The translations under genes and the position numbers were made by a program. A stretch of 64,000 bases of DNA, taken from contig OZ241991.1 in assembly GCA_965204095.1 (NCBI GenBank), positions 2,640,290 to 2,704,289 of the forward strand, in the 5' to 3' direction. The notes under the pieces were generated by a model, which did not search any database, was not told the origin of the DNA, and saw only the letters and a list, made by a program, of their open reading frames with translations. Numbering within the stretch: the first letter of the stretch is position 1; each line of letters opens with the position of its first letter. The stretch is from Bryobacterales bacterium. GTDB taxonomy: Bacteria; Acidobacteriota; Terriglobia; Bryobacterales; UBA6623. This document shows, piece after piece, positions 1-64,000 of this stretch.

Positions 1-50
1 CGAACGCTGGCAACACGGCCGCTAAGTCTTTCAAGAATCAGGACTTCCCA

Positions 51-151
51 GCCTTTCCCGTTCACCGGCCGTCAGACATTTCTCCTGGAGCGAACCAGAC
101 CCCCCAACCATGCTTTTCACGAAACACGAATCACGAAAGACGAATCACGGC
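51..151 (+). repeat. Module copy 1 (CCTTTCCCGYTCACCGGCCGTCAGRCATTTCTCCTGGAGCGAACCAG...CCATGSTTTTCAC plus heptads)
   Basis: Near-identical to 721-806 and 1182-1284 by direct comparison. Confidence 0.9.
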
Positions 152-215
152 TTTTTTTCTTTTCACGAGACACGAATCACGGCCTTTCCCGTGGCTCGTT
201 TGGTACCTGTTGGTA

Positions 216-238
216 CTGAAGCCCTTCAGTCTTTTTTT
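216..238 (+). terminator. Weak hairpin plus T-run (CTGAA-GCCC-TTCAG-TCTTTTTTT)
   Basis: 5-bp stem, 4-nt loop and a run of 7 T. A second small hairpin (GTACC-TGTT-GGTAC) lies just upstream at 203-216. Confidence 0.35.
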
Positions 239-510
239 CGGTCGGAGGCCGGTTTAGGTTGAAAGTGATGACGCCGTTGCTGGGAACGAATACCTCATCC
301 ACGCCCGTCGGGGACGTGCCGGCTGGAGACAACAAAGCCGCCCGATCCAAGGCCGCCAAGGTTTTCACGAAACACGAGACACGAATCACGGCTTTTTTTC
401 GAATCACGGACTTTGCGGCCGTTCGGTTCTCCGTGGGTGTGCGAGGGATGGCGCCACCAGAAACCTCCGTCCGGACCACTGCACCCACCGGCGAGTCACT
501 GTTTCCCGGT

Positions 511-555
511 TCGCCATTGTTCACTATTGTTCACTATTGTTCGCCATTGTTCGGC
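511..555 (+). repeat. 10-bp tandem repeat, about 4.5 units (TCRCYATTGT)
   Basis: tcgccattgt tcactattgt tcactattgt tcgccattgt tcggc read directly. Confidence 0.9.
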
Positions 556-617
556 AAAAAATATTGTCCTGCGCCAGTGCCCTCGCACCGCCCGGTCGCT
601 GCTTTCCTGCAAGTTGT

Positions 618-656
618 GGCGCGGCATGGGGCGGCTATGGCGCGGCATGGGCGGCC
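618..656 (+). repeat. 11-bp tandem repeat, about 3 units (GCGCGGCATGG-like)
   Basis: ggcgcggcatgg ggcggctatgg cgcggcatggg read directly. Confidence 0.8.
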
Positions 657-720
657 GCCGTCCCCCGCACCGGCAACACGGCCTGTATGGTTTTCACTAA
701 TCACGAGACCCGGCTCTTTC

Positions 721-806
721 GGCCTTTCCCGCTCACCGGCCGTCAGACATTTCTCCTGGAGCGAACCAGGCCCCCAACCATGGTTTTCACGAATCACGAA
801 TCACGG
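721..806 (+). repeat. Module copy 2
   Basis: Near-identical to 51-151 and 1182-1284. Confidence 0.9.
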
Positions 807-963
807 ACTTTACCACCGCCCCTTGACGACTTCGCTGCGAATCTCGACGGGGCCATTCCTCGATATTCTGGGTTTTTTGCCGCCGGATAATGAGTTTTTC
901 CCGCGTGATTCCGTGTTTATGCCTCCGGATTACGATTTTTTTCGAATCTTTACGGTTCTTCGG

Positions 964-1017
964 CCCCACAATTCTTCGGAATTCCCCACAATTCCTCGGA
1001 ATTCTTCGGATACCCAC
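964..1017 (+). repeat. 20-bp tandem repeat, 2 units plus a partial unit (CCCCACAATTCYTCGGAATT)
   Basis: Direct reading of 964-983 against 984-1003. Confidence 0.85.
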
Positions 1018-1181
1018 AAGCCGCTGTCCGCTGCCCGCGCTCCGTCCGCGCCGGCAAAACGGCTTTTCTGCTTTTCACGAACCACGCAACATGGTTTTCC
1101 CTGTCCCTGCGGCGACTCCAAGGAGAGCAACCACAAGCCCGGCCAACGGGTTTTTCTCGCATCACGAATCACGGCTTTTTC

Positions 1182-1284
1182 GGCCTTTCCCGCTCACCGG
1201 CCGTCAGGCATTTCTCCTGGAGCGAACCAGGCCCCCCCGACCATGGTTTTCACGAGACACGAGTCACGAGACACGAATCACGGC
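1182..1284 (+). repeat. Module copy 3
   Basis: Near-identical to 51-151 and 721-806, with a longer heptad tract. Confidence 0.9.
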
Positions 1285-1320
1285 TTTTACGCTCTTCACG
1301 AATCACAGCTTCCCTACCCA

Positions 1321-1360
1321 CGATTTCCCACCATTTCCCGGCATTTCCCACCATTTCCCG
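1321..1360 (+). repeat. 10-bp tandem repeat, 4 units (SSATTTCCCR)
   Basis: cgatttccca ccatttcccg gcatttccca ccatttcccg read directly. Confidence 0.85.
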
Positions 1361-1526
1361 GCCCCCCCACCCCCCTCCGCCGTTCTCGGTCGGCCTCACG
1401 GCGCGCGCCGTCAGCCGCCGCTCCCGCCGCCGACCGGCAAGCACGAAAGCGGATTGCCGCGAAAATATGACTCGAATGTCAACCTCGGAAAGCGAAGAAA
1501 ACAAGTATGGAGATATAATCGTCACC

Positions 1527-2879
1527 ATGAAGGATTGTGTCTTCGCCTTGCTGCTCCTCGTGCCGGCTCTCGGCGCCGCCGCCGACGTCAGCTACTACAA
1601 CGAAGTGCGGCCGGTGATCGAGCAGTCGTGCCAGGGCTGCCATCAGCCGGCGAACAAGATGGGCGGGCTTGACCTTACTTCCTACGCGGCCATCGCGGCG
1701 GGCGGCAACAAGGGACCCGCTTTCAACGCCGGCTCTGCCGGCGAGAGCCGCCTCGTCAAGCTGCTCACCGGCGCCGGCGAGCCGCGCATGCCCTTCGGAC
1801 AAGACCCTCTGCCCGAGAACGAGATCGACTTGTTCCGCAACTGGATCGACCAGGGAGCCGAAGACGATACGCCCGAGTCGGCGCGAGCGCCGCAGGTTCC
1901 GGCCGAACCGCCGAACTACATTCAACCGCCCGTCGTGACAGCCGCCGCTTATTCGCCGGACGGTGAACAGGTGGCCGTTGGCGGTTACCGCGAGATTCTC
2001 CTCCACAAAGCCGACGGCTCGAGCATTGAAGCCCGGCTTCTCGGCCGCTCCGACCGCATCCACTCCGTCGCTTTCACGCCCGACGGCAAACAGCTCGTCG
2101 CCGTGGGCGGAACACCGGCCCGCTTCGGCGAAGTACAGGTGTGGGATCTCGCCTCGAAGAAGCAGGTGCAGTCCGTCATGACGACCTCCGACACCCTCTT
2201 CGGCGGCGATGTCTCCCCCGATGGCAAGTACGTCGTGGTCGGCGGCGCTGACAACAGTCTTCGGGCGGTCGAGGTCAATTCGGGCAAGGAACTCTTCAAG
2301 GCGGGCCATCACGAGGACTGGGTGCTCGACGCTGTCTTCGGCATCGACGGCAAACGCATCGTATCGGTGGGCCGCGACCGGGCGGCCAAGCTCGCCAACA
2401 CCGAGGACGGCGCGTTCCTCGAGAACGTAAACCTGTTGCGCGACCAGCTTTTCGTCGTGGCGCGCCACCCGCGCCGCGATTACGTGCTGATCGGCGGCGT
2501 GGACCGCGTGCCGTACCTCTACATGATGGATCGCCCGCGGGCCCTGAAAATCGCCGACGATTCCACGCTCGTGCGCCAATTCGATGAGCAGGAAGGCGCG
2601 ATTTACGCCCTCGCTTTCAGTCCCGACGGCAGCCGCATCGCCGTGGGCGGTATCGCCGAGGTCGTGAACCTGTACGACACCGAGTCCGGCGACAGCACTG
2701 GGCGTTGCGCTCTCCCTGGCGGCGGGGCCTTCGTCCTGGCGTTTCGTCCGGACGGGAAGCAACTGCTCGCCGCGGGATTCGACGGACTCCTTCGCGTCTT
2801 TGACACGGAAACCGGCAAGCTTCTCAAGGAATGGACGGCGGTGCCGGTTGAGCAGGGACGGCTGAGGTCAGCGCGCTAG
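1527..2879 (+). CDS. Secreted c-type cytochrome domain (PSCyt1-like, CQGCH) fused to WD40 repeats
   Basis: ORF 1467..2879. Likely start is the Met at 1527 (MKDCVFALLLLVPALGAAA signal peptide). Shows YNEVRPVIEQSCQGCHQ...RMP...LFRNWIDQGA, then repeated SPDG/TPDG WD40-like blades. Confidence 0.85.
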   Translation: MKDCVFALLLLVPALGAAADVSYYNEVRPVIEQSCQGCHQPANKMGGLDLTSYAAIAAGGNKGPAFNAGSAGESRLVKLLTGAGEPRMPFGQDPLPENEIDLFRNWIDQGAEDDTPESARAPQVPAEPPNYIQPPVVTAAAYSPDGEQVAVGGYREILLHKADGSSIEARLLGRSDRIHSVAFTPDGKQLVAVGGTPARFGEVQVWDLASKKQVQSVMTTSDTLFGGDVSPDGKYVVVGGADNSLRAVEVNSGKELFKAGHHEDWVLDAVFGIDGKRIVSVGRDRAAKLANTEDGAFLENVNLLRDQLFVVARHPRRDYVLIGGVDRVPYLYMMDRPRALKIADDSTLVRQFDEQEGAIYALAFSPDGSRIAVGGIAEVVNLYDTESGDSTGRCALPGGGAFVLAFRPDGKQLLAAGFDGLLRVFDTETGKLLKEWTAVPVEQGRLRSAR

Positions 2880-2897
2880 ACGGGATAGAGAGAAGAG

Positions 2898-5300
2898 ATG
2901 CAACGCCGGCTCTTGACATGGTGGTTGGTTGCCGTTGCGGCCGCAACGGCGGCGGGACCTTCGCTCACTCGACTCGAACCCTGGGGCGCCCGGCGAGGAA
3001 CGGCGGTCACGCTCACGCTCGAGGGTTACGGCCTCAGCGGAGATCTCAAGATCGTCACCAACCTGCCGGGCGAACTCACCGAGTTGACTTCCGAGCGCCC
3101 GGGCCGTGAGTTGCCGCTGCTTCTCGAGTTGGCGAAAGATGCCCCCGTCGGCTCTTACCCCGTTCGCATCGCAACGAAGGCGGGCATTTCGAATGTCCTG
3201 CTCTTCACCGTGGGTCCCTTCCCGGAAGTGGAAGAAGCCGAGTCGGCGTCCATGCGTCGGATGTACTCGAACGACTCGACCGGTACGGCGGAGGAAATCA
3301 GCCTGCCGGCCACCGTCAACGGTACCCTGCGCGGCTCCGATCGCGACTGGTACCGCTTCGTGGGTGAGGCGGGCGGGAAGGTCGTCGTGGAAGTCGAAGC
3401 GCGCCGGGCGGGCTCGGCGGTAGACGCGGTCATCGAGGTTCGAGACAGCGGCGGCAACACGATCACCCGTAACAACGACGCCCTCGGAATCGGCGTCGAC
3501 CCGCGCGCCGAAGTCGACATCCCCGCGGACGGCGTGTTTTTCGTGCAAGTCCGCGACGCCCGCTTCAGCACCCAGAAGATGAACTTCTACCGCCTGCGCG
3601 CCGGGCGGTATTCGTATGCGGAAGCCGTCTTCCCCTTGGGCTGGAAGCGCGGCGAATCAATCGAGGTGCAGTTGCTTGGCGGCAACACGCAAAAGCCCGT
3701 GAAGGTCCGGCCCGACCTGTCAGCCGAAGCCACCGCATCGGGATTCGCCGACCTGCGCCTTCCTGATGAGAACGGGCCGCTCCCCCTGCGGATGGTCGTG
3801 GGAGACGACGACGAAATCTTCGAGCCCGAGGGCGAAGGACCCCACCGGCTCGACCCGGGCGTCATCGTCAACGGCCGCATCGATGCCGTCGGCGAGATCG
3901 ACCGCTATCGCATCAAGGTCGAACCGGGCCGGCAATGGATGATCGAAACGCAGGCCGCCGGCCTGGGAACATCGGCGCTCTATGGCCTGCTGACGCTCTA
4001 CGACGACAAAGGCCGGAAGCTCGCCTCGGCCGGCGACCAGGTTCCCGAGGAACCGCTGTCGTTCATTCGGTCGTCCGGGCAAACGTTCGGTGACCCGCAT
4101 CTGGGTTTTGAAGTCCCGGAGGGAGTCACCGAAGTCACCGTTACCTTGGAAGACCTGCTTGGCAGAGGAGGACCCGAGTATGGCTACCGCCTGGTCGCCC
4201 GCCAACAGCCGCCCGATTTCACCCTGACCCTCGGCACACCGCAGGTTACGATCCCCAAAGACGGCAGCGCCATCGTCAGCGCCAACGTTGACCGGCGCGG
4301 TTACCTGGGAGCCATCCGGCTCGAGGTCGACGGCCTGCCGGACGACGTCGAGCTGCAGGGCGGACACATCCCCGCCGAGGTCGGAGGCATGACTACCTCC
4401 CGAATCTCGCGCCAGGGCGTGCTTACCCTTACCCCGAAGCCCGGCGCCGAGGCAAAAGAGCTTGCTCTCACCGTGTGGGGCGAAGGTGTCCTCGAGGATG
4501 GCCGCACCGTTCGAGTCAAGGCGCGCGCGCCCGGCCTGCAAACCGGCGTCATGGGCCGCGGACAGAAAGTCGTCACCGCGCCCTGGTTGACAGCGCGGGT
4601 GCCGGCGAAAGTCGCCGAACCCGATGAGGCCGCCCTCCGTGTCCTCACGCCGCAGAAAGCCCGCCTGATCCAGGGTATGGAAACCGAGGTCCGTTGGCGG
4701 TTCGAAGGCGGAGGAGCGCCCATCGGCCGCATCAGCGTCGGCAACACGCCGCCGGTGGGCAACATTCGCGTCATCGGAACAGCCCGGGTCAAGCCAGGGG
4801 CGAGGCAGGGCCGTTTTACCGTGATCACGACGATGGGCACCCTGCCGATGACCTTCGACCTTCTACTCAGTTCCAGGGCGCGCATCGATGGCCGCGAACA
4901 GGTCGTCTACGCCCCGGCAATCACTTTCGATGTCGTTCAGGGCTATCGCATCGAAGCGCCGGAGCAAGTCACCGCCATCCCTCGTGGGGGAAGCGCGGCC
5001 ATTGTCGGCTCCTTCCACCGCGAGCCGGATTTCTCCTCGCCCGTCAGCGTCAAGGCCGACAACCTTCCTCTTGGAGTTTCCTGCTCGGCGGCGGAGATCG
5101 ACGGCGCCCCGGAATCGTACCGTCTGGAATGTGAAGCCGATCCCTCCACCGAGCCGGGAGAATACGAAATCGAGCTGGCGCCCGCGTCGGTGCTGGCCGG
5201 ACGCGACACCGAGTTGGTGCCCTACAAGATCGAACCTGTCATGACGGGCATCATGGTCACCGAAGCAGGAAAGATGGCGCGAGCGGAGTTACGTGAATAG
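2898..5300 (+). CDS. Secreted protein with pre-peptidase C-terminal (PPC)-like domain(s); paralog of 7814..10228
   Basis: Signal peptide. Shows GTLRGSDRDWYRF...VEVEARRAGSAVDAVIEVRD...NDD...FFVQVRD, a PPC-like pattern. Strong GC3 bias and tight spacing to neighbours. Confidence 0.75.
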   Translation: MQRRLLTWWLVAVAAATAAGPSLTRLEPWGARRGTAVTLTLEGYGLSGDLKIVTNLPGELTELTSERPGRELPLLLELAKDAPVGSYPVRIATKAGISNVLLFTVGPFPEVEEAESASMRRMYSNDSTGTAEEISLPATVNGTLRGSDRDWYRFVGEAGGKVVVEVEARRAGSAVDAVIEVRDSGGNTITRNNDALGIGVDPRAEVDIPADGVFFVQVRDARFSTQKMNFYRLRAGRYSYAEAVFPLGWKRGESIEVQLLGGNTQKPVKVRPDLSAEATASGFADLRLPDENGPLPLRMVVGDDDEIFEPEGEGPHRLDPGVIVNGRIDAVGEIDRYRIKVEPGRQWMIETQAAGLGTSALYGLLTLYDDKGRKLASAGDQVPEEPLSFIRSSGQTFGDPHLGFEVPEGVTEVTVTLEDLLGRGGPEYGYRLVARQQPPDFTLTLGTPQVTIPKDGSAIVSANVDRRGYLGAIRLEVDGLPDDVELQGGHIPAEVGGMTTSRISRQGVLTLTPKPGAEAKELALTVWGEGVLEDGRTVRVKARAPGLQTGVMGRGQKVVTAPWLTARVPAKVAEPDEAALRVLTPQKARLIQGMETEVRWRFEGGGAPIGRISVGNTPPVGNIRVIGTARVKPGARQGRFTVITTMGTLPMTFDLLLSSRARIDGREQVVYAPAITFDVVQGYRIEAPEQVTAIPRGGSAAIVGSFHREPDFSSPVSVKADNLPLGVSCSAAEIDGAPESYRLECEADPSTEPGEYEIELAPASVLAGRDTELVPYKIEPVMTGIMVTEAGKMARAELRE

Positions 5301-5303
5301 GAG

Positions 5304-7766
5304 TTGATGATGTCAGGGAAACGACTTTGGATTTCGGGTTCTTGCTTGTGGCTGATGACCGTCCTCGCGGTGAGCGGCGTTTGCGCCGGTCTGCAGCCTG
5401 CAAAGATCGTCATTACACCGTCCTCGCTCAGCCTCGACTCTTCCGAGCAGGGTCGGCGGGTCCTGGTGACGGGCGTCACGGCCGGCGGTGAAAAGTTCGA
5501 CCTGACCCGCGAAGCCCGCTTCGAACCCTCCGGCGGCGTTCGTGTCGACGACGACGGTTATCTGTATGGCCTCTCCCAGGGAGCGGCCACCATCAAGGTT
5601 TCAGCACGCGGCCGGTCGGTCGACCTGCCGGTCAACGTCGGCGACCTTTCCCAGAAGCGCGCCATCAGCTTCCTGAGCGACATCATGCCCGTGCTCAACA
5701 AGCAGGGCTGCACCGCCGGGGCCTGCCACGGGTCTGCCAAAGGCAAAAACGGCTTCAAGCTGTCGCTGCGCGGCTACGACCCCGAATTCGACTACCGCGC
5801 TCTTCTCTTCGACGTATCCGGCCGCCGTTTCAACCGCGCCGACCCGGCCCGCAGTCTGATGCTCGCCAAGCCCACCCAGGCCGTGCCGCACGAGGGCGGG
5901 CTCCGCATCGAGAAGGGCTCGCGCTACTACGACACCATTTTCAACTGGATCTCCGCCGGCACTCCGTTCGGCGACACGCAAGGAGACTCGGTCGCCAGTC
6001 TCGAAGTCACGCCGCCGGAAGTCTTCATGAGCCGCCCCGGCATGAAGCAGCAGATTCTCGTGGTCGCCACCTACGGTGATGGTTCCACCCGAGATGTCAC
6101 GCGCGAAGCCGTCGTCGCCAGTAGCCAGGACACCACGGCGAAGATCGTCGATGACTCCGTCGTCCAGGGCGAGCGCACCGGCGAGGCCACCCTGCTCGTT
6201 CGCTACGAAGGCAAGTTTGTGATCGTGCCGGTAACGATTCTCAATCCCGAGCCCGGTTTCGAGTGGAAACAGCTTTCGCGGCACAACTACATCGACGAGC
6301 ACATTGACGCAAAACTCGAACGCCTCAAGATCCAGCCTTCCGAAGTCGCCGGCGACAGCACCTTCGTCCGCCGTGTCTACCTCGACCTCATCGGCATCCC
6401 GCCCACGCCGGAGGAAGCCCGTGCCTTCATCGAAGACCCGGAGACGTCTCGCCTCAAGCGCATCCGCCTGATTGACGAGTTGATGAGGAGCAAGGAGTTT
6501 GTCGACCACTGGGCGCTCAAGTGGGGAGACCTGCTGCAGTCCAACCGCAAGTACCTCGGTGAGAAAGGCACCTGGGCGTTCCGCCAATGGATCCGTGATC
6601 AGATCGCGTCCAATCGCCCCTACGACCAGGTAGTGCGGGAGTTGATCACCTCCACCGGCAGCACCTACCAGAATCCGGCTGCGAACTTCTTCCGCGTCAA
6701 CAAGGATCCGAAAGAAGCGATGGAGAAAACGACGCAGCTCTTCCTGGGTGTGCGGATGGTCTGCGCGCAGTGCCACGATCACCCCTTCGAGCGCTGGACG
6801 CAGAATCAGTACTTTCAGCTTGCCGCCTTCTTTGCGTCCGTGGGAGTCAAGCCGGGCTTCGATAGCGACGAGGAAATCGTCTATCTCAAGCGCGACGACA
6901 ACACCGTCAAGCATCCCAAGACAGGGCGGATCGTCGAACCCGAGTATTTGATCGCCAGCGCCGGCGCGCCGCCCCTGAACTCCGAAGAGGATCGCCGCCT
7001 CGCCCTCGCCGAGTGGCTCACGTCGGATGAGAATCCGTTCTTCGCGCGCGCCATCACCAACCGTCTGTGGAGCTACTTCTTCGGACGCGGCATCATCGAT
7101 CCTGTCGACGACATTCGCGCCTCGAACCCGCCGGTGAACCCGGCGCTTCTCGAAGCTCTCGCCGCCGATTTCGTCAAGAACGGCTACGATCTGCAGCACG
7201 TGATCCGCACCATCGTGAACTCACGCACCTACCAGGCCGGTATCGCAGCCAACGAGTGGAACGAGAACGACGCGACGAACTTCTCGCGATTCCTGCCGCG
7301 CCGGCTGACGGCCGAGTCTCTGCTCGACGCGATCACCGTCGCGACCGGCTCTCGTCCGGAGTTCGATGAAGTTCCACCCGACTTCACTGCGCAAGAGCTG
7401 CCCGACCCGCACATCGGCAAGGGTGGTTTTCTCGACATGTTCGGCCGCCCCGAGCGGGAGTCGGCGTGCGAATGCGAACGCCGCAATGACATGAGTCTCC
7501 CGCAAGCGATGAGCCTCGTGAACGGACCGACGTTGGCGGAAGCGGTTGCCGATCCCGAGGGGCGGGTTGCCGCGGCCATCATCGCCGGGAAACCCGACCG
7601 CGAGCTGATCGAGGAACTGTACCTCGGCGCGCTCAGCCGCCTCCCGACGGCCGGTGAAATGGACAACGCCCTGACCTACTTGCGCCAGGGTTCCGGACGC
7701 GCCGCCGGAGCCCAGGATCTGCTGTGGGCGCTGATCAACAGCAACGCGTTTTTGTTCAATCGCTGA
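5304..7766 (+). CDS. DUF1549/DUF1553 (PSCyt2 + PSD1) protein with N-terminal Ig-like domain
   Basis: Signal peptide. Shows ...LSDIMPVLNKQGCTAGACHGSAKGKNGFKLSLRGYDP (PSCyt2-like) and CAQCHDHPFERWTQNQYFQLAAFF (PSD1/DUF1553-like). Confidence 0.9.
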   Translation: MMMSGKRLWISGSCLWLMTVLAVSGVCAGLQPAKIVITPSSLSLDSSEQGRRVLVTGVTAGGEKFDLTREARFEPSGGVRVDDDGYLYGLSQGAATIKVSARGRSVDLPVNVGDLSQKRAISFLSDIMPVLNKQGCTAGACHGSAKGKNGFKLSLRGYDPEFDYRALLFDVSGRRFNRADPARSLMLAKPTQAVPHEGGLRIEKGSRYYDTIFNWISAGTPFGDTQGDSVASLEVTPPEVFMSRPGMKQQILVVATYGDGSTRDVTREAVVASSQDTTAKIVDDSVVQGERTGEATLLVRYEGKFVIVPVTILNPEPGFEWKQLSRHNYIDEHIDAKLERLKIQPSEVAGDSTFVRRVYLDLIGIPPTPEEARAFIEDPETSRLKRIRLIDELMRSKEFVDHWALKWGDLLQSNRKYLGEKGTWAFRQWIRDQIASNRPYDQVVRELITSTGSTYQNPAANFFRVNKDPKEAMEKTTQLFLGVRMVCAQCHDHPFERWTQNQYFQLAAFFASVGVKPGFDSDEEIVYLKRDDNTVKHPKTGRIVEPEYLIASAGAPPLNSEEDRRLALAEWLTSDENPFFARAITNRLWSYFFGRGIIDPVDDIRASNPPVNPALLEALAADFVKNGYDLQHVIRTIVNSRTYQAGIAANEWNENDATNFSRFLPRRLTAESLLDAITVATGSRPEFDEVPPDFTAQELPDPHIGKGGFLDMFGRPERESACECERRNDMSLPQAMSLVNGPTLAEAVADPEGRVAAAIIAGKPDRELIEELYLGALSRLPTAGEMDNALTYLRQGSGRAAGAQDLLWALINSNAFLFNR

Positions 7767-7813
7767 GCGCGCCTGGACACGATGCTCCGCGCCCGAGATT
7801 CATGGGGGTTTGA

Positions 7814-10228
7814 ATGACGGCCCGACTCCTCTTCGCCGCCCTCCTGGTGCAATCCGCGCTGCTCGCGGCGGCTCCCTCGCTCACGCGTCTGGAACCCCGC
7901 GGCGGCCAACGAGGACAAGCCGTCAAGCTGACGCTGGTCGGGCGCGGCCTCGGAGATGCCTCCGAGATCGAGACCAGAATCCCGGGCGCCGTCACGCCGC
8001 TGTCTCCGCCGAAGAATCCCATGCAGCGCGGCCGGGAACTACCCTTCCTGGTCGAAATCGCTCCCGAAGCTGCCGTTGGCATATACCCCGTCCGCGTCAA
8101 GTCCCCCAACGGCCTGTCGAACATCCTGCTCTTCACCGTGGGCGCGTTTCCCGAGGTCGCGGAAGCCGAATCGAGCCGGACCGGCCCTGTCAATGACTCC
8201 GCCGGCCAGGCGCAACCCGTTGAGACGCCCGTCATCGTCAACGGCACTCTCTACGGCCCCGACCGTGACTACTACCGCATCGAGGCAGCGAAGCGCGAGC
8301 GGCTCGTCATTGAAGTGGAAGCGCGCCGCGTCGGCTCGGCCGTCGATCCGCTGATTCAGGTGCTCGACTCGTCCGGTCGCCGGCTCGCCTGGAACGACGA
8401 CGCCCCCGGAATCGGCATCGATGCCCGCGTCGAAGTGGAGTTCCCGGAAGCCGGCTCGTACTTCATCGCGGTGCGGGACTCAAAGTTCAGCAAGCAGGAG
8501 CAGGACTACTACCGCCTCAAGATCGGTAAGTTCGCCTACGCCGAAGGCCTGTATCCGCTCGGATGGCGGCGCGGCGGCGAAACGGCTGTCGAGTTCCTCG
8601 GCGGAAACCTTGATGCGCCGGTCGGAACGAACATCGACCTATCCAGCGAGCAGTTGGCCGCCGAGTTCGCCATGTTGCACGTCCCCGGCATGCCGGGAGC
8701 CCTGCCCATGCCCTTCGTCCTGAGCGGCCAATCCGAAGCCTTGGAAACCGCCGGGGTGAAGACCGTCCTCGATCCCGAGACCTGGATGAACGGCCGCATC
8801 GCCAAGCCCGGCGAAGTCGATACCTACGTCCTCGAGGTGAAGCCCGAGGAGCACTGGTATATCGAGCTGCACGCTACCACGCTGGGAACGTCGCGGCTCT
8901 ACGGTGTCCTCACTGCGCGCTTGCCCGGCGGGGAACAGATGATGTCCACGCAGAACCTGACCGCCGAGGAAAAACTGTCCAACCTCGACGTCTCGCAAGA
9001 CACCGGCATCGATCAGTTCCTTTCCTTCCGGACCTCGGACGCCCAGGACGAGATCCATATCGAAGTCGAAGATCTGCTCGGCCGCGGCGGACCCGGCTTC
9101 GGCTACCGCATCATCGCCCGCCGCCAGAGCGGCGACTTCACCCTCACGCTCCGCAGCCACGAGGTGAACGTCCCGACGAACGGAACGGCTCTCGTCATCG
9201 TGAACGCCGAGCGGCGTGGTTATGACGGTCCGATCCGACTTTTCGTCCCCGAAATCCCCGACGGCCTCGTCGCCGAAGGCGGCAACATGCCGCTCTATGA
9301 GATCGCCGGCAGCACCCGTCAGGGATCGTCGGCTTTGTTGACGCTGACCCACAAACCGGGCGCCGAGCTGCGTGACGCCGCTTTGCGGATCTGGGGCGAA
9401 GCCGAGATCGCTGGCCGGCTCGTCCGCCGCCGCGCCCGCGGACCGGGGCTCGAGGTCAATGTCCAGAGCGACAACGAGATCCGGCGGCTGGGCAGCGGCT
9501 TCAGCAGCGCCAACGTGGCGCCTTGGTTGGGAGCCGATCTTCCCGTCCGCATCGTCCCCGAGCAGCCTGCCTCGATCGAGGTCACCTCGTCCCGATATAT
9601 GCGTATCATCCCCGGCCTGAAATACGAGTTGAACTGGGAGTTCCTTGCCAAGGATGACGGCATCGATCCTCCCCGGCGGATGGGCGCCAGTAAAACCCGT
9701 AACGTGCGCACATTCAACCGCCTTCGCAAGGAGGACATCGGCAAGCCTCGCGGCGTCTTCGACGTCGGAAGCCAGCTTGGTTGGGGTCCCGGAAAATACG
9801 AGATCGTTCTGGCGGCTGAGGTGAACATTGATGGCCGTAATGAGACCGTCTATGCCCCGGCGGTCACCGTCGACGTGATCCGGGCCTATGAAATCGAGCC
9901 CGAAGTCACCTCCCTGCAACCCGGCGACACAGGATATCTTGCCGCCCGCCTGAAGCGGGAACCGGGGTTTTCATCGTCGGTCGAGATCAAGCCCGAGAAC
10001 CTGCCTCTCGACGTCACCTGCGACCCGATTACCGCCGAACCCGGCATCGAAGACTTCCGGCTGCCCTGCACTGCCGGCCCCGATGCCTACCCCGGCGAAT
10101 ACGAGATCGATCTGGCGTCTTCCTCCGTCGTCATCAGCGAACAGGGCCGCCGCATCCCCATCACCCAACCCGCCGTCAAAGCCAGGCTCCAGGTTCTCCG
10201 CAAAGGAGCAAAGCTGGCGGTCCGCTGA
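7814..10228 (+). CDS. Secreted PPC-domain protein, paralog of 2898..5300
   Basis: Colinear similarity to 2898..5300 (PSLTRLEP.G..RG.AV.LTL.G.GL, YGPDRDYYRIEA...VEVEARRVGSAVDPLIQVLD, LLGRGGPGFGYRI..RRQ). Confidence 0.75.
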   Translation: MTARLLFAALLVQSALLAAAPSLTRLEPRGGQRGQAVKLTLVGRGLGDASEIETRIPGAVTPLSPPKNPMQRGRELPFLVEIAPEAAVGIYPVRVKSPNGLSNILLFTVGAFPEVAEAESSRTGPVNDSAGQAQPVETPVIVNGTLYGPDRDYYRIEAAKRERLVIEVEARRVGSAVDPLIQVLDSSGRRLAWNDDAPGIGIDARVEVEFPEAGSYFIAVRDSKFSKQEQDYYRLKIGKFAYAEGLYPLGWRRGGETAVEFLGGNLDAPVGTNIDLSSEQLAAEFAMLHVPGMPGALPMPFVLSGQSEALETAGVKTVLDPETWMNGRIAKPGEVDTYVLEVKPEEHWYIELHATTLGTSRLYGVLTARLPGGEQMMSTQNLTAEEKLSNLDVSQDTGIDQFLSFRTSDAQDEIHIEVEDLLGRGGPGFGYRIIARRQSGDFTLTLRSHEVNVPTNGTALVIVNAERRGYDGPIRLFVPEIPDGLVAEGGNMPLYEIAGSTRQGSSALLTLTHKPGAELRDAALRIWGEAEIAGRLVRRRARGPGLEVNVQSDNEIRRLGSGFSSANVAPWLGADLPVRIVPEQPASIEVTSSRYMRIIPGLKYELNWEFLAKDDGIDPPRRMGASKTRNVRTFNRLRKEDIGKPRGVFDVGSQLGWGPGKYEIVLAAEVNIDGRNETVYAPAVTVDVIRAYEIEPEVTSLQPGDTGYLAARLKREPGFSSSVEIKPENLPLDVTCDPITAEPGIEDFRLPCTAGPDAYPGEYEIDLASSSVVISEQGRRIPITQPAVKARLQVLRKGAKLAVR

Positions 10229-10232
10229 CCAG

Positions 10233-10411
10233 CCTGCATGTCTCGCCACGAGGTGAGGTGAAGTGCGTGAGAGGGCCGCGTCACGACGAGGCGCTAGCCG
10301 CTTGGCGCGCGCAGGCGTACTTGAACAGTACATCGAGCACGGCAAGCAAGCGCAACGAAGTCATGGCGGTCGTATCGCGTGCTTCGGCCGTCAGATGGTG
10401 AGAAATGCAGG
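10233..10411 (+). repeat. Hairpin repeat family, copy 1 (full core, 179 bp)
   Basis: Left end cctgcatgtctcgccac, right end ggtgagaaatgcagg, central GC palindrome and GTACTTGAACAGTAC. Starts 5 nt after the 7814..10228 stop. Confidence 0.9.
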
Positions 10412-10451
10412 CTTGTCGCTGGACGCCGACAACATGGCCTTTAAGGTTTTT

Positions 10452-10475
10452 CACGAATCACGATTCACGAAACAC
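10452..10475 (+). repeat. CACGARW heptad tract (3 units) preceded by GGTTTTT
   Basis: cacgaat cacgatt cacgaaa read directly. Confidence 0.8.
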
Positions 10476-10539
10476 CTTGGAACCAGGCCACCTGCCCCCG
10501 GTTGATTCGGAGCCCTTGCTTCACTCACAATAGTGACCT

Positions 10540-10782
10540 ATGGCCGCAACGCAAGTGGATTTCGACAACTTCATCGGGCGTTCCTGGGACCGCCTCGACC
10601 TCGCCGAGCGCGAACTGCTCTACGGTTCCTGCATCGCTCGCGAGATCTACACGCCGCAGACGTTGCCGCTCCAGCGCATCGAGGCGATCGGCGATTCCGT
10701 CGAGGCCTGTGTCGCCAAACTCCAGGAACGGAACCTCGATCCGCTGAACTTCGAGTTCGTTCGGCTCGATCCGCCCTACTAG
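10540..10782 (+). CDS. Small hypothetical protein (80 aa)
   Basis: This frame has strong GC3 codon bias compared with overlapping ORFs. No recognisable motif. Confidence 0.5.
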   Translation: MAATQVDFDNFIGRSWDRLDLAERELLYGSCIAREIYTPQTLPLQRIEAIGDSVEACVAKLQERNLDPLNFEFVRLDPPY

Positions 10783-10855
10783 CAGCAGCCCTGCTGTCCA
10801 GCTCAGGCCCCGCGGCAACCTTGACAGCCGCCGCCGCGGCCTCAATACTGGCAAG

Positions 10856-12721
10856 GTGTCGATCGTTCCACTGTTCCCTCTCCTTCTTTTTCTAGCTCTC
10901 TCCATACCCGCTCCCGCCCAGGATTGGCCTTCTTACGGCAATGATCCCGGCGGAATGCGCTACTCGCCTCTCGAGCAGATCAACAAGGAGAACGTTGGCG
11001 CGTTGGAAGTCGCCTGGGTTCATGACACCGGCGACATGAGTGACGGCACTTCGCTCCCGACACGCTCGGCGTTCGAGACGACCCCGTTGCTCGTCGACGG
11101 CGTGCTCTACGTGGTGACCGTCTTCCACCGGCTGGTGGCGCTCGACCCGGTCACCGGCAAGCAGCTCTGGGAGTTCGATCCGCGGTTTGACCGCAGCCAG
11201 CGCGTGAATCAATATCACAGCCGTGGCGTCGCCTACTGGTCTGACGAGACCCGCAAGCGCATCTTCCTCGCGGACCAGCTCGGCCGGCTCTTCTCGATCG
11301 ACACCGAAACTCACGAATCCGACCCCGGCTTCGGTGACGGCGGCATGGTCGATCTCAAGACGGGCATGTTGGTCGACCGCTACCCGCACCTTCGTTACGG
11401 GGTGACCTCGCCCGTCGCGCCTTGCGGCGACAAGGTGGTCGTCGGCGGCTGGGTGAGCGATGGGGAGCCGCAAGGCCCCAGCGGTGACGTTCGCGCCTTC
11501 GATGCCCGGACGGGAGCGTTGGCGTGGCGCTTCCACGTCGTCCCGCGTCCCGGAGAGTACGGCCACGGCACATGGAGAGACGGCTCGTGGAAAGACCGAG
11601 GCGGAACCAACGCCTGGTCCACCATGAGCGTCGACCCTGACCTCGAATGGGTCTTCGTTCCGCTGACTTCGCCCAGCACGGACTACTTCGGAGGCGACCG
11701 CAAGGGCATGAACTTGTTCGGCAATGCCGTCGTAGCCATCGACTGCAACACCGGAAAACGCCAGTGGCACTTTCAAACCATCCATCACGACCTCTGGGAT
11801 TGGGATCTTCCCGTCTACCCCAATCTTGTCGACGTTGTTCGTGACGGCAAGAAAATCCCGGCGGTCGCTCAAATCACCAAGACCGGCTTCATCTTCGTCC
11901 TCGACCGTATCACGGGGCGGCCGCTGTTCCCCGTCGAAGAGAGGCCTGTCGAATCGAGCAATGTGCCCGGCGAGGAATCCTGGCCGACGCAGCCGTTTCC
12001 GGTGAAGCCGCCGTCGTTCGCACGGCAGTCCATGACTCGCCAAGAGATCACCGATGTAACCCCCGAGTCCCGCGCCGAGTGCATGGAGATGATCGACAAC
12101 GCCTACTTCGACGGTCCCATGTTTCGCGCCATTCGCGAACAGCTCACCATCCAGTTCCCCGGTACGAACGGAGGCGCCAACTGGGGCGGCGGCTCCTTTG
12201 ATCCGACCGAAGGCGTGCTCTTCGTGAATTCGATGGACGTCGGCGCGCCCAAGCGCATGGTGAAACGCCCGGAGGGATCCAAGGTCCCCTACCGCAGCCG
12301 CGGAACGAGGTTTGGCCGCTTCTGGGACTCGAATATGTACCCCTGCCAGAAACCGCCCTGGGGACACCTCACGGCCGTCGATCTCAACACCGGCGAGTTT
12401 CGCTGGCGCGTGGTTCTCGGTGAAATCGACGATCTCACCAAACGCGGCATTCCCAAGACCGGAACGTCGAACCTGGGCGGCCCGATTGTCACAAAGGGTG
12501 GACTCGTCTTCATCGCCGCGACCAACGACAGACGATTCCGCGCCTTCGACAAAGACACCGGCGAACAGCTTTGGGAAACCCGTCTCCCCGCCAGCGGCCA
12601 CGCCACTCCCATGACCTATCAGGGGCGAGACGGCAAGCAGTACGTTGTCATCGCAGCCGGCGGCGGCAACAAGTACAACAGCGACTTCAGCGGTAAAGTC
12701 GTTGCCTTCGCGCTGCCGTGA
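10856..12721 (+). CDS. PQQ-dependent dehydrogenase (glucose/quinate-like beta-propeller), secreted
   Basis: Signal peptide, then DWPSYGNDPGGMRYSPLEQIN, HHDLWDWD and repeated W-motif blades. Confidence 0.9.
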   Translation: MSIVPLFPLLLFLALSIPAPAQDWPSYGNDPGGMRYSPLEQINKENVGALEVAWVHDTGDMSDGTSLPTRSAFETTPLLVDGVLYVVTVFHRLVALDPVTGKQLWEFDPRFDRSQRVNQYHSRGVAYWSDETRKRIFLADQLGRLFSIDTETHESDPGFGDGGMVDLKTGMLVDRYPHLRYGVTSPVAPCGDKVVVGGWVSDGEPQGPSGDVRAFDARTGALAWRFHVVPRPGEYGHGTWRDGSWKDRGGTNAWSTMSVDPDLEWVFVPLTSPSTDYFGGDRKGMNLFGNAVVAIDCNTGKRQWHFQTIHHDLWDWDLPVYPNLVDVVRDGKKIPAVAQITKTGFIFVLDRITGRPLFPVEERPVESSNVPGEESWPTQPFPVKPPSFARQSMTRQEITDVTPESRAECMEMIDNAYFDGPMFRAIREQLTIQFPGTNGGANWGGGSFDPTEGVLFVNSMDVGAPKRMVKRPEGSKVPYRSRGTRFGRFWDSNMYPCQKPPWGHLTAVDLNTGEFRWRVVLGEIDDLTKRGIPKTGTSNLGGPIVTKGGLVFIAATNDRRFRAFDKDTGEQLWETRLPASGHATPMTYQGRDGKQYVVIAAGGGNKYNSDFSGKVVAFALP

Positions 12722-12732
12722 GTTACGGCCAG

Positions 12733-12783
12733 CCTGAATGTCTCACCACGCGGCGAGACGAAGTGCGTGAGAGGGCCGTCAGA
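12733..12783 (+). repeat. Hairpin repeat family, copy 2 (left arm only)
   Basis: cctgaatgtctcaccacgcggcgagacgaagtgcgtgagagggccgtcag, lying between convergent stop codons (12721 and 12807). Confidence 0.85.
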
Positions 12784-12806
12784 AGTGAGTTATGTAGGCT
12801 GGACCG

Positions 12807-14399
12807 TCAGTCCATCAACGCGAAGGTCATGATCGCTTCGCCGGCCGCCACCGCCACGTATTGTTTCCCGCGGAACCGATAGGTGATCGGCGCAGCCGCT
12901 ACCGACCCGCCAGACTGAAACTTCCAGAGCACCTTGCCCGTCTCGGCGTCGAACGCCGTCACGTATCCCTGCGGGTCTCCTCCGAACACCAGCCCTCCCG
13001 CCGTCGCCAGCAAGCCGCTGCTCGGATTGGACACCATCTCGTAGCGCCACTTCGTTTCTCCGGTCACCGGGTCCAGGGCGACGATGGACCCTGTTGCGGG
13101 TTCGTCGGGGACGCCGCCCACCGTGCTGGCCTGGTACCACTGCCCTTTGATGTATCCCTGTGTCGTCCTGTAGTAGATATGGCATCCATCGATCGAATCG
13201 AAGTAATACAGCCCAGTCTGCGGGCTGTACGCCGTTGGGTGCCAGTTATGCCCTCCGCCCAATCCCGGGCAGGCGACGTTGCCTTCCTCTGTCGGGTCCT
13301 TCCCAGGAATCAGAATCGGCCGGCCTTTCGCGTCGATCCCGTCCGCCCAGGTGACCATCGTATAGGCGCGCGCCAGCAGGAACTCACCCGTCGTTCGATC
13401 GAGTACGTAGAAGTGACCGTTGCGATTCGCCTGTATCAGCGCCTTGCGCTTCTTGCCCTCGACGTCCAGATCCACCAGGACCGGGTCGGCCACCGCATCC
13501 CAATCGTGCACGTCATGGGGTGTGAACTGGAAATGCCACTTCAGCGTACCCGTATCGGCGTCGAGCGCCACGACGCTGCACGTGTAGAGGTTATCGCCGG
13601 GCCGCACATCACCATTCATGTCAGGCCCCGGATTGCCGGTGCCCCAATAGATCAGGTTCAGTTCCGGATCGTACGTCCCCGTAATCCAGGTCGACCCGCC
13701 CCCGCGCTTCCACGAGTCGCCGCCCCAGGTCTCGTGTCCCGGCTCACCCGGACCCGGAACCGTCCAGAACCGCCAAACGCGGTCTCCGGTCTTGGCGTCG
13801 TAGGCATCCAGAAAATCTCGCGTGCCGAACTCCGCCCCCGCGATCCCCACCAGGACCATGTTCTTGACGATCAGCGGCGCGGCGGTCGCCGAATAGCCCT
13901 CCTTGTAGTCCGCAACGACCTTCTCCCACAGAACATCGCCGGTCTTGGCGTCGAGCGCCACGAGAGTCGCTCCGAAGTTCACCTTGTAGAGCGTGTCACC
14001 CAGAATCGCGAACCCGCGGTTGGGCCGCGCGCAGCAGCCCTGGGCTTCTTTCGCCGGCTTCTTCGAGTAATGCCACAGCTCTCGCCCGGTCAGCAGATCC
14101 AGCGCCCAGGCGTGGTTGTTGTGGCCGGTCACGTACATGACGCCGTCGCTGACCAGCGGGGTCGTCTGGAGCCGGCCGGAAACGCCGGTCTGGAAAACCC
14201 ACGAAGGCGCCAGGCGCTTCACGGTGCGGGTGCTGATCTCGTCCAGCTCGCTGTAGCGCCATCCGGAGTAGTTCCGGCCGTACGTCAGCCACGACTCCGC
14301 ATCGCCTTGCGCATCGAGCAACATCTGGTTCGTGACGTCCCCGGCGAAAGCTCCGGCCGCGGAGAGCATGCCCAGAAGCAAGATGACGCTGCCTCTCAT
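12807..14399 (-). CDS. PQQ-dependent alcohol dehydrogenase family protein (quinoprotein), secreted
   Basis: ORF 12807..14453. Start chosen at 14399, with GGAGGA upstream and MRGSVILLLGMLSAAGAFA signal. Shows WLTYGRNYSGWRYS, vicinal GCCARPNRG and FTPHDVHDWD. Confidence 0.9.
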   Translation of the reverse strand: MRGSVILLLGMLSAAGAFAGDVTNQMLLDAQGDAESWLTYGRNYSGWRYSELDEISTRTVKRLAPSWVFQTGVSGRLQTTPLVSDGVMYVTGHNNHAWALDLLTGRELWHYSKKPAKEAQGCCARPNRGFAILGDTLYKVNFGATLVALDAKTGDVLWEKVVADYKEGYSATAAPLIVKNMVLVGIAGAEFGTRDFLDAYDAKTGDRVWRFWTVPGPGEPGHETWGGDSWKRGGGSTWITGTYDPELNLIYWGTGNPGPDMNGDVRPGDNLYTCSVVALDADTGTLKWHFQFTPHDVHDWDAVADPVLVDLDVEGKKRKALIQANRNGHFYVLDRTTGEFLLARAYTMVTWADGIDAKGRPILIPGKDPTEEGNVACPGLGGGHNWHPTAYSPQTGLYYFDSIDGCHIYYRTTQGYIKGQWYQASTVGGVPDEPATGSIVALDPVTGETKWRYEMVSNPSSGLLATAGGLVFGGDPQGYVTAFDAETGKVLWKFQSGGSVAAAPITYRFRGKQYVAVAAGEAIMTFALMD

Positions 14400-14512
14400 C
14401 TTCGGTTTCCTCCTGCCATTTCTCTCGACCCGGGAGAAAATCTCCCAGCGCAATCGTGATCGAGGCGGGTTCCTGGATTCATCTGGTTGTTGACCAGCGT
14501 CTTCCGGACACC

Positions 14513-15319
14513 CTACTGGTTTCGTCGCAAGCTCACCAAGTACGCCAGGACGTCGTCAATCTCCGAACCGCTCAACATTCCCTCGTACGACGGCATCAGC
14601 GACTCGGGCTCCCGCTCGACAGACCGCACTTCATCCCGCAGATACGAGTGGATCTCTTCCCGCGAGTCCATCAGTTGAACGGAAAAGTTGTCGATGTTCA
14701 TCTGGCGTCCGCGGACGGCTTCGCCATCTCGCTCAACCACTGAGATTGTGTCGAACCCCTTGGCGATATTCTTGCTCGGCTCGACGAGCGATTCCCGCAG
14801 CCGGGCGAAACTGAGGGTCCGACCGATGCGGCTCAGGTTCGGCCCAAGCCGTCCGCCTGTGCCTGCAATGCGATGGCATCCGGCGCACCCCCCCTTTCCC
14901 TGATAGATCGATTCACCCCGTGAAGCATCGCCTGTCAACACCGGCGTCTCTTTGCGAGCCACCGAACGTAAGTAGGCCACGACACGCCAAATCGTGTTGT
15001 CATTCATGCGTTCGCCGAAGCCCTGCATCTCGGTGGCGCTCACACCGTCCTTTATGACTTCGAACAGATCCCCATCGCTGTCACCGACCTCGTAGACGCC
15101 CAACGTAAGGTCCGGCCCGGAGCCCCCTGCAGCCCCGATCCCATGACAGGGAGCACAGTAGATGCGGAAGGTGGCGCGGCCCGTGTCGATGTCGTCCGCA
15201 CTGTTGTGGAAGGGGTTCGTTCTGCTGGGCTGCGCGGAACAGACGGATGCCGCCATCAAAACCAGGAAAACAGAACGTACCACGGTTGCAAGGATACGTC
15301 CGCAACCGACCGCTGTCAA
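14513..15319 (-). CDS. Di-haem cytochrome c with C-terminal Pirellula/Verrucomicrobium-type haem-binding-like domain
   Basis: Signal peptide, CAPCHG and CAGCHR, and C-terminal ...SLMPSYEGMLSGSEIDDVLAYL. Lies upstream of the quinoprotein on the same strand. Confidence 0.85.
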   Translation of the reverse strand: MTAVGCGRILATVVRSVFLVLMAASVCSAQPSRTNPFHNSADDIDTGRATFRIYCAPCHGIGAAGGSGPDLTLGVYEVGDSDGDLFEVIKDGVSATEMQGFGERMNDNTIWRVVAYLRSVARKETPVLTGDASRGESIYQGKGGCAGCHRIAGTGGRLGPNLSRIGRTLSFARLRESLVEPSKNIAKGFDTISVVERDGEAVRGRQMNIDNFSVQLMDSREEIHSYLRDEVRSVEREPESLMPSYEGMLSGSEIDDVLAYLVSLRRNQ

Positions 15320-15597
15320 TGAGGCCCAGCATGCAGGAGCGGCAAATGCATGGCTGCCTTCTCATGCTCTTCAGCCATCAGGCAAATGGATATCCAGGCG
15401 GGGCCGCCGGCGCCCCGTACTCGCCGCCGGATGTCGTCCGAATCCGCTCATGACTTTGCGCTTCCCCAACATCGGGACCTCTCAAGGCTTCCCAATCTGA
15501 CATTCCGGGGACACCCCGGGGAGCATCCGAGCAGACTCATGGAGGACGAGAACGCTAAACTCGAAGTTTCGGCTTCTGCCGAATTGCCACCCCGCCA

Positions 15598-16971
15598 ATG
15601 ATCGTAATGAAATTCGGCGGCAGCTCGATCGAGAGCGCCGACGCCGTACAGCGCGTAACCGGCATCATCGCCGGACGTGCCCAACGCCCGCTTCTCGTCG
15701 TCGTTTCCGCCATGGGAAAGACGACGGACCGCCTGATTGAAATCGGCCATACCGCTGCTACCGGAGACATCGACGGCGCGCTTCGAAAGCTCAACAGCCT
15801 GCGTGAGTTTCACGCCGTTGAAACGGCAAGCGTCGTCGCGCCACAGGCCGAAGTAGCCCTCGAAAAACACTTTGATGACCACTTTCATGAACTGGCGGAG
15901 TTGCTGCGCGGCCTCTCGATCTTGGGCGAGTTGAGCGCCCGGTCGCTGGATGTCCTGTCGAGCTACGGCGAGCGCCTTTCCAGCAGGGTCATCACCGAAG
16001 CGCTGCGAGCGCGGGGCCTTGCGGCCGAACATATCGACGCGCGCGAGGTCATTGTCACCGACGACCGCTTCGGCGAAGCCTCGCCGCTCGTCGATGAAAC
16101 GAATGCGCGGCTCGCCCGGCTGGTCCGGCCGCTCATCGACGCTGGCAAGATCCCTGTTATGGGAGGCTTCATCGCCTCCACGATGAAAGGCATCACTTCG
16201 ACACTCGGGCGCGGCGGCTCGGATTTCACGGCCTCGCTCGTCGGCGCCGGCCTGACGGCGGAGGAGATTGAAATTTGGACCGACGTCGACGGCGTTCTCA
16301 CCGCCGACCCTTCCTTGATCTCGCCGGCCCGTCGGATCCGCGTAATGTCTTTCGCCGAGGCCGCGGAACTCGCCTATTTCGGGGCGCGGGTGCTGCACCC
16401 GAGCACGATGCTCCCCGCCGTTAGGAACAACATCCCGATTCGCGTACTCAACTCCCGTAAACCTGAAGTTGAAGGCACTTTGATCGTGGCCGAGCATGCG
16501 GACGGTCAATCGATCATCAAGTCCATCGCTTACCAGCAAGGCATCACCGTCGTCGAGGTGCGCTCGACCCGGATGCTGATGGCTCACGGCTTCCTCGCGA
16601 AGATCTTCGAAGTGTTCGACCGCTACGAGACCTCCGTCGACATGGTCACTACGTCCGAGGTCAGCGTTTCGCTGACGATCGACGACACGACTCACCTCCC
16701 CGCCATGGTTCAGGAGTTGCAGCAGTTCGCCGAGGTGACCCCCGTATCCGATCAGGGCATCGTCTGCGTCGTGGGCGACAACATCGGTTATACTCCGGGA
16801 ATTGCGGCACGGATCTTCCAGGCTCTCGAGCAGATCAACATTCGGATGATCTCGCAGGGCGCGTCGCGGCTGAACGTGAGTTTGGTCGTTGATGAGAAGG
16901 ATCTCCGGAGGACCGTGGAGGCGCTGCACGCGACGTTCTTCTCGCAAGTCAACGAGAAAGTCTTCGCCTAG
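15598..16971 (+). CDS. lysC: Aspartate kinase
   Basis: MIVMKFGGSSI..., SAMGKTTD and a C-terminal ACT-like region. Confidence 0.95.
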   Translation: MIVMKFGGSSIESADAVQRVTGIIAGRAQRPLLVVVSAMGKTTDRLIEIGHTAATGDIDGALRKLNSLREFHAVETASVVAPQAEVALEKHFDDHFHELAELLRGLSILGELSARSLDVLSSYGERLSSRVITEALRARGLAAEHIDAREVIVTDDRFGEASPLVDETNARLARLVRPLIDAGKIPVMGGFIASTMKGITSTLGRGGSDFTASLVGAGLTAEEIEIWTDVDGVLTADPSLISPARRIRVMSFAEAAELAYFGARVLHPSTMLPAVRNNIPIRVLNSRKPEVEGTLIVAEHADGQSIIKSIAYQQGITVVEVRSTRMLMAHGFLAKIFEVFDRYETSVDMVTTSEVSVSLTIDDTTHLPAMVQELQQFAEVTPVSDQGIVCVVGDNIGYTPGIAARIFQALEQINIRMISQGASRLNVSLVVDEKDLRRTVEALHATFFSQVNEKVFA

Positions 16972-17161
16972 CAGCCCATGTTGAAACCCCGCGTAGCACC
17001 GAGAGCGGCGAGGTGCCTGGCTGACAAGGCGCGACGAGGGAGTATATTGGACATATTCGACCGAGGAGCAACGCAGTTCAGCCGGGATGCATCGCCGCTT
17101 GAATGCAGCGGGGCTTTTGACATGGGCTGCTTGTACGCCTGGAGAGCCGAGCAGGCCTCTC

Positions 17162-17902
17162 ATGGACATGCCCGCTGAAGCCACATCCCGGCGCCTCGCC
17201 CTTGTCGGCTACGGCAAGATGGGCCGCATGGTCGAGAGTCTCGCTCCCGAGTTCGGCTTCGAAGTCAGCCTCAAGCTCGACGAGTTCAACAACGTCGGCG
17301 GCGAGGGCATCACCGCTGAGAGCTTCGAAGGCATCGATGTCGCGATTGACTTCTCGATTCCACCGGTTGTCGCCGACAACACCGAGAAAATCTCCGCTTT
17401 GGGTGTCAATGTGGTGATTGGGACCACGGGTTGGCTCGACCAGATCGCTCGCGTCCGCAGCGCGGTGGAGCGTGCTAACATCGGCCTTGTTTACGGCGCG
17501 AATTTCTCGGTCGGCGTGCAGGTTTTTTACCGTGTCGCGGAGGCGGCGGCGACCTTGCTGGTTACGGAAAACGACTACGATGCGTGGGCGTACGAGATCC
17601 ATCACAAGATGAAGAAAGACGCTCCATCCGGTACGTTGTTGCGGCTTGTCGAGAAGATGCAGGAAGCAGGCTACGCACGCCGGATCGATCAGGCCAGCAA
17701 CCGCGCTGGCGCAGTACCGGGAAGCCATCAGATCGGTTTCGACTCCGAGGCCGATACCATCCAGCTCATCCACACCGCGCGGAGCCGAGTCGGCTTCGCC
17801 CGCGGTGCGCTGCGCGCCGCCCGCTGGATCATCGGGCGCAAGGGGCTGTACGAGTTCTCAACGGTCTGGGACCGCATGGAGGCCGCGCCCTCGGCAAGCT
17901 GA
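17162..17902 (+). CDS. dapB: 4-hydroxy-tetrahydrodipicolinate reductase
   Basis: ORF 17087..17902 trimmed to the Met at 17162. Shows LALVGYGKMGRMV and EIHHKMKKDAPSGT. Confidence 0.9.
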   Translation: MDMPAEATSRRLALVGYGKMGRMVESLAPEFGFEVSLKLDEFNNVGGEGITAESFEGIDVAIDFSIPPVVADNTEKISALGVNVVIGTTGWLDQIARVRSAVERANIGLVYGANFSVGVQVFYRVAEAAATLLVTENDYDAWAYEIHHKMKKDAPSGTLLRLVEKMQEAGYARRIDQASNRAGAVPGSHQIGFDSEADTIQLIHTARSRVGFARGALRAARWIIGRKGLYEFSTVWDRMEAAPSAS

Positions 17903-17921
17903 ACCGCCTCGGGAGGTGATC

Positions 17922-18818
17922 ATGTTCACTGGTTGCGGCACCGCACTCGTCACGCCCTTTCGGTCGGACGGCTCTCTCGACGAAGAAGCATTCCGCGCGC
18001 TCGTCCGCTGGCAGTTGGAAAGCTGCATACACTTCCTCGTTCCCTGCGGCACCACGGGCGAGAACCCGACTCTCACAAAGCAGGAACACCGCCGTGTCGT
18101 CGAGATGACGCTCGAGGAAGCCAAAGGCAAGGTTCCGATTCTCGCCGGCTGTGGAGGCTACAACACCGCCGAAGTCGCTGCGCTGGCGAGTGAACTCGAG
18201 AGCATGGAAGTCGATGGACTGCTCTCCGTCACTCCCTACTACAACAAGCCCACGCCGGAAGGCCTTTATGAACACTTCCTGGCCGTCTCGAAGGCGAGCC
18301 GGTTGCCGATCGTCGTCTACAACGTTCCCAGCCGCACCGGCTCCAACGTGAAAGCGCAGACCCTGGCTCGGCTGGCCTCGATCGATAACGTCGTTGGCGT
18401 CAAGGAGGCGTCGGGAGATATCGGACAGATGGCGGAGATCTTTCAGCTCGTCCCGAAATCCTTCTCCGTTCTCTCGGGAGATGACTCCGTGACGCTCGCC
18501 CTGATGGCTCTTGGCGGCGCCGGGGTGATCTCCGTCGCCTCGAATGAGATTCCGGCTGCGTTGTCCCAACTCTGCGAAGCCTGTGCGAATGGTGATTTCG
18601 ACAAAGCCCGGGAAATCCATCGCCGCTGCCATGCGCTGATGGAGGTCAATTTCATCGAGACCAGCCCCGGGCCGGTGAAGTGGGCGCTTTCGGTGATGGG
18701 GCGCATACAGCCCAACTATCGCCTCCCGATCGTGCCGCCAACCAACGAAAGCAAGGCGGAAATCGAAAGAGTCCTGGCGGGGCTCGGCTTGACTCGAATG
18801 TTGGCTTCGGCGGATTAA
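17922..18818 (+). CDS. dapA: 4-hydroxy-tetrahydrodipicolinate synthase
   Basis: Internal start at 17922 (GGGAGG upstream) within ORF 17646..18818. Shows CGTTGE, YNVPSRTG and VGVKEASGD. Confidence 0.95.
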   Translation: MFTGCGTALVTPFRSDGSLDEEAFRALVRWQLESCIHFLVPCGTTGENPTLTKQEHRRVVEMTLEEAKGKVPILAGCGGYNTAEVAALASELESMEVDGLLSVTPYYNKPTPEGLYEHFLAVSKASRLPIVVYNVPSRTGSNVKAQTLARLASIDNVVGVKEASGDIGQMAEIFQLVPKSFSVLSGDDSVTLALMALGGAGVISVASNEIPAALSQLCEACANGDFDKAREIHRRCHALMEVNFIETSPGPVKWALSVMGRIQPNYRLPIVPPTNESKAEIERVLAGLGLTRMLASAD

Positions 18819-18884
18819 CCGGACCGGTCACCGGGTCCGACCCGCAGCCCGCGCCATCGCCGGCGGCGTTTCTGTTCATTCATC

Positions 18885-19724
18885 ATGCTCGAACAACTCA
18901 TCGATCAACTCTTCGCAAAAAACCCTGAGAACTATGACCACCAGGACATGGAGGCCTTCCAGGAATTCAAGGAGGCCCTGAACTCGGGTGCCGCTCGAGC
19001 CGCCGAGCCCGACCCGGACTCTGCGCCGGGTTGGAAGGTGAACCACTGGGTGAAGCGCGGTATCCTCGTCGGCTTCCGGATGGGCAAGACCGTCGATATG
19101 TCAAAGGGTGACGACCGCTTCTCGTTCTTCGACAAGTCGACTTATCCACTACGGAATTTCGATCTTTCGAACAGTGTCCGGATCGTACCGGGTGGATCGA
19201 GCGTCCGCGACGGCTGCTACATCGGAACCAGCGTGACCTGCATGCCACCGATGTACATCAACGTCGGAGCTTACATCGACGACGGAACCATGGTGGATTC
19301 GCATGCCCTCGTAGGCAGTTGCGCGCAGGTCGGTAAGAATTGCCACGTCAGTGCCGCAGCGCAAGTCGGGGGTGTCCTCGAGCCCGTCGGCGCTCTGCCG
19401 GTCATCATCGAAGACGATGTTCTCGTCGGAGGCAACTGCGGAATCTACGAAGGAACCATCGTCAAGAAAGGTGCCGTGCTCGGCTCAGGCACGATCCTCA
19501 CAAGATCAACCCCCGTCTACGACATCGTCCACGAAACGGTGCTCCGCGCCGAAGATGACATGCCCCTCATCATCCCGGAAGGCGCTGTTGTCGTCGCCGG
19601 CAGCCGTCCGATCACGAAAGGAATCGGCAAAGAGTGGAACCTCTCGCTCTACACGCCCGTCATCGTCAAATACCGCGACGAAAGGACCGACGAACGAATC
19701 CGGCTGGAAGACTGGCTGCGCTGA
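18885..19724 (+). CDS. dapD: Tetrahydrodipicolinate N-succinyltransferase
   Basis: [17 protein letters not shown] followed by hexapeptide-repeat left-handed helix sequence. Adjacent to dapA. Confidence 0.9.
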
Positions 19725-19889
19725 CCAGAGACCTCCCAGGGTTGCAGGTGCGCGGCATGTTATGCCGGCGGGGGTAAAGTCACCATACGATGACCATGGC
19801 CCTTGGCGCTTCCACGACCCTAAGTCCCGAGGGCAAATCAATGCACACCGTTGTATGATGGACCTTTTTTTCGCACAGCCAAAGACCCG

Positions 19890-21248
19890 ATGCACCCATT
19901 CTTGATTCTCCTCATCGCCGTCGCCGCGGTATTCGTGCTGATCATCCGACTCCGGGTGAACGCCTTTGTTGCGCTCATCTCGTCGGCAATCCTGATCGGC
20001 CTCCTCTCACCCGACATCGCTGTCAACGAGGTAGTCCCGGCCGTCGGTGAGCGCTTCGGGGATGTTGTCGGCCGCATCGGCATCGCGATCGCCATGGCCG
20101 CCATCGTCGGCCAGTGCCTGATGGAAAGCGGCGCGGCCGACCGCATCACCCGCCGCTTTGTTGCCTGGCTGGGCGAGGCCCGTTCCTCGCTGTCGCTGGT
20201 CGCGAGCGGCTACGTGCTTTCGGTGCCCGTGTTCTCGGATACCGTCTTCTATCTCCTGGTCCCCTTGGCGCGGGCGATGAGCGTCCGCATGGGCGGACGC
20301 AACTACGTTCTCTATGTGATGGCGATCTCCGCCGGCGGATCGGCCACGCACGTCTTCGTCCCGCCTACGCCGGGACCACTCGTAATGGCATCCACCCTCA
20401 GTGTCGATGTCGGCATCGTCATTCTCGTAGGTCTGTGCGTCGCGCTGCCCGCGTCGCTGTGCGGCTGGCTCTACTCGATATGGATCGACCGCAAGCTCGA
20501 CATCCCGATTCGCGAAGCGCCCGGGCTTTCCCTCGACGAGCTCGGCAGGATCGCGACGCGGCCCGAGGAAGAGTTGCCCGGTTTCTGGGCGTCGATGTCA
20601 CCGATCCTGCTGCCGGTCGTGTTGATTACCTCCAATACGGTGGCGAACACCTTCTACGAGGGAACCGGCCTCGCCCGCCTGACCGCTTTCCTCGGGAACC
20701 CGAGTTTCGCTTTGCTGGCCGGCGCGGTCGTTTCGCTGTGGCTCCTGGCTCGTCAGAACCGTCTGTCGCTCAAGCAGTTGGCCGTCCCCGTCGAGGAGGC
20801 CATCAAGAGCGCCGGCGTTATCATCCTGATCACCGCGGGAGGCGGGGCCTTCGGCGGAATGCTCGTCCTTGCGGGCGTCGGCGACATGCTCGGCGAGTCG
20901 GCGAGCGAGTTGGGCATGTCGCTGATGCTGCTCGGTTTCCTGCTCGCCATGCTCGTCAAGATCGCCCAAGGTTCCGGCACCGTCGCGATGATCACGGCTT
21001 CCGCCATCATGGCCCCGCTGCTCGCGTCAGCAGACCTGACCTACCACCCGGTCTATGTTCTGATGTCCATCGGCAGCGGCGCTCTCATCGGCACCTGGAT
21101 GAACGACAGCGGCTTCTGGGTCTTCCGCACGATGACCGGACTGACCGAGATCGAAACGCTGCAAACCAAGACAGCTCTCCTTGTCGTGTTGGGAACCACC
21201 GGCTTCGCCGTCACCCTGCTGGGAAGTTGGCTCTTCCCACTCGTTTAG
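19890..21248 (+). CDS. GntP-family (gluconate-type) permease
   Basis: ORF 19851..21248. Polytopic membrane protein with GntP-like N-terminus (LILLIAVAAVFVLIIRLRVNAFVALI). Its TAG stop (21246-21248) abuts the repeat. Confidence 0.85.
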   Translation: MHPFLILLIAVAAVFVLIIRLRVNAFVALISSAILIGLLSPDIAVNEVVPAVGERFGDVVGRIGIAIAMAAIVGQCLMESGAADRITRRFVAWLGEARSSLSLVASGYVLSVPVFSDTVFYLLVPLARAMSVRMGGRNYVLYVMAISAGGSATHVFVPPTPGPLVMASTLSVDVGIVILVGLCVALPASLCGWLYSIWIDRKLDIPIREAPGLSLDELGRIATRPEEELPGFWASMSPILLPVVLITSNTVANTFYEGTGLARLTAFLGNPSFALLAGAVVSLWLLARQNRLSLKQLAVPVEEAIKSAGVIILITAGGGAFGGMLVLAGVGDMLGESASELGMSLMLLGFLLAMLVKIAQGSGTVAMITASAIMAPLLASADLTYHPVYVLMSIGSGALIGTWMNDSGFWVFRTMTGLTEIETLQTKTALLVVLGTTGFAVTLLGSWLFPLV

Positions 21249-21520
21249 CCTGCATTTCTCACCACGCGGCGAGGCGAAGTGGGTGAGAGGGCCGTCAGGA
21301 CTAGGCTCAAGCCGGGCGGAGGAAAAAGGCACGAGCCGCTTGGCGCGCGCAGGCGTTCTTGAACAGTACGTCGAGCACGGCAAGCAAGCGCAACGCAAGC
21401 CGCCCTTGAGCGACGGCCGTGCCGCCTGCCCAGGTTTTGGGGTCACGAAACACGAGACACGAAACACGAATCACGGCCTTTTTTCGCGTGCTTCGACCGT
21501 CGGGTGGTGAGACATGCAGG
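21249..21520 (+). repeat. Hairpin repeat family, copy 3 (long variant, 272 bp, with heptad tract 21444-21476)
   Basis: Same termini and core, plus extra GGCTCAAG..CTTGAGC and GGGCGG..CCGCCC complementary inserts and cacgaaa cacgaga cacgaaa cacgaat cacgg. Confidence 0.9.
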
Positions 21521-21765
21521 TTAGGCCCGGTCAAGCCACATTGCGGTTTGTTTCGGTCGAGATGGCAAGGGCTGCATTCCCTCCGCTCTCGACTTCTACT
21601 GCCGAGCCCGATGTTCGGATGACATTCTTCTCGCGGACGGGGCTCACAAGCTCTGCTATGTGTTGGGCTGCGAGGTGTCTTGTAGAGGGCGCGAACCCTA
21701 TTGGGAGACAAGCCTCATCGCATTCAATGCGCTTACCTGACTGCGGCGAAGCTTTTTCGCCGATC

Positions 21766-23397
21766 TCAGTCCGTCTCAGTACCCGCGGGTAACGCGAACG
21801 CCACGACGTTCACTCCGGAGCAGACAGCCAGGTACTGCCGGCCGTTGACCGCGTAGCTGATCGGCGAGGCCGAGATTCGCGTACCCGTGTTGAAGTGCCA
21901 CAGCGGTTCGCCAGTCTTGGCATCGAGGGCGGTGAAGAACCCCTGATCGTCGCCCGCGAAGATCAAGCCGGTGGCGGTCGAGACCAGCCCGGCCCCGTAG
22001 TGCCGGGAGTTCACTTGCTTGTACTCCCACTTGCGCTCACCCGTTGTCAGGTCCAGCGCGCGGACGAACATCTGCCAGGGGAACCGTGGCGATTCGATAT
22101 AGCCCGTCGCCGCATACGAAAAGCCCCCGGGACGGAACTCCTGCTTCGATTTATAGCTGACGCCGCAACCCTCCTTGACCGCCAGGTAGAACCAGTTCGT
22201 AGCCGGGTTGTAGGCTGGCGACATCCAATTCGTCGCGCCGGAGGTAGATGGGCAGACAAAGTTGCCCTGCAGCGTCGGCTCCACGCCCGGGACGCGGATC
22301 GGCCGGCCGGCCTCCGTCAGTCCGCTGGCCCAGTTCAACTTGTCGATGAACGGCACGCCCTCGAGAAACTCGCCGGTCTCGCGGTCAAGAACGTAGTAGA
22401 AACCGTTGCGGTCAGCATGCGCCAGCAGCTTCCGTAGACGGCCCTTGTAGGGAGCGTCGACCAGAATCGGGATCTCTACCGAATCCCAGTCGTGCAGATC
22501 ATGGGGAGTGAACTGAAAATGCCACTTGAGCTTGCCGCTGTCGGCGTCCACCGCGACAACCGACTCGGTATACAGGTTGTCGCCTCTTCTCGATTCGCCG
22601 TCAAAGTCCGGCGCGGGGTTCCCGATGCCCCAGTAGAGCAGGTTCAACTCCGGATCGAAGCTCCCCGAGAGCCACGTCGCGCCGCCGCCGGTCTTCCACG
22701 AATCGCCGGCCCACGTTTCGTTGCCGGGCTCGCCCGGACGCGGAATCGTGTAGAACCGCCAAAGCCGTTCACCCGTCGTGGCGTCGAAGGCGTCCAGCCA
22801 GCCGTTGAGTCCGTAGTCGCCCGCCGCGTTGCCGGCGATGATCCTGCCGTCAATCGCAAACGGCGCCGCCGGCGACCAGTAGCCGTCCTCGGAACTCGCA
22901 ATCTCCGATTCCCACACCATGCTCCCGGTGCGGGCATCGAGAGCGACGAGATGAGCGTCCGGCGTGGAAACATAGACAAGATTCCCCAGCACCGCGACGC
23001 CGCGATTGTTGCCGCGCTGGCGAGCCGGCTCCCGACGCCATTTCCAGATCTGGCGGCCGGCGCGGGCATCCAGCGCGTAGACCTCATTGGGCTGGCTCAC
23101 GTACATCACGCCGTCCACGACGATGGGCACGCTTTCCAGCCGCCTGGCTCCCGGCATGGGAAAGATCCAGGCGGGTGCGAGCTGACTCACGTTTTCCTTG
23201 GTGATCTGATCGAGCGGACTGTGGCGCTGCGAGTCGTAGGTTCGGCCGTACGTGAGCCAATTTTCAGGCGGTGGGTCGAGAAGCTGTTCGTACGTGACTT
23301 CCTCGGCCGAAAGTCCCGCCGCCAGCAATCCTGCTACCAATGCGCACCGAAAAAGACGGCCCATGCCGCCGGCTCTGTTGCTCATCTCAGCTATCAT
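21766..23397 (-). CDS. PQQ-dependent alcohol dehydrogenase family protein, paralog of 12807..14399
   Basis: NWLTYGRTYDSQRHSPL and FTPHDLHDWD, colinear with the other quinoprotein. Its ATG overlaps the upstream cytochrome stop (ATGA). Confidence 0.9.
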   Translation of the reverse strand: MIAEMSNRAGGMGRLFRCALVAGLLAAGLSAEEVTYEQLLDPPPENWLTYGRTYDSQRHSPLDQITKENVSQLAPAWIFPMPGARRLESVPIVVDGVMYVSQPNEVYALDARAGRQIWKWRREPARQRGNNRGVAVLGNLVYVSTPDAHLVALDARTGSMVWESEIASSEDGYWSPAAPFAIDGRIIAGNAAGDYGLNGWLDAFDATTGERLWRFYTIPRPGEPGNETWAGDSWKTGGGATWLSGSFDPELNLLYWGIGNPAPDFDGESRRGDNLYTESVVAVDADSGKLKWHFQFTPHDLHDWDSVEIPILVDAPYKGRLRKLLAHADRNGFYYVLDRETGEFLEGVPFIDKLNWASGLTEAGRPIRVPGVEPTLQGNFVCPSTSGATNWMSPAYNPATNWFYLAVKEGCGVSYKSKQEFRPGGFSYAATGYIESPRFPWQMFVRALDLTTGERKWEYKQVNSRHYGAGLVSTATGLIFAGDDQGFFTALDAKTGEPLWHFNTGTRISASPISYAVNGRQYLAVCSGVNVVAFALPAGTETD

Positions 23398-24221
23398 GGC
23401 GCCTGGTTCGGCTCGACCGAACTGCCCTCCCTCCTACGTAGCGACAGGCGGCTCAGGAAGGCGAGCAAATCCCGAAACTCTGCTTCGCTCAGGCGTCGAT
23501 CGTAATCCGTGGGCATCAGCGACTTCTCACCGTAGACGATCTTGTCGATCTCTTCGCTGGAAAACAGGTAAAGGCGATCATCATCGCCGATCATCTGGAG
23601 CGAGAAGTTATGCTCGTTCTTGCTCACTCCCGAGATCGTCCGTCCTTCCTTGGTCGTAACCGTGACGGGGCGGTATCCCAGCGGCGGATGCGGCTTTTCC
23701 ACGGTCATCGCCTCCTGAATCCGGTTCAGCGACATCTGTGCTCCGAGGTTTGTCAAATCCGGTCCCAACAGACCCCCTCGACCGCGGATCACATGACAGC
23801 GGCCACATTCGCCCTTTCCCCAAAAAATATTGGAGCCTTGTTGAATGTCGCCGTCGACGGGAACATCGATCGCTTTCGCCCGCAGGCTCCGGATCCAGGC
23901 TACAATCCGCCAGGCATCGTCTTCCGGCAAGCCCATCGGCGGCATCTCGCTGTCGGGAATCCCTTCTTGAATCGCTTGAAACAACTCCGTATCCGTCTGC
24001 CGTAAATAGCGCCGCTGCGCCGCCATTGCCGGTCCGCGGTCACCGGGTGCTCCGTCAACGCCATGGCAGACCGTGCAGAGCTTGTTGAAGAGCGCATGCC
24101 CCTCGGCGATGACTTCCGCATCGGACCCCAGGGGATTCTCCGCCTCTCCGGCCAGGCAGGGTTGTCCCGGCAACAACATCACACAAACCAAGATTCCCAG
24201 ACCGCGCCAACCCCGAGTCAT
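23394..24221 (-). CDS. Di-haem cytochrome c, paralog of 14513..15319
   Basis: ORF 23394..24365 trimmed to the Met at 24221 (MTRGWRGLGILVCVMLL signal). Shows CTVCHG, CGRCHV and C-terminal SLMPTDYDRRLSEAEFRDLLAFL. Confidence 0.85.
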   Translation of the reverse strand: MTRGWRGLGILVCVMLLPGQPCLAGEAENPLGSDAEVIAEGHALFNKLCTVCHGVDGAPGDRGPAMAAQRRYLRQTDTELFQAIQEGIPDSEMPPMGLPEDDAWRIVAWIRSLRAKAIDVPVDGDIQQGSNIFWGKGECGRCHVIRGRGGLLGPDLTNLGAQMSLNRIQEAMTVEKPHPPLGYRPVTVTTKEGRTISGVSKNEHNFSLQMIGDDDRLYLFSSEEIDKIVYGEKSLMPTDYDRRLSEAEFRDLLAFLSRLSLRRREGSSVEPNQAP

Positions 24222-24707
24222 TTCCAGTTCATGATGATAGCTGAAGATCCCGAACCACATCATTTCTACGGATTTCTGCCCGGGCGTTGATCGTTGACGA
24301 GTATGAACATGGCCGAGCTGAGGTTCAGGCAATCCCACACCAGCCGACATTCCCACAAACACCACACGTTTGTGTTCGTGTTTGGGCCGGTTTTGCGGTA
24401 TAGTAGTCTGACGCCGTTATTTTTGTTGTCAGACAGGCCGCTTCCTGGCATCCTGGAAATCGTAGCGCCAAGGAGGTTGCAGCCCCGGTTGGGTGTCACA
24501 GACGACAGGCTCCTCGGTCGTTCGGAGCCCGCGAAAAGAAATCTGATTCGCCGAAAAATACAAGGAAGAACACGTCTGAACAGCGGTCCAGGACGTCAAA
24601 CAGAATAGGAACCTTGCCACCCCGGTGTAGTGGAACAGCCGGGCCATCGGCAACGTTTTGTGCTTTAGGAGCATCTAATAAGTGAGAAGCTGTGCCGGAG
24701 AACGTGC

Positions 24708-26264
24708 ATGACCCCTATTGAACTGAAACAAAACAACTTGGCGGGGTCTGGTGGAGCGGTGTCAGCGGTTTCCGAGGATCCGGCCGACCTTGATGAGCTC
24801 GAGTTGGATGAGCGAAATCGTCAAGAAGCCGAGGAGTTTGCTGAGGATCTGGAAGCCTCACCCGCTGAGGACAGTGTTCGTTTGTACTTGTCGGAAATGG
24901 GCGCTGTCTCCCTTTTGACCAGAGAGGGAGAAGTGCGATTGGCGAAGCGGGTCGAGAGAGGCAACCATCGCGTCATCAAGGCTTTGGCACGGACCCCCTG
25001 GCTTTGGAAGAAGTTTGTCGACTTGCGGAATTCGCTGCAGTCGCAAGAGGCTGACCTGCGCTATCTGCGCTATATGGTCGAAGTCGAGGGTTCCGGCAAC
25101 GACCCTGTTGCTCGAGCCAAGACGGTTGCCAAGTTGAAGCGGCAACTGGCCACGATCACGCGTCTCATCGGCGAGCTGCAGGAACTCTCACAGAAGAAAG
25201 AGGCTCGAGCTCAGTCTCGAAAGGCCATCCGTCGCCGTTGGTACTACCGGGTCGCTCGTAAGAATGTCCAACTCTCGCGTGCGATCGTTCAAAGCGTGAT
25301 CAAGTTCGACGTCTGGAAGCTGTGGGCGCGCAACTTCGAGGAGGCAGTCCCGGAACTTTTACAGGAGGCGGAACAAGCCAAGCAGGCTCGCGAGCTCCAT
25401 GAGGCCAAAGGCGTCAAGACCTCTCCGGCCACTCGCAAGCCCGGTGATCCAGTCGTCGTAACGACGGTCTTGGCCCGTGAAGATGTGCTGTACGCTCTGG
25501 AGCGTATGCGCGCGGGGCGCGATGAGGCCGATGGGGCCCGGGCGGCATTGGTCGAGGCTAACCTGCGTCTCGTAGTGTCCGTTGCCAAAAAGTACGTCAA
25601 CCGCGGCCTTCATTTGTTGGATCTTATCCAGGAAGGCAACATGGGCTTGATGCGCGCCGCCGAGAAATTTGACTATCGGCGGGGCTTCAAGTTCTCGACG
25701 TACGCCACTTGGTGGATTCGTCAGGCCGTCACTCGCTCTCTGGCCGACCAGTCGCGAACAGTGCGGGTTCCCGTGCACATGCACGAGCAGCTCAACAAGT
25801 TCCTGCGAGCCTTGCGCAGCTTGGAGAAAGAGGTGAACCGCCCGCCGACGAATCGCGAAATCGCTCGGCGCATGGATACGGACGAGGTCAAGGTCGAGGA
25901 ACTTCGCTCGATCTCTCGCACCCCGGTGTCACTCAAGACGCCGGTGGGCCGAACGGGCGAATCTTCGCTCGAGGACCTGATTGAAGATCCGGCCGGTTCG
26001 TCTCCGGTGGAAAGCTTGCTCGCCTCCGATGTCAAGAAGAAGACAGCCGATATCCTCGGCACGCTCTCACCGAGTGAAGAAAAGGTGCTGCGGCTGCGAT
26101 TCGGCATCGGCTACGACCGCGAGCACACGCTGCAGGAGATCGGACGAGAGTTCGAAGTCACTCGAGAGCGCATCCGACAGATCGAGGCGAAGGCCCTTCA
26201 GGCCCTCCGAGATCCCGAGCGGGCCAAGAAACTCCGCCAGCTCCTGCTAGCCTCCAACTCGTAA
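24708..26264 (+). CDS. rpoD: Primary RNA polymerase sigma factor
   Basis: Acidic N-terminus, [12 protein letters not shown] (region 2.4) and [24 protein letters not shown] (region 4.2). Confidence 0.95.
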
Positions 26265-26351
26265 CACCCAACCGGGCGGCATTCCCGGCCGCCCGGATCC
26301 ACGATACGTCCCCGCGGCAAGCACCAGGGCGAAGAGACATCACCAGCTTAT

Positions 26352-26599
26352 CCTGCTTTTCTCAACACGTGGCGAGACAAAGTGCGTGAGAGGGCCGTCA
26401 GGACGAGGCACGAGCCGCTTGGCGCGCGCAGGCGTACTTGAACAGTACGTCGAGCACGGCAAGCAAGCGCAACGCAAGCCGCCCTTGAGCGACGGCCGTG
26501 CCGCCTGCCCAGGTTTTGGGGTCACGAAACAGGAGACACGAAACACGAATCACGGCCTTTTTTCGCGTGCTTCGGCCGTCGGGTGGTGAGAAATGCAGG
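26352..26599 (+). repeat. Hairpin repeat family, copy 4 (long variant, 248 bp, heptads 26523-26555)
   Basis: Ends cctgcttttctcaacac / ggtggtgagaaatgcagg. Its right end abuts the TAA stop (26600-26602) of the minus-strand gene. Confidence 0.9.
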
Positions 26600-27391
26600 T
26601 TATGTCCCTGTGCTTGAATAATTCGCCACTCCCCGGTTCCACAAGACGATCGCCCCGGTCAAGAAAACTGCCATCACCAGCGGCAGCAAGGCCACGTACG
26701 ACTGATACTCCATCCTCTCCAGCAATACCGTCGAGGGATAGAAGCTTGCGAATGCAAAAGGAATCACCCAACTCAACAGAAACTGCACCAGCGGGCTATA
26801 GATATTCAGTGGATAACGTCCAAACGCCAGCATGTTGTACACCGGCGGGATAATACCAACCCGATCCTCCACCCAGAACGAAACGCAAGTCAGCATCAGG
26901 AATACCGCCAGGTAGATGATCAACCCGCACAAAGCAGCAGCGCCTAGAAACGCCCAGTCTTCTGGACCGTGTCGCAAGCCCAGCTCGTTGCTGGTGTAAG
27001 CCACGATGAAAAGGCCCGTGGCGGTGTCGCTCAGCGCCTCCAATCGGAACTGCTCACTCATCACTTGAAACAAGGAGTGGACCGGCCGTAGCAGAATTCG
27101 GTCAAACTTCCCTTCGACGATGTACGACTCGCCGAAGTAATACAGATTGATGCTCACCACGTTGAAGAGTGACAGCGGGATCAGCCCGAACCCATACAAG
27201 AAGAGAATCTCGTGAAACCGCCAGCCGGCAATCTCCGGCGCGCGTTGAAACAAGATGAACACCAACGCGATGCCGAAAGCGGTCGCAATCATGGTTGTGA
27301 TGACGGAAACGACGAAGTCGCCCTTGTAGGCCAAGCGCACTTTTGCATACTGCAGAAAATACTGTCCCAGCAGTTGGAGGTAACGTCCCAT
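26600..27391 (-). CDS. ABC-2-type transporter permease-like membrane protein
   Basis: Six predicted hydrophobic spans. The N-terminus YAKVRLAYKGDFVVSVI resembles ABC-2 family permeases. No ATPase partner in the window. Confidence 0.7.
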   Translation of the reverse strand: MGRYLQLLGQYFLQYAKVRLAYKGDFVVSVITTMIATAFGIALVFILFQRAPEIAGWRFHEILFLYGFGLIPLSLFNVVSINLYYFGESYIVEGKFDRILLRPVHSLFQVMSEQFRLEALSDTATGLFIVAYTSNELGLRHGPEDWAFLGAAALCGLIIYLAVFLMLTCVSFWVEDRVGIIPPVYNMLAFGRYPLNIYSPLVQFLLSWVIPFAFASFYPSTVLLERMEYQSYVALLPLVMAVFLTGAIVLWNRGVANYSSTGT

Positions 27392-27412
27392 CCGAATCGA
27401 CTCTGATAAGAA

Positions 27413-28726
27413 CTACGTCTGATCCACGCCTCGTAGCACTTCGCCCATCTGTTCGATCACCCGATTCGTTTCCTCCTCGGTAATCACATAGGGCGGCATG
27501 AAATAGAGCACATTGCCGAGCGGCCTGAGAAGCAAACCACGTTGCAGGAACTCGCGATACAGTCGTGGTCCGATATCTGAGAGATACCCGTCATCCTCGG
27601 CCAACTCGACAATTCCCACGCCGCCGATGATGCGCACATCGTCCACGCAATTGAGTGACCTCATTGGTTCAAGCCCCTCGCGGAGCTGTTTTTCCAGAGC
27701 CGCGATTCGCTGCAGCGTGCCCTCTTCCCGAAAGATATCGAGGCTCGCCAGCCCCACGGCGCACCCCAGCGGATTCGCCGTGAACGAGTGCCCGTGAAAA
27801 AACGTCTTCGTGCGATCGTCACTCAAGAATGCTTCGTAGACGTCGTCTGTCGCAACGGTCGCAGCCAGCGGTAAATATCCTGCCGAGAGTCCCTTCGACA
27901 AGCACGCGATGTCCGGACGGACCGGTCCGTGCTCGCATGCGAACATTCGCCCGGTGCGTCCGAAACCGGTCATCACCTCGTCGGCAATCAGCAGCGTCTT
28001 GTGCTCGTCACACAGTTTTCGAACACCGCTCAAAAACTCCCGAGGCCAGACGATCATTCCGCCTGCGGCTTGCAGCATCGGCTCGACGATCACGCCGGCC
28101 ACACGTCCCTTCTCCTCCCTCAGGATCTGCTCCAGGCTGCCCAGGCAGTCGATCGCGCAGGTAGAGCGTTCCAGGCCCAAAGGGCAACGGTAGCAATAAG
28201 GCGCATCGGCCCGCGCTACACGGAACAGCAGGTCCTCGAAAGCCTTGGTAAACACCGATTCCTCGCTCACTGACATCGTTCCGACGGTGTCGCCGTGATA
28301 CGCGAACTCGAGAGAGACAAACAACCGCCGCTCTGGCTCGCCGCGATTGCTCCAGTACTGGTAGGCCATCTTCAAAGCCACCTCGACGGCCGTCGAACCA
28401 TCGTCGGAATAAAAAATCCGATGCAAGCCTTCCGGCAGAACCTCCACCAACCGCTCCGCCAGTTCCACCGCCGGCCTGTGCGTGAAGCCGGCAAAGATCA
28501 CGTGCTCGAGTTCCCGCGCCTGCCGCGCTAGCGCCTCGTTCAACTTCGGATGGCTGTGCCCATGGATATTCACCCACCAGGATGAAATCCCATCGAGGAT
28601 GCGCCGGCCGTCCTCCGTATACAGATAAATCCCTTCACCCCGCACCACCGGGATCGGTGGCGGCGCCGTCTGCATCTGCGTATACGGATGCCACAAGCGC
28701 GCAAGATCCCGATCGACCAACGTCAT
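27413..28726 (-). CDS. bioA: Adenosylmethionine-8-amino-7-oxononanoate aminotransferase
   Basis: WHPYTQM and DEVMTGFGRTG; sits in the bio operon. Confidence 0.95.
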   Translation of the reverse strand: MTLVDRDLARLWHPYTQMQTAPPPIPVVRGEGIYLYTEDGRRILDGISSWWVNIHGHSHPKLNEALARQARELEHVIFAGFTHRPAVELAERLVEVLPEGLHRIFYSDDGSTAVEVALKMAYQYWSNRGEPERRLFVSLEFAYHGDTVGTMSVSEESVFTKAFEDLLFRVARADAPYCYRCPLGLERSTCAIDCLGSLEQILREEKGRVAGVIVEPMLQAAGGMIVWPREFLSGVRKLCDEHKTLLIADEVMTGFGRTGRMFACEHGPVRPDIACLSKGLSAGYLPLAATVATDDVYEAFLSDDRTKTFFHGHSFTANPLGCAVGLASLDIFREEGTLQRIAALEKQLREGLEPMRSLNCVDDVRIIGGVGIVELAEDDGYLSDIGPRLYREFLQRGLLLRPLGNVLYFMPPYVITEEETNRVIEQMGEVLRGVDQT

Positions 28727-28764
28727 TTCAACCCTCTCGCCAACCCGGAATTCATGTCAGAAAC

Positions 28765-29433
28765 CTACTGAGCAGAATTTCTGAGAAGTGTCCCTTCCAG
28801 ATCCAAACTCGCTGCCGCCCAACTACCCACTTTCGACGCCGTCAACTCACCAAACACAGGCATCTCCCCCAGCACCACCGTGTTCCCGTAGCGCTCGATC
28901 GCCCGCCGGTTCTCCTTATTGCGCTCGCCAACCATCACGACACCCGTCACATGCAGTGAACGCGCTCGCAGAGCCTCCAGGGTCAGCAAAGTATGGTTGA
29001 TGGTCCCCAGTCCCGACCGCGCCGTCACGACTACCGGCAATCCCAGTCGCGCCATCCAATCCGTCATGAGCTCCGAGTCATTCAGTGGGACCAATACTCC
29101 CCCTGCCCCTTCGATCATCCAGGCACGATCCTTCGAAAGCCGCGACGCCATCGTTTCGAGATCCTCGATCGCGATTGTCTCGCCGGCCAGCCGGGCCGCC
29201 AGGTGCGGCGATAACGGCCGCGGAAGTCGGATGCCCTCGGTGAAGATCTCCGCTTCCGAGCAATCCCCCAACTCGCGAACGACGGCTGTGTCGTCGTCCT
29301 CCTCGATGCCGGTCTGGATCGGCTTCCAGTATCCAATCGGACCGGATCTGCGGTAACGGTGCATCAACGCGGCGTTGACGATCGTCTTACCGACACCCGT
29401 ATCCGTGCCGGTTACAAAGAGGCCGCGCGGCAT
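28765..29433 (-). CDS. bioD: Dethiobiotin synthase
   Basis: Internal start at 29433 in ORF 28765..29874. Shows [17 protein letters not shown]. Overlaps the bioF 3' end by 22 nt. Confidence 0.9.
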   Translation of the reverse strand: MPRGLFVTGTDTGVGKTIVNAALMHRYRRSGPIGYWKPIQTGIEEDDDTAVVRELGDCSEAEIFTEGIRLPRPLSPHLAARLAGETIAIEDLETMASRLSKDRAWMIEGAGGVLVPLNDSELMTDWMARLGLPVVVTARSGLGTINHTLLTLEALRARSLHVTGVVMVGERNKENRRAIERYGNTVVLGEMPVFGELTASKVGSWAAASLDLEGTLLRNSAQ

Positions 29434-30566
29434 GCCACCTTCTCTGCAAGAGCCGTGACGAGAGACGATCGAAATGCTTCGAGGTCCGCCTCGCGAAGCT
29501 TGGCGTTTACTGACACCCGAAGCCGCGCTGTTCCCCGCGGCACGGTCGGCGGACGGATGGCGCGCACGTCGAAGCCGTCTTTCTGCAAGGCCTCTGCCGC
29601 CGCCATGGCTCGCTCGTTGTCTCCCAACACGATCGGAATGATCTGCGACTCGCCTTGAGGCGCGCGAACGCCCATCTCCGTCAGCATGGCCCGTAGTTTT
29701 CCGGCGGACCGCAGCGTTCGCACGCGAAGCTCGGGTTCGCGCACAACCACACTCAACGCGGCATCCAGCGCGGCCGCCAACGAAGGCGGCGGCGCGGTCG
29801 TAAAAATAAACGTGCGCGCCCGCTGAATCAGAAAATCGATCGCCCACCGCGGACCCGCGACAAACGCCCCGCATACTCCCAACGCCTTGCCGGCGGTGTT
29901 CACGCTAAGGAAGACGTCACCGCCGACACCGGCCTGCTCGATCCGACCGCTGCCGTGTTCGCCGAAGACGCCCACGGCGTGTGCCTCGTCAACAATCAGA
30001 GCCGTGCCGGTCTCGCGGCATAGCTCCGCGTAGTCCTCGAGCGGCGCGAAGTCGCCGTCCATGCTGAACAGCGATTCGGTCACGAGGAATCGTTGTCCCG
30101 GCACCTGCTCTGAAACCAGGGCGCCGCGCAGAGCCCGCGCGTCGCAGTGCGGAAAGATGACTCGCCGCGCTCGCCCGAGCCGCATCCCATCGATCAAACT
30201 GGCGTGATTCAACTCGTCTGAAAAAACGACATCGCCTTCTTGGAGGAAGGACGACAACACACCCAGATTCGCCGCATAGCCGCTGCTGAAATACAGGCTC
30301 GCCTCAGTCCCCTTCCAATCGGCAAAGCGCCGCTCGACATCGTGCAAGGCCTTCCGCTCTCCACGGAGCAAACGGGAAGCCGTCGATCCGACGCCCTCCT
30401 GCAAAACCGCCCGCGCCATCGCGCCGCGTATCAACGGATGGTCGGCCAGCCCCAGGTAGTCGTTCGACGAGAGATCGATTCCTGAGGGACTCCACAGTTC
30501 CCTTCGCAGTCCTTGAGAGTCAAGTTCACTCAAGATGCGGCGGGTACGATCTTCCAGCTCAGCCAT
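29412..30566 (-). CDS. bioF: 8-amino-7-oxononanoate synthase
   Basis: PLP-dependent acyltransferase pattern ([17 protein letters not shown]); bio operon context. Confidence 0.9.
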
Positions 30567-31593
30567 GATCGGCTTTTACGGATAGGGGGAGCGGCGCCCC
30601 TTCGCTTCCTGTCATGGTGACCGGCTCGTTCATGAGCCGCATGCCCAGTTTATCGAGTAGTTGCCGATCCCGGTCCATCTCTGGATTGGACGTGGTGAGC
30701 AGCTTGTCGCCCATGAAGATCGAATTCGCTCCGCCAAGGAAGCACAGTGCCTGCGCCTCGTCGGATAGCGACAATCGCCCGGCGCTCAACCGCACCATCG
30801 ACGCCGGCATCAGGATGCGCGCCGCCGCCACCATACGCACCAACTCCAGTGGGTCCACGCTCCGCTGAGCCGCCAGAGGCGTCCCCTCTACTCGCACCAG
30901 CAGGTTGATGGGTACGCTCTCCGGATGTGGCGCCTGAGTCGCCAGTTCCCGCAGAAGCCCGATGCGGTCGGCGCGGCTCTCGCCCATCCCGATGATGCCC
31001 CCGCAGCAAACGGTGATTCCCGCGGCGCGCACGCGGCCCAACGTATCGAGCCGCTCCTGGTACCGGCGTGTCGTTATGATTTCACCGTAGAACTCCGGCG
31101 AGGTGTCCAAATTATGGTTGTACGCCGTCAGACCTGCTTCGGCGAGCCTTTCGGCCTGTTGTCGGGTCAACATGCCGAGAGTGCAACACGCCTCCAGCCC
31201 TAACGAGCGGACCCCCCGCACCATCTCGACAATCCGCTCGAATTCATCGCCTTCGGGGGCATCACGCCACGCCGCCCCCATGCAGAATCGCGTGGCGCCG
31301 TTGTCTCGTGCAGTGGCTGCGGCGTCTACCGTTTCGTCGACACTCAGCAGAGCTTGCGCATCGACCCCGGTCTTGTAACGAGCAGACTGCGGGCAATAGG
31401 CGCAATCCTCCGGACAGCCCCCCGTCTTGATGCTGAGTAGAGTGCATCCTTGCACTTCTAGCGGGTTGTGAAATGCACGATGCGCGATCTGGGCAAAATA
31501 TAGGAGCTCGGGCAGCGGCAGATCAAGAAGACTGGCGATTTCCTCGGCGGTCCAGTCATGTCGCAACGGGGAGCGTTGGGTGGAAGTCACCAT
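30559..31593 (-). CDS. bioB: Biotin synthase
   Basis: [11 protein letters not shown] radical-SAM motif. Start uncertain (31593 or 31623). Its stop overlaps the bioF start by 8 nt. Confidence 0.93.
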
Positions 31594-31624
31594 GCAGCCA
31601 AAGTCGTCGGTCAAGCTCTCCATT

Positions 31625-31879
31625 ATGCGACACCGCCAACTAGCAAGGGAGATTGTGGTGGAGAGACACCAGCGCAGCATCGCCAAAGCCGCCAGTTATC
31701 GCTTGCTCGGCTCCCTGCTCACCGCACTGATTGCCTACCTGTTGTGCGGCGCATGGGACGTGGCGCTGGGTTTGGGCCTGCTCGATTCCGTCGCCAAGAT
31801 GGCAGCCTATTTCCTGCACGATAGCCTCTGGGCGCGTATCAATTGGGGGGCGCCAAGACCGCCTGACTATCAGATCTAG
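31625..31879 (+). CDS. Small membrane protein, DUF2061-like
   Basis: ORF 31580..31879. Shows [24 protein letters not shown]...[12 protein letters not shown]. Divergent from bioB. Confidence 0.6.
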
Positions 31880-31973
31880 CCTGCAGGCCCCATCTGGCCG
31901 AGACGAAGGTTTCCTATTGCAGCGGATGTAATAGGATTGGTGATAGAAGATCGAAGTGCAAAGGAAGGTAGCA

Positions 31974-32417
31974 ATGGCGAAGTGGCTGAGACACATCCGC
32001 GGTGCAATCTTGATGGGATTGGCCTGGGCCGCGGCATGGGCGCCGATTGGTGTGCTGATCGGGCTGATCGTGGATTCGGATGGGTCCATGGATGAGATGT
32101 GGGTGGCGGTGGGAGGATACCCGGGCTTCCTTTGCGGGGCAGTCTTTTTCGCAGCGCTTGGAGTTTCAGAGGGCCGTCGCAGATTTGATGAATTGCCGCA
32201 TTCACAAGTCTGTGCCAGGGGGTCGATGAGTGGAGTGCTGGTCGGCATGCTTCCGTTAGTTTTGGGCTCAATTGAAACCGGCGCGCTCCCGGTGTGGCTG
32301 CTGGGAGTCCTGATCCTCGCTTCCATCACTCTGCTGAGTGCGGTCTCAGCCGCAGGTTCACTGGCGCTGGCCAAATGGTGGAGGCGCAGGAACAGCTCCA
32401 CGCCCGTGCTGACGTGA
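31974..32417 (+). CDS. Hypothetical membrane protein
   Basis: ORF 31956..32417 has four hydrophobic segments. The competing minus-strand ORF 31640..32656 looks spurious. Confidence 0.45.
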   Translation: MAKWLRHIRGAILMGLAWAAAWAPIGVLIGLIVDSDGSMDEMWVAVGGYPGFLCGAVFFAALGVSEGRRRFDELPHSQVCARGSMSGVLVGMLPLVLGSIETGALPVWLLGVLILASITLLSAVSAAGSLALAKWWRRRNSSTPVLT

Positions 32418-32426
32418 TCGAGGTGG

Positions 32427-32562
32427 ACTCGCCGCAGAAGAGGCGAATGCCGCCTGGCGCACGCAGTTCTGCTTGACCGCACCTCGAAGACGGCAAGCCG
32501 GCGCCAGGAAGTCCTGGCGGTCGTGTCGCGTGCTTGCCCCGTCAGGCGGGAAGAAAGACAGA
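32427..32562 (+). repeat. Hairpin repeat family, decayed copy
   Basis: ...gacggcaagccggcgccaggaagtcctggcggtcgtgtcgcgtgcttgccccgtcaggcgggaagaaagaca aligns to the right two-thirds of the consensus. The left arm is eroded. Confidence 0.6.
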
Positions 32563-32866
32563 CGAGCAGGGGATGCAGTCCGATCAGTCGTTGTCTTTCC
32601 TCCCCTGGCGGTGTTCGAAGACATCGATTCCCAACGTCTTCCTGACGGACGGCCACCGCCGGTCGGCATCGCTTTAGCCGCCCGCCTTGTCTGCCGCGTG
32701 ATGAGTAGAGAGATGGTCTGGATGGGATGCCTTCACTACAGTCGGATCTGTCGTTGCGGAAACAAACGAGCTCACGAACGTGATCCAGAGGTCCGTTTCG
32801 GACCGCAAAGCACTTGCCTCTCTGGCCTGTGCTAAGGTCACCCTATTGATCGAGAGGGATCGGTGA

Positions 32867-35233
32867 ATGAGCTTCGAGATTCGTAAGGTAGCCGTACTGG
32901 GCGCGGGCACGATGGGTTCTCGGATCGCGGCGCATCTTGCGAACGCCGGGGTCGAATGTCTGTTGCTCGATCTCCCCATCGAAGGCGCATCCACCGAAGC
33001 TGCCCGCAACGGCATCGCTGCGAAAGCGCACAAGGCCCTTCTCAAGTCACGCCCTCCGGCCCTCTTTACAGCAGACACGCTTCGGCGGATCGAGATCGGT
33101 AATTTCTCAGACCACCTTGCGCGTGTTTCGGAGGCGGATTGGATCATCGAGGCCGTTGTCGAGAACTTCGATGCCAAGCGCGAGATCCTCGCAAAGGTCG
33201 ATGCATTGCGTCGTCCCGGAGCTTTGATCACGACCAACACATCCGGCCTACCCGTCGGAAGGCTCGCTGAAGGCATGTCCGACGATTTCCGAAAGCACTG
33301 GCTGGGAACGCACTTCTTCAATCCGCCCCGCCACATGCGCCTGATGGAGCTGATTCCCACGCCTGAGAGCGATCCTCAAGTGGTCCACTTCGTCGCGGAC
33401 TTTTGCAGCCGGCGTCTCGGCAAAGTGGTTGTTTACGCCAACGACCGCCCCAACTTTATCGCCAACCGCATCTTGCTCTTTTCCGTCATGCACACGTTGC
33501 AGACCATGCGCTTGCATGGCTTGATGATCGAAGAGGTCGACGCCCTGACCGGGCCGCTTGTCGGACGGCCTCGCATGGCGACCTTTCGCCTGGCCGACTT
33601 CATCGGAATCGATGTCTGTCTCTTCGTTGCGGAAACTCTGCATCGCCTCGTTCCCGACGATGAAAAACACGAGGTCTACCGGCCGCCCGAATTTCTTCGC
33701 AAGATGGTCGAGCGGGGCTTCGTCGGAGACAAGGCCGGGCAAGGATTCTACAAGAAAGTCAAGGGCAAGGGCCGCCCCGAGTTGTTGGTTCTCGATCTCG
33801 AAACGTTGGACTATCGGCCGGCGAACAAACCAAGCTGGCCGGAATTGAAGCAAGCCGGGAAGGTCCGCGATCTTCCGGAGAGGATCAAGACGCTCATCGA
33901 CGCTCCCACGCCGGCCGGCCGCTTCCTATGGGAAACACTGAGTGAACTATTCCTATACACTGCGGCGCGTATTCCCGAGGTGACCGATGACATCCGGTCC
34001 ATCGACACGACCATGCGGACCGGGTTCAATTGGGAGAAGGGCATCTTCGAGATCTGGAACGGCCTCGGCGTCGAACAGACGGTTCAACGCATGAAGGACG
34101 ACGGCCGCGGGATTCCAGCGATCGTGGAAGCCGTGCTCGAGACGCCCGAAAAGTCCTTTTACCAGGAGAAGGGTCTTGAGGTCACCTACTTCGACTTCCC
34201 GGCAAAGCGCCACCAGCCGCTGGTCGATCCCGAGGGCTTCATCCGCCTTGCTTCTCTGCATAGGCGCAAGCGAATCTTGAAATCCAACGACAGCGCCAGC
34301 CTCGTGGACCTCGGTGACGGCATCGTCTGCTTGGAGTTTCATTCCAAAGCGAACTCACTCGATGAAGGCGTGCTCGGCCTGCTGCGGGAAACGATCGACG
34401 ACTGTGACGACAATCACCGGGCGCTGGTCATCGGAAATGATGGCGCTCATTTTTGCGTCGGAGCCAATCTCGCGATGCTTCTCGGATGGTGTCAATCGAA
34501 GAACTGGCAACGGATCGAGCAGGCTGTCGACGAAGTGCAAACGCTGTTCCGCGCGCTTCGCGGGCTACCCAAACCCACCGTCGCCGCCATCTTCGGGCAA
34601 ACGCTCGCCGGCGGTTGCGAACTCACGCTTCACTGCGACCGTGTGCAGGCCGCGGCCGAGACGTACATCGGACTGGTCGAGGTAGGCGCAGGTTTAATCC
34701 CCGCGGCCGGAGGCTGCACGGATTTGCTGCGCCGGCACACCGCCTCTCTTCAAGCGAAACACGATCTCACTCCTGCTACGCAAGCGGTCTTTGAACGGAT
34801 CGGCATGGCCAAAGTCTCCAACAGTGCCGAGGAAGCCCGCGAATGGAATCTCTTGCGGCCCGCCGACCTCATCACCATGAACCGAGACCACCTGCTATCC
34901 GATGCTTGGCAGACAGCTCGGCTTCTGGCCGCCGCTCCGTACCAACCGCCGCGGCGCTCCGAGATACTCGTCGGAGGACAAGGCACCCTGGCTGCCCTCA
35001 ACCTGGCGATCTATCTGCTGCACGAAGCCGGCTACATCAGTGGCTACGACCGTCACATCGGGTGCAAGTTGGCCACCGTTCTCGCCGGCGGGCCTCTTTC
35101 CCAGCCCGCTTGGGTTTCAGAGGACTATTTGCTCGGTCTGGAGAAAGAAGCCTTCCTCAGCCTCTGTGGGGAAGAGAGAACGCAGCAGCGCATAAGCCAC
35201 ATTCTGGAAACCGGCAAACCGCTCCGCAACTAG
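32867..35233 (+). CDS. Fused 3-hydroxyacyl-CoA dehydrogenase / enoyl-CoA hydratase (FadN/FadB-like)
   Basis: VAVLGAGTMGSRIAAHLANAG, HFFNPP and a C-terminal crotonase-like region (GGCELTLHCD). Its TAG stop (35231-35233) abuts the repeat. Confidence 0.9.
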   Translation: MSFEIRKVAVLGAGTMGSRIAAHLANAGVECLLLDLPIEGASTEAARNGIAAKAHKALLKSRPPALFTADTLRRIEIGNFSDHLARVSEADWIIEAVVENFDAKREILAKVDALRRPGALITTNTSGLPVGRLAEGMSDDFRKHWLGTHFFNPPRHMRLMELIPTPESDPQVVHFVADFCSRRLGKVVVYANDRPNFIANRILLFSVMHTLQTMRLHGLMIEEVDALTGPLVGRPRMATFRLADFIGIDVCLFVAETLHRLVPDDEKHEVYRPPEFLRKMVERGFVGDKAGQGFYKKVKGKGRPELLVLDLETLDYRPANKPSWPELKQAGKVRDLPERIKTLIDAPTPAGRFLWETLSELFLYTAARIPEVTDDIRSIDTTMRTGFNWEKGIFEIWNGLGVEQTVQRMKDDGRGIPAIVEAVLETPEKSFYQEKGLEVTYFDFPAKRHQPLVDPEGFIRLASLHRRKRILKSNDSASLVDLGDGIVCLEFHSKANSLDEGVLGLLRETIDDCDDNHRALVIGNDGAHFCVGANLAMLLGWCQSKNWQRIEQAVDEVQTLFRALRGLPKPTVAAIFGQTLAGGCELTLHCDRVQAAAETYIGLVEVGAGLIPAAGGCTDLLRRHTASLQAKHDLTPATQAVFERIGMAKVSNSAEEAREWNLLRPADLITMNRDHLLSDAWQTARLLAAAPYQPPRRSEILVGGQGTLAALNLAIYLLHEAGYISGYDRHIGCKLATVLAGGPLSQPAWVSEDYLLGLEKEAFLSLCGEERTQQRISHILETGKPLRN

Positions 35234-35420
35234 CCTGCATTTCTCACCACGTGGCGAGGCGAAGTGCGTGAGAGCGGCGTCAGGACGAGGCGCGAGCCGG
35301 GCGGAGGAAAAAGGCGCGCGCAGGTGTACTTGAACAGCACGTTGAGCACGGTAAGCAAGCGCAACGAAGTCCTGGCGGTCGTATCGCGTGCTTCGACCGT
35401 CGGGTGGTGAGACATGCAGG
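35234..35420 (+). repeat. Hairpin repeat family, copy 5 (187 bp; GGAGGAAAAAGG variant lacking half of the GC palindrome)
   Basis: Ends cctgcatttctcaccac / ggtggtgagacatgcagg. This is the uninterrupted reference for the intron insertion site. Confidence 0.9.
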
Positions 35421-35889
35421 CTAGTCCCGCCCCCGCCCCGCTACGCGGTGCGGATCATTCGAGCAAGAAACATCCGGATCGGCGCCATGGCTGCTTGATT
35501 CGGACGATGTTTCGGGTTCGCTTTTCATCCGCCTGCCTGCGGATCATGCGGAGAGGCGGGCAGGCGCCCAGAGGGCACCCGCGCGCTCCCAGGGGTTTGC
35601 TCCGCCCGGGTGTGAATCCTGCAAGAGGAACCCTTCGGGTTGGTGTCAACGCTGCTTGCATAGGGGGATGTTTCAGGTCAGCTTTGCACGGAGACGCTGC
35701 TCGCTCACTTCACAAGAGATTCCCCGACATCTCGCGCACGGGAGGGTGGAAACATCCCACGCCGACTCGGAGCAACTGTTGCCGGTCGGCCCGTGGCGGC
35801 ATGGCCGTCAAGTGGGCGGGACGATTCCGGGTGCTACGCTACGGGGAAAGCGCCGTCGGAGCGACGGTTGCCCTCGTACGAAGACCAAG

Positions 35890-37539
35890 ATGAAGCTAGC
35901 GCTCGGCCAGGTCAACCCCACTGTGGGCGACCTTGCGGGCAACGTCGATCGAATGATCGCGATGGCCCGAAAGGCAGCTGCGGGGTCCGCCGATCTGATG
36001 GTGTTCCCTGAACTCGCCGTAAGCGGCTATCCGCCCCGCGACCTCGTCGAGATTCCGCACTACCTCGAACGCAACGAGAACGAGTTGCGGCGTTTGGCGC
36101 GCGAGACGTCGGCTCTGGGAATCGCCGTCATCGCGGGCTACGCGGGAAGCTCCGAACCTGGTGCATCGCGGTCGGCCTCCAACTGCGCCGCATATTTGCG
36201 AAACGGCCAGGTGCTGCACCGGCAAAGCAAAATGCTGTTGCCTACCTATGACGTCTTCGACGAGTGGCGATACTTCGCTCCGGCTGAGAACCAACAAGTC
36301 TGGCAACACGACGGATGCCGCATGGCAGTCACGATCTGCGAGGACGTTTGGAACGACAAACAGTTCTGGGATCGCCGGCGCTACGAACGCGACCCGGTCG
36401 AAGAACTCGTGCAGCAGGGTACGGATATCGTCATCAACATCGCCTCTTCTCCGTATCACATGGACAAGCGCAAGTTAAGGCTGAACATGATCTCCGCCAC
36501 AGCGCGCCGTTGGAACGTGCCGATCGCCATGGGCAACCAGGTGGGGGGAAACGATCAACTCGTCTTCGACGGATCGAGCTTCGTCGTCGGGGCGGACGGC
36601 GGCATCCGCGCCCGCGCCAACTCCTTCCGCGAGGATCTGCTCTTCTACGACACGGAAACGGGCGTCGGCGACATCCGTGAGCAATCGTCGAACGAGTGCG
36701 ATGCGCTGTATGACGCCTTGGTTCTCGGCACCCGCGATTACACTGGAAAATGCGGGTTCCGAAGTGCAATCGTAGGTCTGAGCGGTGGCATGGATTCATC
36801 GCTCACAGCAGCCATCGCCGTCGATGCCTTGGGTGCCGAAAACGTGATGGGAGTCGGCATGCCTGGTCCGTTTTCGTCCCAGGGAAGTGTCAGCGATGCG
36901 AAGCAGTTGGCCCAAGCGCTGGGTATCCGTTTCGAGATCATCAGCATCAACGACGCTTACGCCACCATGACGAAAGCTCTCGAACCCATCTTCAAGCACC
37001 GTGAGCCGGACACCGCCGAGGAAAACCTGCAGGCTCGACTACGGGGCGACACCTTGATGGCGCTCTCGAACAAGTTTGACTCGATAGTGCTCACGACCGG
37101 CAACAAGAGCGAAATCGCCGTTGGATACTGCACCCTCTACGGCGACATGGCCGGGGGGCTGGCCGTCATCAGCGACGTGCCCAAGACCCTGGTCTACAAG
37201 CTGGCTCGGATCGTGAACCAGCGGCGTTCCGGGACAATTCCCGAGTCTGTCTTCACCAAGCCGCCCTCCGCGGAGTTGCGGCCCGATCAGAAAGACACCG
37301 ACTCTCTCCCCGACTACGAAGTGCTCGACCCGATCCTTCAACTCTACGTCGAGCAGTACGAGGAACCATCCGCCATCGCGAAGAAACTGGGGCTTCCCGA
37401 AGACCTCATTCGCGACGTCACACGCAAGGTGGAGCGCAACGAATATAAGCGCCAGCAAGCGGCTCCCGGCCTGCGCGTTACCTCGAAAGCCTTCGGAATG
37501 GGCCGCCGCTTCCCCATTGCGCAGCGCTACTCGCCCTGA
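35890..37539 (+). CDS. nadE: Glutamine-dependent NAD+ synthetase
   Basis: Internal start at 35890 in ORF 35656..37539. N-terminal CN-hydrolase domain (MKLALGQVNP) and PP-loop GLSGGMDSS. Confidence 0.95.
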   Translation: MKLALGQVNPTVGDLAGNVDRMIAMARKAAAGSADLMVFPELAVSGYPPRDLVEIPHYLERNENELRRLARETSALGIAVIAGYAGSSEPGASRSASNCAAYLRNGQVLHRQSKMLLPTYDVFDEWRYFAPAENQQVWQHDGCRMAVTICEDVWNDKQFWDRRRYERDPVEELVQQGTDIVINIASSPYHMDKRKLRLNMISATARRWNVPIAMGNQVGGNDQLVFDGSSFVVGADGGIRARANSFREDLLFYDTETGVGDIREQSSNECDALYDALVLGTRDYTGKCGFRSAIVGLSGGMDSSLTAAIAVDALGAENVMGVGMPGPFSSQGSVSDAKQLAQALGIRFEIISINDAYATMTKALEPIFKHREPDTAEENLQARLRGDTLMALSNKFDSIVLTTGNKSEIAVGYCTLYGDMAGGLAVISDVPKTLVYKLARIVNQRRSGTIPESVFTKPPSAELRPDQKDTDSLPDYEVLDPILQLYVEQYEEPSAIAKKLGLPEDLIRDVTRKVERNEYKRQQAAPGLRVTSKAFGMGRRFPIAQRYSP

Positions 37540-37598
37540 TCGACAGACCAAGCCGGCGAGGGTAAAGCCACGTAGCTTGCCTATAATGAGTCGTCTCC

Positions 37599-38915
37599 AT
37601 GCCCCCCCTTCATCTCGGCATCATCGGCCTCGGTAACGTGGGGCGCGGCACTCTCCGCATTCTGCACGACAACGCGTCGCTGATCGAGCGCAAGCTGGGC
37701 TTCCCGCTCGTCGTGAAGGCCCTTTGCTCGCGGTCAGTGCTGGCCGAGCCGCCTGAGGAAGTCCTGCACTTCCCCGATGCTTTGCGGACCGCGGACTGGA
37801 TAGACGTCGTCAACCATCCCGACGTTCACATCGTGGCGGAACTCGTCGGCGGCGCCGACGCGGCAGCCCGGATCGTCGAATCTTCGATTGCCGCCGGCAA
37901 ATCATTCGTCACCGCCAACAAGGAACTCATGGCGGAGCAAGGTGCCGATATCTGGGAGAAGGCCATCGACGCTAACACCTGCCTGGCAATGGAAGCCAGC
38001 GTCGCCGGCGGAATACCGATCCACTCCGTGTTGCGCGAGGGAATCTCCGGAGACCGGGTTGCTTCGTTGGTCGGCATCCTGAACGGCACATCAAACTACA
38101 TCTTGACGGAGATGGAGAGGCGCGGCGAGTCGTTGGCAACGGTTCTCAAAGAGGCGCAGGATCTGGGCTACGCCGAAGCCGACCCAACGGCCGATGTGGA
38201 TGGCTACGACGCCCAATCGAAGTTGACTCTGCTGGCCGCGCTCGCTTTCGGCGTCAAGATCACCCCTTCTGACATCCATCGCGAGGGCATCCGGCGCATA
38301 CGCAACATCGATTTCGCGTACGCTTCGCGGCTCGGTCAGACCGTGCGTTTGATCGCGGCTGCCGAACAGACCGATCGAGGCCTGTTGCTGTCCGTTCGAC
38401 CCGCTCTGATCCCCCGCGAAACGATCCTGGCGCATGTCCAGGGTTCTTATAACGCCATCTGGATCAGGGGAGTCCACGGAGAGGATACGTTCTATTACGG
38501 CCGTGGCGCCGGACCGACACCCACCGGAGTCGCCGTCGTCAGTGACCTGATGCGCGTGGCCCGTGAAATCGTCAACGGCAGTCCCGAAAGGGTCTCGCCA
38601 TTTGCCCATCCGGCTCTGGAGAAGTACGCGCCGGCTCCCATCGAGCACCAGGTGCGAGCTTACTACCTCAGATTCCGGGTGAGGGATCAACCGGGCATTA
38701 TCGCGGCCCTCGCCTCGATTCTCGCGGAGGCCGGTATCAGCCTGGAAGCCGTGCTCCAGGAGCCTAGCTTCAATAAAGCCGACTTGCCGTTCGTCATCAC
38801 GATCGAACCCACGGAAGAAGGCTCTTTGCGCCAAGCCATCAGCCGCATGGAAGGTCTCGGCTTTCTCGTCGACCAACCTCTGACCATGCCCCTTGAACAC
38901 GGTCTGCAGCAGTAA
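37599..38915 (+). CDS. hom: Homoserine dehydrogenase
   Basis: LGIIGLGNVGRG, NGTSNYILT and a C-terminal ACT-like domain. Confidence 0.95.
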   Translation: MPPLHLGIIGLGNVGRGTLRILHDNASLIERKLGFPLVVKALCSRSVLAEPPEEVLHFPDALRTADWIDVVNHPDVHIVAELVGGADAAARIVESSIAAGKSFVTANKELMAEQGADIWEKAIDANTCLAMEASVAGGIPIHSVLREGISGDRVASLVGILNGTSNYILTEMERRGESLATVLKEAQDLGYAEADPTADVDGYDAQSKLTLLAALAFGVKITPSDIHREGIRRIRNIDFAYASRLGQTVRLIAAAEQTDRGLLLSVRPALIPRETILAHVQGSYNAIWIRGVHGEDTFYYGRGAGPTPTGVAVVSDLMRVAREIVNGSPERVSPFAHPALEKYAPAPIEHQVRAYYLRFRVRDQPGIIAALASILAEAGISLEAVLQEPSFNKADLPFVITIEPTEEGSLRQAISRMEGLGFLVDQPLTMPLEHGLQQ

Positions 38916-39305
38916 CGTTCAATCGAGTTGCTCTCTCACGACAGCTCCGGATCTCAAATGGGGGTTGTTCGCCACGGGCCATCCGGGTTTTGCGTCCGGT
39001 GAACCCTAATAGCCGGTTCGGACTCCAGGATGAGCTGACCCTAACGGATCAGGCACTAGAAGCCTTTGCGGCCAGCTCAGGTTTCGGAGCCTCTTCCGGC
39101 TGCACTCTTATCCTGCCGGCGGTTTGGGCGGTTGCTGATTATCATGCCGGCCGCGCCGAAGCCCTTGATTCGCCTCCGGTCGCGTAGCCGCAATAGCAAT
39201 GCCCCGGGAACCCGGCGAAGCTGCGTCCGTGGTGGTATAGTCGATGGCTGGTTGGGCTGAGAAGCCTTTCCTCTCCCGTCTTTGTTGAGCTATCGAGACT
39301 CCCGA

Positions 39306-40454
39306 ATGTCAAAACCAGATCGTCGTCAAGTCCTCACCTCTCTCGCCGCCTTGGGTGTCGGCTCGTCCGTAATGCAGCCGCTTTTTACAGCCGCATCGGC
39401 TGCGCCGAAGTCGTCTCTCACATCCCGCATCACGCGATTCGAGATTACGCCGACGAAACTTCCCTACTACGAGCCGGTCCGTGAAGCATTGACGGGTAGT
39501 TTCCTGCTGCAGAACCGTGATCAAACCTCTTTCGACCCGACCATGGTCAAGGTTCACACCGACGATGGATTGACCGGAATCTGCAACGCCATGATGCGAA
39601 GTCCGGACAGGATCGAAGCCACCCTGAAACGAATGGTCGGCCATTCGCCTTGGGAGTATCTGCACGACGATTCTCTCGCCGGTATCCTGGTGGCAGTCTA
39701 CGATCTTGTCGGACAGGCAGCGGGTCTGCCAGTCTCGCGCCTCTTCTCGACAAATCCGAAGGAGAAGATCGTTCAGACTTGGTGGAGTCAGTGCTATCCG
39801 CCGTCATTGATGGCCGAAGAGGCAAAGCGCGGCGAGGATCTGGGTTACAAGGTGCACAAGGTCAAGGCACGTCCGTGGCAAGATCCCATCGAGCAAGCTG
39901 CCGCGATTTGCGACGTCGTCAAGCGTGATTTCCGCATTTGGGCGGACGCCAACTCCTGGTGGGGCTCAGTGGGGCGGACCATTCACTTTTGCAATCGGCT
40001 GGCACAGTTCAACAACTATTTTGCGATCGAGTCTCCCATCAGGCGGCCGGGCATCGCCGGTTATAGGGCCCTCAAGGGAAAGGTGCCGCTGCAAATGAGC
40101 GAGCACATGACGCCCGATCCGATGCCGTACATCCGCGAAGGCCTCTTGGATACCTTCGTGATCGGCGGGCCACTCGGCAAGACGCTCATCAAACGCGCTC
40201 TGATGGCCGAAGTAACCAGGATGCCGCTCTGGGTCGAGCACAGTATCGAAGACGGCATCAACCAGGTCTTTCAGGCTCACCAGGCTGCGGCGTTCCCAGG
40301 CATCGAGTACACCATCAGCATTACTCATGTGCTTGTCGACGACCTGATGAAAGAACCGTTCGCGATGAAAGATGGCTTCTACACGGTTCCCACGAAGCCG
40401 GGTCTCGGCGTGAGCCTCGACGAGGATGCGATCGACAAGTACCGAACCTCCTGA
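39306..40454 (+). CDS. Enolase-superfamily (mandelate racemase/muconate lactonising-like) protein with a Tat signal
   Basis: ORF 39282..40454. Shows MSKPDRRQVLTSLAALGVGSS (twin-arginine), then KVHKVKARPW, WADANSWW and ESP. Confidence 0.75.
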   Translation: MSKPDRRQVLTSLAALGVGSSVMQPLFTAASAAPKSSLTSRITRFEITPTKLPYYEPVREALTGSFLLQNRDQTSFDPTMVKVHTDDGLTGICNAMMRSPDRIEATLKRMVGHSPWEYLHDDSLAGILVAVYDLVGQAAGLPVSRLFSTNPKEKIVQTWWSQCYPPSLMAEEAKRGEDLGYKVHKVKARPWQDPIEQAAAICDVVKRDFRIWADANSWWGSVGRTIHFCNRLAQFNNYFAIESPIRRPGIAGYRALKGKVPLQMSEHMTPDPMPYIREGLLDTFVIGGPLGKTLIKRALMAEVTRMPLWVEHSIEDGINQVFQAHQAAAFPGIEYTISITHVLVDDLMKEPFAMKDGFYTVPTKPGLGVSLDEDAIDKYRTS

Positions 40455-40497
40455 TGCGAAACATCTTCCTGATCAAGCGGCGTTGACAACGATCCGA

Positions 40498-40658
40498 ACG
40501 TTTCCCGCTTGAATGATCCGCACACGGGCGGAGGAAGAAGGCGCGCGCAGGCGCACTTGAACCGTACGTCGAGCACGGCATGCAAGCGTTGCGAAGGAAA
40601 AGCGAAGTCATGGCGGTCGTATCGCGTGCTTCGGCCGTCGGGTGGTGAGAAATGCAGG
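40498..40658 (+). repeat. Hairpin repeat family, copy 6 (left arm replaced by the GTTTCCCGCTTGAATGATCCGCAC module)
   Basis: From gggcggaggaagaaggcgcgcgcagg onward it is colinear with the consensus to ggtggtgagaaatgcagg. Confidence 0.85.
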
Positions 40659-40682
40659 ATAGGTTCTGATACCATCTCCCGC

Positions 40683-41906
40683 ATGAATAACGCTCTTGTC
40701 GCCTCGGCAGGCTTGTCCTTGCTGTTCCTCTTGTCTTGCTCGCCCGCCACGGATAAACGCGCAGAAACAGCCGCGACGCAGCCGACGGGCGACTTCCACA
40801 CCGACTCCTTCGTGATGGACTCTCATGTCCATGTCATGAGCCGGCAGCTCCTCGAAGGCACCGATTTCGGCGACCGTTATGAAGACGGGCACGTCGACTT
40901 GCCGCGGACGATCGAGGGCGGTGTCGACGCGATGTTCTTCTCGATCTATACGCCCGAGCCTTACTACCCGAATCGGCACGACGTGAAAAGCACGCTTCGA
41001 CTCGTCGAGTTGGCCCGGCAGCAAATCGAGAGGAACAACGACAGGATCGATCTCGCCCTCAATGCGACCGACATAGAGCGAATCACCTCTGACGGCAAGG
41101 TGGCGGCCTTCATGGACCTCGAAGGCCCTTTCGATCTCGACGGCGACCTCCTGGTGCTCGCCGGACTCTATCGCCTGGGACTGCGGTCGTTTCAGCTCAC
41201 GGCTCATAATTTCACCAGCAACATCGTCGACTCATGCTGCGATGTCAGCAAATGGGGCGGCCTGAACGAACGGGGCCGCGCCGTCGTGAAAGAAGCAAAT
41301 CGCCTCGGCATGATCATCAACGTGGCGCACGCCTCCGAAGAGACCATTCAGCAAACGGTCGAGCTCAGCGAGGATCCCGTGATTTACACCCACGGTGGCT
41401 TCCGCCATTTTGTCGATATCCCTCGCTGCATCAGCGACGCGGCCGCCAAAGCGATTGCGGCCAAGGGCGGCGTCATCTCGATCCAATGGGGCAGCACGTT
41501 CAACAACCCCAAATACTTCGACTGGAAGCACAAGGGCATCCCGATCGTGTACGACATCTCGAAGAGACTCGGCAAATACGCCGATATGACAATCGGCGAG
41601 ATCGACGCCGAGGAACGGTCACGCCTGCCCTTCGTCTTCAAGGGGACCATACCTGACGAATATTGGATGGGAGCGGATCAGCTCGCCAAGGTCGTCGACT
41701 ACGGAGTGCAGCTCGTCGGCGAAGACCACATCGGCCTCGGCTCCGACTTCGATGGCGGACCGCCGCTGCCCCGCGAAATCAAAGACATCAGTGACTACCC
41801 CGAAATGACCAAAGCCCTGCAACGTCTCGGATACGGCGAAGAGCGCATCCGCAAAATCCTCGGCCTGAATCTGCTGCGCGTCATTCGTGAAGTGACTGAA
41901 AAGTAG
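40683..41906 (+). CDS. Membrane dipeptidase (peptidase M19 family) lipoprotein
   Basis: Internal start at 40683 in ORF 40509..41906. Shows lipobox LLSC, DSHVH and IGLGSDFDGG. Confidence 0.85.
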   Translation: MNNALVASAGLSLLFLLSCSPATDKRAETAATQPTGDFHTDSFVMDSHVHVMSRQLLEGTDFGDRYEDGHVDLPRTIEGGVDAMFFSIYTPEPYYPNRHDVKSTLRLVELARQQIERNNDRIDLALNATDIERITSDGKVAAFMDLEGPFDLDGDLLVLAGLYRLGLRSFQLTAHNFTSNIVDSCCDVSKWGGLNERGRAVVKEANRLGMIINVAHASEETIQQTVELSEDPVIYTHGGFRHFVDIPRCISDAAAKAIAAKGGVISIQWGSTFNNPKYFDWKHKGIPIVYDISKRLGKYADMTIGEIDAEERSRLPFVFKGTIPDEYWMGADQLAKVVDYGVQLVGEDHIGLGSDFDGGPPLPREIKDISDYPEMTKALQRLGYGEERIRKILGLNLLRVIREVTEK

Positions 41907-42085
41907 CCTGCCGTTGCAAGCAAGCTCCTGACGACTGCTTTGAACCAATTGCTGACCCGGTCCCTGACCTCGTCGAGGTAGTCGCAGCGCTGTGGGGCAG
42001 TCTCGCCCCCAAACATCCTTTCCCCGAAGACAACCAGCACGCAACCGCGGACCCACGGGCCTCAGGGGGGCGCCGGTCCTGCTGC

Positions 42086-42826
42086 TCACCCTTTCGAGGC
42101 GCTGAAGGCGGTGAGCGGCGCACAGGTCATGAAGTCGTCCCAGTAGGGATCGTCCCGCTCAGTCGGCTCCAGCATGGCGTCGACCCAGCGGAAGTCGTCG
42201 AAGCCGGCTTCGCGCGCCGCCGCCTCGTAGGTGGCCGGTGCGAGGTAGTAGTTCTCGAACTCGAACGCTTGGCCATCATGGTTGGTGATGCGGTACTGGA
42301 TGACGTCGCCCTCGCTCGGAGGATAGGCGCAAGTCCGCTCAAGACCGTACTGCTCCAGCGGCATGCCCGGCTGAGGCGGGTTGCGGACGTTGTCGTTGAA
42401 GCCTACGAGCCGGCCCCCCGGCTTCAGCGCTCGGAAACAGGCGCGGTAAAAGCGGTCCAACTGCTTCCTGGTGCGTGCATAGTTCAGTAGATAGATGGCT
42501 GTCACGATATCGACCGGTTCGGGCGGCGTGAATGCCGCCGCGTCCTCCCGGACGTAACGGCAGCCGAGAGGTTCTTCTTGCTCGGCGGCCTCGGCAAGGT
42601 CGACCATTGCTTGCGAAATATCGACGCCGGTCACCTCTGCCGCGCCCGTCCGTTTGAACTGGCGAGCGTAGACTCCTTCGCCGCACGCCATATCCAGCAC
42701 CGACTGGCCCCTCAGATCACCCAGCACCTGGAACAGGGTGTAACGCTCGATGAAATGGCGGAACAGAAGCCACTTGGACTCGCGATAGCGCTCAGCGATG
42801 GAGTCATACACATTCTGCTGGCTCAT
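42086..42826 (-). CDS. Class I SAM-dependent methyltransferase
   Basis: ORF 42086..42871 trimmed to the Met at 42826. Shows VLDMACGEGVYAR (motif I). Confidence 0.8.
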   Translation of the reverse strand: MSQQNVYDSIAERYRESKWLLFRHFIERYTLFQVLGDLRGQSVLDMACGEGVYARQFKRTGAAEVTGVDISQAMVDLAEAAEQEEPLGCRYVREDAAAFTPPEPVDIVTAIYLLNYARTRKQLDRFYRACFRALKPGGRLVGFNDNVRNPPQPGMPLEQYGLERTCAYPPSEGDVIQYRITNHDGQAFEFENYYLAPATYEAAAREAGFDDFRWVDAMLEPTERDDPYWDDFMTCAPLTAFSASKG

Positions 42827-42887
42827 GACAATGCTCCCTGGCGCGGCTTCGGGTCTCCCGGCCAGCCACACGCAAAGAAATTTCTAG

Positions 42888-43064
42888 CCTGTATTTCTCA
42901 CCACGTGGCGAGGCGAAGTGCGTGAGAGGGCCGTCAGGACGAGGCGCGCGCCGCTTGGTGCGCGCAGGCGTACTTGAACAGTACGTTGAGCACGGCAAGC
43001 AAGCGCAACGAAGTCCTGGCGGTCGTATCGCGTGCTTCGACCGTCAGGTGGTGAGAAATGCAGG
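42888..43064 (+). repeat. Hairpin repeat family, copy 7 (177-bp core; used for the pairing analysis)
   Basis: Ends cctgtatttctcaccac / ggtggtgagaaatgcagg, flanked by TAG and CTA. Confidence 0.92.
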
Positions 43065-43130
43065 CTAGCATAAATGAAGAGATATGAATCAAAGTGAAAA
43101 AGAGGGTTCATCATCTGTGTAACACCCTGG

Positions 43131-43164
43131 CCTGCATGTCTCGCCACCTGGAGAGACATGCAGG
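43131..43164. repeat. 34-bp mini-hairpin made only of the family termini
   Basis: cctgcatgtctcgccacctggagagacatgcagg has a 12-bp perfect stem identical to the family ends (G/C allele). Confidence 0.85.
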
Positions 43165-43199
43165 TTCACTCGTCCAGAGGGACCCTCCCGTGAGCACCG

Positions 43200-44450
43200 T
43201 TAGCTCAGGCATCGCGTTCGCTCAGCGCTGATGAGCTCATACACGTTGCCGCGCCATTCGATTCTCCTTGTTAGGGCCGAGCGGAGTAATACATAAAGCC
43301 AGATCCACGTGGCGAACGGCGTGTACCAGAAGTACGCCCAGCCGAACTGATCGAGCCATTCCTCGCGGCTCGGGAACATCAGGCGCGCCGCCGCGGCGCG
43401 GACAGACCCTTTGCCCATGCCGGGAACAATGCTCACCGCCAGTCCGCCCCAGCCGAGCAAGTTTCCTGACGCTGCCGTCAGCAAGCTCACGACGATCGCC
43501 CCGCAGTAGACAAGGTGAGCCGCCAAAGCGGCGATCCAAAGGTCCGGTCGGTAGACCCGCGTAATGACCATCTGGCGCACCGCCCAGTCGAGGAACTCCA
43601 CTCGATCGCACCCTCCGGTGGTCGCTACCGGCGCTCCTGGCACGAACCGAATGCCGAGTTCGGCGGCCTTCATTGCCGCGCTGAGTCGGCAATCGTCGCT
43701 TACGGCTCCCTGCCAGAACTTCGCAACGCTGGCTTTCTCGAAAACTTCCTTGCGGATCGCCATCCCACCACCCCAGGCGAAGTTCTTGTCGTCATCTCGC
43801 ATGCTGGCGGCGATCGTCGAGTCCCAGACGCTCCGCATCAGCGGCCAGAACCGCCCCTCCTCCGGGAAATACCATCGAAACGTCGTCGTGGCCCCCAGCG
43901 ACTCGTCTTCCAGAGGAGCGATCAAGGTCCGCAGCCAGTCGCGCTCGACTTGGCCGTCGGAATCCGCAAAAACCAGCACTTTGCTCTCGGGACGTGCCAC
44001 CTCGACGGCCTGCAGCAGGTTGTGGACTTTCTCTCCGGTACAGTCGGGCGGCTCGCCCGCAAACAGGATCCGGGACCGTTCGTCCAGGCACGACCGAGCG
44101 ATCCCGACCGCCTGATCGTCGACGCTCCGGGTCACCACGACCAGCTCGAAGTCGGGGTAGTCTTGCTCGACCAGCGACCGCAGGTTTCGATGGAGTTCGT
44201 GATCGATGCCCTTGACAGGCACGATCACCGTGGCGGGCGGTGCGTACGGGCCGACAGGCTCCCGCAGTTCCGACTCGACATGCTCGAAATAGCGGCGGCC
44301 CGCTCGATTGGAAATGACCGCGGCGACCGCGGCGGGTACGACGAGGCACCAGAACAGAACCGTGAGCAAGAACCGAGTGTAACATGGCCTTCTCTCCTCA
44401 ATAGCGGGCTGCCGGCTGCCGGAATACCCTTGTGATATGCTGACTTCCAT
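43200..44450 (-). CDS. Membrane glycosyltransferase (GT2/GT21-like)
   Basis: VIVPVKGIDHE...EQDYPDFELVVV, FADSDGQV and C-terminal TM segments. Start uncertain, since only 14 nt separate it from the divergent aroD/E start. Confidence 0.75.
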   Translation of the reverse strand: MEVSISQGYSGSRQPAIEERRPCYTRFLLTVLFWCLVVPAAVAAVISNRAGRRYFEHVESELREPVGPYAPPATVIVPVKGIDHELHRNLRSLVEQDYPDFELVVVTRSVDDQAVGIARSCLDERSRILFAGEPPDCTGEKVHNLLQAVEVARPESKVLVFADSDGQVERDWLRTLIAPLEDESLGATTTFRWYFPEEGRFWPLMRSVWDSTIAASMRDDDKNFAWGGGMAIRKEVFEKASVAKFWQGAVSDDCRLSAAMKAAELGIRFVPGAPVATTGGCDRVEFLDWAVRQMVITRVYRPDLWIAALAAHLVYCGAIVVSLLTAASGNLLGWGGLAVSIVPGMGKGSVRAAAARLMFPSREEWLDQFGWAYFWYTPFATWIWLYVLLRSALTRRIEWRGNVYELISAERTRCLS

Positions 44451-44464
44451 CCTCTGATCCCCCC

Positions 44465-46009
44465 ATGATTTCCTTGTCTTCTCTTCCCCGCATTTGCGTG
44501 TCGCTGGGGGTCGCCGATGTGTCGCAACTCGAGCGTCTCGCGGTGGCCGCCTGTGACGACGGCGAGGATTTCCTCGAGCTTCGACTCGACCTGCTCGACA
44601 ACCCGGAATCGGGCGTCAGGGTCTTTCGCCGCATCGCTCGACGCTATCCTGACGTCGTCCTGCTGGCCACCTGCCGCCGCATAAGCAACGGTGGAACGTT
44701 TCGAGGATCGGTCGAGAGGGAAATCGAGATTCTGGAAGATGCTGTTCGGGCCGGGGCGGGTATCGTCGACATCGAGATTGAAACCGCGGAACAGGCGCCC
44801 TCGATGCTGAAGAGCTTCGACAAGCGCGCCCGTCTTTTGATCTCCTATCACAATTTCGAGCGGACACCCGCGCTCGCTCACGTGATACGCCGCCTGCAAA
44901 AGACTCCAGCCGACTTGTACAAGTTCGCCGTCCTCGCCCGCAAACCCACCGACGCCTTGCGAACTCTCAAGCTGCCTGCAGGCCACCTCGATTGTCGGAT
45001 TGTCGCCTTGGCGATGGGCGAAGTCGGTGTGGCGACGAGGATTCTCGGCCCTTCGCAAGGCGCAGCCTTCGTGTTCGGCTCGTATTCGCCTCGCCCAAGG
45101 TCCCGGGGGAAAATGCCTGCTTCCGAACCCACGGCTCCGGGCCAGATTTCAGCCGACAGTCTGCGGAATCTCTACATGGCTCACCGCCGCAATCCCGCGA
45201 CCCGTATTTTCGGAGTGGTCGCCGACCCGGTGGGCCATTCGATGTCTCCGGTGCTCCACAACCGCGCCTTCAAAGCGCGCCGGATCAACGCTGTCTATCT
45301 GCCCTTTCTGGTGAAACCGAACCAATTCTCCGATTTCCGCAAAGTAGTGGAGGAACTCCCCATCGAAGGCCTCAGTGTCACGATTCCCCACAAGCAGCGA
45401 GTGATGCGGTATCTCGCCTGGGTCGATCCGCTCGCGAGACGGATCGGCGCGGTCAACACGGTTTTTCGCAAGAAGAAGAAACTCTGCGGAACGAATACCG
45501 ATGCTCTCGGTGTCGTGACGCCTCTCGAAAAGAAAATACGTCTCACTAAAGCATCCGCCTTGATCGTGGGCAACGGCGGTGCCGCCCGAGGAGCGATCTT
45601 CGCGCTCCGCGACAAAGGCGTTCGGGTCACTCTTACGGGCCGAAATCCGTCCCGCGTGCGCCGGCTCGCTCGCGACTGCGGTGTCGAATCGATCGACCGC
45701 AAGCGTCTGCAAGACCAGTACTTCGATATCCTCATCCAGTCGACGCCGCTGGGCATGTTTCCCGGCATCAACGGCTGCTTCTTCGAAGACCGCATCCCCG
45801 CCGATCTGGTGTTCGACATGGTGTACAACCCCCTCGAAACCAAGCTGCTCAAAATGGCGCGTGGGGCGGGAAAGGGAACGATCTCGGGGCTTGAAATGTT
45901 TCTTGAGCAGGCAGCCGCCCAATTCGAATTGTGGACCGGGGAAACCGCGCCTCGCGGCCCCATGCGCAACTCGGTGCTCGAGCGCTTGGCGCAACCCCAT
46001 GCAGCCTGA
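44465..46009 (+). CDS. aroDE: Bifunctional 3-dehydroquinate dehydratase (type I) / shikimate dehydrogenase
   Basis: N-terminal AroD-like half. C-terminal half has GVVADPVGHSMSPVLHN, SVTIPHK and GTNTD. Confidence 0.9.
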   Translation: MISLSSLPRICVSLGVADVSQLERLAVAACDDGEDFLELRLDLLDNPESGVRVFRRIARRYPDVVLLATCRRISNGGTFRGSVEREIEILEDAVRAGAGIVDIEIETAEQAPSMLKSFDKRARLLISYHNFERTPALAHVIRRLQKTPADLYKFAVLARKPTDALRTLKLPAGHLDCRIVALAMGEVGVATRILGPSQGAAFVFGSYSPRPRSRGKMPASEPTAPGQISADSLRNLYMAHRRNPATRIFGVVADPVGHSMSPVLHNRAFKARRINAVYLPFLVKPNQFSDFRKVVEELPIEGLSVTIPHKQRVMRYLAWVDPLARRIGAVNTVFRKKKKLCGTNTDALGVVTPLEKKIRLTKASALIVGNGGAARGAIFALRDKGVRVTLTGRNPSRVRRLARDCGVESIDRKRLQDQYFDILIQSTPLGMFPGINGCFFEDRIPADLVFDMVYNPLETKLLKMARGAGKGTISGLEMFLEQAAAQFELWTGETAPRGPMRNSVLERLAQPHAA

Positions 46010-47471
46010 CTACAAAGCCTTCGCTTCCTATGCGCGCGACGCCAACATCGTGCCGGTGTCCAAGGTGCTTACAGCCGACTTGGAGACACCGGTCTCGGCC
46101 TATCTGAAGTTGGCCGCGCGCCGCACCTACTCCTTCCTTCTCGAGAGTGTCGAAGGTGGCGAGAAAGTCGCTCGCTACACGTACCTCGGTGCGGATCCAT
46201 TCCTGGTCGTTGAAGCAAGCGGAGACAAGGTCGCCCTCCTGCGCAATGGTGACCGCCATGAGCTGAAAGGCAACGTTTTCCGCATCCTCCGCGAAACCGC
46301 CGCCGAGTTCCGGCCTGCCCGGGTCGAGGGGATGCCTCCGTTCTCGGCCGGCGCGGTCGGCTTCGTGGGGTACGACGCTGTCCGCCTGATCGAGCCGCGC
46401 ATACCCGCGTTCGACAAAGACGACTTGGAGACTCCCGATGCTGTCTTCCTGTTCTTTTCAACTCTGCTGGCGTTCGACCATGTCAAGCATCAGATTCACG
46501 TGATTGCCAACGTCCGCTGCGACGAATGGAAGGGGAAGCTCAAGAAAGGCTACGAACAGGCCTGTCGGCGCATCACGAAGATCGAAAGGACTCTCTCCTC
46601 GCCGTTGCGCCTGCCGCGGTCGCGCCCCCCCAAGAAAAAGGTAACCGTACGATCGAACACCGGAAAGAGGCGGTTCTCTGCGGCCGTCAAGAAAGCCAAG
46701 GAGTATATCCTCGCCGGCGACATCTTTCAGGTTGTGCTTTCGCAGCGTTTGAACATGAAGCCCGAGGTTGCCCCTTTCCAAATCTATCGGGCTCTGCGGA
46801 TGGTCAACCCTTCCCCTTACATGTTCTATCTTCACCTTGACGATACGGTGATTCTCGGCAGTTCCCCCGAGATGCTGGTCAAGGTCGATGGGGACCGCGT
46901 CGAATACCGCCCTATTGCCGGTACGCGCCCGCGAGGCAGTACGGAGGCCGAAGATCAGGCGTTGGCGAAAGACCTTCTCTCTGACGAAAAGGAACTCGCC
47001 GAGCACGTCATGCTGGTAGACCTCGGTCGCAACGACATCGGCCGTGTGTGCGAGTTCGGCTCGGTGAACGTCCCCGAGTTCGAGATCATCGAAAACTACT
47101 CGCACGTGATGCACATCGTGTCGAGCGTCACCGGCAAGCTGCGGCCGGATCGAGACGCCTTTGACACGCTCGAAGCCTGCTTCCCTGCCGGGACCGTTTC
47201 GGGTGCCCCGAAGGTGCGGGCGATGGAGATCATCGCGGAGCTCGAGCCGACACGGCGCGGCGTTTATTCCGGAAGCGTGATGTATCTCGATTTCTCGGGC
47301 AATCTCAACTCCTGCATCGCCATCCGCACGATGTTGGTGCGCAAGAACAGGGCCTACCTGCAGGTGGGAGCGGGCATTGTCGCCGACTCGGTCCCTTCAA
47401 AAGAGTGGCGCGAGACCATGGACAAGGCGGGTGCGTTGCTGAAAGCCGTCGAGACGGCCCGCAACCTGTAG
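45999..47471 (+). CDS. trpE: Anthranilate synthase component I
   Basis: Internal start at 45999 in ORF 45579..47471, overlapping the aroDE end by 11 nt. Shows LLESVEGGEKVARYTYLG and GAGIVADSVPSKEWRET. Confidence 0.95.
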   Translation: MQPDYKAFASYARDANIVPVSKVLTADLETPVSAYLKLAARRTYSFLLESVEGGEKVARYTYLGADPFLVVEASGDKVALLRNGDRHELKGNVFRILRETAAEFRPARVEGMPPFSAGAVGFVGYDAVRLIEPRIPAFDKDDLETPDAVFLFFSTLLAFDHVKHQIHVIANVRCDEWKGKLKKGYEQACRRITKIERTLSSPLRLPRSRPPKKKVTVRSNTGKRRFSAAVKKAKEYILAGDIFQVVLSQRLNMKPEVAPFQIYRALRMVNPSPYMFYLHLDDTVILGSSPEMLVKVDGDRVEYRPIAGTRPRGSTEAEDQALAKDLLSDEKELAEHVMLVDLGRNDIGRVCEFGSVNVPEFEIIENYSHVMHIVSSVTGKLRPDRDAFDTLEACFPAGTVSGAPKVRAMEIIAELEPTRRGVYSGSVMYLDFSGNLNSCIAIRTMLVRKNRAYLQVGAGIVADSVPSKEWRETMDKAGALLKAVETARNL

Positions 47472-47477
47472 TCTTAG

Positions 47478-47653
47478 CCTGTATTTCTCACCACGTGGCG
47501 AGATGAAGTGCGTGAGAGGGCCGTCAGGACGAGGCGCGCGCCGCTTGGCGCGCGCAGGCGTACTTGACGGTACGTTGAGCACGGCAAGCCAGCGCAACGA
47601 AGTCCTGGCGGTCGTATCGCGTGCTTCAGCCGTCGGGTGGTGAGAAATGCAGG
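47478..47653 (+). repeat. Hairpin repeat family, copy 8 (176 bp)
   Basis: Fills the gap between the convergent trpE and murB genes. Its right end abuts the murB TAA stop (47654-47656). Confidence 0.92.
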
Positions 47654-48631
47654 TTAGAACTCTCCTACGTACTGGACCTCTTCTTCGACCGCGAATCCGT
47701 AGCGATCGGCGATTCGCTGCTTGAGCTCCTCGATCAACGAACGCAGTTCGGCGGCGGTCCCTCCGCCGGCGTTGTAGATGAGATTGGCGTGGTAGTCGGC
47801 GACGGCAATCCCTCCGCGCCGCATCCCTTTTGCCCCGACTTGGTCGAGAAAATAGGCCGAAGCCACCTTGCCCTCACGGACGGCTCGCTCGGGAACTTCG
47901 GCCGCTGCCGACGGAGGCAAGTCTTTGACGTGGAGATTCTTGAAAATGCTTCCCGCGCAGCGCATCGTGGGCGGAAACTTCTCGTCGCGAATCGCCATGA
48001 TCTTGTCCGCGCGGCTCCGAAGCTCCGCTCGATCGGCCCGCTCCAGCAGCAGACTGCAACAGAAGATCATCCAGTCCTTGTTTCGCTTGAAGACGCTTCC
48101 CCGATATTCGAACGCGCAGCCCGCGTTATCCAGTTTCCGAACCTCCTCGCCGTCATAAAAGCGAACCCACTCGATACTCTCTGAAATGGAGTGTCCATAC
48201 GCACCGGCATTGCCGTAGATGGCGGCGCCGACCGAACCGGGAATGCGGGCCAGGGTCTCCAGGCCTCGGAGCCCTGCGGTGATCGCCGCATCCACCAGGG
48301 ATTCGAGCGCTGCGCCCGCGTCCGCTTGAAGCTGCAGGCCTTGCTGTTTGATGGACTTCGCCGTGAACCGCAGCACAAGGCCTCGATAGCCCGCATCCGC
48401 GATGATGACGTTCGTGCCGTCGCCGAGAATGCAGTACGGCACCTTGTGGGTTCTGCAAATGTGAACGGTCTCCGCAAAAGCTTCCGGTTCGGCCGTTTCC
48501 GCAAAGAGATCAGCGCGGCCGCCGATCCCGAAACGGGTGTACCCTCGCAGTTCCACATCGCTCCGTACATTCAGCTTCTCGACCTGCGCAAGCGACGACG
48601 CGACGGAATCCAAAGAGACAGGGTGTGTCAT
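47654..48631 (-). CDS. murB: UDP-N-acetylenolpyruvoylglucosamine reductase
   Basis: FGIGGRADLF, GSVGAAIYGNAGAYG and a FAD-binding PCMH-type pattern. Confidence 0.95.
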   Translation of the reverse strand: MTHPVSLDSVASSLAQVEKLNVRSDVELRGYTRFGIGGRADLFAETAEPEAFAETVHICRTHKVPYCILGDGTNVIIADAGYRGLVLRFTAKSIKQQGLQLQADAGAALESLVDAAITAGLRGLETLARIPGSVGAAIYGNAGAYGHSISESIEWVRFYDGEEVRKLDNAGCAFEYRGSVFKRNKDWMIFCCSLLLERADRAELRSRADKIMAIRDEKFPPTMRCAGSIFKNLHVKDLPPSAAAEVPERAVREGKVASAYFLDQVGAKGMRRGGIAVADYHANLIYNAGGGTAAELRSLIEELKQRIADRYGFAVEEEVQYVGEF

Positions 48632-48700
48632 GAGGGCAGTCTTCTCATCCTGTATCCATCGTAGAGCAGATGGACCCGACTGCTATAAGCTGATCCGATA

Positions 48701-48734
48701 GCCTGCATGTCTCGCCACGTAGTGAGACATGCAG
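48701..48734. repeat. 34-bp mini-hairpin made only of the family termini
   Basis: cctgcatgtctcgccacgtagtgagacatgcagg, lying between the divergent murB and DUF2461 gene starts. Confidence 0.85.
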
Positions 48735-48760
48735 GCTGACCCTTTCGACGAGGAGACGCC

Positions 48761-49471
48761 ATGCCGCCCCGCTTCCCCGGTTTTCCACCCGAAACACTCC
48801 CATTCCTTCGCGACCTGAAAGCCAACAATAAGCGCGAGTGGTTCCAGCCTCGAAAGCCCATCTATGAGGAGAAGGTCAAAGCGCCGATGGTCGAGTTGGT
48901 GATGGCGCTCGGAGAAGAGCTCCGTGACTTCGGAACCGAACTCGTCACGGCCCCGGACAAAGCCGTCTATCGCATCTACCGCGACGTGCGTTTCAGCAAA
49001 GACAAAAGCCCCTACAAGACCCACGTGGCCGCCGTCTTCAGCGCCCGAGGACTCGAAAAGCATGCCGGCGCCGGGCTGTACTTCCACGTTTCGCCCGATG
49101 AGTTGCTCGTGGGCGGTGGTATCTACAGGCCCGGAAGCCGGGAACTGCTGGCCATTCGTCAGCGCATCGCCGTCGGCCACGAAGCGCTCCGAGCGATCTG
49201 CAAGGAAAGGATGTTCCGGCATTTCTTCGGCCGGATCAGCGGCGAACGTCTCAAGCGCACTCCCAAGGGCTTCGCGCCGGATCACCCGGCTGCCGATCTG
49301 CTGGTCTACAAGCAGTTCCTCGCGGTCGGCCATCTCGACCCGGCCATTGCCGAAACCCCGAAGCTTTTCCAGGAACTGGTCGAGCGCTTCCGGACCATCG
49401 AGCCGCTCATTGTTTTTCTGAACTCGGCGCTCGCCGGCGAAAAGAACAAAATAAAACTAACTTCACGATAG
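48761..49471 (+). CDS. DUF2461 (TIGR02453-like) family protein
   Basis: FPGFPPETLPFLRDLKANNKREWFQPRKPIYEE... matches my memory of this family. Function unknown. Confidence 0.7.
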   Translation: MPPRFPGFPPETLPFLRDLKANNKREWFQPRKPIYEEKVKAPMVELVMALGEELRDFGTELVTAPDKAVYRIYRDVRFSKDKSPYKTHVAAVFSARGLEKHAGAGLYFHVSPDELLVGGGIYRPGSRELLAIRQRIAVGHEALRAICKERMFRHFFGRISGERLKRTPKGFAPDHPAADLLVYKQFLAVGHLDPAIAETPKLFQELVERFRTIEPLIVFLNSALAGEKNKIKLTSR

Positions 49472-49642
49472 AAAACGAACGGCTCATCGTGTCCGAGGAC
49501 TCCCGAGCGACGCTTTGCAAGTAATGGCCGGTGCCATCGGCCTGTTGCATCCCAGGCTTGGGAGTCGTAAACTCGGTTCGCGGGAAGTCCCAAACGGCAA
49601 ACAGCAGAAACCGGAATCCGCCGCCTTGGAAGGAGAGTCTTC

Positions 49643-50515
49643 ATGACCGCAAAGCAAGTTTTCCTGACCGCCGCATTCTGTGCAACCGCGTGCATGCTGT
49701 CGCCGCTGACTGCGAGCGCCCAGAATGGCGACAGCGGCTCCAAGGTCAGGATGTACAACACCGTGAAACAGAAACTGCTCGAGGGCAAGCAGGTCGTCGG
49801 CGGAACTGTCTCTACGTCCGACCCCAATATCTATTGCGCCATGGCCGAGTCGGGTTTCGATTTTCTCTGGATCGAGATGCAGCACAGCCCGTTGATGTAC
49901 GACGACGTCGCCAAGATGATCTGGGCTTGCAAGGACGCCCCGGCGATTCCGTTCATCCGTATCCCGAACGCCACCGAAGGCGACATCCAGAAAGCAACCG
50001 ACATTGGCGCCTTGGGCATCGTGGTGCCGATGGTGCATACCGTCAAGGAAGCCCAGGATGCCGTCAAGTACGCCAAATTCCCGCCCGTCGGACGCCGCAG
50101 CCAGGGTGGCGGCCAGTACGGCCGATTGTGGGGCAGCGACTACCGTAAAACCGCCAACGAGAACATGATGATCGTGGTCATGATCGAGTCGCCGGAAGGT
50201 GTCGCCATCGTTGACAAGATCGCCGCGGTGCCGGGCATTGACGTCGTTTTTGCGGCCAGCGGTGACATCGGCAGCTTCACCGGATGGGAGCGAACCGATC
50301 CGCGCTACATGAAGCTGATCAACAGAGTCCGTGACGAGACGCTCGAGGCCGGCAAGATCCTGGGGGGGCCATTCGCATGGAGTGACCGCCAAGGGTACAT
50401 GTTCTTCCAGGGACCCGGTGAGGGCCGTCTCATCAAGTCCGGAGCCCAGATGACGCTGACGGGGGTTTCCGAAGCCGAAAAAGAGGACGTAGCGACCGGC
50501 GACGAACCCCTCTGA
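49643..50515 (+). CDS. HpcH/HpaI-family aldolase with an N-terminal Sec signal peptide
   Basis: MTAKQVFLTAAFCATACMLSPLTASA-Q, then GFDFLWIEMQHSP...IPFIRIP...GIVVPMV...YAKFPPVGRRS. Confidence 0.85.
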   Translation: MTAKQVFLTAAFCATACMLSPLTASAQNGDSGSKVRMYNTVKQKLLEGKQVVGGTVSTSDPNIYCAMAESGFDFLWIEMQHSPLMYDDVAKMIWACKDAPAIPFIRIPNATEGDIQKATDIGALGIVVPMVHTVKEAQDAVKYAKFPPVGRRSQGGGQYGRLWGSDYRKTANENMMIVVMIESPEGVAIVDKIAAVPGIDVVFAASGDIGSFTGWERTDPRYMKLINRVRDETLEAGKILGGPFAWSDRQGYMFFQGPGEGRLIKSGAQMTLTGVSEAEKEDVATGDEPL

Positions 50516-50642
50516 GACACCGGTCCGGCGGTTTCCCGCTTGTATGATCCGCACGCGGTCACAGGAAAAACTGACCTGCGTCTTCCGACCGGATCGTGAG
50601 CTGGTCATCCCTCTCGCACTCCCCGGACGTCCGGTACCCTAA

Positions 50643-50715
50643 CCTGCATTTCTCACCACGCGGCGAGGCGAAGTGGGTGAGAGGGCCGTCAGGACTAGGC
50701 GCGAGCCGGGCGGAG
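50643..50715 (+). repeat. Hairpin repeat family, copy 9, left part (split by the intron)
   Basis: cctgcatttctcaccacgcggcgaggcgaagtgggtgagagggccgtcaggactaggcgcgagccgggcggag. Joined to 52593-52720 it recreates the copy-5 variant exactly at the junction. Confidence 0.9.
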
Positions 50716-52592
50716 ATCGGGATAGGGGGGAGCCTCGCGGCTCCACCCCTCCCACACCACCGTGCATACGGGTCCGTACACGGCGGTTCGACGGATTTAA
50801 GCGGCTGCACGGGCTTCAACAGAGACGAGGCCGAGGTGCGCGAAGAAGGCATTGGATAGAGCGATCGCGAGCGCGGGACTGTTGCTGATCCGCCACGGGC
50901 CGTGGGCACTGCCAGCGGTTTGGGCCGCCAGATCCTTGCCGATGCCATGGCGGCGCAACGCCGCAAAGCGGGTGCGCCCGCGCTTCCACTGCCGCCAGAC
51001 GAGGGCGCGAAGCCGCCGTCTGATCCACTGGTCGAGTCGATGCAATACCCAGGGGGTCTCGCAGAAGCCGAAGTAGCCCCGCCACCCGACGAGGTAGCGA
51101 GACAGTTCCGCAACGAGATGGGCGAGACTGACGCTCTTGGTGCACTGCGTCAGTTCCCGGACCCGCGCCTTGAACCGAGCGAGTGTCTGCGGCGCGATGC
51201 GCCGCTTGACCGCTGGTCCGGCTGTAAAGCTGAAGCCCAGCAAGGCCCGCGCCACTGGACGATCCACCGCGCTCTTGTCTGCGTTCACCGTCAGCTTCAG
51301 TCGCCGCGCAAGGAAGCGGGTCACGCTCACCATCACCCGCTCGCCCGCCCGCCGGGACCGCACGTAAATGTTGCAGTCGTCGGCATAGCGGACGAAGCGG
51401 TGACCGCGCTTCTCCAGTTCCTTGTCCAGCACGTCAAGCATCAGGTTCGACAGCAAGGGCGAGAGCGGTCCGCCTTGCGGCGTCCCCTTGGTAGTCGGGC
51501 CGACCAGCCCGCCCTCCAGCACACCCGCGCTCAGGAAGCCGCGGATCAGCTTGAGCAGGCGTTTGTCGGCCACCCGTCTGGCCACCAGTCCCATCAGGAT
51601 GTCGTGGTTGACCCGGTCGAAGAATTTCTCCAGATCGAGATCGACCACGATGCCGAAGCCCGAGCGGATGTGGTTCTGCGCGGACTGGATTGCCTGGTGG
51701 GCCGAGCGTCCGGGCCGAAACCCGTAGCTCGCATCCGAGAAGCTGGGGTCCCACTCCCCCTGCATCACCTGCATCACTGCTTGCTGGATGAAGCGGTCGA
51801 GTACCGTCGGCACTCCGAGCGGTCGAACCCCGCCCGACGCCTTCGGTATCTCCACCCGCCGTACCGGCTGCGGGGTGTAGCTGCCGTCGAGAAGTCGGGA
51901 CCTGATCTCGGTCCAGTGGTCCTTCAGGTGATCGCCCAGCTCATCGACCCTCATGCCGTCGATGCCGGGCGCCCCTTTGTTGCGCCGGACTCGCGCCAGC
52001 GCCTTCTTCAAATTGCCGGGCTCGACGACCGTCTCCATCGACGGTCCCTGCCCAGCCGCCGGGCGTTCGGGTCCGGCACGCGCCAGGCGGGCTTCGGTCC
52101 CTTGGGCTCCGGCGCTCCGGGCTTCACCCTTCGCCTCCGGCTCCAAGGCCAGTTCCAACTGGATATTCTGCCGCTTGGTCCGCATGAGCGTACCGTCCTA
52201 CTAACCCTGTCCGTCGTTCGGGCCTTCGCCGGCGTGCCGACTACTATGCCCTCTGCTGACTTCTGCGCCGCGATCACGGGCCTTGCGGACCCGCTCAGTC
52301 CGGGACTTCCGGACACGGCGCAGACCTCCCGAGATAAGATCGACCGCCTTCACCGCGCACCCGCCGGATCTACCACCCCGGCCCTTGATGGCTATGGACT
52401 TCGCGATCATTCGCTCGCTCGTCCGGCCGGGTAGGCCTCGTATCCGGTTCTTGTCCATCGGGTCGCGGCTTTGCTCCACGCTTCCTTCAGACCCCGCCTC
52501 GCGACGACGCCCTTGCGCTTCGCTAATCCTTCGCCGCCATCGGGCTGGATAAAGGACTTGCACCCCCAAGCTGTCGATCATGCTCGGCATAC
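50716..52592 (-). mobile_element. Group II intron (1877 bp), IIC-like, inserted in repeat copy 9
   Basis: Boundaries come from comparison with uninterrupted copy 5. The minus-strand intron starts GTATGCC and ends ...CCCGAT (AY). It has about 407 nt 5' of the ORF and 81 nt 3' of it, including a domain-V-like hairpin near 50757-50795. Confidence 0.85.
50797..52185 (-). CDS. Group II intron reverse transcriptase/maturase (no endonuclease domain)
   Basis: RT blocks (GAPGIDGM, RRVEIPKASGGVRPLGVPTVLDRFIQQA, YADDCNIYV) and X/maturase region (RYLVGWRGYFGF). The short C-terminus has no HNH motif. Confidence 0.95.
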   Translation of the reverse strand: MRTKRQNIQLELALEPEAKGEARSAGAQGTEARLARAGPERPAAGQGPSMETVVEPGNLKKALARVRRNKGAPGIDGMRVDELGDHLKDHWTEIRSRLLDGSYTPQPVRRVEIPKASGGVRPLGVPTVLDRFIQQAVMQVMQGEWDPSFSDASYGFRPGRSAHQAIQSAQNHIRSGFGIVVDLDLEKFFDRVNHDILMGLVARRVADKRLLKLIRGFLSAGVLEGGLVGPTTKGTPQGGPLSPLLSNLMLDVLDKELEKRGHRFVRYADDCNIYVRSRRAGERVMVSVTRFLARRLKLTVNADKSAVDRPVARALLGFSFTAGPAVKRRIAPQTLARFKARVRELTQCTKSVSLAHLVAELSRYLVGWRGYFGFCETPWVLHRLDQWIRRRLRALVWRQWKRGRTRFAALRRHGIGKDLAAQTAGSAHGPWRISNSPALAIALSNAFFAHLGLVSVEARAAA

Positions 52593-52621
52593 GAAAAAGG
52601 CGCGCGCCGCTTGGCGCGCGC
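52593..52621 (-). terminator. Terminator-like GC hairpin plus U-run (minus strand) immediately 5' of the intron insertion point
   Basis: Minus strand reads GCGCGCGCC-AAGC-GGCGCGCGC-CTTTTTC, then the intron GTATG. Confidence 0.5.
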
Positions 52622-52720
52622 AGGCGTACTTGAACAGTACGTTGAGCACGACAAGCAATCACAACGAAGTCCTGGCGGCCATATGGCGTGCTTCAGCCGT
52701 CGGGTGGTGAGAAATGCAGG
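52593..52720 (+). repeat. Hairpin repeat family, copy 9, right part
   Basis: gaaaaaggcgcgcgccgcttggcgcgcgcaggcgtacttgaacagtac...ggtggtgagaaatgcagg. Its right end abuts the TAA stop (52721-52723). Confidence 0.9.
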
Positions 52721-53734
52721 TTAACTACCCGCCGGTGCGGGACTGTAACGGGGGGACAACAGTGAACCGTCGTCGATCGGAAGGCTCAACCGCACGAACC
52801 GCGGCGTGTTGGCGAAGGCGACCGTGACGTACTTGTAGAAAGAGCCATCCAAGGCGCGCGGCGCGGTTGGTAGATCCACGACTTTCTTCGTTCCATCCAG
52901 AAGAGAACTCAGCTCGTCGGCTCCCGGCAGCCCGGACGGAGCCTCGCCGGCGAGAGGCGGCCGCAGACTGCTGTAAACCGTATCGCCATCGATCGACACG
53001 ATGTGAATCTCGTCGATGGGACTGGAGTTCACAATGCGCAGTAGCCGGCTGTTGATTTCCTCCGTCGACCACCCGTCCTCCTCGGCGCCCACGACGAAGT
53101 ACTCCGCGAGCCTGGCCTGCACAACCATCTGCTTGCCGAGGATCTCCTCGAACACGACTCTGATCTCGTCCAGTTGGTCGGTAAAGGCGAAATCCAGCAG
53201 ATCCGGCTCGCCGAAGGCTGCCATCACCGCGGTCATGACCGGCGAGGTATAGGAGCCGCTCAGGAGATCGTGCTCCTCGAAGGCAAGCGCATTACCCACT
53301 TGCACGATCCGCTTGCGGTCGACGCCGTTGACCCCGACATACTTGTAGACTTCCTGATCGATCTCCCGCACCTGCGCCGATTGCGTGATGACGTGGTCGC
53401 TCTCGATGGGGGACGCAAGCAGGGCGTAGAACTTCGAGGCCTGCGGCTGCACAGCGGGATTGGGATTGAACCGGAAGGGCATCAGCGCGCCGGTTTCGTC
53501 CCGGACGTTGGTGAGATAGGCCACGCCCTGCTCGTCGGTGATCCAGAACTCGTCGAGCACCGTGGTCGAAGCGATGACTTCGAGGGTCTCGATCACTTGT
53601 GCGGCGTCATGCCCTCTCGCTTCGGCCACCGCCACAAGATGCGCGGCGATGCGTGCCTGGGCCGTCATCTGGCCGTCCAGCATCGCGTCAAGGGCGCGTG
53701 CGACCGTGGCTAGCGAGATTTTGGGCATTTCCAC
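52721..53734 (-). CDS. Hypothetical protein with an internal tandem duplication (two ~150-aa sensor-like halves)
   Basis: Residues ~20-75 (MTAQARIAAHLVAVAE...LDEFWITDEQGVAYL) parallel ~190-245 (MVVQARLAEYFVVGAE...IDEIHIVSIDGDTVY). No signal peptide or TM segment seen. Confidence 0.6.
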   Translation of the reverse strand: MEMPKISLATVARALDAMLDGQMTAQARIAAHLVAVAEARGHDAAQVIETLEVIASTTVLDEFWITDEQGVAYLTNVRDETGALMPFRFNPNPAVQPQASKFYALLASPIESDHVITQSAQVREIDQEVYKYVGVNGVDRKRIVQVGNALAFEEHDLLSGSYTSPVMTAVMAAFGEPDLLDFAFTDQLDEIRVVFEEILGKQMVVQARLAEYFVVGAEEDGWSTEEINSRLLRIVNSSPIDEIHIVSIDGDTVYSSLRPPLAGEAPSGLPGADELSSLLDGTKKVVDLPTAPRALDGSFYKYVTVAFANTPRFVRLSLPIDDGSLLSPRYSPAPAGS

Positions 53735-54174
53735 CTCCTCAACACAAGTGCTCCGTGCGTCCGGCTGCTGGTCACATGAAGTCGCATGCCCGTTCCACCG
53801 TGTGGAAAACGGCGAGTGCGGACCTCATCCAGCGGAAGCTGTGGCCCAGGATACCGAACGTTCGATTCGGAAGCATGGACGGTACTGCACCATCTCCTGG
53901 CCACGTGTACACGTATTTTCGCATACTACCCTCGCAGGTCAGGTATCGGCCGCATGATGGTCGGCGAGGGTTCGGCTAAACTACACTGACGGCCTGTCCG
54001 AGTGAGTCGTGACCTGCTCAAGCCCCTCCCTTTCATCACGCTACGGGGCCCGCACGGGCGGACGCCGCCGGATGAGACGGGGTAAGCTGCTTTCGCGAAG
54101 CGCCCAAAGCGGGAGCCGGAGCCCTGAGGATCGCCGGCAAGCGGGAGCTGCGGCTGAGCAATGACGAGAAGAGA

Positions 54175-55932
54175 ATGATGCAATCCAATACCGGGAATCT
54201 TACCCAGGAAGTCCGTTACGAGCCGGACGAGAAGCCCCCGCCCTTGCTTTCCATGGGGCTCGGTTTGCAGTACGCTACGCTGACGGTCGCCAGCATCGTG
54301 CTGACGCCCGCGATCCTGGTTGGGGCTGTCGGAGGAGATGAGGCGTATCTGTCATGGGTCTTGTTTGCCGCGCTTGTGGTCAGCGGGGTGACCACGGTGA
54401 TCCAGTCCGCTCGCATCGGTCGCATCGGCTCCGGCTACCTCCTGCTCATGGGGAGCAGCAGCGCCTTTCTCGCCATCTGCGTCACGGCCCTCGAACGGGG
54501 CGGCGGGGGGCTGATGGCGAACCTGATCATCGTCTCGGGCTTGTGTCAGTTCATTCTCGCGGCGAAGCTCTCGCTGTTCCGGAAAATCTTCACGCCGACC
54601 GTGGCGGGAACCGTGCTGATGCTGATTCCGGTCACGCTCGCGCCGATCATCTTTCGCAAGCTGAATGATGTGCCGCCTGACGCCGCCTCCGACGCCGCCC
54701 CGGTCACGGCGGGCCTGACCCTGGCGGTGATAGCCGCGATCACACTCCGTGCCGGCGGCGCCTGGAGACTCTGGGCCGCGGCCCTGGGGATCGTTGTGGG
54801 CAGTGCGGTCGGCGGCTTCTTCTACGGGATCTACGACACCTCGCGTGTCATCGAGGCTGCCTGGATCGGCTGGCCGCAGCTTGCTTGGCCGGGCCTCGAC
54901 CTCGGCTTCGGTCCCGACTTCTGGGCCCTCCTGCCCGCCTTCGTGCTGGTGACGCTCGTTGGCGCCTTGGACACGATCGGAGACGGCATCGCCATCCAAC
55001 GGATTTCGTGGCGCAGGCCGCGCGCCATCGACTTCCAGTCGATCCAGGGTGCTCTCACCGCCGACAGCCTGGGCAACCTGCTCTCCGGCTTGACGGGCAC
55101 CGTTCCCAACACGACCTACGCGGCCAGCATCGCGGTCGCCGATCTCACCCGCGTGACGGCCCGCGTCGTCGGCATGTGCGTCGGGGTCATTTTCATCGTG
55201 TTGGCGTTCCTGCCCAAGCTCGTGGCCGTCATCGTTGCCATTCCCGGTCCTGTGGTCGCCGCCTACTTCATGGTGCTGGTGGCGTCCCTCTTCATCCTCG
55301 GCGTCCGGGTGCTCATGCACGACGGCCTCGACCATCGCAAGGGCTTCGCGGTGGGCTTCGCCTTCTGGCTGGGCATCGCCTTCCAGCTCGATTGGATCTT
55401 TCCCGAATACTTCCAGGGCCAGTGGAGCGATCTGCTCGGAAACAGCATGACCGTCGGTGGCCTGACCGTGATCGTTCTGACGCAGTTCGTCGAGCTGACG
55501 GGACCGCGCCCCCGGCGCCTGAAGACGGAGCTGACTCTGGAAAACTTCCCGAAGATCGACTCGTTTCTGTCCGATTTCGCCGCGCGCGGCAAGCGCACCG
55601 AGGAGATGACCGATCGACTCCGCGCCGTCGGCGAGGAGATGCTGCTCACCCTGACGAGGCCGCTGGAAGAAGGCAGAGCGCCTGCGGGGCGGCATCTCCT
55701 GCTTGTGGCGCGCAATGACGGCGACGCCGTCGAGCTCGAGTTTGCGGCCACGACCGACGACACCAATCTCGAGGATCAGTTGGCGCTCCTCAGCGAACAG
55801 GTCACCGGCCCCCCGGTCGAGCATGAGGTCTCGCTGCGGCTGATACGCCACTACGCGTCGTCCGTGCGCCACCAGCAGTTCCACGACACGGACGTCATCA
55901 CCGTCCGCGTCGGACCGACCGCCTCCATGTGA
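54175..55932 (+). CDS. NCS2-family (xanthine/uracil-type) permease with a ~150-aa C-terminal soluble extension
   Basis: About 12-14 hydrophobic spans with an NCS2-like N-terminus. After about residue 435 the sequence turns hydrophilic (ELTLENFPKIDSFLSDFAARG...). Confidence 0.8.
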   Translation: MMQSNTGNLTQEVRYEPDEKPPPLLSMGLGLQYATLTVASIVLTPAILVGAVGGDEAYLSWVLFAALVVSGVTTVIQSARIGRIGSGYLLLMGSSSAFLAICVTALERGGGGLMANLIIVSGLCQFILAAKLSLFRKIFTPTVAGTVLMLIPVTLAPIIFRKLNDVPPDAASDAAPVTAGLTLAVIAAITLRAGGAWRLWAAALGIVVGSAVGGFFYGIYDTSRVIEAAWIGWPQLAWPGLDLGFGPDFWALLPAFVLVTLVGALDTIGDGIAIQRISWRRPRAIDFQSIQGALTADSLGNLLSGLTGTVPNTTYAASIAVADLTRVTARVVGMCVGVIFIVLAFLPKLVAVIVAIPGPVVAAYFMVLVASLFILGVRVLMHDGLDHRKGFAVGFAFWLGIAFQLDWIFPEYFQGQWSDLLGNSMTVGGLTVIVLTQFVELTGPRPRRLKTELTLENFPKIDSFLSDFAARGKRTEEMTDRLRAVGEEMLLTLTRPLEEGRAPAGRHLLLVARNDGDAVELEFAATTDDTNLEDQLALLSEQVTGPPVEHEVSLRLIRHYASSVRHQQFHDTDVITVRVGPTASM

Positions 55933-55948
55933 GCAACCCGGCCGCAAG

Positions 55949-56190
55949 CCTGCTTTTCTCGCCACCTGGCCAGGCGAAGTGCGCGAGAGGACCGTCAGGA
56001 CGGGGCGCGAGCCGCTGGGCGCCGGCAACACGGCCTGTGCGGTTTTTCACAAAACACGAAACACGGCCTTTCATGCCTCGGGGTTTCGCATTTCCGGTTT
56101 TTGTCTTTGCATCACGAATCACGAGACACGAGACACGAATCACGGCCTTTGTATCGTGTGCTTCGGCCGCCGGATGGCGGGAAATGCCGG
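55949..56190 (+). repeat. Hairpin repeat family, copy 10 (divergent long variant, 242 bp, heptads 56048-56066 and 56113-56145)
   Basis: Ends cctgcttttctcgccac / atggcgggaaatgccgg, with an A-U to G-C compensatory change. Its right end abuts the TAG stop (56191-56193). Confidence 0.85.
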
Positions 56191-58053
56191 CTACCCCGGA
56201 GTGTCGTAGCGCAGGTCCCAGTTGCCGAGTTTGTGCAAGGTGGCCCCCGATTGTTGGATGACGGGCTCACCGGCGCGGACCCAGTCGGCGATCTCTTCGC
56301 GATGGCCGAGCCGCCGCAGGGCTGTCCAGGAGCGGCTGTAATCGCAACGCTGGTAGCAGTCCCAGAAAAACAGGTTCTCGACCCCCGCTTGATAGAGCCC
56401 GTGGGCGCGACGGCGATAATCCTCGGGAGTCATTTGCCGCGGCAGCAGGCTCGCCGCCACCTTGCATGAAGTGCCCCTGGTGATCCGCAGGAAGTACTCG
56501 GCGGCGCCGGGGTCCACGAACGTGTCCTGACTGCTGTTCAAACTGTCGGTCGAGGTGTAGGGGATCAAGGTGTCGACCAGCCCCTCGCGGATCCACTCTT
56601 CCAGATCCATCGCGTAGTAGAGGTTGGCCTGCTCGGTGCCCATCACGATGGCCGACACCTCGAAGGGACGCTTCCGGCCTTGCCGTCGGGCCTCGTCGTC
56701 GAGCGTTTCCCGAACCTCGCGCATGAACTGCGTGAGGTACGTGGCGCGGTGCTTCAACCAGCGGGGATCGCGTTCGTCGAGCTTGCGCGCATCTTCGCCA
56801 TACTTCTCCTCGAACCCCTTTACGATGGGCTCTTCGTACTCGACGAGTGGCGGCCTGCGGTTGTAGAGCAGGCAGATGCCATCGATGGGATAGGCCGCGA
56901 TCTCGCGAAACACCGAGAGCACGTATTGCCGCACGCCCTCATAGGCATAGGAAAGACGAGGCGTGGGCTGCCCTTGCCGATTGCGTCCCCGCCACTCGGG
57001 ACGCCGGTCGTAGAGTCCCCCGGTGTTCCATTCGTCCTCGGGCACGGGGAAGTGAAAGCCCGCCACCCGATACGAAGCGTGAAACTCGAGACCGGCTTCA
57101 CGGGTATGATCCGCCGCGACACGTAGTTGGTCGATGCCTTTCTCGCGAAACACCCGGAACGATTCCGCCGCGAGCCGGTCGCGAACCCGGAAAGGGTCCT
57201 GGACCCAGTCATTTGTCGCTGGCAGACCGATCTTCGTGGGGTAGAACATCTTGTCTCCCCCGCCGGCCTCCCAATAGATCCGGGAGAAATCGGTGTCGCG
57301 GTAGGGCTCGATCTCGCGCCGGATGTCGGCCTCCGTTGACGGCCGCAACCAGCTCACGTATCCCCAGGCATCGTTGTGCGCGTACAGGCGGCGGGTGTCT
57401 TTGCGACGGCGCTCCGCCTCGAGCTGTTCGACTTCCTCGTCGGACAAGGGCGTCAATTTGACATAGGCCAGCCACAGCGGAAGGCAGGAGTTCGCCACCG
57501 ACGCTTCGTTTTCGGGGACAAGCCGGGGGCAGAACTGCCGCAGGACCAGTCCCTCGCCGGTCAGGTCGGCGGTCTTCCAGTACAGGTCGTCGATGCGGGT
57601 TCGGGTGTCGAAGGTGGTTGGGCGAATCTCGTAGTCTCTACGGCTCTGTTTCTTGCCGACAACGTCGTTGTGGGTGATGAGACTGAAGGTGGATTCGCTG
57701 TCGAGCCGCATCTCGAGCCGCGACTCGCCGTAACGCGAGCGAAGCCCGAAGTGGATCGCGTGCCAGCCCTTGCGGTTGAGGGGCAGCGTGATCTCGGGAG
57801 CGGCGGTGTTGTGCCCCGCGACGAGCATGACTCCTTCGGTCTTGTCGCTCGCATAGTCGAGCAGGCGCCAGTGGTGGCGCTTGGGCTTTCGCGAAAGAGC
57901 CTCCGACGGCCGGCATTGACTGAAGTCCGAAAGATACACCGCCCGCTCTTGCCCATAGGCTCCAGAACGAAGAGCGCCGAGTAGAGTTCCCGCCGCGAGA
58001 ACCTCCCGTCTGCTCCACAGGCCGTTTTTAGTGTGTTCGTAGTTCATTGGCAT
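56191..58053 (-). CDS. Tat-signal hypothetical protein (620 aa)
   Basis: WSRREVLAAGTLLGALRSGAYG twin-arginine signal and strong codon bias. I cannot place the family; possibly a glycoside-hydrolase-like barrel. Confidence 0.65.
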   Translation of the reverse strand: MPMNYEHTKNGLWSRREVLAAGTLLGALRSGAYGQERAVYLSDFSQCRPSEALSRKPKRHHWRLLDYASDKTEGVMLVAGHNTAAPEITLPLNRKGWHAIHFGLRSRYGESRLEMRLDSESTFSLITHNDVVGKKQSRRDYEIRPTTFDTRTRIDDLYWKTADLTGEGLVLRQFCPRLVPENEASVANSCLPLWLAYVKLTPLSDEEVEQLEAERRRKDTRRLYAHNDAWGYVSWLRPSTEADIRREIEPYRDTDFSRIYWEAGGGDKMFYPTKIGLPATNDWVQDPFRVRDRLAAESFRVFREKGIDQLRVAADHTREAGLEFHASYRVAGFHFPVPEDEWNTGGLYDRRPEWRGRNRQGQPTPRLSYAYEGVRQYVLSVFREIAAYPIDGICLLYNRRPPLVEYEEPIVKGFEEKYGEDARKLDERDPRWLKHRATYLTQFMREVRETLDDEARRQGRKRPFEVSAIVMGTEQANLYYAMDLEEWIREGLVDTLIPYTSTDSLNSSQDTFVDPGAAEYFLRITRGTSCKVAASLLPRQMTPEDYRRRAHGLYQAGVENLFFWDCYQRCDYSRSWTALRRLGHREEIADWVRAGEPVIQQSGATLHKLGNWDLRYDTPG

Positions 58054-58226
58054 GTCTCACGCGTAACCGATGAGCATATCGCGGTTACTCTTGAAAACAG
58101 TTTAGTGGCTGCTTATGTCACCGCAACATTGCTTGGCAGGAAAAGAGGCGCATGCACCTATTTCGGAAGAACGTTCCACGACGTTGCGGAAAGGATCCTT
58201 TCCGATATAACTCAGAGAAGGACGTC

Positions 58227-58268
58227 TTCCGGTAGCGGCCGGATCGGTTCATTGAGCCACAATTGACC
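58227..58268 (+). repeat. 42-bp direct repeat, left copy
   Basis: ttccggtagcggccggatcggttcattgagccacaattgacc against 60915-60956 gives 35/42 identical by my count. Confidence 0.85.
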
Positions 58269-58520
58269 GGGCCCGGATCGGCGGCGGTCCGGATCGACTC
58301 CGGGCCGGAGCTGCGGCATGCGGACAAGGCCGGACGGGTCAGGCCCGGTTCGATCACAGCTCTGGCGGTGGTTGAGACGATCGTCTCCTACACCCGTAAG
58401 GCCGGCCTGGGGAAAATCACCCCGCACGATTTCCGGAGAACATTCGCCAAGCTCGCCCACCAGGGCCGAGCGACTCAGTCTCCGATCAACGGCAAAGGTA
58501 GCCGATGTAGACTGCTATGA
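58263..58520 (+). pseudogene. Tyrosine recombinase (phage-integrase family) C-terminal fragment
   Basis: ...GKITPHDFRRTFAKLAHQGRA matches the HxLRRTFA box. It lacks the N-terminal domains and the terminal LGH...Y region. Confidence 0.7.
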
Positions 58521-58993
58521 CCGCCGCGGGAATCCACCCAAGAAAGACGGACGCCCCACAGTAAGAACCACATGGCCAGCGAGCCCCAACTGGCGAGGAA
58601 GATAATCGCCGCGACCAAACTGCCACGGTCGCTCTCGATCACGTCAACCACCATGTAGCGGAGGTCACCGAGCGATTTCATGAAGGGAGGCGGCGGGATG
58701 TGAGGAGTTGTCCGCTGAACAGTGACACCGCCGCCAAGGACCCTGTCAGAAGGCCCCACAACACGGTATCAATTAGCTGGCGGAAAAACCATAAAATTCA
58801 CTATATACACGCTATTATGATCTGAATAGTCACAAAAAGGTCACGAAAGTGTGGTACTAATACTGTGGTGGTCACCGCCGATATTAACTTTGGAGCTGAT
58901 AGCGTTTACAGAGGGTCACAGTTCTGCAAGCTCCTCACTCGCCGATCTTCACAGTCATCGATAGACAGATAGCTCAACTGAAGGAATCTCCAC

Positions 58994-60754
58994 GTGGCCT
59001 ATCAAGCAGCAGTCACGATCGCGCACACTCTCCGTCAAATTGAAAGTCACGAGATCGTGCTTCCCGCAATTCAGCGTGAGTTCGTCTGGCAGCCAGACCA
59101 GATCTACAACCTGTTCGACAGTCTTATGCAGGGGTACCCCTTCGGCACGTTCCTGTATTGGAAGGTCAAGCAAGAGCACAACGAGCGCTACCAGTTCTAC
59201 GACTTCGTCCTCCACTACCATGAGCGTGATCGGCCCCATTGCCCCAAGATTGGCGAAATGCCGAACCGCGACGTCATTGCCGTCCTGGACGGGCAACAGC
59301 GTCTCACCGCCCTCAACATCGGGATCCGAGGCTCGCTAGCGCGGAAGCTCCCGTACAAGCGCTGGAACAGTAGCGACGCGTTTCCAACCCGGTACCTCCA
59401 CCTCGACCTGCTCTGGTCTCCGACCGACGACGACGATGTCGGGATGCGCTATCGGTTCGAGTTCCTCACCCACGAACAAGCCCGTGAGCGCGACGGCTGC
59501 TGGTTCCCCGTACCGGACATCATGACCTTGGCGAACGGTGGCCCCGCCATGACCCGCTGGCTGAGCGACCGCGACCTGGGCGATCAGTCCATCGAAGCGT
59601 ATGAAGTCCTTTATCGCTTTTTCGAGGTGATTCGAAACCTGCCGCTGGTTTCCTTTTACGAAGAACAGAGCCAGGAGCTGGAGAAGGTCCTTCAGATCTT
59701 CATCCGCACCAACAGCGGCGGAACGGTCCTGTCGTACTCAGACCTGCTTCTGTCTGTCGCCGTGGCGCAGTGGACCTCCGACGCACGCGAGGAAATCCAT
59801 CAACTCGTCGACGACATCAACAAGATCGGCGCGGGCTTCGCCTTCTCCAAGGACTGGGTCCTGAAGGCTGGGCTCATGCTCAGCGACATCGGAAGTGTCG
59901 GCTTCAAGGTAGACAACTTCAATCGCGAGAACATGGGCATCCTCGAAAATCGTTGGCCCACGATCAAGGAGGCGCTGATCCTCACTGTCGAACTGGCCTC
60001 AAGCTTTGGATTCAATGGCGCAACCCTGAGAGCCGACAGCGCCCTGCTGCCGATCGCCTACTACCTGTACTCCAAACAGGTAGATGACCGCTTCCTTACC
60101 GACCAGGCCTCCGTAAGCGACCGGGAGTCAATCCGCCAGTGGTTGATCGCGAGCCTTCTCAAGCCGTCAGGTGTTTGGGGAAGTGGCCTCGACACCCTCC
60201 TCACGGCGCTACGCGAGGTCATCCGACAAGACCACGAGAGCTTTCCTGCGCTCGGAATCCGCGAAACGATGCGTTCCCGCGGGAAATCCTTGGCTTTCGA
60301 CGACGATGATATCGACGACTTGACCGAGATGCGATTCGGCGATAAACGTACCTTCTCGCTGCTGTCGCTGGTCTTTCGTCATCTGGACCTACGCCAGCAC
60401 TTTCACGTCGACCACGTCTTTCCAAGGTCCCGCTTCACCCCGGCCAAGCTACGCAATGCGGGGTTCTCCGACACCGATTCCGACCAACTGAGAGACCTCG
60501 CAGACCGCCTACCCAACCTACAACTGCTCGAAGGACACGAGAACCTGCAGAAGAGAGCCACGTTGCCGGCCGACTGGCTTCAGACATTCAGCACGCCCGA
60601 AGCACGCCTCAACTACACTGCGACCCATCTCTTGGGTGACGTGCCAGAGGACCTCGATGCCTTCGTACCCTTCTGTGAGGCAAGGAGACAGCGGCTCAAG
60701 CTCAGAATATCGAGTTTGCTTCAGGGGGCTGATAGGCCCGCCAGTCCAGAGTAG
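58994..60754 (+). CDS. DUF262 + DUF1524 protein (GmrSD-like type IV restriction / nuclease family)
   Basis: N-terminus LPAIQREFVWQPDQIYNLFDSLMQGYPFGTFLYW and LDGQQRLTAL (DUF262). C-terminus HVDHVFPRS...NLQLLEGHENLQK (DUF1524 His-Me finger). GTG start with AAGGA upstream and an AT-rich leader. Confidence 0.9.
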   Translation: MAYQAAVTIAHTLRQIESHEIVLPAIQREFVWQPDQIYNLFDSLMQGYPFGTFLYWKVKQEHNERYQFYDFVLHYHERDRPHCPKIGEMPNRDVIAVLDGQQRLTALNIGIRGSLARKLPYKRWNSSDAFPTRYLHLDLLWSPTDDDDVGMRYRFEFLTHEQARERDGCWFPVPDIMTLANGGPAMTRWLSDRDLGDQSIEAYEVLYRFFEVIRNLPLVSFYEEQSQELEKVLQIFIRTNSGGTVLSYSDLLLSVAVAQWTSDAREEIHQLVDDINKIGAGFAFSKDWVLKAGLMLSDIGSVGFKVDNFNRENMGILENRWPTIKEALILTVELASSFGFNGATLRADSALLPIAYYLYSKQVDDRFLTDQASVSDRESIRQWLIASLLKPSGVWGSGLDTLLTALREVIRQDHESFPALGIRETMRSRGKSLAFDDDDIDDLTEMRFGDKRTFSLLSLVFRHLDLRQHFHVDHVFPRSRFTPAKLRNAGFSDTDSDQLRDLADRLPNLQLLEGHENLQKRATLPADWLQTFSTPEARLNYTATHLLGDVPEDLDAFVPFCEARRQRLKLRISSLLQGADRPASPE

Positions 60755-60914
60755 ACCGGACGTGAAGCGACAAGGTTGGACAGTGACGATGGGATGCATG
60801 CGGCCACCCAAGACTACCCAACCATGCAGGTTTCGCGATGAGGAGCCCCACGCGGATTAGGGGGGGACGTCAGTTGTAACGCCTCGCCTAGGTCCATAGA
60901 TTTCTGCATACAAT

Positions 60915-60956
60915 TTCCGGTTGCGGCCGGATCGGTCAACAGCGCCACAATTGACC
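60915..60956 (+). repeat. 42-bp direct repeat, right copy
   Basis: ttccggttgcggccggatcggtcaacagcgccacaattgacc. Confidence 0.85.
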
Positions 60957-60991
60957 ACTCTGGTCTCGGAGAGGCGGTGGTAGCCGCCAGG

Positions 60992-61459
60992 TCAGTACGT
61001 GACACGTCCCGCCAGGCGCGTCCAGGCCTCGAAGGCATCGAGCGCCCCTTCGCACGGGACATGCTCTATCGGCAGTGCGCGTTCCTCGAACGGCTTCGCC
61101 AGCTCCTCGTAGATGAACTCGTCGAGGAACTCGATACTGGCCGCGTCGTGCCGGTTGACCGCAAAATAGACCCTGCCGATGCGCGACCAGTAGATCGCGC
61201 CCAGGCACATCGGGCACGGCTCGCAACTGGCGTAGATCTCGCAGCCCGACAGCTCATGTGTCGCCAGCTTGCGGCAGGCGTTCCGGATCGCCACGATCTC
61301 GGCATGGGCCGTGGGGTCCTTCGAGCGCAGCACCTCGTTCCAGCCTTCGCCGATGACCGTGTCGTCGCGGACGACCACGGCCCCGAACGGCCCGCCGTGC
61401 CCCAACTCCATACCTCTGCGGGAGAGTGCCACCGCCCGCTTCATGTGCGCCTCGTTCAT
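60992..61459 (-). CDS. Guanine-deaminase-like CDA-fold nucleoside/nucleotide deaminase
   Basis: Start at 61459 within ORF 60992..61681. Shows HAEIVAIRNA and SCEPCPMCLGAIYWS zinc motifs, plus a GuaD-like C-terminal tail. Confidence 0.85.
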   Translation of the reverse strand: MNEAHMKRAVALSRRGMELGHGGPFGAVVVRDDTVIGEGWNEVLRSKDPTAHAEIVAIRNACRKLATHELSGCEIYASCEPCPMCLGAIYWSRIGRVYFAVNRHDAASIEFLDEFIYEELAKPFEERALPIEHVPCEGALDAFEAWTRLAGRVTY

Positions 61460-61692
61460 CTTTCTATCGTGCCGGCCCGCCGCTCGAACCGGTCCGGCCT
61501 CGCATACGCCGCCTCCACCTTGTTCGGCGCCATTTGTGTCAGCGCCGCCTCGATGACCTCCCGCAGCTGGTCGCTCCGCTCGGCCGCCCAGTCCCGGAAC
61601 GACGAGCGGAAACCGTGCGCAACGGCGGGGTTCCAGTGGTCCTGGAGCATCTTCGGCAGCTCCGACATGGCGATTGGCCACGCAGCATACAC
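61456..61692 (-). pseudogene. P4-type tyrosine integrase C-terminal fragment
   Basis: HGFRSSFRDWAAE...NKVEAAYARPDRFERR is the typical integrase C-terminus. There is no N-terminal part. Its stop overlaps the deaminase ATG (ATGA). Confidence 0.75.
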
Positions 61693-61725
61693 TATTCAGG
61701 CGGCGTGAAGCGCATTTCTGCGTAG

Positions 61726-61902
61726 CCTGCTTTTCTCACCACATGGCGAGGCGAAGTGCGTGAGAGGGCCGTCAGGACGAAGCGCGAGCCGCTTGGCGCG
61801 CGCAGGCGTACTTGAACAGTACGTTGAGCACGGCAAGCAAGCGCAACGAAGTCCTGGCGGTCGTATCGTGTGCTTCGACCGTCGAGTGGTGAGAAATGCA
61901 GG
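61726..61902 (+). repeat. Hairpin repeat family, copy 11 (177 bp)
   Basis: Ends cctgcttttctcaccac / agtggtgagaaatgcagg, flanked by TAG and CTA. Confidence 0.92.
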
Positions 61903-62008
61903 CTAATCCAAGAAATACGCTTCAAGGTAAATTGGCGAAAGTGCAGCGAACCTTCGACAGTCGATGCATTCTTCAGTTCTCATCCCGCTTGCCCCCTTGG
62001 AAGCGCCT

Positions 62009-63283
62009 TCACTCCGCGATCCATGCCGGATCGATGCGCAGCAAGTCCCTCCGGTTGACGTCGATGCTTCTCTCGATGCGATGGTAGCGCAACAGGATCG
62101 AGCCGTCCCCGGTTTCGCAGAGAAACGGGTAGCGCATGTGTGCGTTCCGGAGTTCCTTCGTGGACGGTTTTGCGATCAGCTTCGAAGCGCTCCAGCTTTT
62201 GCCGTCGTCGTCCGATATCGCCGCGTGCAGGTATTGGCGTCCCGAGCGGTGAATCTCGTCGCCGGGGTAGTTCGCCCAGTCGTTCCATGACAACACCAAC
62301 CGCCCGTCCGACAACCGCAGGATGCCGGCCGGAGCGTTGGCCGCCCGGATGTCGGTCGGCGTGGAGGGTTCCCACGAGCTGCCGCCGTCCGGCGAGAACG
62401 TCTGATAGAAACGGCCGTACTGCGAGCGGAAGAGCATCCATACGCGGCCGTCGTCGAGCTCCGCCATCACCGGTTCGATGGCGCCGGGGTGCCCGAGGCC
62501 GGGACCGAGCGGGACCCGGATGTCATCGTCGCCCAATTCCCAGGTCTCCCCGTGGTCGGAGGAGAACAGGGTCAGAATGCGGTACTCGTATTCCCCGCGT
62601 TCGGCGAGATAGTTGTCGGTCGCATAGTTCGATGCGAAGAGGATGCGTCCACTGGACAGCTCGATGATCGACTCGATCACCGGCACATAGTGATGCCCCA
62701 TGTCGATGCGCTTGGGGTCCGTCCAGGTCTCGCCTCCGTCGCGGGACACGTTGTGATACAGCTCGGTAAGCCCGATCGCCGCCGGATCGCCCTTTCGGGG
62801 CAGGCCGTAATAACGCATGGCGAAAAGATGGAGCGTGTTCCGCCGATCGAGCAGCAGGTACGGCCCGACGGACTGCTCGTAACGAAACATCGTGCCGCGG
62901 CCCGCGGGGTAGGAGAACGCCGCTCTCTCCCGCGACCAGGTGCGGCCGTGGTCGTCGGAATATCGGATGTAGAGAGGCTGCTCCGGGCCCGGCCGCGGGA
63001 CCTCTCTGCGATCGCGCCCCAGGGTGTAGACCGTCACCAGCCGGTCGTCCCGCAGTTTCGCGATGTGACCGATGCGACCTTCATAGTCGATCAGGGCGGG
63101 GCCGGCGGCGGCCTCGGCGGCAACGAAACTCAGCAGGGCCAGCAGAATGAGGGTGCTTCCCCTTCTCCCCTGCCGGCGCTGCCGTTCCTCCGTCAACGAG
63201 GCCCACTCACCGCCGACGCCGCGGTATGCTCCCGCTGCCGGGAGTCTGATCTCGAACTTAGGAATCAGTGCGTCATGTCTCAT
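62009..63283 (-). CDS. BNR/Asp-box repeat (sialidase-like beta-propeller) protein
   Basis: Five Asp-boxes: SDDHGRTW, SRDGGETW, SSDHGETW, SPDGGSSW and SDDDGKSW. Start uncertain; the signal-like LILLALLSFVAAEAAAG begins about 45 aa in. Confidence 0.85.
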   Translation of the reverse strand: MRHDALIPKFEIRLPAAGAYRGVGGEWASLTEERQRRQGRRGSTLILLALLSFVAAEAAAGPALIDYEGRIGHIAKLRDDRLVTVYTLGRDRREVPRPGPEQPLYIRYSDDHGRTWSRERAAFSYPAGRGTMFRYEQSVGPYLLLDRRNTLHLFAMRYYGLPRKGDPAAIGLTELYHNVSRDGGETWTDPKRIDMGHHYVPVIESIIELSSGRILFASNYATDNYLAERGEYEYRILTLFSSDHGETWELGDDDIRVPLGPGLGHPGAIEPVMAELDDGRVWMLFRSQYGRFYQTFSPDGGSSWEPSTPTDIRAANAPAGILRLSDGRLVLSWNDWANYPGDEIHRSGRQYLHAAISDDDGKSWSASKLIAKPSTKELRNAHMRYPFLCETGDGSILLRYHRIERSIDVNRRDLLRIDPAWIAE

Positions 63284-63292
63284 CTTTTCTTA

Positions 63293-63557
63293 CCTGCATG
63301 TCTCACTACGTAGCGAGGTGATTTGCCTGCATGCTGCGGGCAGTCGTGAGAAGACCGCCAGGACGAGACGCGAGCCGCCCGCGCCGGCAACACAGCCCTG
63401 AAGGGGTTTTTAGCGAATCACGAGTCACGAATCACGCCCTTTCACGCCTCCGGATTTCGCATTTCTGGTTGTTTTGTTTTTGCATCACGAGTCGAGTCAC
63501 GAAACACGAATCACGGCCTTTCCGCGTGCTCCAGCCGTCGGGTTGTGAGAAAGGCGG
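63293..63557 (+). repeat. Hairpin repeat family, copy 12 (divergent long variant with heptads 63412-63437 and 63486-63516)
   Basis: Left end cctgcatgtctcactac, right end gggttgtgagaaaggcgg, with internal GGCAACACAGCC and heptad modules as in copy 10. Confidence 0.8.
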
Positions 63558-63693
63558 ATTAAACCCGGAAATGCTTTCAGTTTCCCCGATTCCAAGGTCC
63601 TTGTCACACGAAACACTCCCCCCGTTCAGGATCATCTTGTGTTGGACAACTCTGGGGCAGGTGGAAAGCCCTTCGGTACTATACAATCCCATT

Positions 63694-64000
63694 GTGACTA
63701 TTTCGCGGCGTGAGATCCTTGGGTCTGCCGCCGGTGCTTTGGCGGCCGCTGGAGCCTGCGGCACACGTCCGGACGTTGCAGAGAAGTCGTTTCCTCGTCA
63801 GCATGACCCGCTTGTCCATGACTTGCTGCAGATGCCCGATGCGCAGCTTGCCAAGCTCGAGCAGGGCCGCCAACACGGTCTGATCGAGTTGGCGCCGGTA
63901 AGTCTGCCACCGAATCCCGAGTCGGTTTACAACCACCGAGGTTGGCCTGTCGGGACGATGGTGGACGACACCTTGCTCGTCGTGCACCGGCACATTCCCG
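63694..64000 (+). CDS. Partial CDS (5' end) of a Tat/lipoprotein-signal protein, running off the window
   Basis: GTG at 63694, VTISRREILGSAAGALAAAGAC... and open to the window end. Not in the ORF track because it has no stop. Preferred over the minus-strand ORF 63679..63993. Confidence 0.5.
   Translation, partial: MTISRREILGSAAGALAAAGACGTRPDVAEKSFPRQHDPLVHDLLQMPDAQLAKLEQGRQHGLIELAPVSLPPNPESVYNHRGWPVGTMVDDTLLVVHRHIP

Follow-up and report, generated by a model that had tools for sequence, protein, structure and literature searches.

The CACGARW heptads of this Bryobacterales DNA are genuine and strand-specific, yet they probably represent one building block of mobile hairpin elements and not a free-standing regulatory site. 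We give a probability of about 0.7 to the reading that the heptad module of ~45 nt is an interchangeable block of a lineage-specific, non-autonomous MITE family of marine or sponge-type Bryobacterales (Acidobacteriota). The sequence-only reading of the window, i.e., of the whole analyzed stretch of 64,000 nt, had taken the heptads for an independent motif. This view is not supported, since they travel within a MITE-like element that some close relatives have and others lack. Two findings had been named as speaking against it: tandem heptads on both strands were not seen, while membership in a known IS end or satellite is essentially what emerged, though the element family itself seems to be undescribed.

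The + strand of the window has 18 tandem dimers (CACGARWCACGARW) and the - strand none, while shuffles lead to an expectation of 0.01; the claim of non-random tracts on a single strand was thus borne out. The single CACGARW is scarcely enriched (57 seen, 38.6 expected) and consequently the signal lies in the tandem arrangement. All 13 tracts listed before are present, with coordinates right within 1-2 nt. However, in the tract at 1161-1174 a single full unit is followed by the closing CACGGC, the one at 56048-56066 reads CACAAAA CACGAAA, and a degenerate tract at 695-715 had been overlooked. Instead of the supposed 3-5 units, we counted 1-4 units plus a closing unit per tract. The arrays in the first part of the window are:

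118..150, + strand: heptad array, CACGAAA CACGAAT CACGAAA GACGAAT plus CACGGCT, then a T run
164..182, + strand: heptad array, 2 units plus CACGGCC TTT
366..390, + strand: heptad array, GGTTTT, then 3 units plus CACGGCT, then a T run
695..715, + strand: degenerate array, CACTAAT CACGAGA CCCGGCT
788..806, + strand: heptad array, 2 units plus CACGGAC TTT
1163..1174, + strand: single heptad unit plus CACGGCT TTTT
1251..1283, + strand: heptad array, CCATGGTTTT, then 4 units plus CACGGCT TTT
10452..10475, + strand: heptad array, 3 units without closing unit, 40 nt beyond an element end

The module of ~45 nt runs from GGTTTT over 2-4 CACGARW units and CACGGCY to a T run. Bracketing by GGTTTT and CACGGCC with a T run had been described correctly, while the exact flanks apply in part: a T run ([GCT][GCT]TTTT) lies immediately 5' of 9 of the 14 window arrays, the other five having GGTTTT or a T run on their 5' side at a distance of 4-20 nt, and the closing CACGGC[CT] (once CACGGAC) followed by TTT was found in 11 of 14, the exceptions being the arrays at 695, 10452, and 63419. 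Of 91 arrays, just 4 are located within a called ORF. With a tandem 7-nt unit, intergenic location and occurrence above chance, the arrays belong to the intergenic heptameric SSRs in the sense of Mrazek 2007.

The heptads were also said to be part of a long repeat family, and indeed they are carried by TIR-bounded elements. Repeat families D1-D9 were delimited in the window, where the following elements and composites were found:

1..1400, + strand: gene-free composite of heptad modules, copies of "module C" (GGCCGTCAGACATTTCTCCTGGAGCGAACCAGG), an AT-rich hairpin with T run (214-236) and four arrays of 10-nt period
10233..10411, + strand: basic TIR element, 179 nt, without heptads, 4 nt past the stop of the gene ending at 10228
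12733..12785, + strand: TIR element, left-arm fragment
21249..21520, + strand: TIR element, 272 nt, target-site duplication TTAG/TTAG, heptad module 21444-21478 in the right arm
26352..26599, + strand: TIR element, 248 nt, target-site duplication TTAT/TTAT, heptad module 26523-26557, empty site in the relative L107
31882..32561, + strand: degenerate TIR-bounded insertion, ~680 nt, holding a 153-aa hydrophobic ORF, missing in L107
35234..35420, + strand: TIR element, 187 nt, without heptads, target-site duplication CTAG/CTAG, missing in L107
40525..40658, + strand: TIR element, right part (left part replaced)
42888..43064, + strand: basic TIR element, 177 nt, single long hairpin (-116.9 kcal/mol, z -12.6)
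43131..43164, no strand: TIR-TIR mini-palindrome, 34 nt
47478..47653, + strand: basic TIR element, target-site duplication TTAG/TTAG, squeezed between two convergent stop codons
48702..48735, no strand: TIR-TIR mini-palindrome, 34 nt
50643..52720, + strand: TIR element without heptads, split by a group II intron on the - strand
55949..56190, + strand: TIR element with double heptad module (56048-56066, 56113-56145)
61726..61902, + strand: basic TIR element, 177 nt
63293..63558, + strand: degenerate TIR element with double heptad module (63412-63437, 63486-63516)

The earlier placement of the tracts inside long repeat variants is right for those starting at 21444, 26523, 56048, 56113, 63412, and 63486. 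A composite of these modules, 1.4 kb long, accommodates the tracts at 118-1283, and the one at 10452 is situated 40 nt outside an element end; seven window arrays (118-1283, plus 10452) are found outside any demonstrable TIR pair, which weighs against the MITE reading. Composites resembling 1..1400 do occur inside TIR-bounded elements of other loci (L043, 868-2099; L013, 204-1565).

The basic element is a near-perfect hairpin of 177 nt with imperfect TIRs of ~37 nt, which start with CCTGCATTTCTCACCAC and extend a 17-nt core (CCTGCATTTCTCACCAC / GTGGTGAGAAATGCAGG). It is predicted to fold as one hairpin (z -12.6), while the heptad variant reaches a z of -5.6. Elements fall into size classes of 34, 177, 200, 250-300, and >800 nt, with a mode at 176-177 nt, and these small non-coding elements are present in at least 13 copies in 64 kb and in more than 100 in other loci. 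According to the comparison of variant sequences, the heptad module of the longer forms substitutes part of the right arm, often along with module C, and composites that stack many modules reach 1.2-1.4 kb.

Insertion takes place at NTAR with a 4-bp duplication, and the target often is the TAG or TAA stop codon of a gene; the left TAG of the element at 21249..21520, for example, is the stop codon of a GntP permease gene. Stop codons are frequent targets because TA-containing tetramers are rare in a genome of 62% GC. Within a syntenic stretch of 21.5 kb, none of five elements is present in the 92%-identical relative L107, and the junctions are exact, with duplications of TTAT, CTAG, and TTAG. 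Two more presence/absence cases came from the comparison of L011 and L025: in one, TTAA is cleanly duplicated and the empty site reads TCAA; in the other, the flanks are imprecise (ACAG/ATAA). Both target-site duplications and empty sites in relatives (L107, L025) were thus found, and identical 4-mers flank 22 of 56 elements, while 7.2 are expected by chance (maximum 16 in 2000 shuffles). The elements are mobile or indel-polymorphic. In ~1.1 Mb of loci, TIR pairs separated by more than 600 nt revealed no autonomous partner that combines these TIRs with a transposase of its own; such wide TIR-bounded stretches contain an IS110 insertion, a Sel1 ORF, an NHL ORF, an SBP gene, a group II intron, and passenger ORFs or ordinary genes. 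Palindromic elements derived from IS200/IS605 and REP/REPIN sequences were considered as well. These lack TIRs and target duplications and insert 3' of a fixed tetranucleotide (or carry a GTAG/CGTC tag), and were rejected, as the duplicated flanks found here vary (TTAG, TTAT, CTAG, TTAA) and are single at empty sites.

The same TIRs and modules are present in the Bryobacterales MAGs OZ242366.1, OZ244625.1, JAPPLB01, and JAPOOG01, the window being syntenic with OZ244625.1 at ~90-93% identity, and in 120 metagenome stretches, with sponge-type contigs among the carriers. Orthologous elements in the ~91%-identical genome of L035 differ in interiors and module content: the orthologue of 50643..52720 holds two heptad modules and no intron, while that of 55949..56190 has only a degenerate tract of 1-2 units (CACGAGA CTCGAAT CACGGCC). 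Turnover is faster in the interior of the elements than in the genes on either side.

Unit number shifts by whole units among homologous copies, a comparison that covers paralogues and species-level orthologues. Among 176 arrays, 19, 52, 34, 68, and 3 contain one, two, three, four, and five units, respectively. The 52 homologous copies of module C plus heptads mostly carry three (n = 20) or four (n = 24) units, never more than five, and the orders AAT-AGA-AAA-AAT and AAT-AGA-AAT differ by one unit. Heptamers of 7 nt are, as relayed from Mrazek et al. 2007 in PMC4679880 and PMC4692102, the most abundant class of long simple-sequence repeats in many bacteria, with polymerase slippage as proposed cause. 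The arrays may have arisen, and may still drift, as 7-nt units slip during replication or are exchanged unequally; they would spread passively along with the element and would require no cellular function of their own. The arrays do not look like a hypermutable simple-sequence repeat, as the units are non-identical (AAT, AGA, AAA, AGT), follow a recurrent order and never exceed five. Against the MITE reading counts that the arrays stay within narrow limits of length (2-4 units plus cap), unlike an open-ended, slipping microsatellite. Bounded length and recurrent order could reflect constraint, or just a recent origin of the copies from one or two masters; since nearly every column of the 4-unit copies is at least 90% identical, selection cannot be read from them.

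The strand specificity itself follows from the host elements. Of 68 pairs of neighboring elements, 66 point the same way, irrespective of gene direction or GC skew, and 86 of 86 arrays in the metagenome loci lie on the strand of their locus's elements. The orientation of the heptad module always equals that of its host element, and the same-strand rule in the window exists because the host elements are co-oriented. This near-absolute co-orientation is the most interesting residue: it is unexpected for ordinary MITEs, and the MITE explanation does not account for it, which hints at a mechanism or selection beyond that explanation.

Could the heptads nevertheless act as RNA? In sense RNA their predicted mean pairing probability is 0.41 compared to 0.69 for the rest of the element, while the antisense values are 0.61 and 0.65. 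The previously suggested single-stranded platform is thus right insofar as pairing is lower in sense RNA, but the heptads are not strictly single-stranded; the predicted fold suggests that sense transcripts would bulge out at the heptads, a CA-rich, weakly paired interruption of a hairpin that is very stable elsewhere. One might speculate that the transcribed CA-rich heptads, with CACG every 7 nt and flanking U runs, recruit a protein that binds single-stranded RNA as an oligomer or in tandem (a cold-shock protein, S1, Rho or other), which in turn affects decay, termination or translation of neighboring genes. As the elements adjoin stop codons, they would be transcribed as 3' UTR or intergenic RNA. 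The sense-specific weakness of pairing, the bounded unit number, co-directional gene contexts (arrays sense in 13 cases, antisense in 5) and comparable proposals for TAACTGA repeats (PMC4679880) fit this idea. However, the ratio of 13:5 lacks significance, convergent or divergent genes surround many of the arrays, the majority of elements lack the heptad module, and modules are gained or lost in orthologous elements between ~91%-identical genomes, so that we regard it as unlikely. It is very improbable that the closing CACGGCC would pair with an upstream GGCCGT(G/C) such that the T run turns the symmetric hairpin into a one-way intrinsic terminator. Positions 21416-21484 do hold GGCCGTG...CACGGCC followed by TTTTTT, module C places GGCCGTC upstream of most arrays, the predicted fold joins ACGGCCUUUUUU to the left arm, and a T run follows 121 of 135 CACGG-closed arrays. 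Yet the enclosed loop measures 45-70 nt, while an intrinsic terminator was defined by a GC-rich stem, a loop of 3-8 nt and a T run directly after. The terminator scan delivered merely two weak calls on the - strand and one in a spacer, the consensus scan revealed neither canonical terminator nor promoter at + strand array ends, and inspection of GGCCGT and CACGGC[CT] variants gave no compensatory changes. In Rfam, group II intron models alone matched (gathering threshold and E <= 1), and the module had no match.

At the DNA level, CACG repeats might serve as subterminal sites for a putative transposase or host factor, modulating transposition or setting element orientation. The module always adjoins the right terminal repeat in a single orientation, the core and arms of the basic element contain CACGGC-like motifs as well, and element polarity is otherwise unexplained. 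Tandem sites with non-helical spacing can bind cooperatively, as the 8-bp met boxes of MetJ do. Nevertheless, the heptad-free basic copies of 177 nt are the most numerous class and themselves insertion-polymorphic, thus heptads are not needed for movement or polarity, and the ~1.1 Mb of loci yielded no transposase for these elements between TIR pairs >600 nt apart; we consider this role quite unlikely. That gain or loss of units switches expression of the adjacent gene (phase variation) is hardly probable, even if copies differ by whole units: arrays are mostly located at gene 3' ends or between convergent genes without fixed distance to start codons or promoters, their units are few and imperfect, and the neighboring genes are housekeeping genes. 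Iterons of a replication origin, or a plasmid or phage satellite, are effectively refuted by copy number and context. The repeat-rich 1.4 kb at 1-1400 superficially resemble an origin, but comparable composites are found repeatedly in each genome, the product of the gene at 1467 is a WD40/PSCyt1 protein and not DnaA, and GC skew keeps its sign at 1-1400. The iteron-like site array proposed earlier thus dissolves into hundreds of dispersed copies without a replication or initiator gene nearby, on elements with TIRs and target-site duplications.

Among known systems, the Correia elements of Neisseria and the enterobacterial ERIC sequences are long-hairpin MITEs at TA-containing targets. The Bryobacterales elements share with them a size of 100-300 nt, TIRs, a short target duplication around TA, intergenic location often beside gene ends, folding of the whole element as a hairpin, and many copies without transposase. 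They differ in their unrelated sequence, the 4-bp NTAR duplication, mosaic interiors of stackable modules, and the nearly constant co-orientation of neighboring copies. Modular mosaics are known from pneumococcal BOX (boxA-boxB(n)-boxC), the NIMEs of Neisseria and the BIMEs of E. coli, which likewise combine few short modules, one internal module of variable number and composites of differing length. Here, however, clear TIRs and target-site duplications are present, and the variable unit is a 7-nt repeat within a 45-nt module, while in BOX it is a 45-nt box. The IVS of Coxiella, where GACAGAT x3 lies beside a gene for a four-helix-bundle protein ("23S rRNA IVS protein") (PMC4990558), is comparable as a heptamer array of variable copy number within a selfish element; near the arrays of the window and the Bryobacterales loci this gene is absent. 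Such a gene has CACGAAT arrays on its flanks in L100 and L078, two loci from outside the Bryobacterales. The sequence-only reading knew of no described motif with this unit. CACGARW strings were indeed not found in the papers searched, but intergenic heptameric tandem repeats are described as a class, functionally unexplained and with slippage as proposed origin (PMC4692102, PMC4679880). Examples are GGGAATC in Xanthomonas and GGGGA(T/C)T in Nostoc (PMC4692102), TAACTGA in Beggiatoaceae, Cyanobacteria, and Bacteroidetes (PMC4679880), and three heptanucleotide repeats of Calothrix PCC 7601 (cited in PMC4679880). Like these, the CACGARW arrays have a 7-nt unit in 2-6 tandem copies per site, occupy hundreds of intergenic sites in particular lineages, and vary in length and sequence between close relatives. 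Unlike them, they possess fixed caps (GGTTTT, CACGGCY-TTT) and non-identical units in recurrent order, are strictly strand-polar while the Nostoc and Xanthomonas repeats occur on both strands, and are carried by a transposable hairpin element.

The CACGARW heptad arrays of the window are real, yet largely explained: Bryobacterales harbour a new family of mosaic MITEs, and the arrays are its heptamer-repeat module. Every tract listed by the sequence-only reading was found again, while 1161-1174 turned out to hold just a single unit and the reading had overlooked 695-715, a degenerate array. The claim that all tracts lie on the same strand held, since the dimer CACGARWCACGARW occurs 18 times in the window, 18/18 on the + strand, compared with 0.01 in dinucleotide-preserving shuffles. 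An independent Tandem Repeats Finder run delivered period-7 arrays at the same sites. Single heptads, in contrast, are hardly enriched (57 versus 38.6 expected); on the - strand there are 10, dispersed within genes. Thus, the signal is the tandem, strand-specific arrangement. The window parses into 14 arrays of 1-4 units each. A T run, most commonly GGTTTT, directly precedes 9 of the 14, whereas the other five have a T run 4-20 nt upstream; an in-phase closing unit CACGGC[CT] (once CACGGAC), followed by TTT, ends 11 of the 14 but not the remaining three.

With a GC content of 62%, the window carries housekeeping genes (rpoD, aroDE, trpE, murB, nadE, hom) and also encodes PQQ dehydrogenases and DUF1549/DUF1553 proteins. 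It is syntenic with the Bryobacterales MAG chromosome OZ244625.1 (nucleotide identity about 90-93%) and with a 2.4-Mb metagenome contig, L107 (about 90-95%, about 92% overall). RpoD relatives at greater distance likewise bear the name Bryobacterales. Its PSCyt domains notwithstanding, the genome therefore belongs to Bryobacterales (Acidobacteriota) and not to a planctomycete. Repeat analysis revealed at least 12 window copies of an element that starts with CCTGCATNTCTCACCAC and ends with GTGGTGAGAAATGCAGG. This element, bounded by terminal inverted repeats (TIRs; its ends are CCTGCATTTCTCACCAC) and recognizable by the left-arm marker GAAGTGCGTGAGAGGGCCGTCAGGAC, measures 176-177 nt in its basic form and is predicted to fold into one long hairpin (-116.9 kcal/mol, z = -12.6). 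In the window, and in related loci totalling about 1.1 Mb, these sizes were found:

Size classes of the TIR element
34 nt: two TIRs, directly fused
177 nt: commonest by far
about 200 nt
250-300 nt
0.9-1.4 kb: composites, few

In the 34-nt palindromes (window 43131-43164 and 48702-48735; at least five more copies in other loci) the left TIR is fused directly to the right TIR. Such palindromes are either minimal derivatives of the element or what its excision left behind. Aligned by eye, the heptad-bearing size variants retain the left arm and both terminal repeats, while the right arm is partly swapped for a block that runs from (G)GTTTT through CACGARW units to CACGGCC-TTTT(AT), with the right terminal repeat (CGCGTGCTTCG...) directly 3' of it. 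The commonest form of about 280 nt adds module C (GGCCGTCAGACATTTCTTCTGGAGCGAACCAGG), a block recurring with the arrays, as well as a first array that is short (CACGAAA CACGGCC). In the predicted fold, the closing CACGGCC and T run could pair, G-U pairs included, with GAGAGGGCCGT of the left arm, and therefore resembles a right-arm remnant that has degenerated. Window positions 1-1400 are built of the same modules without a recognizable TIR pair, and the same modules fill the interiors of TIR-bounded composites in other genomes (loci L043 and L013). This 1.4-kb gene-free region also contains four different tandem arrays of 10-nt period (509-553, 617-655, 964-1010, and 1317-1362; units such as GTTCGCCATT and CCCACCATTT), with related decamer arrays in the L043 and L013 composites.

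That the element is mobile or indel-polymorphic is evident from its empty sites. Of the five elements present in the window from 19.1 to 37.5 kb, L107 has not one, and the junctions are exact:

Empty and filled target sites
Downstream of rpoD: empty in L107, agcCTACgtcc; filled in the window, agcTTAT[element]TTATgtcc
35.2 kb: empty in L107, CTAG; filled in the window, CTAG[element]CTAG
Downstream of GntP: empty in L107, TTAG; filled in the window, TTAG[element]TTAG
Window stop codons that are also the duplicated target: 21246-21248, 26600-26602, 35231-35233, 47654-47656, 52721-52723, 56191-56193

Comparison of OZ242366.1 with JAPOOG01 added two more presence/absence cases, one with a clean TTAA duplication and the other with imprecise flanks. 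Across 56 elements the target consensus is NTAR, and the flanking 4-mers are identical in 22, compared with 7.2 by shuffling (maximum 16 in 2000 shuffles). In six window cases the duplicated TAG or TAA doubles as the stop codon of the flanking gene; thus, insertion is tolerated exactly at gene ends. TIRs, target duplications and empty sites are the defining features of MITEs. Among TIR pairs spaced by more than 600 nt, in the window plus some 1.1 Mb of loci, no autonomous partner with a transposase was found. Between GntP and the PQQ dehydrogenase, L107 (2058-7055) carries a 5-kb gene pair, Metallophos and AAA_27 (SbcCD-like); in the window (21249-21753) the interval consists of nothing but a TIR element plus unrelated sequence of 230 nt.

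Some copies house foreign DNA. The TIR element at window 50643-52720 contains, between GCCGGGCGGAG and GAAAAAGGCGCGCG, a - strand group II intron (about 50716-52560), the ORF of which (50797-52185) encodes a reverse transcriptase plus maturase without an endonuclease domain; the orthologous element in OZ244625.1 is free of the intron. Fragments resembling the intron end (GTTTCCCGCTTGAATGATCCGCAC...) recur at window 40485-40539 and 50516-50570. In one genome locus (L096 6554-7978) a heptad-bearing element has its right arm interrupted by an IS110-family (DEDD) transposase gene, 6772-7728; thus, the elements serve other mobile DNA as landing pads. Passenger ORFs lie within two TIR-bounded copies. 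One, at window 31882-32561 in an insertion absent from L107, encodes a 153-aa hydrophobic protein for which a Pfam search gave no match; the other, at L070 1393-2277, encodes a Sel1-repeat protein.

A scan for CACGARWCACGARWCACGG over 596 Gb of species-representative genomes found four Bryobacterales MAGs whose loci each hold many matches, the caps being identical throughout, and scattered matches without caps in many other phyla, where the arrays are perfect heptamer repeats. The latter are therefore ordinary heptamer repeats, and a universal CACGAAT signal was discarded, as matches beyond Bryobacterales lack the GGTTTT and CACGGCC caps. As a control, (CACGAAT)3 was found in 16 IMG/VR stretches versus 9, 9 and 8 for three composition-matched heptads; at only about twice the control frequency, the unit is not special outside the Bryobacterales lineage. 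A metagenome scan with the left-arm 19-mer gave at least 120 stretches, most from one metagenome (MKWU01), and 86 further capped arrays among the matches listed. CACGAAT arrays flank a small four-helix-bundle ORF ('23S rRNA IVS protein'-like) in L100 (Caldilineaceae) and L078 (Lentisphaerae). They recall the Coxiella IVS, in which GACAGAT heptamers precede the same kind of ORF (PMC4990558). Since this association was limited to these two loci and absent in the window and Bryobacterales, a link to such genes was dismissed. In a Bacteroidales locus (L030 1040-1200), heptamer arrays GTACGAT x4, CACGAAT x5, CACGACT and CCTGCAT x3 are adjacent, which hints at heptamer generation as a general process among unrelated bacteria.

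Within Bryobacterales, array length and unit composition vary. Among 176 arrays, 19, 52, 34, 68 and 3 have one, two, three, four and five units, respectively. In 52 homologous copies of module C plus array, three (n = 20) and four units (n = 24) prevail and none exceeds five, and common unit orders lie one unit apart (AAT-AGA-AAA-AAT in 11 copies versus AAT-AGA-AAT in 7). Two orthologous insertions of the window and OZ244625.1 differ in their interiors, with flanks about 91% identical:

Orthologous insertions
Window 55949-56190: double module of 2+4 units; ortholog: only a degenerate 1-2-unit tract, CACGAGA CTCGAAT CACGGCC
Window 50643-52720: group II intron, no heptads; ortholog: two 2-unit modules

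Likewise, an orthologous composite region of OZ242366.1 and JAPOOG01 is 67% identical, compared with 93% in its flanks. Thus, whole-unit change and module turnover are real; the arrays nonetheless are short, imperfect and capped. CACTAWY heptads replace or mix with CACGARW in L011 5459-5639, L038 5228-5482, L072 2954-3143 and window 695-708, so that diversification within the family extends to the very unit that is repeated. Twenty 4-unit copies show at least 90% identity in nearly all columns and are thus too young to show selection; a reading of selection from conservation was therefore dropped.

How, then, did the arrays arise, and do they act? A passive mechanism is best supported, to which we assign a probability of roughly 70%: slippage by 7 nt would create the arrays and let their unit number drift, while transposition of the TIR element would disperse them as passengers. 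A coding repeat was rejected, because a 7-nt period is no multiple of three and no GC3-supported ORF contains the arrays; the repeats also create a spurious ORF, 259-1470. The suggestion that the arrays are iterons of an origin failed as well, as the gene next to positions 1-1400 is not dnaA and the GC skew shows no turn there. Consensus scans found neither sigma-70-like promoters nor canonical terminators at the + strand array ends, so that a promoter or terminator reading was abandoned. A structured or known non-coding RNA was likewise rejected, since no Rfam family matches the array elements at the gathering threshold or E <= 1. A role in protein binding at the RNA or DNA level is possible but unsupported. 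In this regard, a single-stranded CA-rich platform had been proposed, and in partition-function folds of 17 elements the heptads are indeed predicted to be less paired than the rest in sense RNA (mean pairing probability 0.41 versus 0.69; antisense 0.61 versus 0.65); the platform would therefore be unpaired in relative terms only.

Passive spread leaves the orientation of the elements to be considered. Neighbouring TIR elements of the window (10233-63558) are co-oriented in 13/13, and in every locus the arrays lie on the strand of the elements (86/86 in metagenome loci, among the matches listed). Over 212 kb, and including the metagenome matches listed, 66 of 68 neighbouring pairs share one orientation:

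Orientation of neighbouring TIR elements at least 800 nt apart
Window (10233-63558): 8 same, 0 opposite
Genome loci (L004-L103): 25 same, 0 opposite
Metagenome contigs (L157-L276, matches listed): 33 same, 2 opposite

The two switches occur in L173 (1738 -, 11368 +) and L181 (68 +, 2012 -). Transcription was rejected as the cause, because gene contexts are mixed (13 arrays between convergent and 20 between divergent genes, 13 co-directional in sense and 5 in antisense) and co-oriented coding sequence amounts to 357 kb versus 316 kb anti-oriented. Local hopping or gene conversion was rejected too, as neighbours are no more alike than distant copies. Replication strand, judged by GC skew, fared no better: the skew component is 0.002 (CI -0.008 to 0.012), GC3 skew merely tracks gene strand, and in the closed MAG OZ242366.1, with 17 of 20 sampled loci on the - strand and 3 on the +, no two-replichore pattern was found among these 20. 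The window's GC skew is negative throughout, which together with its endonuclease-less group II intron on the - strand would fit a fork moving from right to left, as a single data point. If a chromosome-wide process underlies the polarity, by way of insertion or selection specific to one orientation, host elements and heptad modules would constitute a polar, strand-marking element of genome architecture, new in kind for Acidobacteria; we consider this unlikely. Candidate processes would be replication-fork-coupled integration by a transposase that makes TIRs and target duplications, or a directional signal role comparable to KOPS or Chi. The asymmetric CA-rich module (CACG every 7 nt, capped, bounded in length) would then be a candidate for the strand-read part.

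Taken together, the finding joins two poorly understood phenomena, the excess of intergenic 7-nt tandem repeats and mosaic hairpin MITEs, in that the heptamer array is here a portable module spread by transposition in contrast to a site-by-site origin. With five insertions in 18 kb that set it apart from a 92%-identical genome, this sponge-type lineage of Bryobacterales has undergone MITE expansion very recently; the insertions remodel gene ends, with stop codons placed within the duplicated target. Recognition of the family averts false ORF calls such as 259-1470 and false 'regulatory motif' calls. Should co-orientation be tied to replication or segregation, chromosome polarity would become accessible in a phylum for which GC skew tells nothing about it.

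Hairpin MITEs at TA targets are known, Correia and ERIC among them, as are modular repeats such as BOX, in which an internal block varies. In many bacterial genomes, tandem repeats of heptanucleotides are reported to outnumber all other classes of long simple-sequence repeats, and slippage of the polymerase has been proposed as the cause (Mrazek et al., 2007, as cited in PMC4679880 and PMC4692102). Lineage-specific heptamers without established function comprise the intergenic GGGAATC of Xanthomonas and GGGGAYT of Nostoc (PMC4692102), three of Calothrix (as cited in PMC4692102), TAACTGA of Beggiatoaceae (PMC4679880) and GACAGAT of the Coxiella IVS (PMC4990558). Our literature search for CACGAAT-type strings found none in the papers covered. 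Three features are new compared with these systems: the CACGARW unit bounded by fixed caps, its role as a portable MITE module, and the strict polarity.

Follow-up and report, generated by a model that had tools for sequence, protein, structure and literature searches.

Hairpin Repeats in the Window

Why should a short repeat scattered between bacterial genes always point the same way? This question is raised by a 64-kb stretch of Bryobacterales DNA (the window, which here means the whole stretch analyzed), in which 13 copies of a hairpin repeat of approximately 177 bp were found, 13 of 13 on the + strand (Table 1). The original prediction had claimed at least 13 same-strand copies in 64 kb, and every copy that it listed was regained on the + strand by nhmmer, using either a single-copy query or a five-copy profile. 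The direction of the repeat is clear (114–135 bits forward vs. 6–16 bits reverse). These matches do not represent chance similarity because a core 21-mer matched eight times in the window (0.00 expected) and a terminal 18-mer 23 times (0.02 expected). Two 34-bp remnants consisting of the ends only, overlooked in the first reading, were also identified, and repeat density in the window is about 3.5% of the sequence.

The copies were said to be intergenic and flanked by genes of mixed strands, and both statements are borne out in the window. The flanking genes are housekeeping genes, including those for an rpoD-like sigma factor, murB, NAD synthase, homoserine dehydrogenase, and a trpE-like protein. 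Positions 1–1466, thought to be filled with related modules, are a non-coding mosaic of other repeats, namely heptamer arrays and a unit of approximately 100 bp, and hold no copies of the element.

Table 1. Copies, remnants, and associated sites of the hairpin repeat (MITE) in the 64-kb window.
Feature	Position	Strand	Evidence and remarks
Full-length MITE copy, 179 bp	10233..10411	+	nhmmer model positions 1–177; flanks CCAG/CTTG, a decayed duplication
Left-arm fragment of MITE copy	12733..12783	+	nhmmer model positions 1–51
272-bp MITE variant with heptamer-array module	21249..21520	+	TSD TTAG/TTAG, overlapping GntP permease gene stop codon
248-bp MITE variant, inserted module as in 21249..21520	26352..26599	+	TSD TTAT/TTAT
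Decayed MITE copy	32437..32560	+	nhmmer E = 9e-15, model positions 51–175
187-bp MITE copy	35234..35420	+	TSD CTAG/CTAG, overlapping 3-hydroxyacyl-CoA dehydrogenase gene stop codon
MITE copy without left arm	40540..40658	+	nhmmer model positions 70–177
Canonical 177-bp MITE copy	42888..43064	+	TSD CTAG/CTAG
34-bp remnant, two terminal repeats only	43131..43164	.	Terminal-repeat search
Canonical MITE copy	47478..47653	+	TSD TTAG/TTAG; right end adjoins murB stop codon
34-bp end-only remnant	48702..48735	.	OZ242366.1 ortholog (L066 2261–3903) is occupied by a full MITE whose apex carries an IS110-family element
Empty target site CTAA	49458..49461	.	OZ242366.1 ortholog carries a 201-bp copy (L066 4629–4829)
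Left part of 201-bp-type copy, intron-split	50643..50715	+	nhmmer; junction read
Group II intron inside MITE, antisense to MITE	50716..52592	-	Rfam RF02001, RF01998, RF00029; Pfam RVT_1 and GIIM
Right part of intron-split copy	52593..52720	+	Flanks CTAA/TTAA; junction read
242-bp MITE variant, heptamer-array modules in place of centre	55949..56190	+	nhmmer
Canonical MITE copy	61726..61902	+	Flanks GTAG/CTAA
MITE variant, centre replaced by heptamer modules, right end diverged	63293..63557	+	nhmmer to 63380 and past it

Distribution and Database Searches

In 684 kb of sampled sequence we counted 220 elements, about one copy per 3–5 kb. Copies occur in hundreds and are approximately 90% identical to one another. 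The family is nearly restricted to metagenome-assembled genomes of uncultured Bryobacterales (Acidobacteriota), several of which appear to be sponge-derived, going by their bin names.

Rfam searches of the window and three loci at the gathering threshold matched only the nested intron, and one copy searched at E ≤ 1 had no match, so that a known RNA family was rejected. A plasmid or phage origin was likewise rejected, since blastn against PLSDB plasmids and INPHARED phages returned no match to the repeat. The original prediction, in which the repeat was not recognized as a catalogued family, thus agrees with both Rfam thresholds, PLSDB, and INPHARED, and the family appears to be undescribed in these libraries.

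Element Structure, Target Sites, and Mobility

The repeat is non-coding and forms one long imperfect hairpin from end to end. It is bounded by terminal inverted repeats of 17–18 bp, CCTGCATTTCTCACCAC(G) and its complement at the opposite end, and falls into two main size classes, one of 177 bp with 75 copies and one of 201 bp with 17. Consensus pairing comprises 60 Watson–Crick and nine G.U pairs, and the unpaired positions are rich in purines (16 G and 16 A vs. 6 C and 1 T). Its two strands fold unequally: for the copy at 42888–43064, predicted RNA folding energy is -116.9 kcal/mol on the + strand (z = -12.6) and -83.9 on the - strand, and the corresponding DNA values of the element are -60.6 and -40.9 kcal/mol. 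The + strand hairpin lacks a T-run downstream. Among singleton substitutions, nine are of G.U type and 17 of A.C type; they show no bias toward pair retention and therefore no sign of purifying selection on single copies.

Insertions are flanked by a 4-bp target-site duplication (TSD) with the motif YTAG/YTAR, perfect in 64 of 144 copies and with one mismatch in another 46; duplication lengths of 2, 3, 5, or 6 bp did not fit these 144 copies. By sequence, the TSDs included CTAG (32), TTAG (16), TTAA (4), and CTAA (3). Because the flanking tetranucleotide varies among copies and is matched on both sides (CTAG/CTAG, TTAG/TTAG, TTAT/TTAT, GTAG/GTAG), it represents a true duplication. Its first base is the same on the left and right in 104 copies (C-C or T-T in 102) and is C/T discordant in 22. 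A model in which an internal guide sequence specifies the flanking tetranucleotide was dropped, since TSD type covaried with none of 65 internal columns (best p = 0.0135). The excess of TTAG (16) over CTAA (3) and the unequal folding of the two hairpin strands mark the element as asymmetric. The target motif holds a stop codon on either strand; therefore surviving insertions are located exactly at gene ends.

One target site that is empty in the window is filled in the orthologous region of chromosome OZ242366.1, indicating gain or precise loss of a copy. The terminal inverted repeats, the variable 4-bp TSD, and this empty-vs.-filled site indicate DDE transposition. The original prediction had considered strict polarity to be unlike a classical MITE, but these are DDE signatures. 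With ends, a TSD of fixed length and variable sequence, a clean empty site, and a small, non-coding, multi-copy nature all present, the repeat is very probably a MITE, that is, a non-autonomous DDE-type transposon (foldback MITE).

An autonomous partner with the same termini had been suggested as a target for search, and none was found in the approximately 684 kb sampled. Pairs of MITE ends 0.3–2.1 kb apart enclosed no autonomous element, and a search for multi-copy repeats recovered IS110-bearing composites, the intron, and heptamer-module composites, with no transposase partner. The sole multi-copy long repeat in this sequence is an IS110-family element, which targets the MITE.

Insertions Into the Hairpin

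IS110-family elements land in the MITE hairpin, and so does a group II intron. The apex of the hairpin reads GTACTT/TGAAC. The IS110-family element, which encodes the Pfam domains DEDD_Tnp_IS110 and Transposase_20, occupies a fixed site in the apical loop of the hairpin in one orientation in six independent copies, and these copies are 99–100% identical to each other. The bridge and seek RNAs of the IS110 family have been the subject of previous work (PMC11208160, PMC11187229). The group II intron encodes a reverse transcriptase with a maturase domain and no endonuclease domain.

Orientation Across Loci

The polarity is real and extends beyond the window. Across the window and 82 further loci, 131 of 137 neighboring pairs (approximately 96%) are co-oriented, and on the complete chromosome OZ242366.1 all but one of 49 eight-kb loci are homogeneous in MITE orientation. 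The smallest co-oriented domains span tens of kb and the largest exceed 1 Mb, and co-orientation over tens to hundreds of kb is unexpected for ordinary cut-and-paste transposons. Local duplication or hopping was ruled out as the source of polarity, since copies from the same locus (0.904 alike) are no more similar than copies from distant loci (0.917). A second repeat type, arrays of the heptamer CACGARW, has the same polarity as the MITE; of those lying over 300 bp away from the nearest MITE, 29 are co-oriented and one is anti-oriented.

Along OZ242366.1 the orientation flips approximately 16 times (33 loci "-" and 16 "+"). There is thus not one orientation per replichore. Orientation does track an asymmetry of strand composition, described below.

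With respect to MITE orientation, genes divide evenly between the two strands (183 vs. 184, and 171 vs. 174 with masking), so that no gene-strand bias is present and a link to transcription direction was rejected. The tRNA genes, taken as a proxy for replication direction, were uninformative (3 vs. 3).

In contrast to gene strand, synonymous AT skew varies with MITE orientation, in the form of T over A at third codon positions. MITE orientation correctly predicted the sign of the residual AT3 skew at 58 of the 75 loci (p = 1.5e-9), and on OZ242366.1 it was concordant in 14 of 17 orientation blocks (our own count from the per-locus table). In long, confident genes, coding-strand AT3 was -0.22 to -0.25 for co-oriented and -0.01 to -0.07 for anti-oriented genes (p = 5e-4 to 1e-3). 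Neither GC3 skew (mean -0.008, p = 0.38) nor raw 8-kb GC skew had an overall association with orientation, and an apparent sign change of the GC3-by-orientation relationship between chromosome halves was lost in a permutation test (p = 0.11). The window and its ortholog at 1.264 Mb of OZ242366.1 are atypical, with a GC3 residual of -0.10 on the element strand and AT3 of about 0; two more single-locus blocks, at 0.248 and 4.248 Mb, are discordant in skew. Coding DNA showed modest k-mer asymmetries only, the best polar oligomer being CGCCTTGG (48 vs. 9), and no KOPS-like G-rich octamer was found in it.

Origin of the Polarity

On balance, the reading we favor is that a property of the chromosome strand, probably the replication fork, gave a DDE-type MITE its orientation and that inversions shuffled the blocks later. 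Some chromosomal feature that differs between the strands, most probably the fork, would fix orientation at the moment of insertion, and the transposition complex would have to distinguish the two MITE ends. The orientation blocks of OZ242366.1 would then be later inversions that moved MITEs and AT skew together. Tn7 (through TnsE) and IS903 provide precedents for fork-linked orientation. Orientation bias relative to replication has been described for IS families in a study in which the beta clamp was bound by peptides of the IS5a and IS1380 transposases (PMC3971601).

AT3 skew is the one feature that links orientation to replication here, and the approximately 16 switches on one chromosome far exceed the two expected of a replication-polar feature; later inversions would account for this excess. 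There is also no obvious way for a DDE element with near-identical ends to reach approximately 96% orientation fidelity. A specifically fork-coupled origin of the polarity is therefore, in our judgment, a serious candidate whose chances fall a little short of even. More doubtful, though possible, is the fullest form of the proposal, in which a TSD-generating MITE takes its orientation at insertion from an asymmetry of the chromosome strands, with approximately 96% fidelity, and, with the unrelated heptamer arrays, marks a polarity that is seen in synonymous A/T skew, decoupled from GC skew and gene orientation, and broken into many blocks.

Polarity could also arise after insertion, if MITEs entered at random and those whose strong hairpin faced the fork the wrong way (for example, with the strong strand on the single-stranded lagging-strand template) were harmful through cleavage or stalling and were lost. 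Such selection would suit the strand difference in hairpin stability (approximately 33 kcal/mol for RNA and 20 for DNA) and the tracking of AT3 skew by MITE orientation. Hairpin-driven internal deletions do occur, as seen from the two 34-bp remnants in the window, one of them at a site where the relative retains the full element. We nevertheless consider this explanation unlikely: the window keeps 13 coherent copies despite skews discordant with the rule, which argues against continuing strong selection, and orientation would have to matter appreciably to fitness at every one of the copies, which number roughly 1000 or more.

Rather less probable again is a process without any replication cue, in which recombination between opposed copies flips segments and neighbors constrain each other. 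Substrates are plentiful (hundreds of approximately 90%-identical MITEs and the 99–100% identical IS110 copies), the roughly 16 blocks on one chromosome differ widely in size, and MITEs and AT3 skew flip jointly in 14 of 17 blocks, as inverted segments should. Inversion leaves unexplained, however, the original co-orientation of copies within a block and the correlation between orientation and AT3 skew from block to block (p about 1e-9), and oppositely oriented full copies only 2 kb apart do occur, at locus L065.

The original prediction had pointed to strand-specific insertion, either through single-stranded DNA or coupled to replication, or else to a polar DNA or RNA function. The AT3 asymmetry is as such insertion predicts, and replication coupling is what we infer from it, but the single-stranded route conflicts with the TSDs. 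Movement as ssDNA by a Y1 transposase on the lagging-strand template, as in IS200/IS605, PATE, or REP/RAYT elements, would fit the strand-polar pattern, a long hairpin of which one strand folds far better, and the conserved tetranucleotide YTAG at the hairpin foot, which resembles the GTAG of E. coli REPs. It is very improbable for a MITE with perfect terminal inverted repeats, whose 4-bp flanks vary between copies yet match on both sides, the mark of a true duplication, which Y1 elements do not make, and whose TSD type does not covary with an internal "guide" position; no Y1 gene was seen, in a search that was not exhaustive.

Equally remote is a function as RNA read from the + strand, whether as a structured RNA gene or as a polar cis-regulatory element such as a terminator or stabilizer: the fold z-score of -12.6, the nine G.U pairs that let only the + strand fold well, and the purine-rich unpaired positions would suit it, but Rfam had no match even at the permissive threshold, singleton substitutions are not biased toward pair retention, the T-run is missing, about half of the copies would be transcribed antisense because orientation ignores neighboring gene strand, and the TSDs and empty site mark mobile DNA.

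Relationship to Known Repeats and Mobile Elements

ERIC/IRU, Correia/NEMIS, and RUP are intergenic, hairpin-forming repeats of 100–200 bp; their copies number in the hundreds, and other insertion elements occasionally land in them. They lie in both orientations without known chromosome-scale polarity. The Bryobacterales MITE is likewise intergenic, hairpin-forming, abundant, and hit by insertion elements, but shares no sequence similarity with them and is both denser and polar.

Ends starting with CC, as in this MITE, are more typical of IS1380 than of IS5, and we know of no report of co-orientation for IS5-type MITEs. Other traits agree with the IS5 family and its MITE derivatives: short terminal inverted repeats and a 4-bp TSD with YTAR, the known IS5 target motif (PMC5009759), are both present, and the size, non-coding nature, and abundance of the MITE are those of a non-autonomous derivative. 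Differences from IS5 are the skew of the target toward YTAG, the hairpin formed by the whole MITE rather than by its ends alone, and the lack of an IS5-like transposase with MITE ends in the approximately 684 kb. Among surveyed IS families, the IS5a group has no consistent bias direction, and other IS5 groups and IS1380 are biased in few or no chromosomes (PMC3971601, Gomez et al., 2014); the MITE differs from these families in its approximately 96% local coherence, near-identical ends, and a replication link via AT3 skew only.

As in IS608/ISDra2 (IS200/IS605), Tn7/TnsE, and IS903, orientation relates to chromosome-strand asymmetry and not to genes. IS608-type elements make no TSD and lack terminal inverted repeats, whereas the MITE has both; nor does it have the one-sided fixed tetranucleotide that, with the lack of these two features, defines the IS200/IS605-PATE-REP/RAYT group. 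REP/BIME elements also serve IS110-family elements as landing pads (PMC1525189), as the MITE does at one fixed hairpin position and in one fixed orientation, but REPs are 20–40 bp long and RAYT-mobilized, whereas the host repeat here is a 177-bp MITE with TIRs and TSDs.

Integron attC arrays resemble the MITEs: they too consist of imperfect palindromes, comparable in size, that separate genes, share a single orientation, and attract group II introns and members of the IS110/IS1111 family. An attC identity was rejected: the MITEs separate multi-gene housekeeping intervals of 1.6–8.5 kb with genes on both strands, not single-gene cassettes, and they have TSDs and a chromosome-wide spread, with no integrase context seen.

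Implications

A strictly oriented MITE would offer a compact natural system in which to study how a DDE transposition complex senses fork direction or another strand cue. If orientation does follow such a cue, these Bryobacterales chromosomes would either preserve, naturally and at high density, the history of their replication direction and inversions or possess an undescribed strand-marking process; if the polarity reflects frozen history and inversions only, this would be an ordinary new MITE family. A marker every 3–5 kb would in addition allow the inversion history of uncultured symbiont genomes to be read at high resolution. In Acidobacteriota, this abundant hairpin also gives RNA-guided elements of the IS110 family, as well as a group II intron of the terminator-seeking type, a safe place to land.

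Copies that are approximately 90% identical appear, at this density, to fragment short-read assemblies. One 7.5-kb metagenome contig seems, from its size and gene content, to span exactly one interval between copies.

Identity and Structure of the Element

The ~177-bp hairpin repeat is a mobile DDE-type MITE. Among 144 end-to-end copies from the window and the sampled loci, a perfect 4-bp duplication flanks 64 and a duplication with one mismatch a further 46, and no other duplication length fits; flank matches in the window are TTAG/TTAG and CTAG/CTAG (two copies each) and TTAT/TTAT. The target-site duplication (TSD) in these 144 copies has the consensus YTAG (CTAG 32, TTAG 16, TTAA 4, and CTAA 3). 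At its first base the two sides agree in 104 copies, of which 102 are C-C or T-T, and are C/T discordant in 22, and no internal position of the element is linked to TSD type, indicating true duplications of varied targets rather than a carried cleavage motif. An empty CTAA site at 49458-49461 of the window is filled by a 201-bp copy in the ortholog on the complete chromosome OZ242366.1. The terminal inverted repeats and fixed-length TSD therefore identify a non-autonomous DDE-type transposon, and together with the empty and filled sites they do not support the original argument from polarity against a classical MITE. The signature of IS5, a YTAR target with a 4-bp duplication (PMC5009759), is shared by the MITE. 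Since TAG or TAA occurs in at least one strand of the target, copies exactly abut stop codons.

No autonomous partner with the same termini was found in the sampled 684 kb, in which longer end-bounded units are MITE copies with other cargo. The MITE has no Rfam, plasmid, or phage match and we found no description of the family in the literature, in agreement with the initial view that it is not catalogued; its identity as a new family of a known kind of element is well supported.

The element itself is asymmetric, both in its TSD (TTAG 16 versus CTAA 3 relative to MITE orientation in the 144 copies from the window and loci) and in the unequal hairpin strength of its two strands. The fourth TSD base is also more strictly G than the first is C in these copies; the asymmetric TSD indicates that the two ends are not functionally equivalent. 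The whole MITE folds into a single hairpin, with predicted RNA folds of -116.9 kcal/mol (z = -12.6) for the + strand and -83.9 kcal/mol for the - strand and predicted DNA folds of -60.6 and -40.9 kcal/mol, respectively. Its consensus contains 60 Watson-Crick and nine G.U pairs, and the unpaired positions are purine-rich. Variants at paired positions create G.U about twice as often as A.C (189 versus 95 copies), whereas singleton changes lack that bias (G.U 9 versus A.C 17); we read this as a property of propagating master sequences and not as purifying selection on each resident copy.

Copies in the Window

A nhmmer search with the copy at 10233-10411 as query recovered every copy originally listed in the window, all on the + strand, with E-values from 3e-52 to about 1e-3, the latter being fragments. 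Orientation is unambiguous despite the hairpin, with reverse-strand scores about one-tenth of forward scores. The core 21-mer occurs eight times and the terminal 18-mer 23 times in the window (0.00 and 0.02 expected, respectively). Alignment of these copies gives a 177-bp consensus and longer variants with extra modules in the center or right half. The ortholog of the end-only remnant at 48702-48735 in OZ242366.1 is a full MITE plus an IS110 element, ~1.6 kb having been cleanly lost (or gained) between the ends.

Features of the window and sampled loci (L numbers)
Feature	Sequence	Position	Strand or orientation	Remarks
Stop-codon/MITE junctions (examples)	Window	21248/21249, 35233/35234, 26599/26600, 47653/47654, 52720/52721, 56190/56191
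End-only MITE remnant, 34 bp	Window	43131-43164		Palindrome of two MITE ends alone; absent from the original prediction
End-only MITE remnant, 34 bp	Window	48702-48735		Palindrome of two MITE ends alone; absent from the original prediction
Group II intron	Window	50716-52592	-	Rfam D1-D4 and domain V/VI models; antisense in a 201-bp-type MITE copy
IS110-family element, ~1.44 kb	OZ242366.1	L066 2374-3811; also L058, L034, L035, L068/L022, L021
Second, different IS110-family transposase gene		L024 6554-7978	Opposite to MITE	Inside MITE near apex
Heptamer arrays outside variants	Window	118-183, 366-392, 788-807, 1163-1284, 10452-10470	+
Heptamer arrays inside MITE variants	Window	21444-21476, 26523-26555, 56048-56145, 63419-63516	+
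~100-bp module CACCGGCCGTCAGACATTTCTCCTGGAGCGAACCAG...CCATGGTTTTCACGAA...	Window	~51-180, 715-806, 1180-1283		10- and 20-bp tandem repeats between

Domain-Wise Polarity

A profile search of the window and the 82 loci among the matches listed gave 220 elements. MITE copies are co-oriented by domain, independently of transcription: adjacent pairs in the window and the loci among the matches listed are co-oriented in 131 cases and opposed in six, three of which involve short single-arm matches of ambiguous orientation, and 48 of 49 eight-kb loci of OZ242366.1 are homogeneous. The strict polarity first noticed in the window thus holds locally beyond it, and so does its indifference to gene strand (183 versus 184 genes; 171 versus 174 after masking). 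There is no single orientation per replichore; orientation switches ~16 times along OZ242366.1 (33 - and 16 + loci), in blocks ranging from a single sampled locus to ~1.2 Mb. Local duplication was excluded as the source of co-orientation, identity being 90.4% for same-locus and 91.7% for distant copies. The density and domain-wise polarity of the family are unusual, and we found no account in the literature of miniature elements that make TSDs and show such polarity.

MITE orientation is coupled to A/T asymmetry at synonymous sites. With the gene-strand effect removed, the element strand is T-rich at third codon positions (AT3) in 58 of 75 loci (mean -0.064, p = 1.5e-9), and by our count from the per-locus table the AT3 sign agrees with orientation in 14 of 17 OZ242366.1 blocks. 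Among long genes called with confidence, those oriented with the MITE have a coding-strand AT3 of -0.22 to -0.25, and those oriented against it -0.01 to -0.07. Three blocks, including the window, are discordant with this rule; the window and its OZ242366.1 ortholog are exceptional, with an element-strand GC3 residual of -0.10 and AT3 of ~0. GC3 skew shows no association with orientation across the loci (mean -0.008, p = 0.38), tRNA genes are divided 3 versus 3, and no KOPS-like polar octamer emerged. Along OZ242366.1, MITE orientation and the sign of gene-corrected AT3 skew switch together in blocks, which GC3 skew does not follow. Over the first 3 Mb of this chromosome, GC3 residuals fall as AT3 residuals rise (r = -0.50, p = 0.02), unlike the rest (r = +0.11); this half-chromosome pattern failed a permutation test (p = 0.11).

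A strand-asymmetric process of the chromosome may have fixed orientation as the copies inserted, with later inversions making the blocks and carrying MITEs and AT skew along. This process would most probably be the replication fork, as originally suggested, a link drawn from the AT3 skew, which follows orientation, whereas GC3 skew and tRNA genes do not. IS608, Tn7 with TnsE, and IS903 provide precedents for replication-linked orientation. Gomez et al. (PMC3971601) described family-specific orientation biases of insertion sequences and beta-clamp binding, including by IS5a and IS1380 peptides. Selection against one orientation of the asymmetric hairpin is a rival explanation, as is recombination between MITE copies, which accounts for the blocks but leaves the initial polarity unexplained. 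Two earlier suggestions are contradicted, a Y1/ssDNA insertion mechanism by the TSDs and a polar RNA function by indifference to gene strand and by singleton changes without constraint.

Insertions in the Hairpin

The ~1.44-kb IS110-family element encodes DEDD_Tnp_IS110 and Transposase_20 domains, has 13-bp subterminal inverted repeats, and occupies the apical loop (GTACTT/TGAAC) of six MITE copies in OZ242366.1. Pairwise identity among these six is at least 98.7%, and each is co-oriented with the host MITE, whose hairpin apex is presumably an RNA-guided target of the element. Its non-coding regions have no Rfam match.

The group II intron of the window contains an ORF (50797-52185) with RVT_1 and GIIM domains (reverse transcriptase and maturase) and without an endonuclease domain; no second copy was found in the 82 loci among the matches listed. 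Directly before it on the - strand stands a terminator-like motif, GCGCGCGCC-AAGC-GGCGCGCGC followed by CTTTTTC, with a 9-bp G+C stem and a T-run; class C introns prefer to insert after sites of this kind.

Heptamer Arrays

CACGARW heptamers are a second repeat with the same polarity as the MITE. They form tandem arrays of two to five (T)CACGARW units, typically closing in CACGG and a T-run; in the window every one of the 35 matches lies on the + strand, and arrays >300 bp from any MITE in other loci among the matches listed are co-oriented in 29 cases and anti-oriented in one. The region 1-1466, originally thought to hold related modules, is a long non-coding mosaic of other repeat modules with no copies of the MITE; a 403-aa ORF at 259-1470 was rejected as a translation of repeats.

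Distribution and Genomic Setting

A scan for GCGCAGGYGYWCTTGAACMGYAC in one genome per species gave at least 82 stretches, and the matches listed are nearly all in Bryobacterales (Acidobacteriota) MAGs, including the complete 5.97-Mb chromosome OZ242366.1 and bins RHO3_bin_12 and APA_bin_29, whose names read as sponge-derived. The window shares ~95% identity with stretches of OZ242366.1 (L066, 1.264 Mb) and RHO3_bin_12 (L045) and thus represents a close relative identical to neither. Diverged full-length copies lie in a Pseudomonadales-labelled MAG (JBGSQB010000229.1, L081 656-830, 49 bits) and an Acidobacteriaceae-labelled MAG (L075 2117-2293, 90 bits), and could result from mis-binning or horizontal spread or represent an older relative of the family.

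Genes between MITE copies are ordinary chromosomal ones, such as an rpoD-like sigma factor, murB, NAD synthase, homoserine dehydrogenase, a trpE-like enzyme, PQQ dehydrogenase, transporters, and others; the setting is not an island, plasmid, or cassette array. Two short-read metagenome contigs (L083, 7534 bp, ENA; and L084) carry the homoserine dehydrogenase gene of the window and, judged from size and gene content, seem to break off roughly where the flanking MITE copies lie; if so, the family would fragment short-read assemblies.

Follow-up and report, generated by a model that had tools for sequence, protein, structure and literature searches.

Genomes of Bryobacterales (Acidobacteriota) assembled from metagenomes contain an abundant family of MITEs that frequently sit flush against the stop codons of intact genes. 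The target duplication of these elements is 4 bp, NTAN and mostly YTAR (CTAG, TTAG, CTAA, TTAA), not 2 bp. They are very probably moved in trans by a DDE transposase of the IS1380 family that targets YTAR and duplicates 4 bp, with the purging of genic insertions shaping the present distribution.

The elements are 176-272 nt long and non-coding, with room for no gene. Their inverted ends are about 26-27 nt long, with arms 88-93% complementary; the left terminus reads CCTGCATTTCTCACCAC… and the right terminus …GTGGTGAGAAATGCAGG. The scan for the element puts the number of loci at more than 92, and the copy-level statistics below refer to 145 non-redundant copies from related genomes. The small non-coding body, the terminal inverted repeats, the target-site duplication with insertion polymorphism, the many copies and an autonomous element that shares the ends together identify the family as a MITE. 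In some copies the internal CTAG is occupied by another copy, while in many paralogous copies the same CTAG is empty. The window, the whole 64-kb stretch of DNA that was analysed, has about one copy per 5 kb. Coordinates run from the first C of CCTG to the last G of CAGG, and feature spans add the flanking 4-mers.

10233..10411, + strand: copy 1, 179 nt, decayed flanks CCAG/CTTG
12733..12790, + strand: copy 2, partial, A-end only, inner boundary approximate
21249-21520 (feature 21245..21524), + strand: copy 3, long variant, 272 nt, flanks TTAG/TTAG
26352-26599 (feature 26348..26603), + strand: copy 4, 248 nt, flanks TTAT/TTAT
35234-35420 (feature 35230..35424), + strand: copy 5, 187 nt, flanks CTAG/CTAG
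40540..40662, + strand: copy 6, partial, B-end half only, right flank ATAG
42888-43064 (feature 42884..43068), + strand: copy 7, 177 nt, flanks CTAG/CTAG, intergenic
43131..43164, no strand: mini-palindrome, 34 nt, two inverted ends only, present in relative L099
47478-47653 (feature 47474..47657), + strand: copy 8, 176 nt, flanks TTAG/TTAG
48702..48735, no strand: mini-palindrome, 34 nt, two inverted ends only
50643-52720 (feature 50639..52724), + strand: copy 9, flanks CTAA/TTAA, interrupted by a group II intron
50716..52590, - strand: group II intron in copy 9 (RF02001, RF01998, RF00029)
55949..56194, + strand: copy 10, long variant, 242 nt, decayed flanks CAAG/CTAC
61726-61902 (feature 61722..61906), + strand: copy 11, 177 nt, flanks GTAG/CTAA
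63293-63558 (feature 63289..63562), + strand: copy 12, long variant, 266 nt, flanks CTTA/TTAA

Degenerate flanks are those of copies 1, 10 and 12. The left side of copy 6 is joined to a second repeat family. The group II intron, whose ORF (50797-52185) encodes a reverse transcriptase/maturase (RVT_1, GIIM), interrupts copy 9, with ...GGCGGAG on one side and GAAAAAGG... on the other, its 5' boundary being placed from the sequence. The second mini-palindrome is absent from L099 and therefore represents an insertion polymorphism. The element at the right junction of copy 10 is also found in L099, implying that this insertion is old and shared. At the TTAG site of copy 3, relative L101 carries a version of 177 nt.

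The first-pass annotation of this DNA had reported TA-N-CCTG at the left end and CAGG-N-TA at the right end of seven copies (3, 4, 5, 7, 8, 9 and 11), and all seven have them. It had also equated the stop codons of six genes with triplets flanking an element, and each of the six triplets terminates a long, real ORF.

19851-21248, + strand: GntP gene (GntP_permease, 4e-102); its stop is the left TAG of copy 3, 21246-21248
26600-27391, - strand: ABC-2 permease gene (ABC2_membrane_6); its TAA stop is TTA 26600-26602 at copy 4
32867-35233, + strand: FadN-like gene (3HCDH_N/ECH_1); its stop is TAG 35231-35233 at copy 5
47654-48631, - strand: murB (MurB_C/FAD_binding_4); its TAA stop is TTA 47654-47656 at copy 8
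52721-53734, - strand: hypothetical gene without a Pfam family, with a 335-aa orthologue in L099; its TAA stop is TTA 52721-52723 at copy 9
56191-58053, - strand: GHL10-like gene (GHL10); its TAG stop is CTA 56191-56193 at copy 10

Copy 1 begins 4 nt past the TGA stop of an ORF at 7814-10228, and the target of copy 8 also lies 2 nt from the stop (47469-47471) of a convergent chorismate-binding gene.

A central TA is present on both sides in 96 of the 145 copies, far beyond chance. The earlier suggestion of a TA target-site duplication was thus right about the centre of the duplicated target but not about its length, which is four bases because the N bases on the two sides covary directly. Within the window, copies 3, 4, 5, 7 and 8 have the same 4-mer left and right, and three of these 4-mers are non-palindromic (TTAG, TTAT, TTAG). 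Identical pairs among the 145 copies include CTAG/CTAG (31), TTAG/TTAG (10), CTAA/CTAA (10) and TTAA/TTAA (3), and inverted-type pairs number one or two. The outer bases covary directly at both L1/R1 (odds ratio 28, p=1e-9) and L4/R4 (odds ratio 18, p=2e-5), and the informative non-palindromic pairs comprise 25 direct matches vs 2 inverted-repeat matches. Flanks are perfectly identical in 62 of the 145 copies (~43%); the imperfect identity of the others is attributed to copy age, the mean pairwise identity among copies being ~0.90. As a result of the 4-bp duplication, the stop is not rebuilt from the first base of the element, as had been proposed: the element starts with the C of CCTG, and all three stop bases (TAR) belong to the duplicated 4-mer.

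An IS630/Tc1-mariner-type MITE that duplicates TA only, and whose own outer N bases rebuild the stop, would account for the near-universal central TA. IS630 inserts at CTAG and duplicates TA, and palindromic CTAG targets give the same sequence under either model. However, the N bases vary from copy to copy and match the opposite outer base directly, as the counts and odds ratios above attest, so that such an element would need non-complementary, copy-specific termini, e.g. G…T or T…T. The loci examined contain no IS630-type transposase with CCTGCATTTCTC ends and instead an IS1380-family element with matching ends is present, which leaves the IS630 origin very improbable.

Orthologous sites without the element, whether excised or never occupied since the two look alike in sequence, carry a single 4-mer: GTAG at copy 4 (L103 and L104), CTAA or CTAG at copy 5 (L101-L104), TTAG at copy 7 (L099), CTGA at copy 8 (L093 and L094) and TTCA at copy 12 (L046). 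At copy 9, the orthologous TTAA stop is vacant in L099. Several of these 4-mers are one base off the duplicated 4-mer (CTGA vs CTAA, TTAG vs CTAG) and a further mismatch is GTAG vs ATAA, so that the exact ancestral target is a reconstruction. The proteins end alike in filled and empty genomes. MurB (325 aa, ...EF*), the ABC-2 permease (263 aa, ...STGT*) and the FadN-like protein (788 aa, ...LRN*) keep the same length and identical last codons, and the hypothetical protein ends in ...SPAPAGS* or ...SPAPAAG* across filled and empty orthologues with the stop codon at the same position. The comparison of orthologous loci recommended in the first-pass annotation therefore yields empty sites with a single 4-mer and C-termini kept. 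The view that insertion cut off or replaced the ends of the adjoining proteins, so that the stops are new, has the abutment itself in its favour and nothing else. It is almost certainly wrong: four of the six genes have element-free orthologues that stop at the same codon, which refutes it for them; the GntP and GHL10-like genes lie outside this comparison.

Exact abutment of a stop is found in 44 of the 145 copies when ORFs of at least 100 codons are considered, and in 29 of 145 with crude gene calls. The availability of the target motif provides a stricter reference. At stops, 107 YTAR sites are unoccupied and 29 occupied; the counts are 493 and 85 in intergenic DNA and 404 and 1 in coding DNA. 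Only 1 of 118 YTAR-flanked copies is within a called gene. Roughly 20-25% of the non-coding YTAR sites are stop codons, and the occupancy of these is 21% vs 15% for other non-coding sites (odds ratio 1.57, p=0.07). The abutment is far above random placement, as the idea of enrichment at stops had anticipated, but only marginally above the prediction from the motif, and the enrichment beyond motif availability is weak. The target motif together with the purging of genic insertions would suffice to account for it. The proposal that stops are safe landing sites holds in the sense that TAA and TAG are used as insertion targets and the gene is left intact.

The element could also be kept at stops by selection on the host for a role in the 3' UTR, with target choice secondary, if the whole-element hairpin ended transcription or stabilised mRNA as in REP/Correia elements. 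A 177-nt copy folds at -116.9 kcal/mol (z = -12.6), a strong fold that follows automatically from the inverted ends. Convergent intergenic regions have 40 copies vs 11 in divergent ones, and the slight excess at stops points the same way. That excess is not significant, however, the orientation to the abutting gene has no significant bias (13 A-end-proximal vs 22 B-end-proximal), and insertions are polymorphic among close relatives whose genes are unchanged. Selection of this kind is unlikely to be the main reason for the position of the copies.

The candidate source of the mobilising activity is an IS of ~1.7 kb with a single ORF and short inverted ends that start with CC. At L001 356-2079, it encodes a 487-aa protein that matches NF033539 'IS1380 family transposase' (4e-116, 388 bits, cutoff 180) and PF13701 (DDE_Tnp_1_4; 3e-147, 491 bits), and its ends, CCCGCATTTCTCACCAG and CCCGGATATCTCACCAG, are flanked by CTAG/CTAG. 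A 5.63-Mb long-read chromosome has three 1723-bp IS copies with identical transposase, all of them with CTAG on either side, and several Bryobacterales chromosomes carry transposases 82-94% identical. The IS and the MITE share 15 of 17 terminal nucleotides, and the IS end on the 3' side of the transposase gene (IRR) resembles the MITE A-end over ~45 nt. CCCGNATTTCTCAC ends are also shared by 57 related ISs from metagenomes (57-65% identical), nearly all of whose flanks are YTAR. Their left and right flanks are often unlike, which is ascribed to the collapse of multi-copy repeats in short-read assemblies. The 64-kb window contains no IS1380-family gene. In the DNA examined, MITE ends bound no full-length elements other than the IS1380-family IS and MITEs that harbour either a group II intron or an IS110-family element. 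Judged from the transposase family, the homologous ends and the matching duplication length and target, the MITE apparently derives from the IS1380 family. The earlier assignment to IS630/Tc1-mariner finds no support, since the one transposase found whose ends and flanks match is of the IS1380 family. Derivation from, and mobilisation by, the IS5 group of the IS5 family has to be weighed as well, since that group also uses a YTAR target with a 4-bp duplication. It is scarcely credible, because ~1 Mb from these genomes contains no IS5-family transposase with CCTGCATTTCTCACC ends, the MITE ends match dozens of members of the IS1380-family clade, and the transposase scores more than twice the NF033539 cutoff.

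Most likely, then, the DDE transposase of the 1723-bp IS1380-family IS in the same Bryobacterales genomes mobilises the MITEs in trans. It would integrate them at 4-mers centred on TA, with a strong preference for YTAR, and the 4-nt staggered cut would be duplicated to give YTAR-[CCTG…CAGG]-YTAR. As YTAR holds TAR (TAA/TAG) on the top and the bottom strand, the stop of a gene on either strand offers a target, and the gene-side copy of the 4-mer would continue to supply the complete original stop after insertion. Insertions within reading frames would be purged, and the survivors would lie in non-coding DNA.

The local orientation of the copies falls outside what this IS1380/YTAR model predicts. 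Adjoining copies almost always have the same orientation (52:1), and the orientation is shared by neighbouring copies and the IS itself, nearly without exception, over distances of 8 kb to ~1 Mb. The target is also read asymmetrically: in the frame of the element, there are 17 TTAG vs 3 CTAA. Insertion in a set orientation is a property of the IS200/IS605 single-strand transposons and of Tn7; it is not known among IS1380 or piggyBac relatives. Tentatively, a chromosome-scale polarity may set the orientation, either the direction of replication at insertion, later scrambled by rearrangements, or another domain-level feature, although we consider this rather doubtful. Among the features of the family, only the uniform local orientation might point to something new.

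Stop-hugging by a YTAR-targeting MITE is tidy but ordinary transposon biology. Any transposon with a YTAR- or TTAA-like target can sit flush at the TAA or TAG stop of a gene on either strand and leave the gene unharmed. For annotation, a stop that adjoins CCTGCATTTCTC… in these genomes is a true stop, and the protein is full-length. The same coincidence with stop codons is expected of IS5, which shares the YTAR consensus and the 4-bp duplication but has a transposase of another family and ends unrelated to those of the MITE. The IS630/Tc1-mariner MITEs (Correia elements, RUP, Stowaway) are likewise small, non-coding, intergenic, abundant and hairpin-folding, with inverted ends and a TA junction. 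They duplicate TA only, whereas the present family duplicates four bases and has a partner unlike IS630. REP/BIME and MIRU-type repeats also lie at the 3' ends of genes, with MIRUs overlapping the start and stop codons of adjacent genes, but these repeats are not derivatives of DDE transposons with target duplications.

The IS1380 family (IS1380, IS1247, ISEcp1) typically duplicates 4-5 bp. The partner passes both the NCBIfam IS1380 equivalog model and Pfam DDE_Tnp_1_4, and resembles the family in its ~1.7-kb length, one ORF, short inverted ends starting with CC and short duplication; IS1247, for example, is 1672 bp long, with 16/13 inverted repeats and a duplication of 5 bp (PMC3281130, Table 2). 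The partner clade differs in its strict central TA, its YTAR-preferring 4-bp target, its highly conserved end CCCGNATTTCTCAC and the abundant MITE family that it has apparently spawned. The literature searched yielded no description of an IS1380-derived MITE, and this may be the first abundant family of that kind to be described. IS1380 is the bacterial cousin of piggyBac, and IS1380 transposases serve as the prokaryotic outgroup of piggyBac (PMC10813416). By sequence, the MITE resembles piggyBac in its 4-bp duplication with a central TA (TTAA in piggyBac) and in ends starting with CC(C). It differs in its bacterial host and in a degenerate target (CTAG > TTAG > CTAA > TTAA) that is not strictly TTAA. 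Since both a candidate transposase (P0244 and relatives) and the target are defined, the system is a candidate bacterial model for piggyBac-like integration.

A repeat search combined with a fuzzy scan of both strands for the terminal 17-mer finds a single element, a MITE, in about 12 copies across the window; its complete copies start with CCTGCATTTCTCACCAC and end with GTGGTGAGAAATGCAGG. Seven copies match exactly the TA-N-CCTG…CAGG-N-TA arrangement reported by the first-pass annotation, and the 4-mers immediately outside CCTG…CAGG are identical on the two sides in five of them.

Window copies and their flanking 4-mers (left / right)
Copy 3, 21249-21520: TTAG / TTAG
Copy 4, 26352-26599: TTAT / TTAT
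Copy 5, 35234-35420: CTAG / CTAG
Copy 7, 42888-43064: CTAG / CTAG
Copy 8, 47478-47653: TTAG / TTAG
Copy 9, 50643-52720: CTAA / TTAA
Copy 11, 61726-61902: GTAG / CTAA

The flanks of copies 1, 10 and 12 are decayed. In an alignment of nine copies the core form is 177 nt, and longer forms also carry an inserted module with many CACGAAN heptads. The MITE matches no Rfam family, and the literature searched describes neither an IS1380-derived MITE nor this repeat. The predicted RNA fold of the 177-nt form is a very stable hairpin (-116.9 kcal/mol, z = -12.6), which may influence transcript 3' ends; none of the evidence requires a host function. When the 25-nt end was used as query against one genome per species, it matched many metagenome-assembled Bryobacterales (Acidobacteriota) genomes among the matches listed, and the isolate names APA, RHO and COS look like sponge-symbiont bins, going by the names alone. 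The window and the loci of the matches listed, which carry L numbers here, supplied 145 non-redundant complete copies for the statistics.

Two further aspects of the anatomy were observed. At the sites of copies 3 and 4 the window carries long variants (272 and 248 nt) that contain CACGAAN heptad repeats, while relatives (L101/L102) that are 95-98% identical carry the 177-nt form at the same site with the same duplication, implying that a copy can have its interior exchanged or enlarged after insertion, at an unchanged site. Mini-palindromes of 34-47 nt, consisting of nothing but the two inverted ends, lie at 43131-43164 and 48702-48735 in the window and at L003 5716, L013 961, L019 7084 and L063 2679; their flanks show no clean duplications, and the one at 48702 is polymorphic, since it is missing from the orthologous site in L099.

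The first-pass annotation had proposed a TA target duplication. Identical 4-mers dominate the flank pairs of the 145 copies (CTAG/CTAG 31, TTAG/TTAG 10, CTAA/CTAA 10, TTAA/TTAA 3). CTAG is uninformative, because a TA duplication around an element with ends G…C and a CTAG duplication around one with ends C…G are the same sequence. Flanks that are not palindromic do discriminate: of 61 informative pairs centred on TA, 25 are identical as direct repeats and only 2 as inverted repeats. Read in the element frame, the distal base of one flank varies together with the adjacent base of the other, both for the first flank positions (L1/R1: C,C 41; T,T 27; C,T 8; T,C 5; odds ratio 28, p=1e-9) and for the fourth (L4/R4: G,G 60; A,A 10; G,A 11; A,G 3; odds ratio 18, p=2e-5). 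A 2-bp duplication would need copy-specific, non-complementary termini that happen to match the outer bases of the target, and thus the duplication is 4 bp, NTAN, with YTAR (CTAG, TTAG, CTAA or TTAA) strongly preferred. It is the covariation that decides between the two lengths, as an empty site is shorter by an equal amount under either model. Nested insertions at an internal CTAG of other copies read …GTCAGGA-CTAG-insert-CTAG-GCGCAAGCC…, and many paralogues have one CTAG only at this internal position; paralogous and orthologous empty sites, with their single 4-mer, agree with the 4-bp duplication. The target is also asymmetric in the element frame: across the 145 copies, identical TTAG flanks outnumber CTAA flanks 17 to 3 (p=0.003), and G adjoins the A-end in ~83% of copies, against only ~59% for the equivalent C at the B-end.

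A likely source of the mobilizing activity resides in the same genomes. Locus L001 contains, at 356-2079, a 1724-nt element encoding a 487-aa protein (NCBIfam 'IS1380 family transposase', 4e-116; Pfam DDE_Tnp_1_4, 3e-147), with ends CCCGCATTTCTCACCAG and CCCGGATATCTCACCAG and CTAG on both flanks. Over ~45 nt, the A-end of the MITE aligns with the IS end that lies downstream of the transposase gene. Related transposases, 82-94% identical, are encoded in several Bryobacterales chromosomes. A 5.63-Mb long-read chromosome has three 1723-bp copies with identical transposase, all flanked CTAG/CTAG, and a fourth copy, in OZ244625.1, is flanked CTAG/CTAA. In addition, 57 elements from soil and sediment metagenomes, at 57-65% identity, share the end motif CCCGNATTTCTCAC and have YTAR at nearly every flank, indicating that target and ends are traits of a whole clade within the IS1380 family. 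The association between left and right flanks is weak in these metagenome contigs, where pairing was judged unreliable because short-read contigs are confounded by multi-copy repeats; flank pairing was therefore drawn from the MITEs and from IS copies in long-read chromosomes. With matching ends and CTAG flanks, a co-resident IS1380-family, piggyBac-like element replaces, as the probable origin, the IS630/mariner type suggested earlier. The IS1380-family transposase would act in trans on the MITE ends, cutting YTAR with a 4-nt stagger, and selection would then filter the insertions. L001 itself (JAPOWV010000036.1) is a 2.3-kb contig that holds two MITE copies besides the IS1380-family element; it is binned as 'Gammaproteobacteria bacterium', probably wrongly, as its repeats are of Bryobacterales type.

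The six stop codons that coincide with flanking triplets in the window all terminate long open reading frames, which confirms the observation of the first-pass annotation. Five of these frames belong to clear Pfam families (GntP_permease, 3HCDH_N/ECH_1, ABC2_membrane_6, MurB_C, GHL10) and the sixth has a conserved orthologue. Syntenic loci of relatives, found through MurB and BioA homologues at 75-99% protein identity, provide the empty sites.

Filled and empty sites at stop codons
MurB, copy 8: window filled, …GAGTT-CTAA-element-CTAA-GA-CTA…; L093 and L094 empty, …GAGTT-CTGA-GG-CTA…
ABC-2 permease, copy 4: window, L101 and L102 filled, …GGGAC-ATAA-element-ATAA-GCTGG…; L103 and L104 empty, …GGGAC-GTAG-GCTGC…
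FadN-like protein, copy 5: window filled, CTAG on either side; L101-L104 empty, one CTAA or CTAG
Hypothetical protein, copy 9: window TTAA stop occupied; L099 TTAA stop unoccupied

MurB ends in …EF* with its stop at the same position in filled and empty loci, the stop of the convergent gene lying 2 nt away. The permease ends in …STGT* and the FadN-like protein in …LRN* in every genome compared, while the hypothetical protein ends in …SPAPAGS* in the window and …SPAPAAG* in L099, which has an element of its own 13 nt downstream of the unoccupied stop. The insertions are polymorphic elsewhere too: the site of copy 7 is empty in L099, with one TTAG, and that of copy 12 is empty in L046. L099 also has copy 10 (GHL10-like) and L101 copy 3 (GntP); no empty site for either was found among the relatives compared, which carry an element there too. 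Since the four protein ends keep their position in empty-site relatives, the MITEs did not trim these proteins, the alternative that had been considered; their stops are ancestral, falling within the 4-mer that was duplicated. An empty site alone cannot separate a 2-bp from a 4-bp duplication.

Abutment to stop codons is a real pattern that departs far from random placement. By a simple test, in 44 of the 145 copies the flanking 4-mer closes an open frame whose length is 100 codons or more. Convergent intergenic regions hold 40 copies and divergent ones 11. YTAR sites were classified using our own crude gene calls, made by codon log-odds and greedy selection.

Occupancy of YTAR sites
Stop-codon sites: 29 occupied, 107 unoccupied
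Other intergenic sites: 85 occupied, 493 unoccupied
Coding sites: 1 occupied, 404 unoccupied
Sites within another element: 3 occupied, 94 unoccupied

On these crude calls, occupancy is 21% at stops and 15% at other intergenic sites (odds ratio 1.57, p=0.07); within the window, the occupied sites are 4 of ~10 for stops of YTAR type and ~3 of 23 for the other YTAR sites in non-coding DNA. The abutment arises mainly because TAR is contained in YTAR on both strands and because insertions are lost from genes, and probably from promoters too. Any additional preference for stops beyond the motif is small and unproven. Of the proposal that stops are safe landing sites, the intactness of the genes stands, and what is left is a weaker form in which stops are a by-product of the target motif.

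All nine complete window copies have the same orientation, with adjoining genes on both strands. Adjacent copies in the 8-kb loci (L002-L092) agree in orientation in 52 cases and differ in 1, raw scan strands are concordant in 19 of 20 multi-match loci among the matches listed, and in each of the six cases inspected an IS copy points the same way as the neighbouring MITEs. Along the chromosome OZ242366.1, orientation is organized in blocks of ~50 kb to 1 Mb; a simple two-replichore pattern was not supported, as these are blocks and not halves. Orientation showed no link with 8-kb GC skew, AT skew or third-position GC skew (skew in these loci follows the coding strand, not the replichores), nor with gene-strand bias or the strands of flanking genes. 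Local hopping or gene conversion was not supported as the cause, neighbouring copies being no more similar than distant ones (0.882 vs 0.897). This shared orientation is the single lead that merits further work.

MITE copies are themselves interrupted by, or adjoin, other elements. The 2078-nt copy 9 was considered as an autonomous form and rejected, being a MITE with a group II intron, located between GGCGGAG and GAAAAAGG:

50716-52590, minus strand, group II intron inside copy 9

Its reverse transcriptase/maturase frame occupies 50797-52185, and the same intergenic region in L099 holds a different element without the intron. A second repeat family, containing …GTTTCCCGCTTGAATGATCCGCACACGGGCGGAGGAA… and with one end reading CCTGAAACATC, adjoins copies 5, 6 and 9:

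35424-35685, window, second repeat family
about 40453-40539, window, second repeat family
about 50516-50642, window, second repeat family
L097 3980-4070, second repeat family

In L097 it fills the junction between murB and the chorismate gene, which is empty in L093, and the module GGGCGGAGGAAAAAGG is common to this family and some MITE variants. Window positions 1-1400 are dense in other short repeats, namely CACGAAT/CACGAGA heptads and an 85-nt unit (…CCGGCCGTCAGACATTTCTCCTGGAGCGAACCAGGCCCCC), and in L186 and L187 an IS1380-family element lies inside a CTAG version of this unit. The intergenic stretch 16968-17145 is 88-92% conserved in several genomes (L014, L022, L023) and has no Rfam match at E<=1; in L014 it is interrupted by a MITE at a site without TA, the left flank being TCAA and the right flank TTGA.

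Different MITE copies also contain an IS110-family element of ~1440 nt (NF033542 'IS110 family RNA-guided transposase', 4e-100, the RNA-guided type being taken from the NCBIfam name):

L073 2511-4128 and 4847-6464, MITE with IS110-family element
L015 6304-7921, MITE with IS110-family element
L055 64-1681, MITE with IS110-family element
L063 4244-5861, MITE with IS110-family element
L067 2231-3838, MITE with IS110-family element
L092 398-2050, MITE with IS110-family element

The elements of ~1618 nt with MITE ends, tried as the autonomous source and rejected, are such composites, interrupted at position 87/88. The insertion site is the MITE centre GTACTT|GAACAGTAC, with a TT overlap, at the identical internal position each time. 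This one fixed position in different copies suggests that the MITE centre is the specific target of the IS110-family element.

The duplication of piggyBac is TTAA, one of the YTAR 4-mers, and IS1380-family transposases are its accepted prokaryotic relatives. They serve as the outgroup of piggyBac in one study (PMC10813416), and the IS1380-family member IS1247 makes a 5-bp duplication (PMC3281130, Table 2). In its apparent targeting of the MITE centre, the IS110-family element resembles IS621 and its relatives, which target REP sequences.

Follow-up and report, generated by a model that had tools for sequence, protein, structure and literature searches.

As a rule, MITEs are regarded as double-stranded parasites without strand preference. 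The 177-nt foldback element at positions 42888-43064 of the window (the whole 64-kb stretch of Bryobacterales DNA analysed here) raises the question whether such an element can carry a fold that belongs to one strand only and, if so, whether that fold acts in RNA or in single-stranded DNA. A sequence-only reading had claimed that the arms of the element pair through G.U wobbles but not through A.C, so that the fold is specific to the + strand. We therefore compared both strands of the element, of its copies in the window and in other genomes, and of distant relatives. The claim was borne out, and it is true beyond the near-identical copies from which it had been made.

The rod of the element and its copies in the window

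The element ends in CCTG...CAGG, is flanked by CTAG on each side and has the terminal inverted repeat CCTGYATTTCTCACC (Table 1). Its terminal 17 nt pair with the opposite end with a single U.G at position 5, exactly as had been described, and a G.G opposition lies directly inside this terminal pairing. The entire rod consists of 48 pairs, 41 of them Watson-Crick and seven G.U (one in the terminal repeat and six inside), interrupted by four oppositions (G.G, G.A, G.A and G.G) and one bulged A, and A.C oppositions are absent. The earlier description of an inner helix of 27 positions with five G.U pairs had the + strand pattern right, namely wobbles without A.C, but its counts were slightly too low. 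Both central palindromes that it named are present. The first is GCGCGCGCC-GCTT-GGTGCGCGC, with one wobble within; the second belongs to the conserved centre, which persists in relatives with 65-71% identity and into which an IS110-family IS has inserted in other genomes. With RNA parameters, folding yields -120.3 kcal/mol (z -12.2) for the + strand and -87.3 kcal/mol (z -7.2) for the - strand. With DNA parameters, the values are -62.8 kcal/mol (z -9.0) and -43.1 kcal/mol (z -3.7). About 13 kcal of the 33 kcal strand gap in RNA is due to composition (shuffle means -71.2 on the + strand vs -58.3 on the - strand), and the remainder is due to the wobble positions.

The terminal-repeat pattern matched 24 times in the window, where 0.22 matches are expected. 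A blastn search with the 42888-43064 copy recovered the 13 copies and fragments that had been counted before, and every oriented one lies on the + strand; two 36-nt mini hairpins come in addition. The full copies in the window all show an identical direction of fold asymmetry. In the copy at 21249..21520 the stop codon of the upstream gene sits in the left TTAG. The compensatory change noted earlier in the copy at 55949..56190 (ctcGcc/ggCggg) is real.

Table 1. Features of the element under study and its copies in the window.
Feature	Position	Strand	Evidence
Foldback MITE copy under study, 177 nt (CCTGTATTTCTCACC...GGTGAGAAATGCAGG)	42888..43064	+	sequence, folding energies
Target-site duplication CTAG, 4 bp, left copy	42884..42887		flanking sequence
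Target-site duplication CTAG, 4 bp, right copy	43065..43068		flanking sequence
Terminal inverted repeat, left, 17 nt	42888..42904	+	pattern scan, pairing
Terminal inverted repeat, right, 17 nt	43048..43064	+	pattern scan, pairing
Conserved centre, GTAC-TTGAACA-GTAC hairpin, then GTTGAGCAC	42967..42995	+	alignment with relatives
Full copy, no clean duplication	10233..10411	+	blastn
Left-end fragment	12733..12782	+	blastn
Long variant with CACGAAW heptamer module, TTAG duplication	21249..21520	+	blastn
Long variant, TTAT duplication	26352..26599	+	blastn
Partial copy, degenerate	32437..32556	+	blastn
Full copy, 187-nt variant, CTAG duplication	35234..35420	+	blastn
Right-part fragment	40540..40658	+	blastn
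Full copy, TTAG duplication	47478..47653	+	blastn
Split copy, left part (group II intron between)	50643..50715	+	blastn
Split copy, right part (same copy as 50643..50715)	52596..52720	+	blastn
Long diverged variant with compensatory A-U to G-C change	55949..56190	+	blastn
Full copy	61726..61902	+	blastn
Long variant, degenerate	63293..63555	+	blastn
36-nt mini hairpin, terminal repeats alone	43130..43165		pattern scan
36-nt mini hairpin, second	48701..48736		pattern scan

The mini hairpins at 43130-43165 and 48701-48736 are perfect (GCCTGCATGTCTCGCC..GAGACATGCAGG) and lack a clean 4-bp duplication; internal deletion may have left them as remnants, or they may form a mini family of their own. 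Furthermore, the bodies of the elements appear to be exchangeable. Locus L077 (RHO3_bin_12) and window 25238-33249 are orthologous, with 91-97% identity, which makes the window the DNA of a close relative; the L077 genome is about 95% identical. At the site of the 26352-26599 insertion, L077 (1114-1292) carries a canonical 179-nt body and the window a 250-nt heptamer-bearing body, which shares 97% identity with the copy at 21327-21528. The body swap at an orthologous site, together with the identity to another copy, indicates that internal modules are exchanged between copies.

Such heptamers (CACGAAW) occur in tandem, with 35 matches to CACGAWWCACGA in the window that all lie on the + strand (35:0; 1.5 expected). 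They are found inside the long MITE variants (21444-21476, 26523-26555, 56048-56145 and 63419-63516) and alone at window 118-182, 366-391, 788-806, 1251-1283 and 10452-10470. In other loci they are co-oriented with the MITE at about 50:11. A second repeat family occupies window 1-1400, with an 85-nt unit containing GGCCGTCAGACATTTCTCCTGGAGCGAAC at 20-104, 691-775 and 1152-1236, alongside heptamer arrays and several tandem repeats of 10 and 20 nt. The 85-nt unit adjoins MITE copies in L032, L035 and L051.

A MITE family with 4-bp target duplications

Scanning genome contigs with an exact 18-mer from the right end of the element matched at least 91 stretches. Almost all of the matches listed are in Bryobacterales MAGs (Acidobacteriota), many of them sponge- or coral-associated; among them are the complete chromosome OZ242366.1 and MAGs with bin names (APA, RHO3, Plut) that point to sponge or coral hosts. 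Gammaproteobacteria, Dehalococcoidia and Rhodothermales MAGs are also among the matches listed, on short contigs, and may be binning errors; matches in Clostridia and Lachnospiraceae MAGs were discarded as chance 18-mer matches. No similar DNA was found in plasmids, phages or viral contigs. The 88 full-length copies among the matches listed have unrelated flanks, and some are nested in other copies. The family is a MITE. Our literature search found no paper describing the 177-nt element, and the family is undescribed so far, while its kind, a MITE with an IS5-type target, is already known.

The flanks define the limits of the element. An identical 4-mer stands on both sides of 45 of the 88 full copies (CTAG 26, TTAG 12, CTAA 3, TTAT 2, GTAG 1, TTAA 1). 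When copies were delimited at 179 nt, the base before the left TA equalled the last base of the element in 68 of 88 (44.6 expected, at most 59 in 2000 shuffles), and the first base equalled the base after the right TA, likewise in 68 of 88 (53.4 expected). Taken together, the flank-base matches and the identical 4-mers show that the element is 177 nt long and that the duplication is 4 bp, NTAN and mostly YTAR. The limits 42888-43064 drawn by the sequence-only reading agree with this analysis. IS5 has the target 5'-YTAR-3' (PMC5009759), and IS711 makes a TA duplication within YTAR (PMC2266754). The 4-bp YTAR duplication is the target signature of IS5-group DDE transposases and differs from the TA duplication of IS630 or IS711. 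An IS630-type MITE with TA duplication was ruled out by the direct 4-bp duplication of sites that are not palindromic (TTAG, CTAA, TTAT and GTAG). Terminal complementarity as in IS630/Tc1-mariner was rejected as well, since positions 1 and 179 matched in 58 copies vs 52 expected, which is not above chance.

In 16 of the 88 full copies, and in 6 of the 13 in the window, the duplicated site carries the stop codon of the flanking gene. The stop codon is TAG or TAA and may lie on either strand; the six sites in the window are 21245-21248, 26600-26603, 35230-35233, 47654-47657, 52721-52724 and 56191-56194. Insertion at a stop codon rebuilds the stop, so that the adjoining gene stays intact. The placement of these MITEs at gene ends is thus due to the duplicated site often being a stop codon.

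In the roughly 1.4 Mb of loci examined, no autonomous IS with matching ends was found. In the same loci a tblastn search with InsH gave no IS5-like transposase, and no Y1/RAYT transposase was matched. Widely spaced pairs of terminal repeats were considered as a parent element and rejected, as what they enclose proved to be ordinary genes, the group II intron or inserted IS110-family elements. IS630-family ISs with ends TAGTGTTCCGTCCCAGAAATA occur in the same genomes (L079 1816-2970; L015 about 5980-6960; L091 1-190), and these copies were dismissed as a parent because their ends are unrelated to those of the MITE. The CCTGCATTTCTCACC ends and YTAR duplications recur in further foldback MITE families, 128-321 nt in length, whose bodies are unrelated and show no strand asymmetry; they were found on metagenome contigs (L125 3469-3679, L093 1803-1932, L143, L160, L181, L101 and L118). 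One transposase lineage appears to serve this superfamily of MITEs, as far as shared ends and target sites can tell.

The MITE itself is a target for other elements. An IS110-family IS of 1440 bp (DEDD_Tnp_IS110, Transposase_20) sits at the central site GTACTT|GAACAGTAC of many MITE copies (L075 2599-4038 and 4935-6374; L013, L055, L065), with a different one in L039 (6772-7728). Its orientation relative to the MITE is constant, and several short-read contigs stop at the junction. The MITE centre is a specific target of the IS110-family IS. In the window, a group II intron (50716-52595, - strand) with Rfam D1-D4 and domain V matches and an RT/maturase ORF at 50797-52185 (RVT_1, GIIM) lies in a MITE copy between GGCGGAG and GAAAAAGG, opposite to the MITE orientation.

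Strand asymmetry over long divergence

When both strands of each copy were folded, the + strand was the more stable one in all 63 distinct copies, with a mean difference (+ minus -) of -25.6 kcal for RNA and -13.0 kcal for DNA. In a 70-pair structure applied to these 63 copies of about 179 nt, standard pairs make up 96.2% on the + strand vs 83.8% on the mirrored - strand. The pairing percentages and energies thus uphold the view that the asymmetry is a property of the family. The outer rod of the consensus contains seven G.U and four purine.purine oppositions vs no A.C and no pyrimidine.pyrimidine opposition, and this 11:0 split has a two-sided p of about 0.001 if both directions are equally likely. 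Several pairs pass through a wobble, such as pair 20-160, which is C-G in 18, U.G in 36, U-A in 5 and C.A in 2 copies.

We then turned to distant relatives, which were collected in a metagenome scan with a pattern that excludes the canonical ends; they have the same ends and length and 65-71% identity. Ten could be oriented by internal homology, and all ten, down to 66% identity, favour the + strand, by 8-29 kcal/mol. Equal stability of both strands in diverged copies had been named as an outcome that would speak against a one-strand fold, and the opposite was found. These ten relatives were aligned with two weakly oriented relatives, five diverged genomic copies and the window copy. For the + strand of this diverged alignment, RNAalifold gave -64.8 kcal/mol and 54 pairs, 35 of which have compensatory changes. 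A separate run on the reverse complements gave -21.5 kcal/mol and 21 pairs, that is, the terminal helix and little more. The + strand has 91.3% of its cells paired (shuffles 73.1%) and a covariation score of 0.483 (shuffles 0.172). The cells of the 54 pairs hold 104 G.U and 14 A.C, a tally that is arithmetic on the + alignment. Wobbles of the diverged clade lie at new positions (for example columns 33-161, 42-152 and 43-151) that are Watson-Crick in the window family; the L149 relative has 63 Watson-Crick pairs, seven G.U and one A.C. Unpaired motifs are invariant or almost so in the relatives, in particular the GCGA stretch, with its CGA in the GGCGAAG loop, and the central GTAC..GTAC-GTYGAGCA. 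The one-strand rod of about 50 pairs is conserved by covariation.

Families with the same ends and another body (L125, L093, L160, L143) are strand-symmetric. Consequently, the asymmetry belongs to the body of the 177-nt element and is not a requirement of the transposase.

A symmetric protein-binding palindrome or a cruciform would act as double-stranded DNA; the difference between strands would in that case go back to chance in a single master copy. The near-perfect terminal repeats and the strand-neutral Watson-Crick covariation would fit such a structure. However, the 11:0 split of the outer rod makes chance unlikely, the bias reappears at new positions in diverged clades, and neither duplex nor cruciform has a reason to favour G.T over A.C. 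We regard this explanation as highly improbable.

Recent copies give a weaker signal. Independent changes from Watson-Crick to G.U and to A.C were 31:23, which is not significant (115 copies with clean arm alignments; shared changes 17:13, singletons 14:10). An apparent sign of selection in propagating lineages among 63 copies (G.U in shared changes 21:7, in singletons 14:12) was gone with 115 copies, and a count with 121 copies was set aside because non-homologous inner arms of long variants contaminated it. The count in young copies and the diverged alignment together indicate a constraint that is visible over long divergence and not within young copies.

The balance in young copies bears on an explanation without function. 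If copies are locked in one orientation relative to some directional process, strand-biased mutation (loss of C on the + strand) would turn G-C pairs into G.T and create purine.purine oppositions. Palindromy itself would persist because the transposase needs ends that match and because template switching corrects quasi-palindromes. This would account for the balanced singletons, for the G on the + strand in 11 of 11 non-Watson-Crick consensus oppositions and for the composition of the element (G 66 vs C 47). Double changes from Watson-Crick to Watson-Crick are also strand-neutral, being above shuffles on both strands. Yet the substitution spectrum at paired sites among copies is strand-symmetric (C>T 30 vs G>A 28; A>G 9 vs T>C 11), and the element has no surplus of T over A (31 vs 35), contrary to what a C>T pressure would produce. 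The number of rod pairs is undiminished at 65-71% identity, for example in L149, and families with the same ends lack the asymmetry. Mutation bias in orientation-locked copies is, in our judgement, an unlikely cause of the rod.

Regional orientation and the site of action of the fold

Adjacent full-length copies among the matches listed agree in orientation at 27:1. The neighbouring gene does not set this orientation, since the gene contexts relative to the element are mixed (sense co-directional 31, convergent 31, antisense co-directional 25, divergent 22). Local hopping or gene conversion was rejected as a cause as well, because pairs at the same locus are 93.0% identical and pairs from different loci 93.7%. 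Since proximity brings no greater similarity between copies, the uniform orientation stems from the region itself rather than from copying nearby. On OZ242366.1 the sampled loci are 29 on the - strand vs 8 on the + strand, and they are grouped in patches instead of dividing the chromosome into two halves.

Neither GC skew nor GC3 residuals nor oligomer skews correlated with the orientation of the elements. There is a weak excess of T>A at third codon positions on the element-sense strand (47 loci vs 25, p about 0.01), and the window runs counter to this AT3 effect. In the window itself, C exceeds G on the sense strand in 8 of 8 blocks. GC skew is negative in 26 of the 32 2-kb bins of window 1-64000, and the GC3 residual, corrected for gene orientation, is negative in 8 of 8 8-kb blocks, going from -0.14/-0.18 on the left to -0.03 on the right. 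The fading residual may mark the approach to a skew switch point.

IS families, among them IS5a, are reported to show replication-linked orientation biases and to have transposase peptides that bind the beta clamp; the direction of the bias differs between chromosomes (Gomez et al., 2014, PMC3971601). Those biases resemble the MITE family in being family-specific; they are statistical and MITEs were not described, whereas the family here reaches 27:1. Replication direction is the obvious candidate for the regional orientation, although the link is unproven here.

Is the fold used in RNA? ERIC/IRU and Correia (NEMIS) elements are foldback repeats of 100-180 nt at gene ends with a TA duplication; they are described as acting in mRNA, where their transcribed hairpins have orientation-dependent effects, and the ERIC and Correia hairpins have been shown to be RNase III/E substrates or to affect mRNA. 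We know of no report of regional co-orientation for them. By analogy, a + sense read-through hairpin of the 177-nt element could serve as a 3' end stabiliser, a terminator-like barrier, an RNase III/E substrate or a small RNA. G.U is a standard RNA pair, the energy gap is larger in RNA than in DNA (33 vs 20 kcal), and covarying stems with conserved loop motifs are typical of structured RNA. A gene reads into the left end in 62 of 109 copies, and many copies abut stop codons (16 of 88, and 6 of 13 in the window). Unlike ERIC and Correia elements, the 177-nt element has an orientation that ignores gene direction (sense 31 vs antisense 25) and stays uniform through convergent, divergent and antisense contexts, and its duplication is 4 bp and not TA. 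Both neighbours of the 42888-43064 copy are - strand genes. The rod is not followed by a T-tract, and an internal promoter could not yield an RNA with the left arm. A processed 3' UTR fragment, which the sequence-only reading had proposed, is not supported in view of the gene-independent orientation, the two flanking - strand genes and the missing T-tract. An intrinsic terminator was excluded: the terminator scan calls no element, and the flanks are without a T-rich tail. Among Rfam covariance models there was no match at the gathering score and, even at E = 10, none beyond two chance-level matches at E 2-3. A role in RNA is therefore possible but, in our estimate, doubtful.

The one-strand stem and the uniform regional orientation, taken together, suggest, but do not prove, that the element acts as single-stranded DNA. 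Our preferred reading, which we hold tentatively and at somewhat less than even confidence, is a non-autonomous Bryobacterales foldback MITE whose + fold acts on single-stranded DNA at the replication fork and not in mRNA. A transposase supplied in trans would move the MITE. Exposure of the + strand at the fork would allow the strand-specific fold to form on single-stranded DNA, and this fold would bias insertion or survival to one orientation. Several points count against a role of single-stranded DNA. The search of about 1.4 Mb of loci gave no transposase with matching ends, orientation did not correlate with GC skew or GC3 and is patchy on OZ242366.1, and the 31:23 split among recent copies is not significant. 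The 4-bp duplication implies a staggered cut of a double-stranded target, for which a single-stranded element is not needed; the symmetry of the end-sharing families implies that the transposase does not require the asymmetry; and G.U stabilises RNA more than G.T stabilises DNA. We thus favour, as an unproven ranking, a replication-linked role of single-stranded DNA first, a role in RNA second and orientation-locked mutation bias third.

Known systems share parts of this picture. Like IS5-group MITEs, the element is small, has terminal inverted repeats and no ORF, and occurs in many copies with unrelated flanks and 4-bp NTAN/YTAR duplications. It differs from them in a rod that extends far beyond the terminal repeats, in one-strand covariation and in regional co-orientation, and no cognate IS was found in the loci examined. 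Integron attC sites are imperfect palindromes recognised as a one-strand hairpin in which unpaired bases set the strand choice; they form co-oriented cassette arrays beside the integrase and have GTTRRRY cores. Membership among attC sites was rejected, as the ends here are CCTGCATTTC and the copies, which have terminal repeats and a 4-bp duplication, are scattered among ordinary genes at distances of 2-9 kb. IS200/IS605 elements with their PATE derivatives, and REP/REPIN with RAYT, resemble the 177-nt element in two respects, a folded single strand that is strand-specific and an orientation tied to a directional process of the chromosome (PMC5027513). They lack terminal inverted repeats and target duplication, whereas the 177-nt element has both; with no Y1/RAYT in the loci, membership in either group was discarded. 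A more far-reaching version of the preferred reading is that a duplication-making transposon is handled as a folded single strand at the fork, that the + hairpin with its conserved unpaired purines is the recognised substrate or stability determinant, and that the copies record replication or another chromosome-wide direction. We consider this quite unlikely; if true, the element would be a hybrid of DDE-type MITEs and single-strand elements such as IS608 and attC.

A conserved one-strand structure combined with regional co-orientation is unusual for a MITE family. Three features come together here: covarying stems and conserved loop motifs on one strand over about 35% divergence, a regional orientation that is almost perfectly uniform and independent of gene direction, and a high copy density, with 13 copies and fragments in 64 kb. 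If the fold acts in RNA, hundreds of symbiont genes would bear orientation-dependent 3' structures. If it acts on DNA, the family would naturally mark, in uncultured genomes, which strand is exposed or which way replication runs, and single-strand biology would be extended to a duplication-making element. Either way, an IS110-family IS and a group II intron use the MITE family as an insertion site, and this is relevant to the genome plasticity of sponge symbionts.
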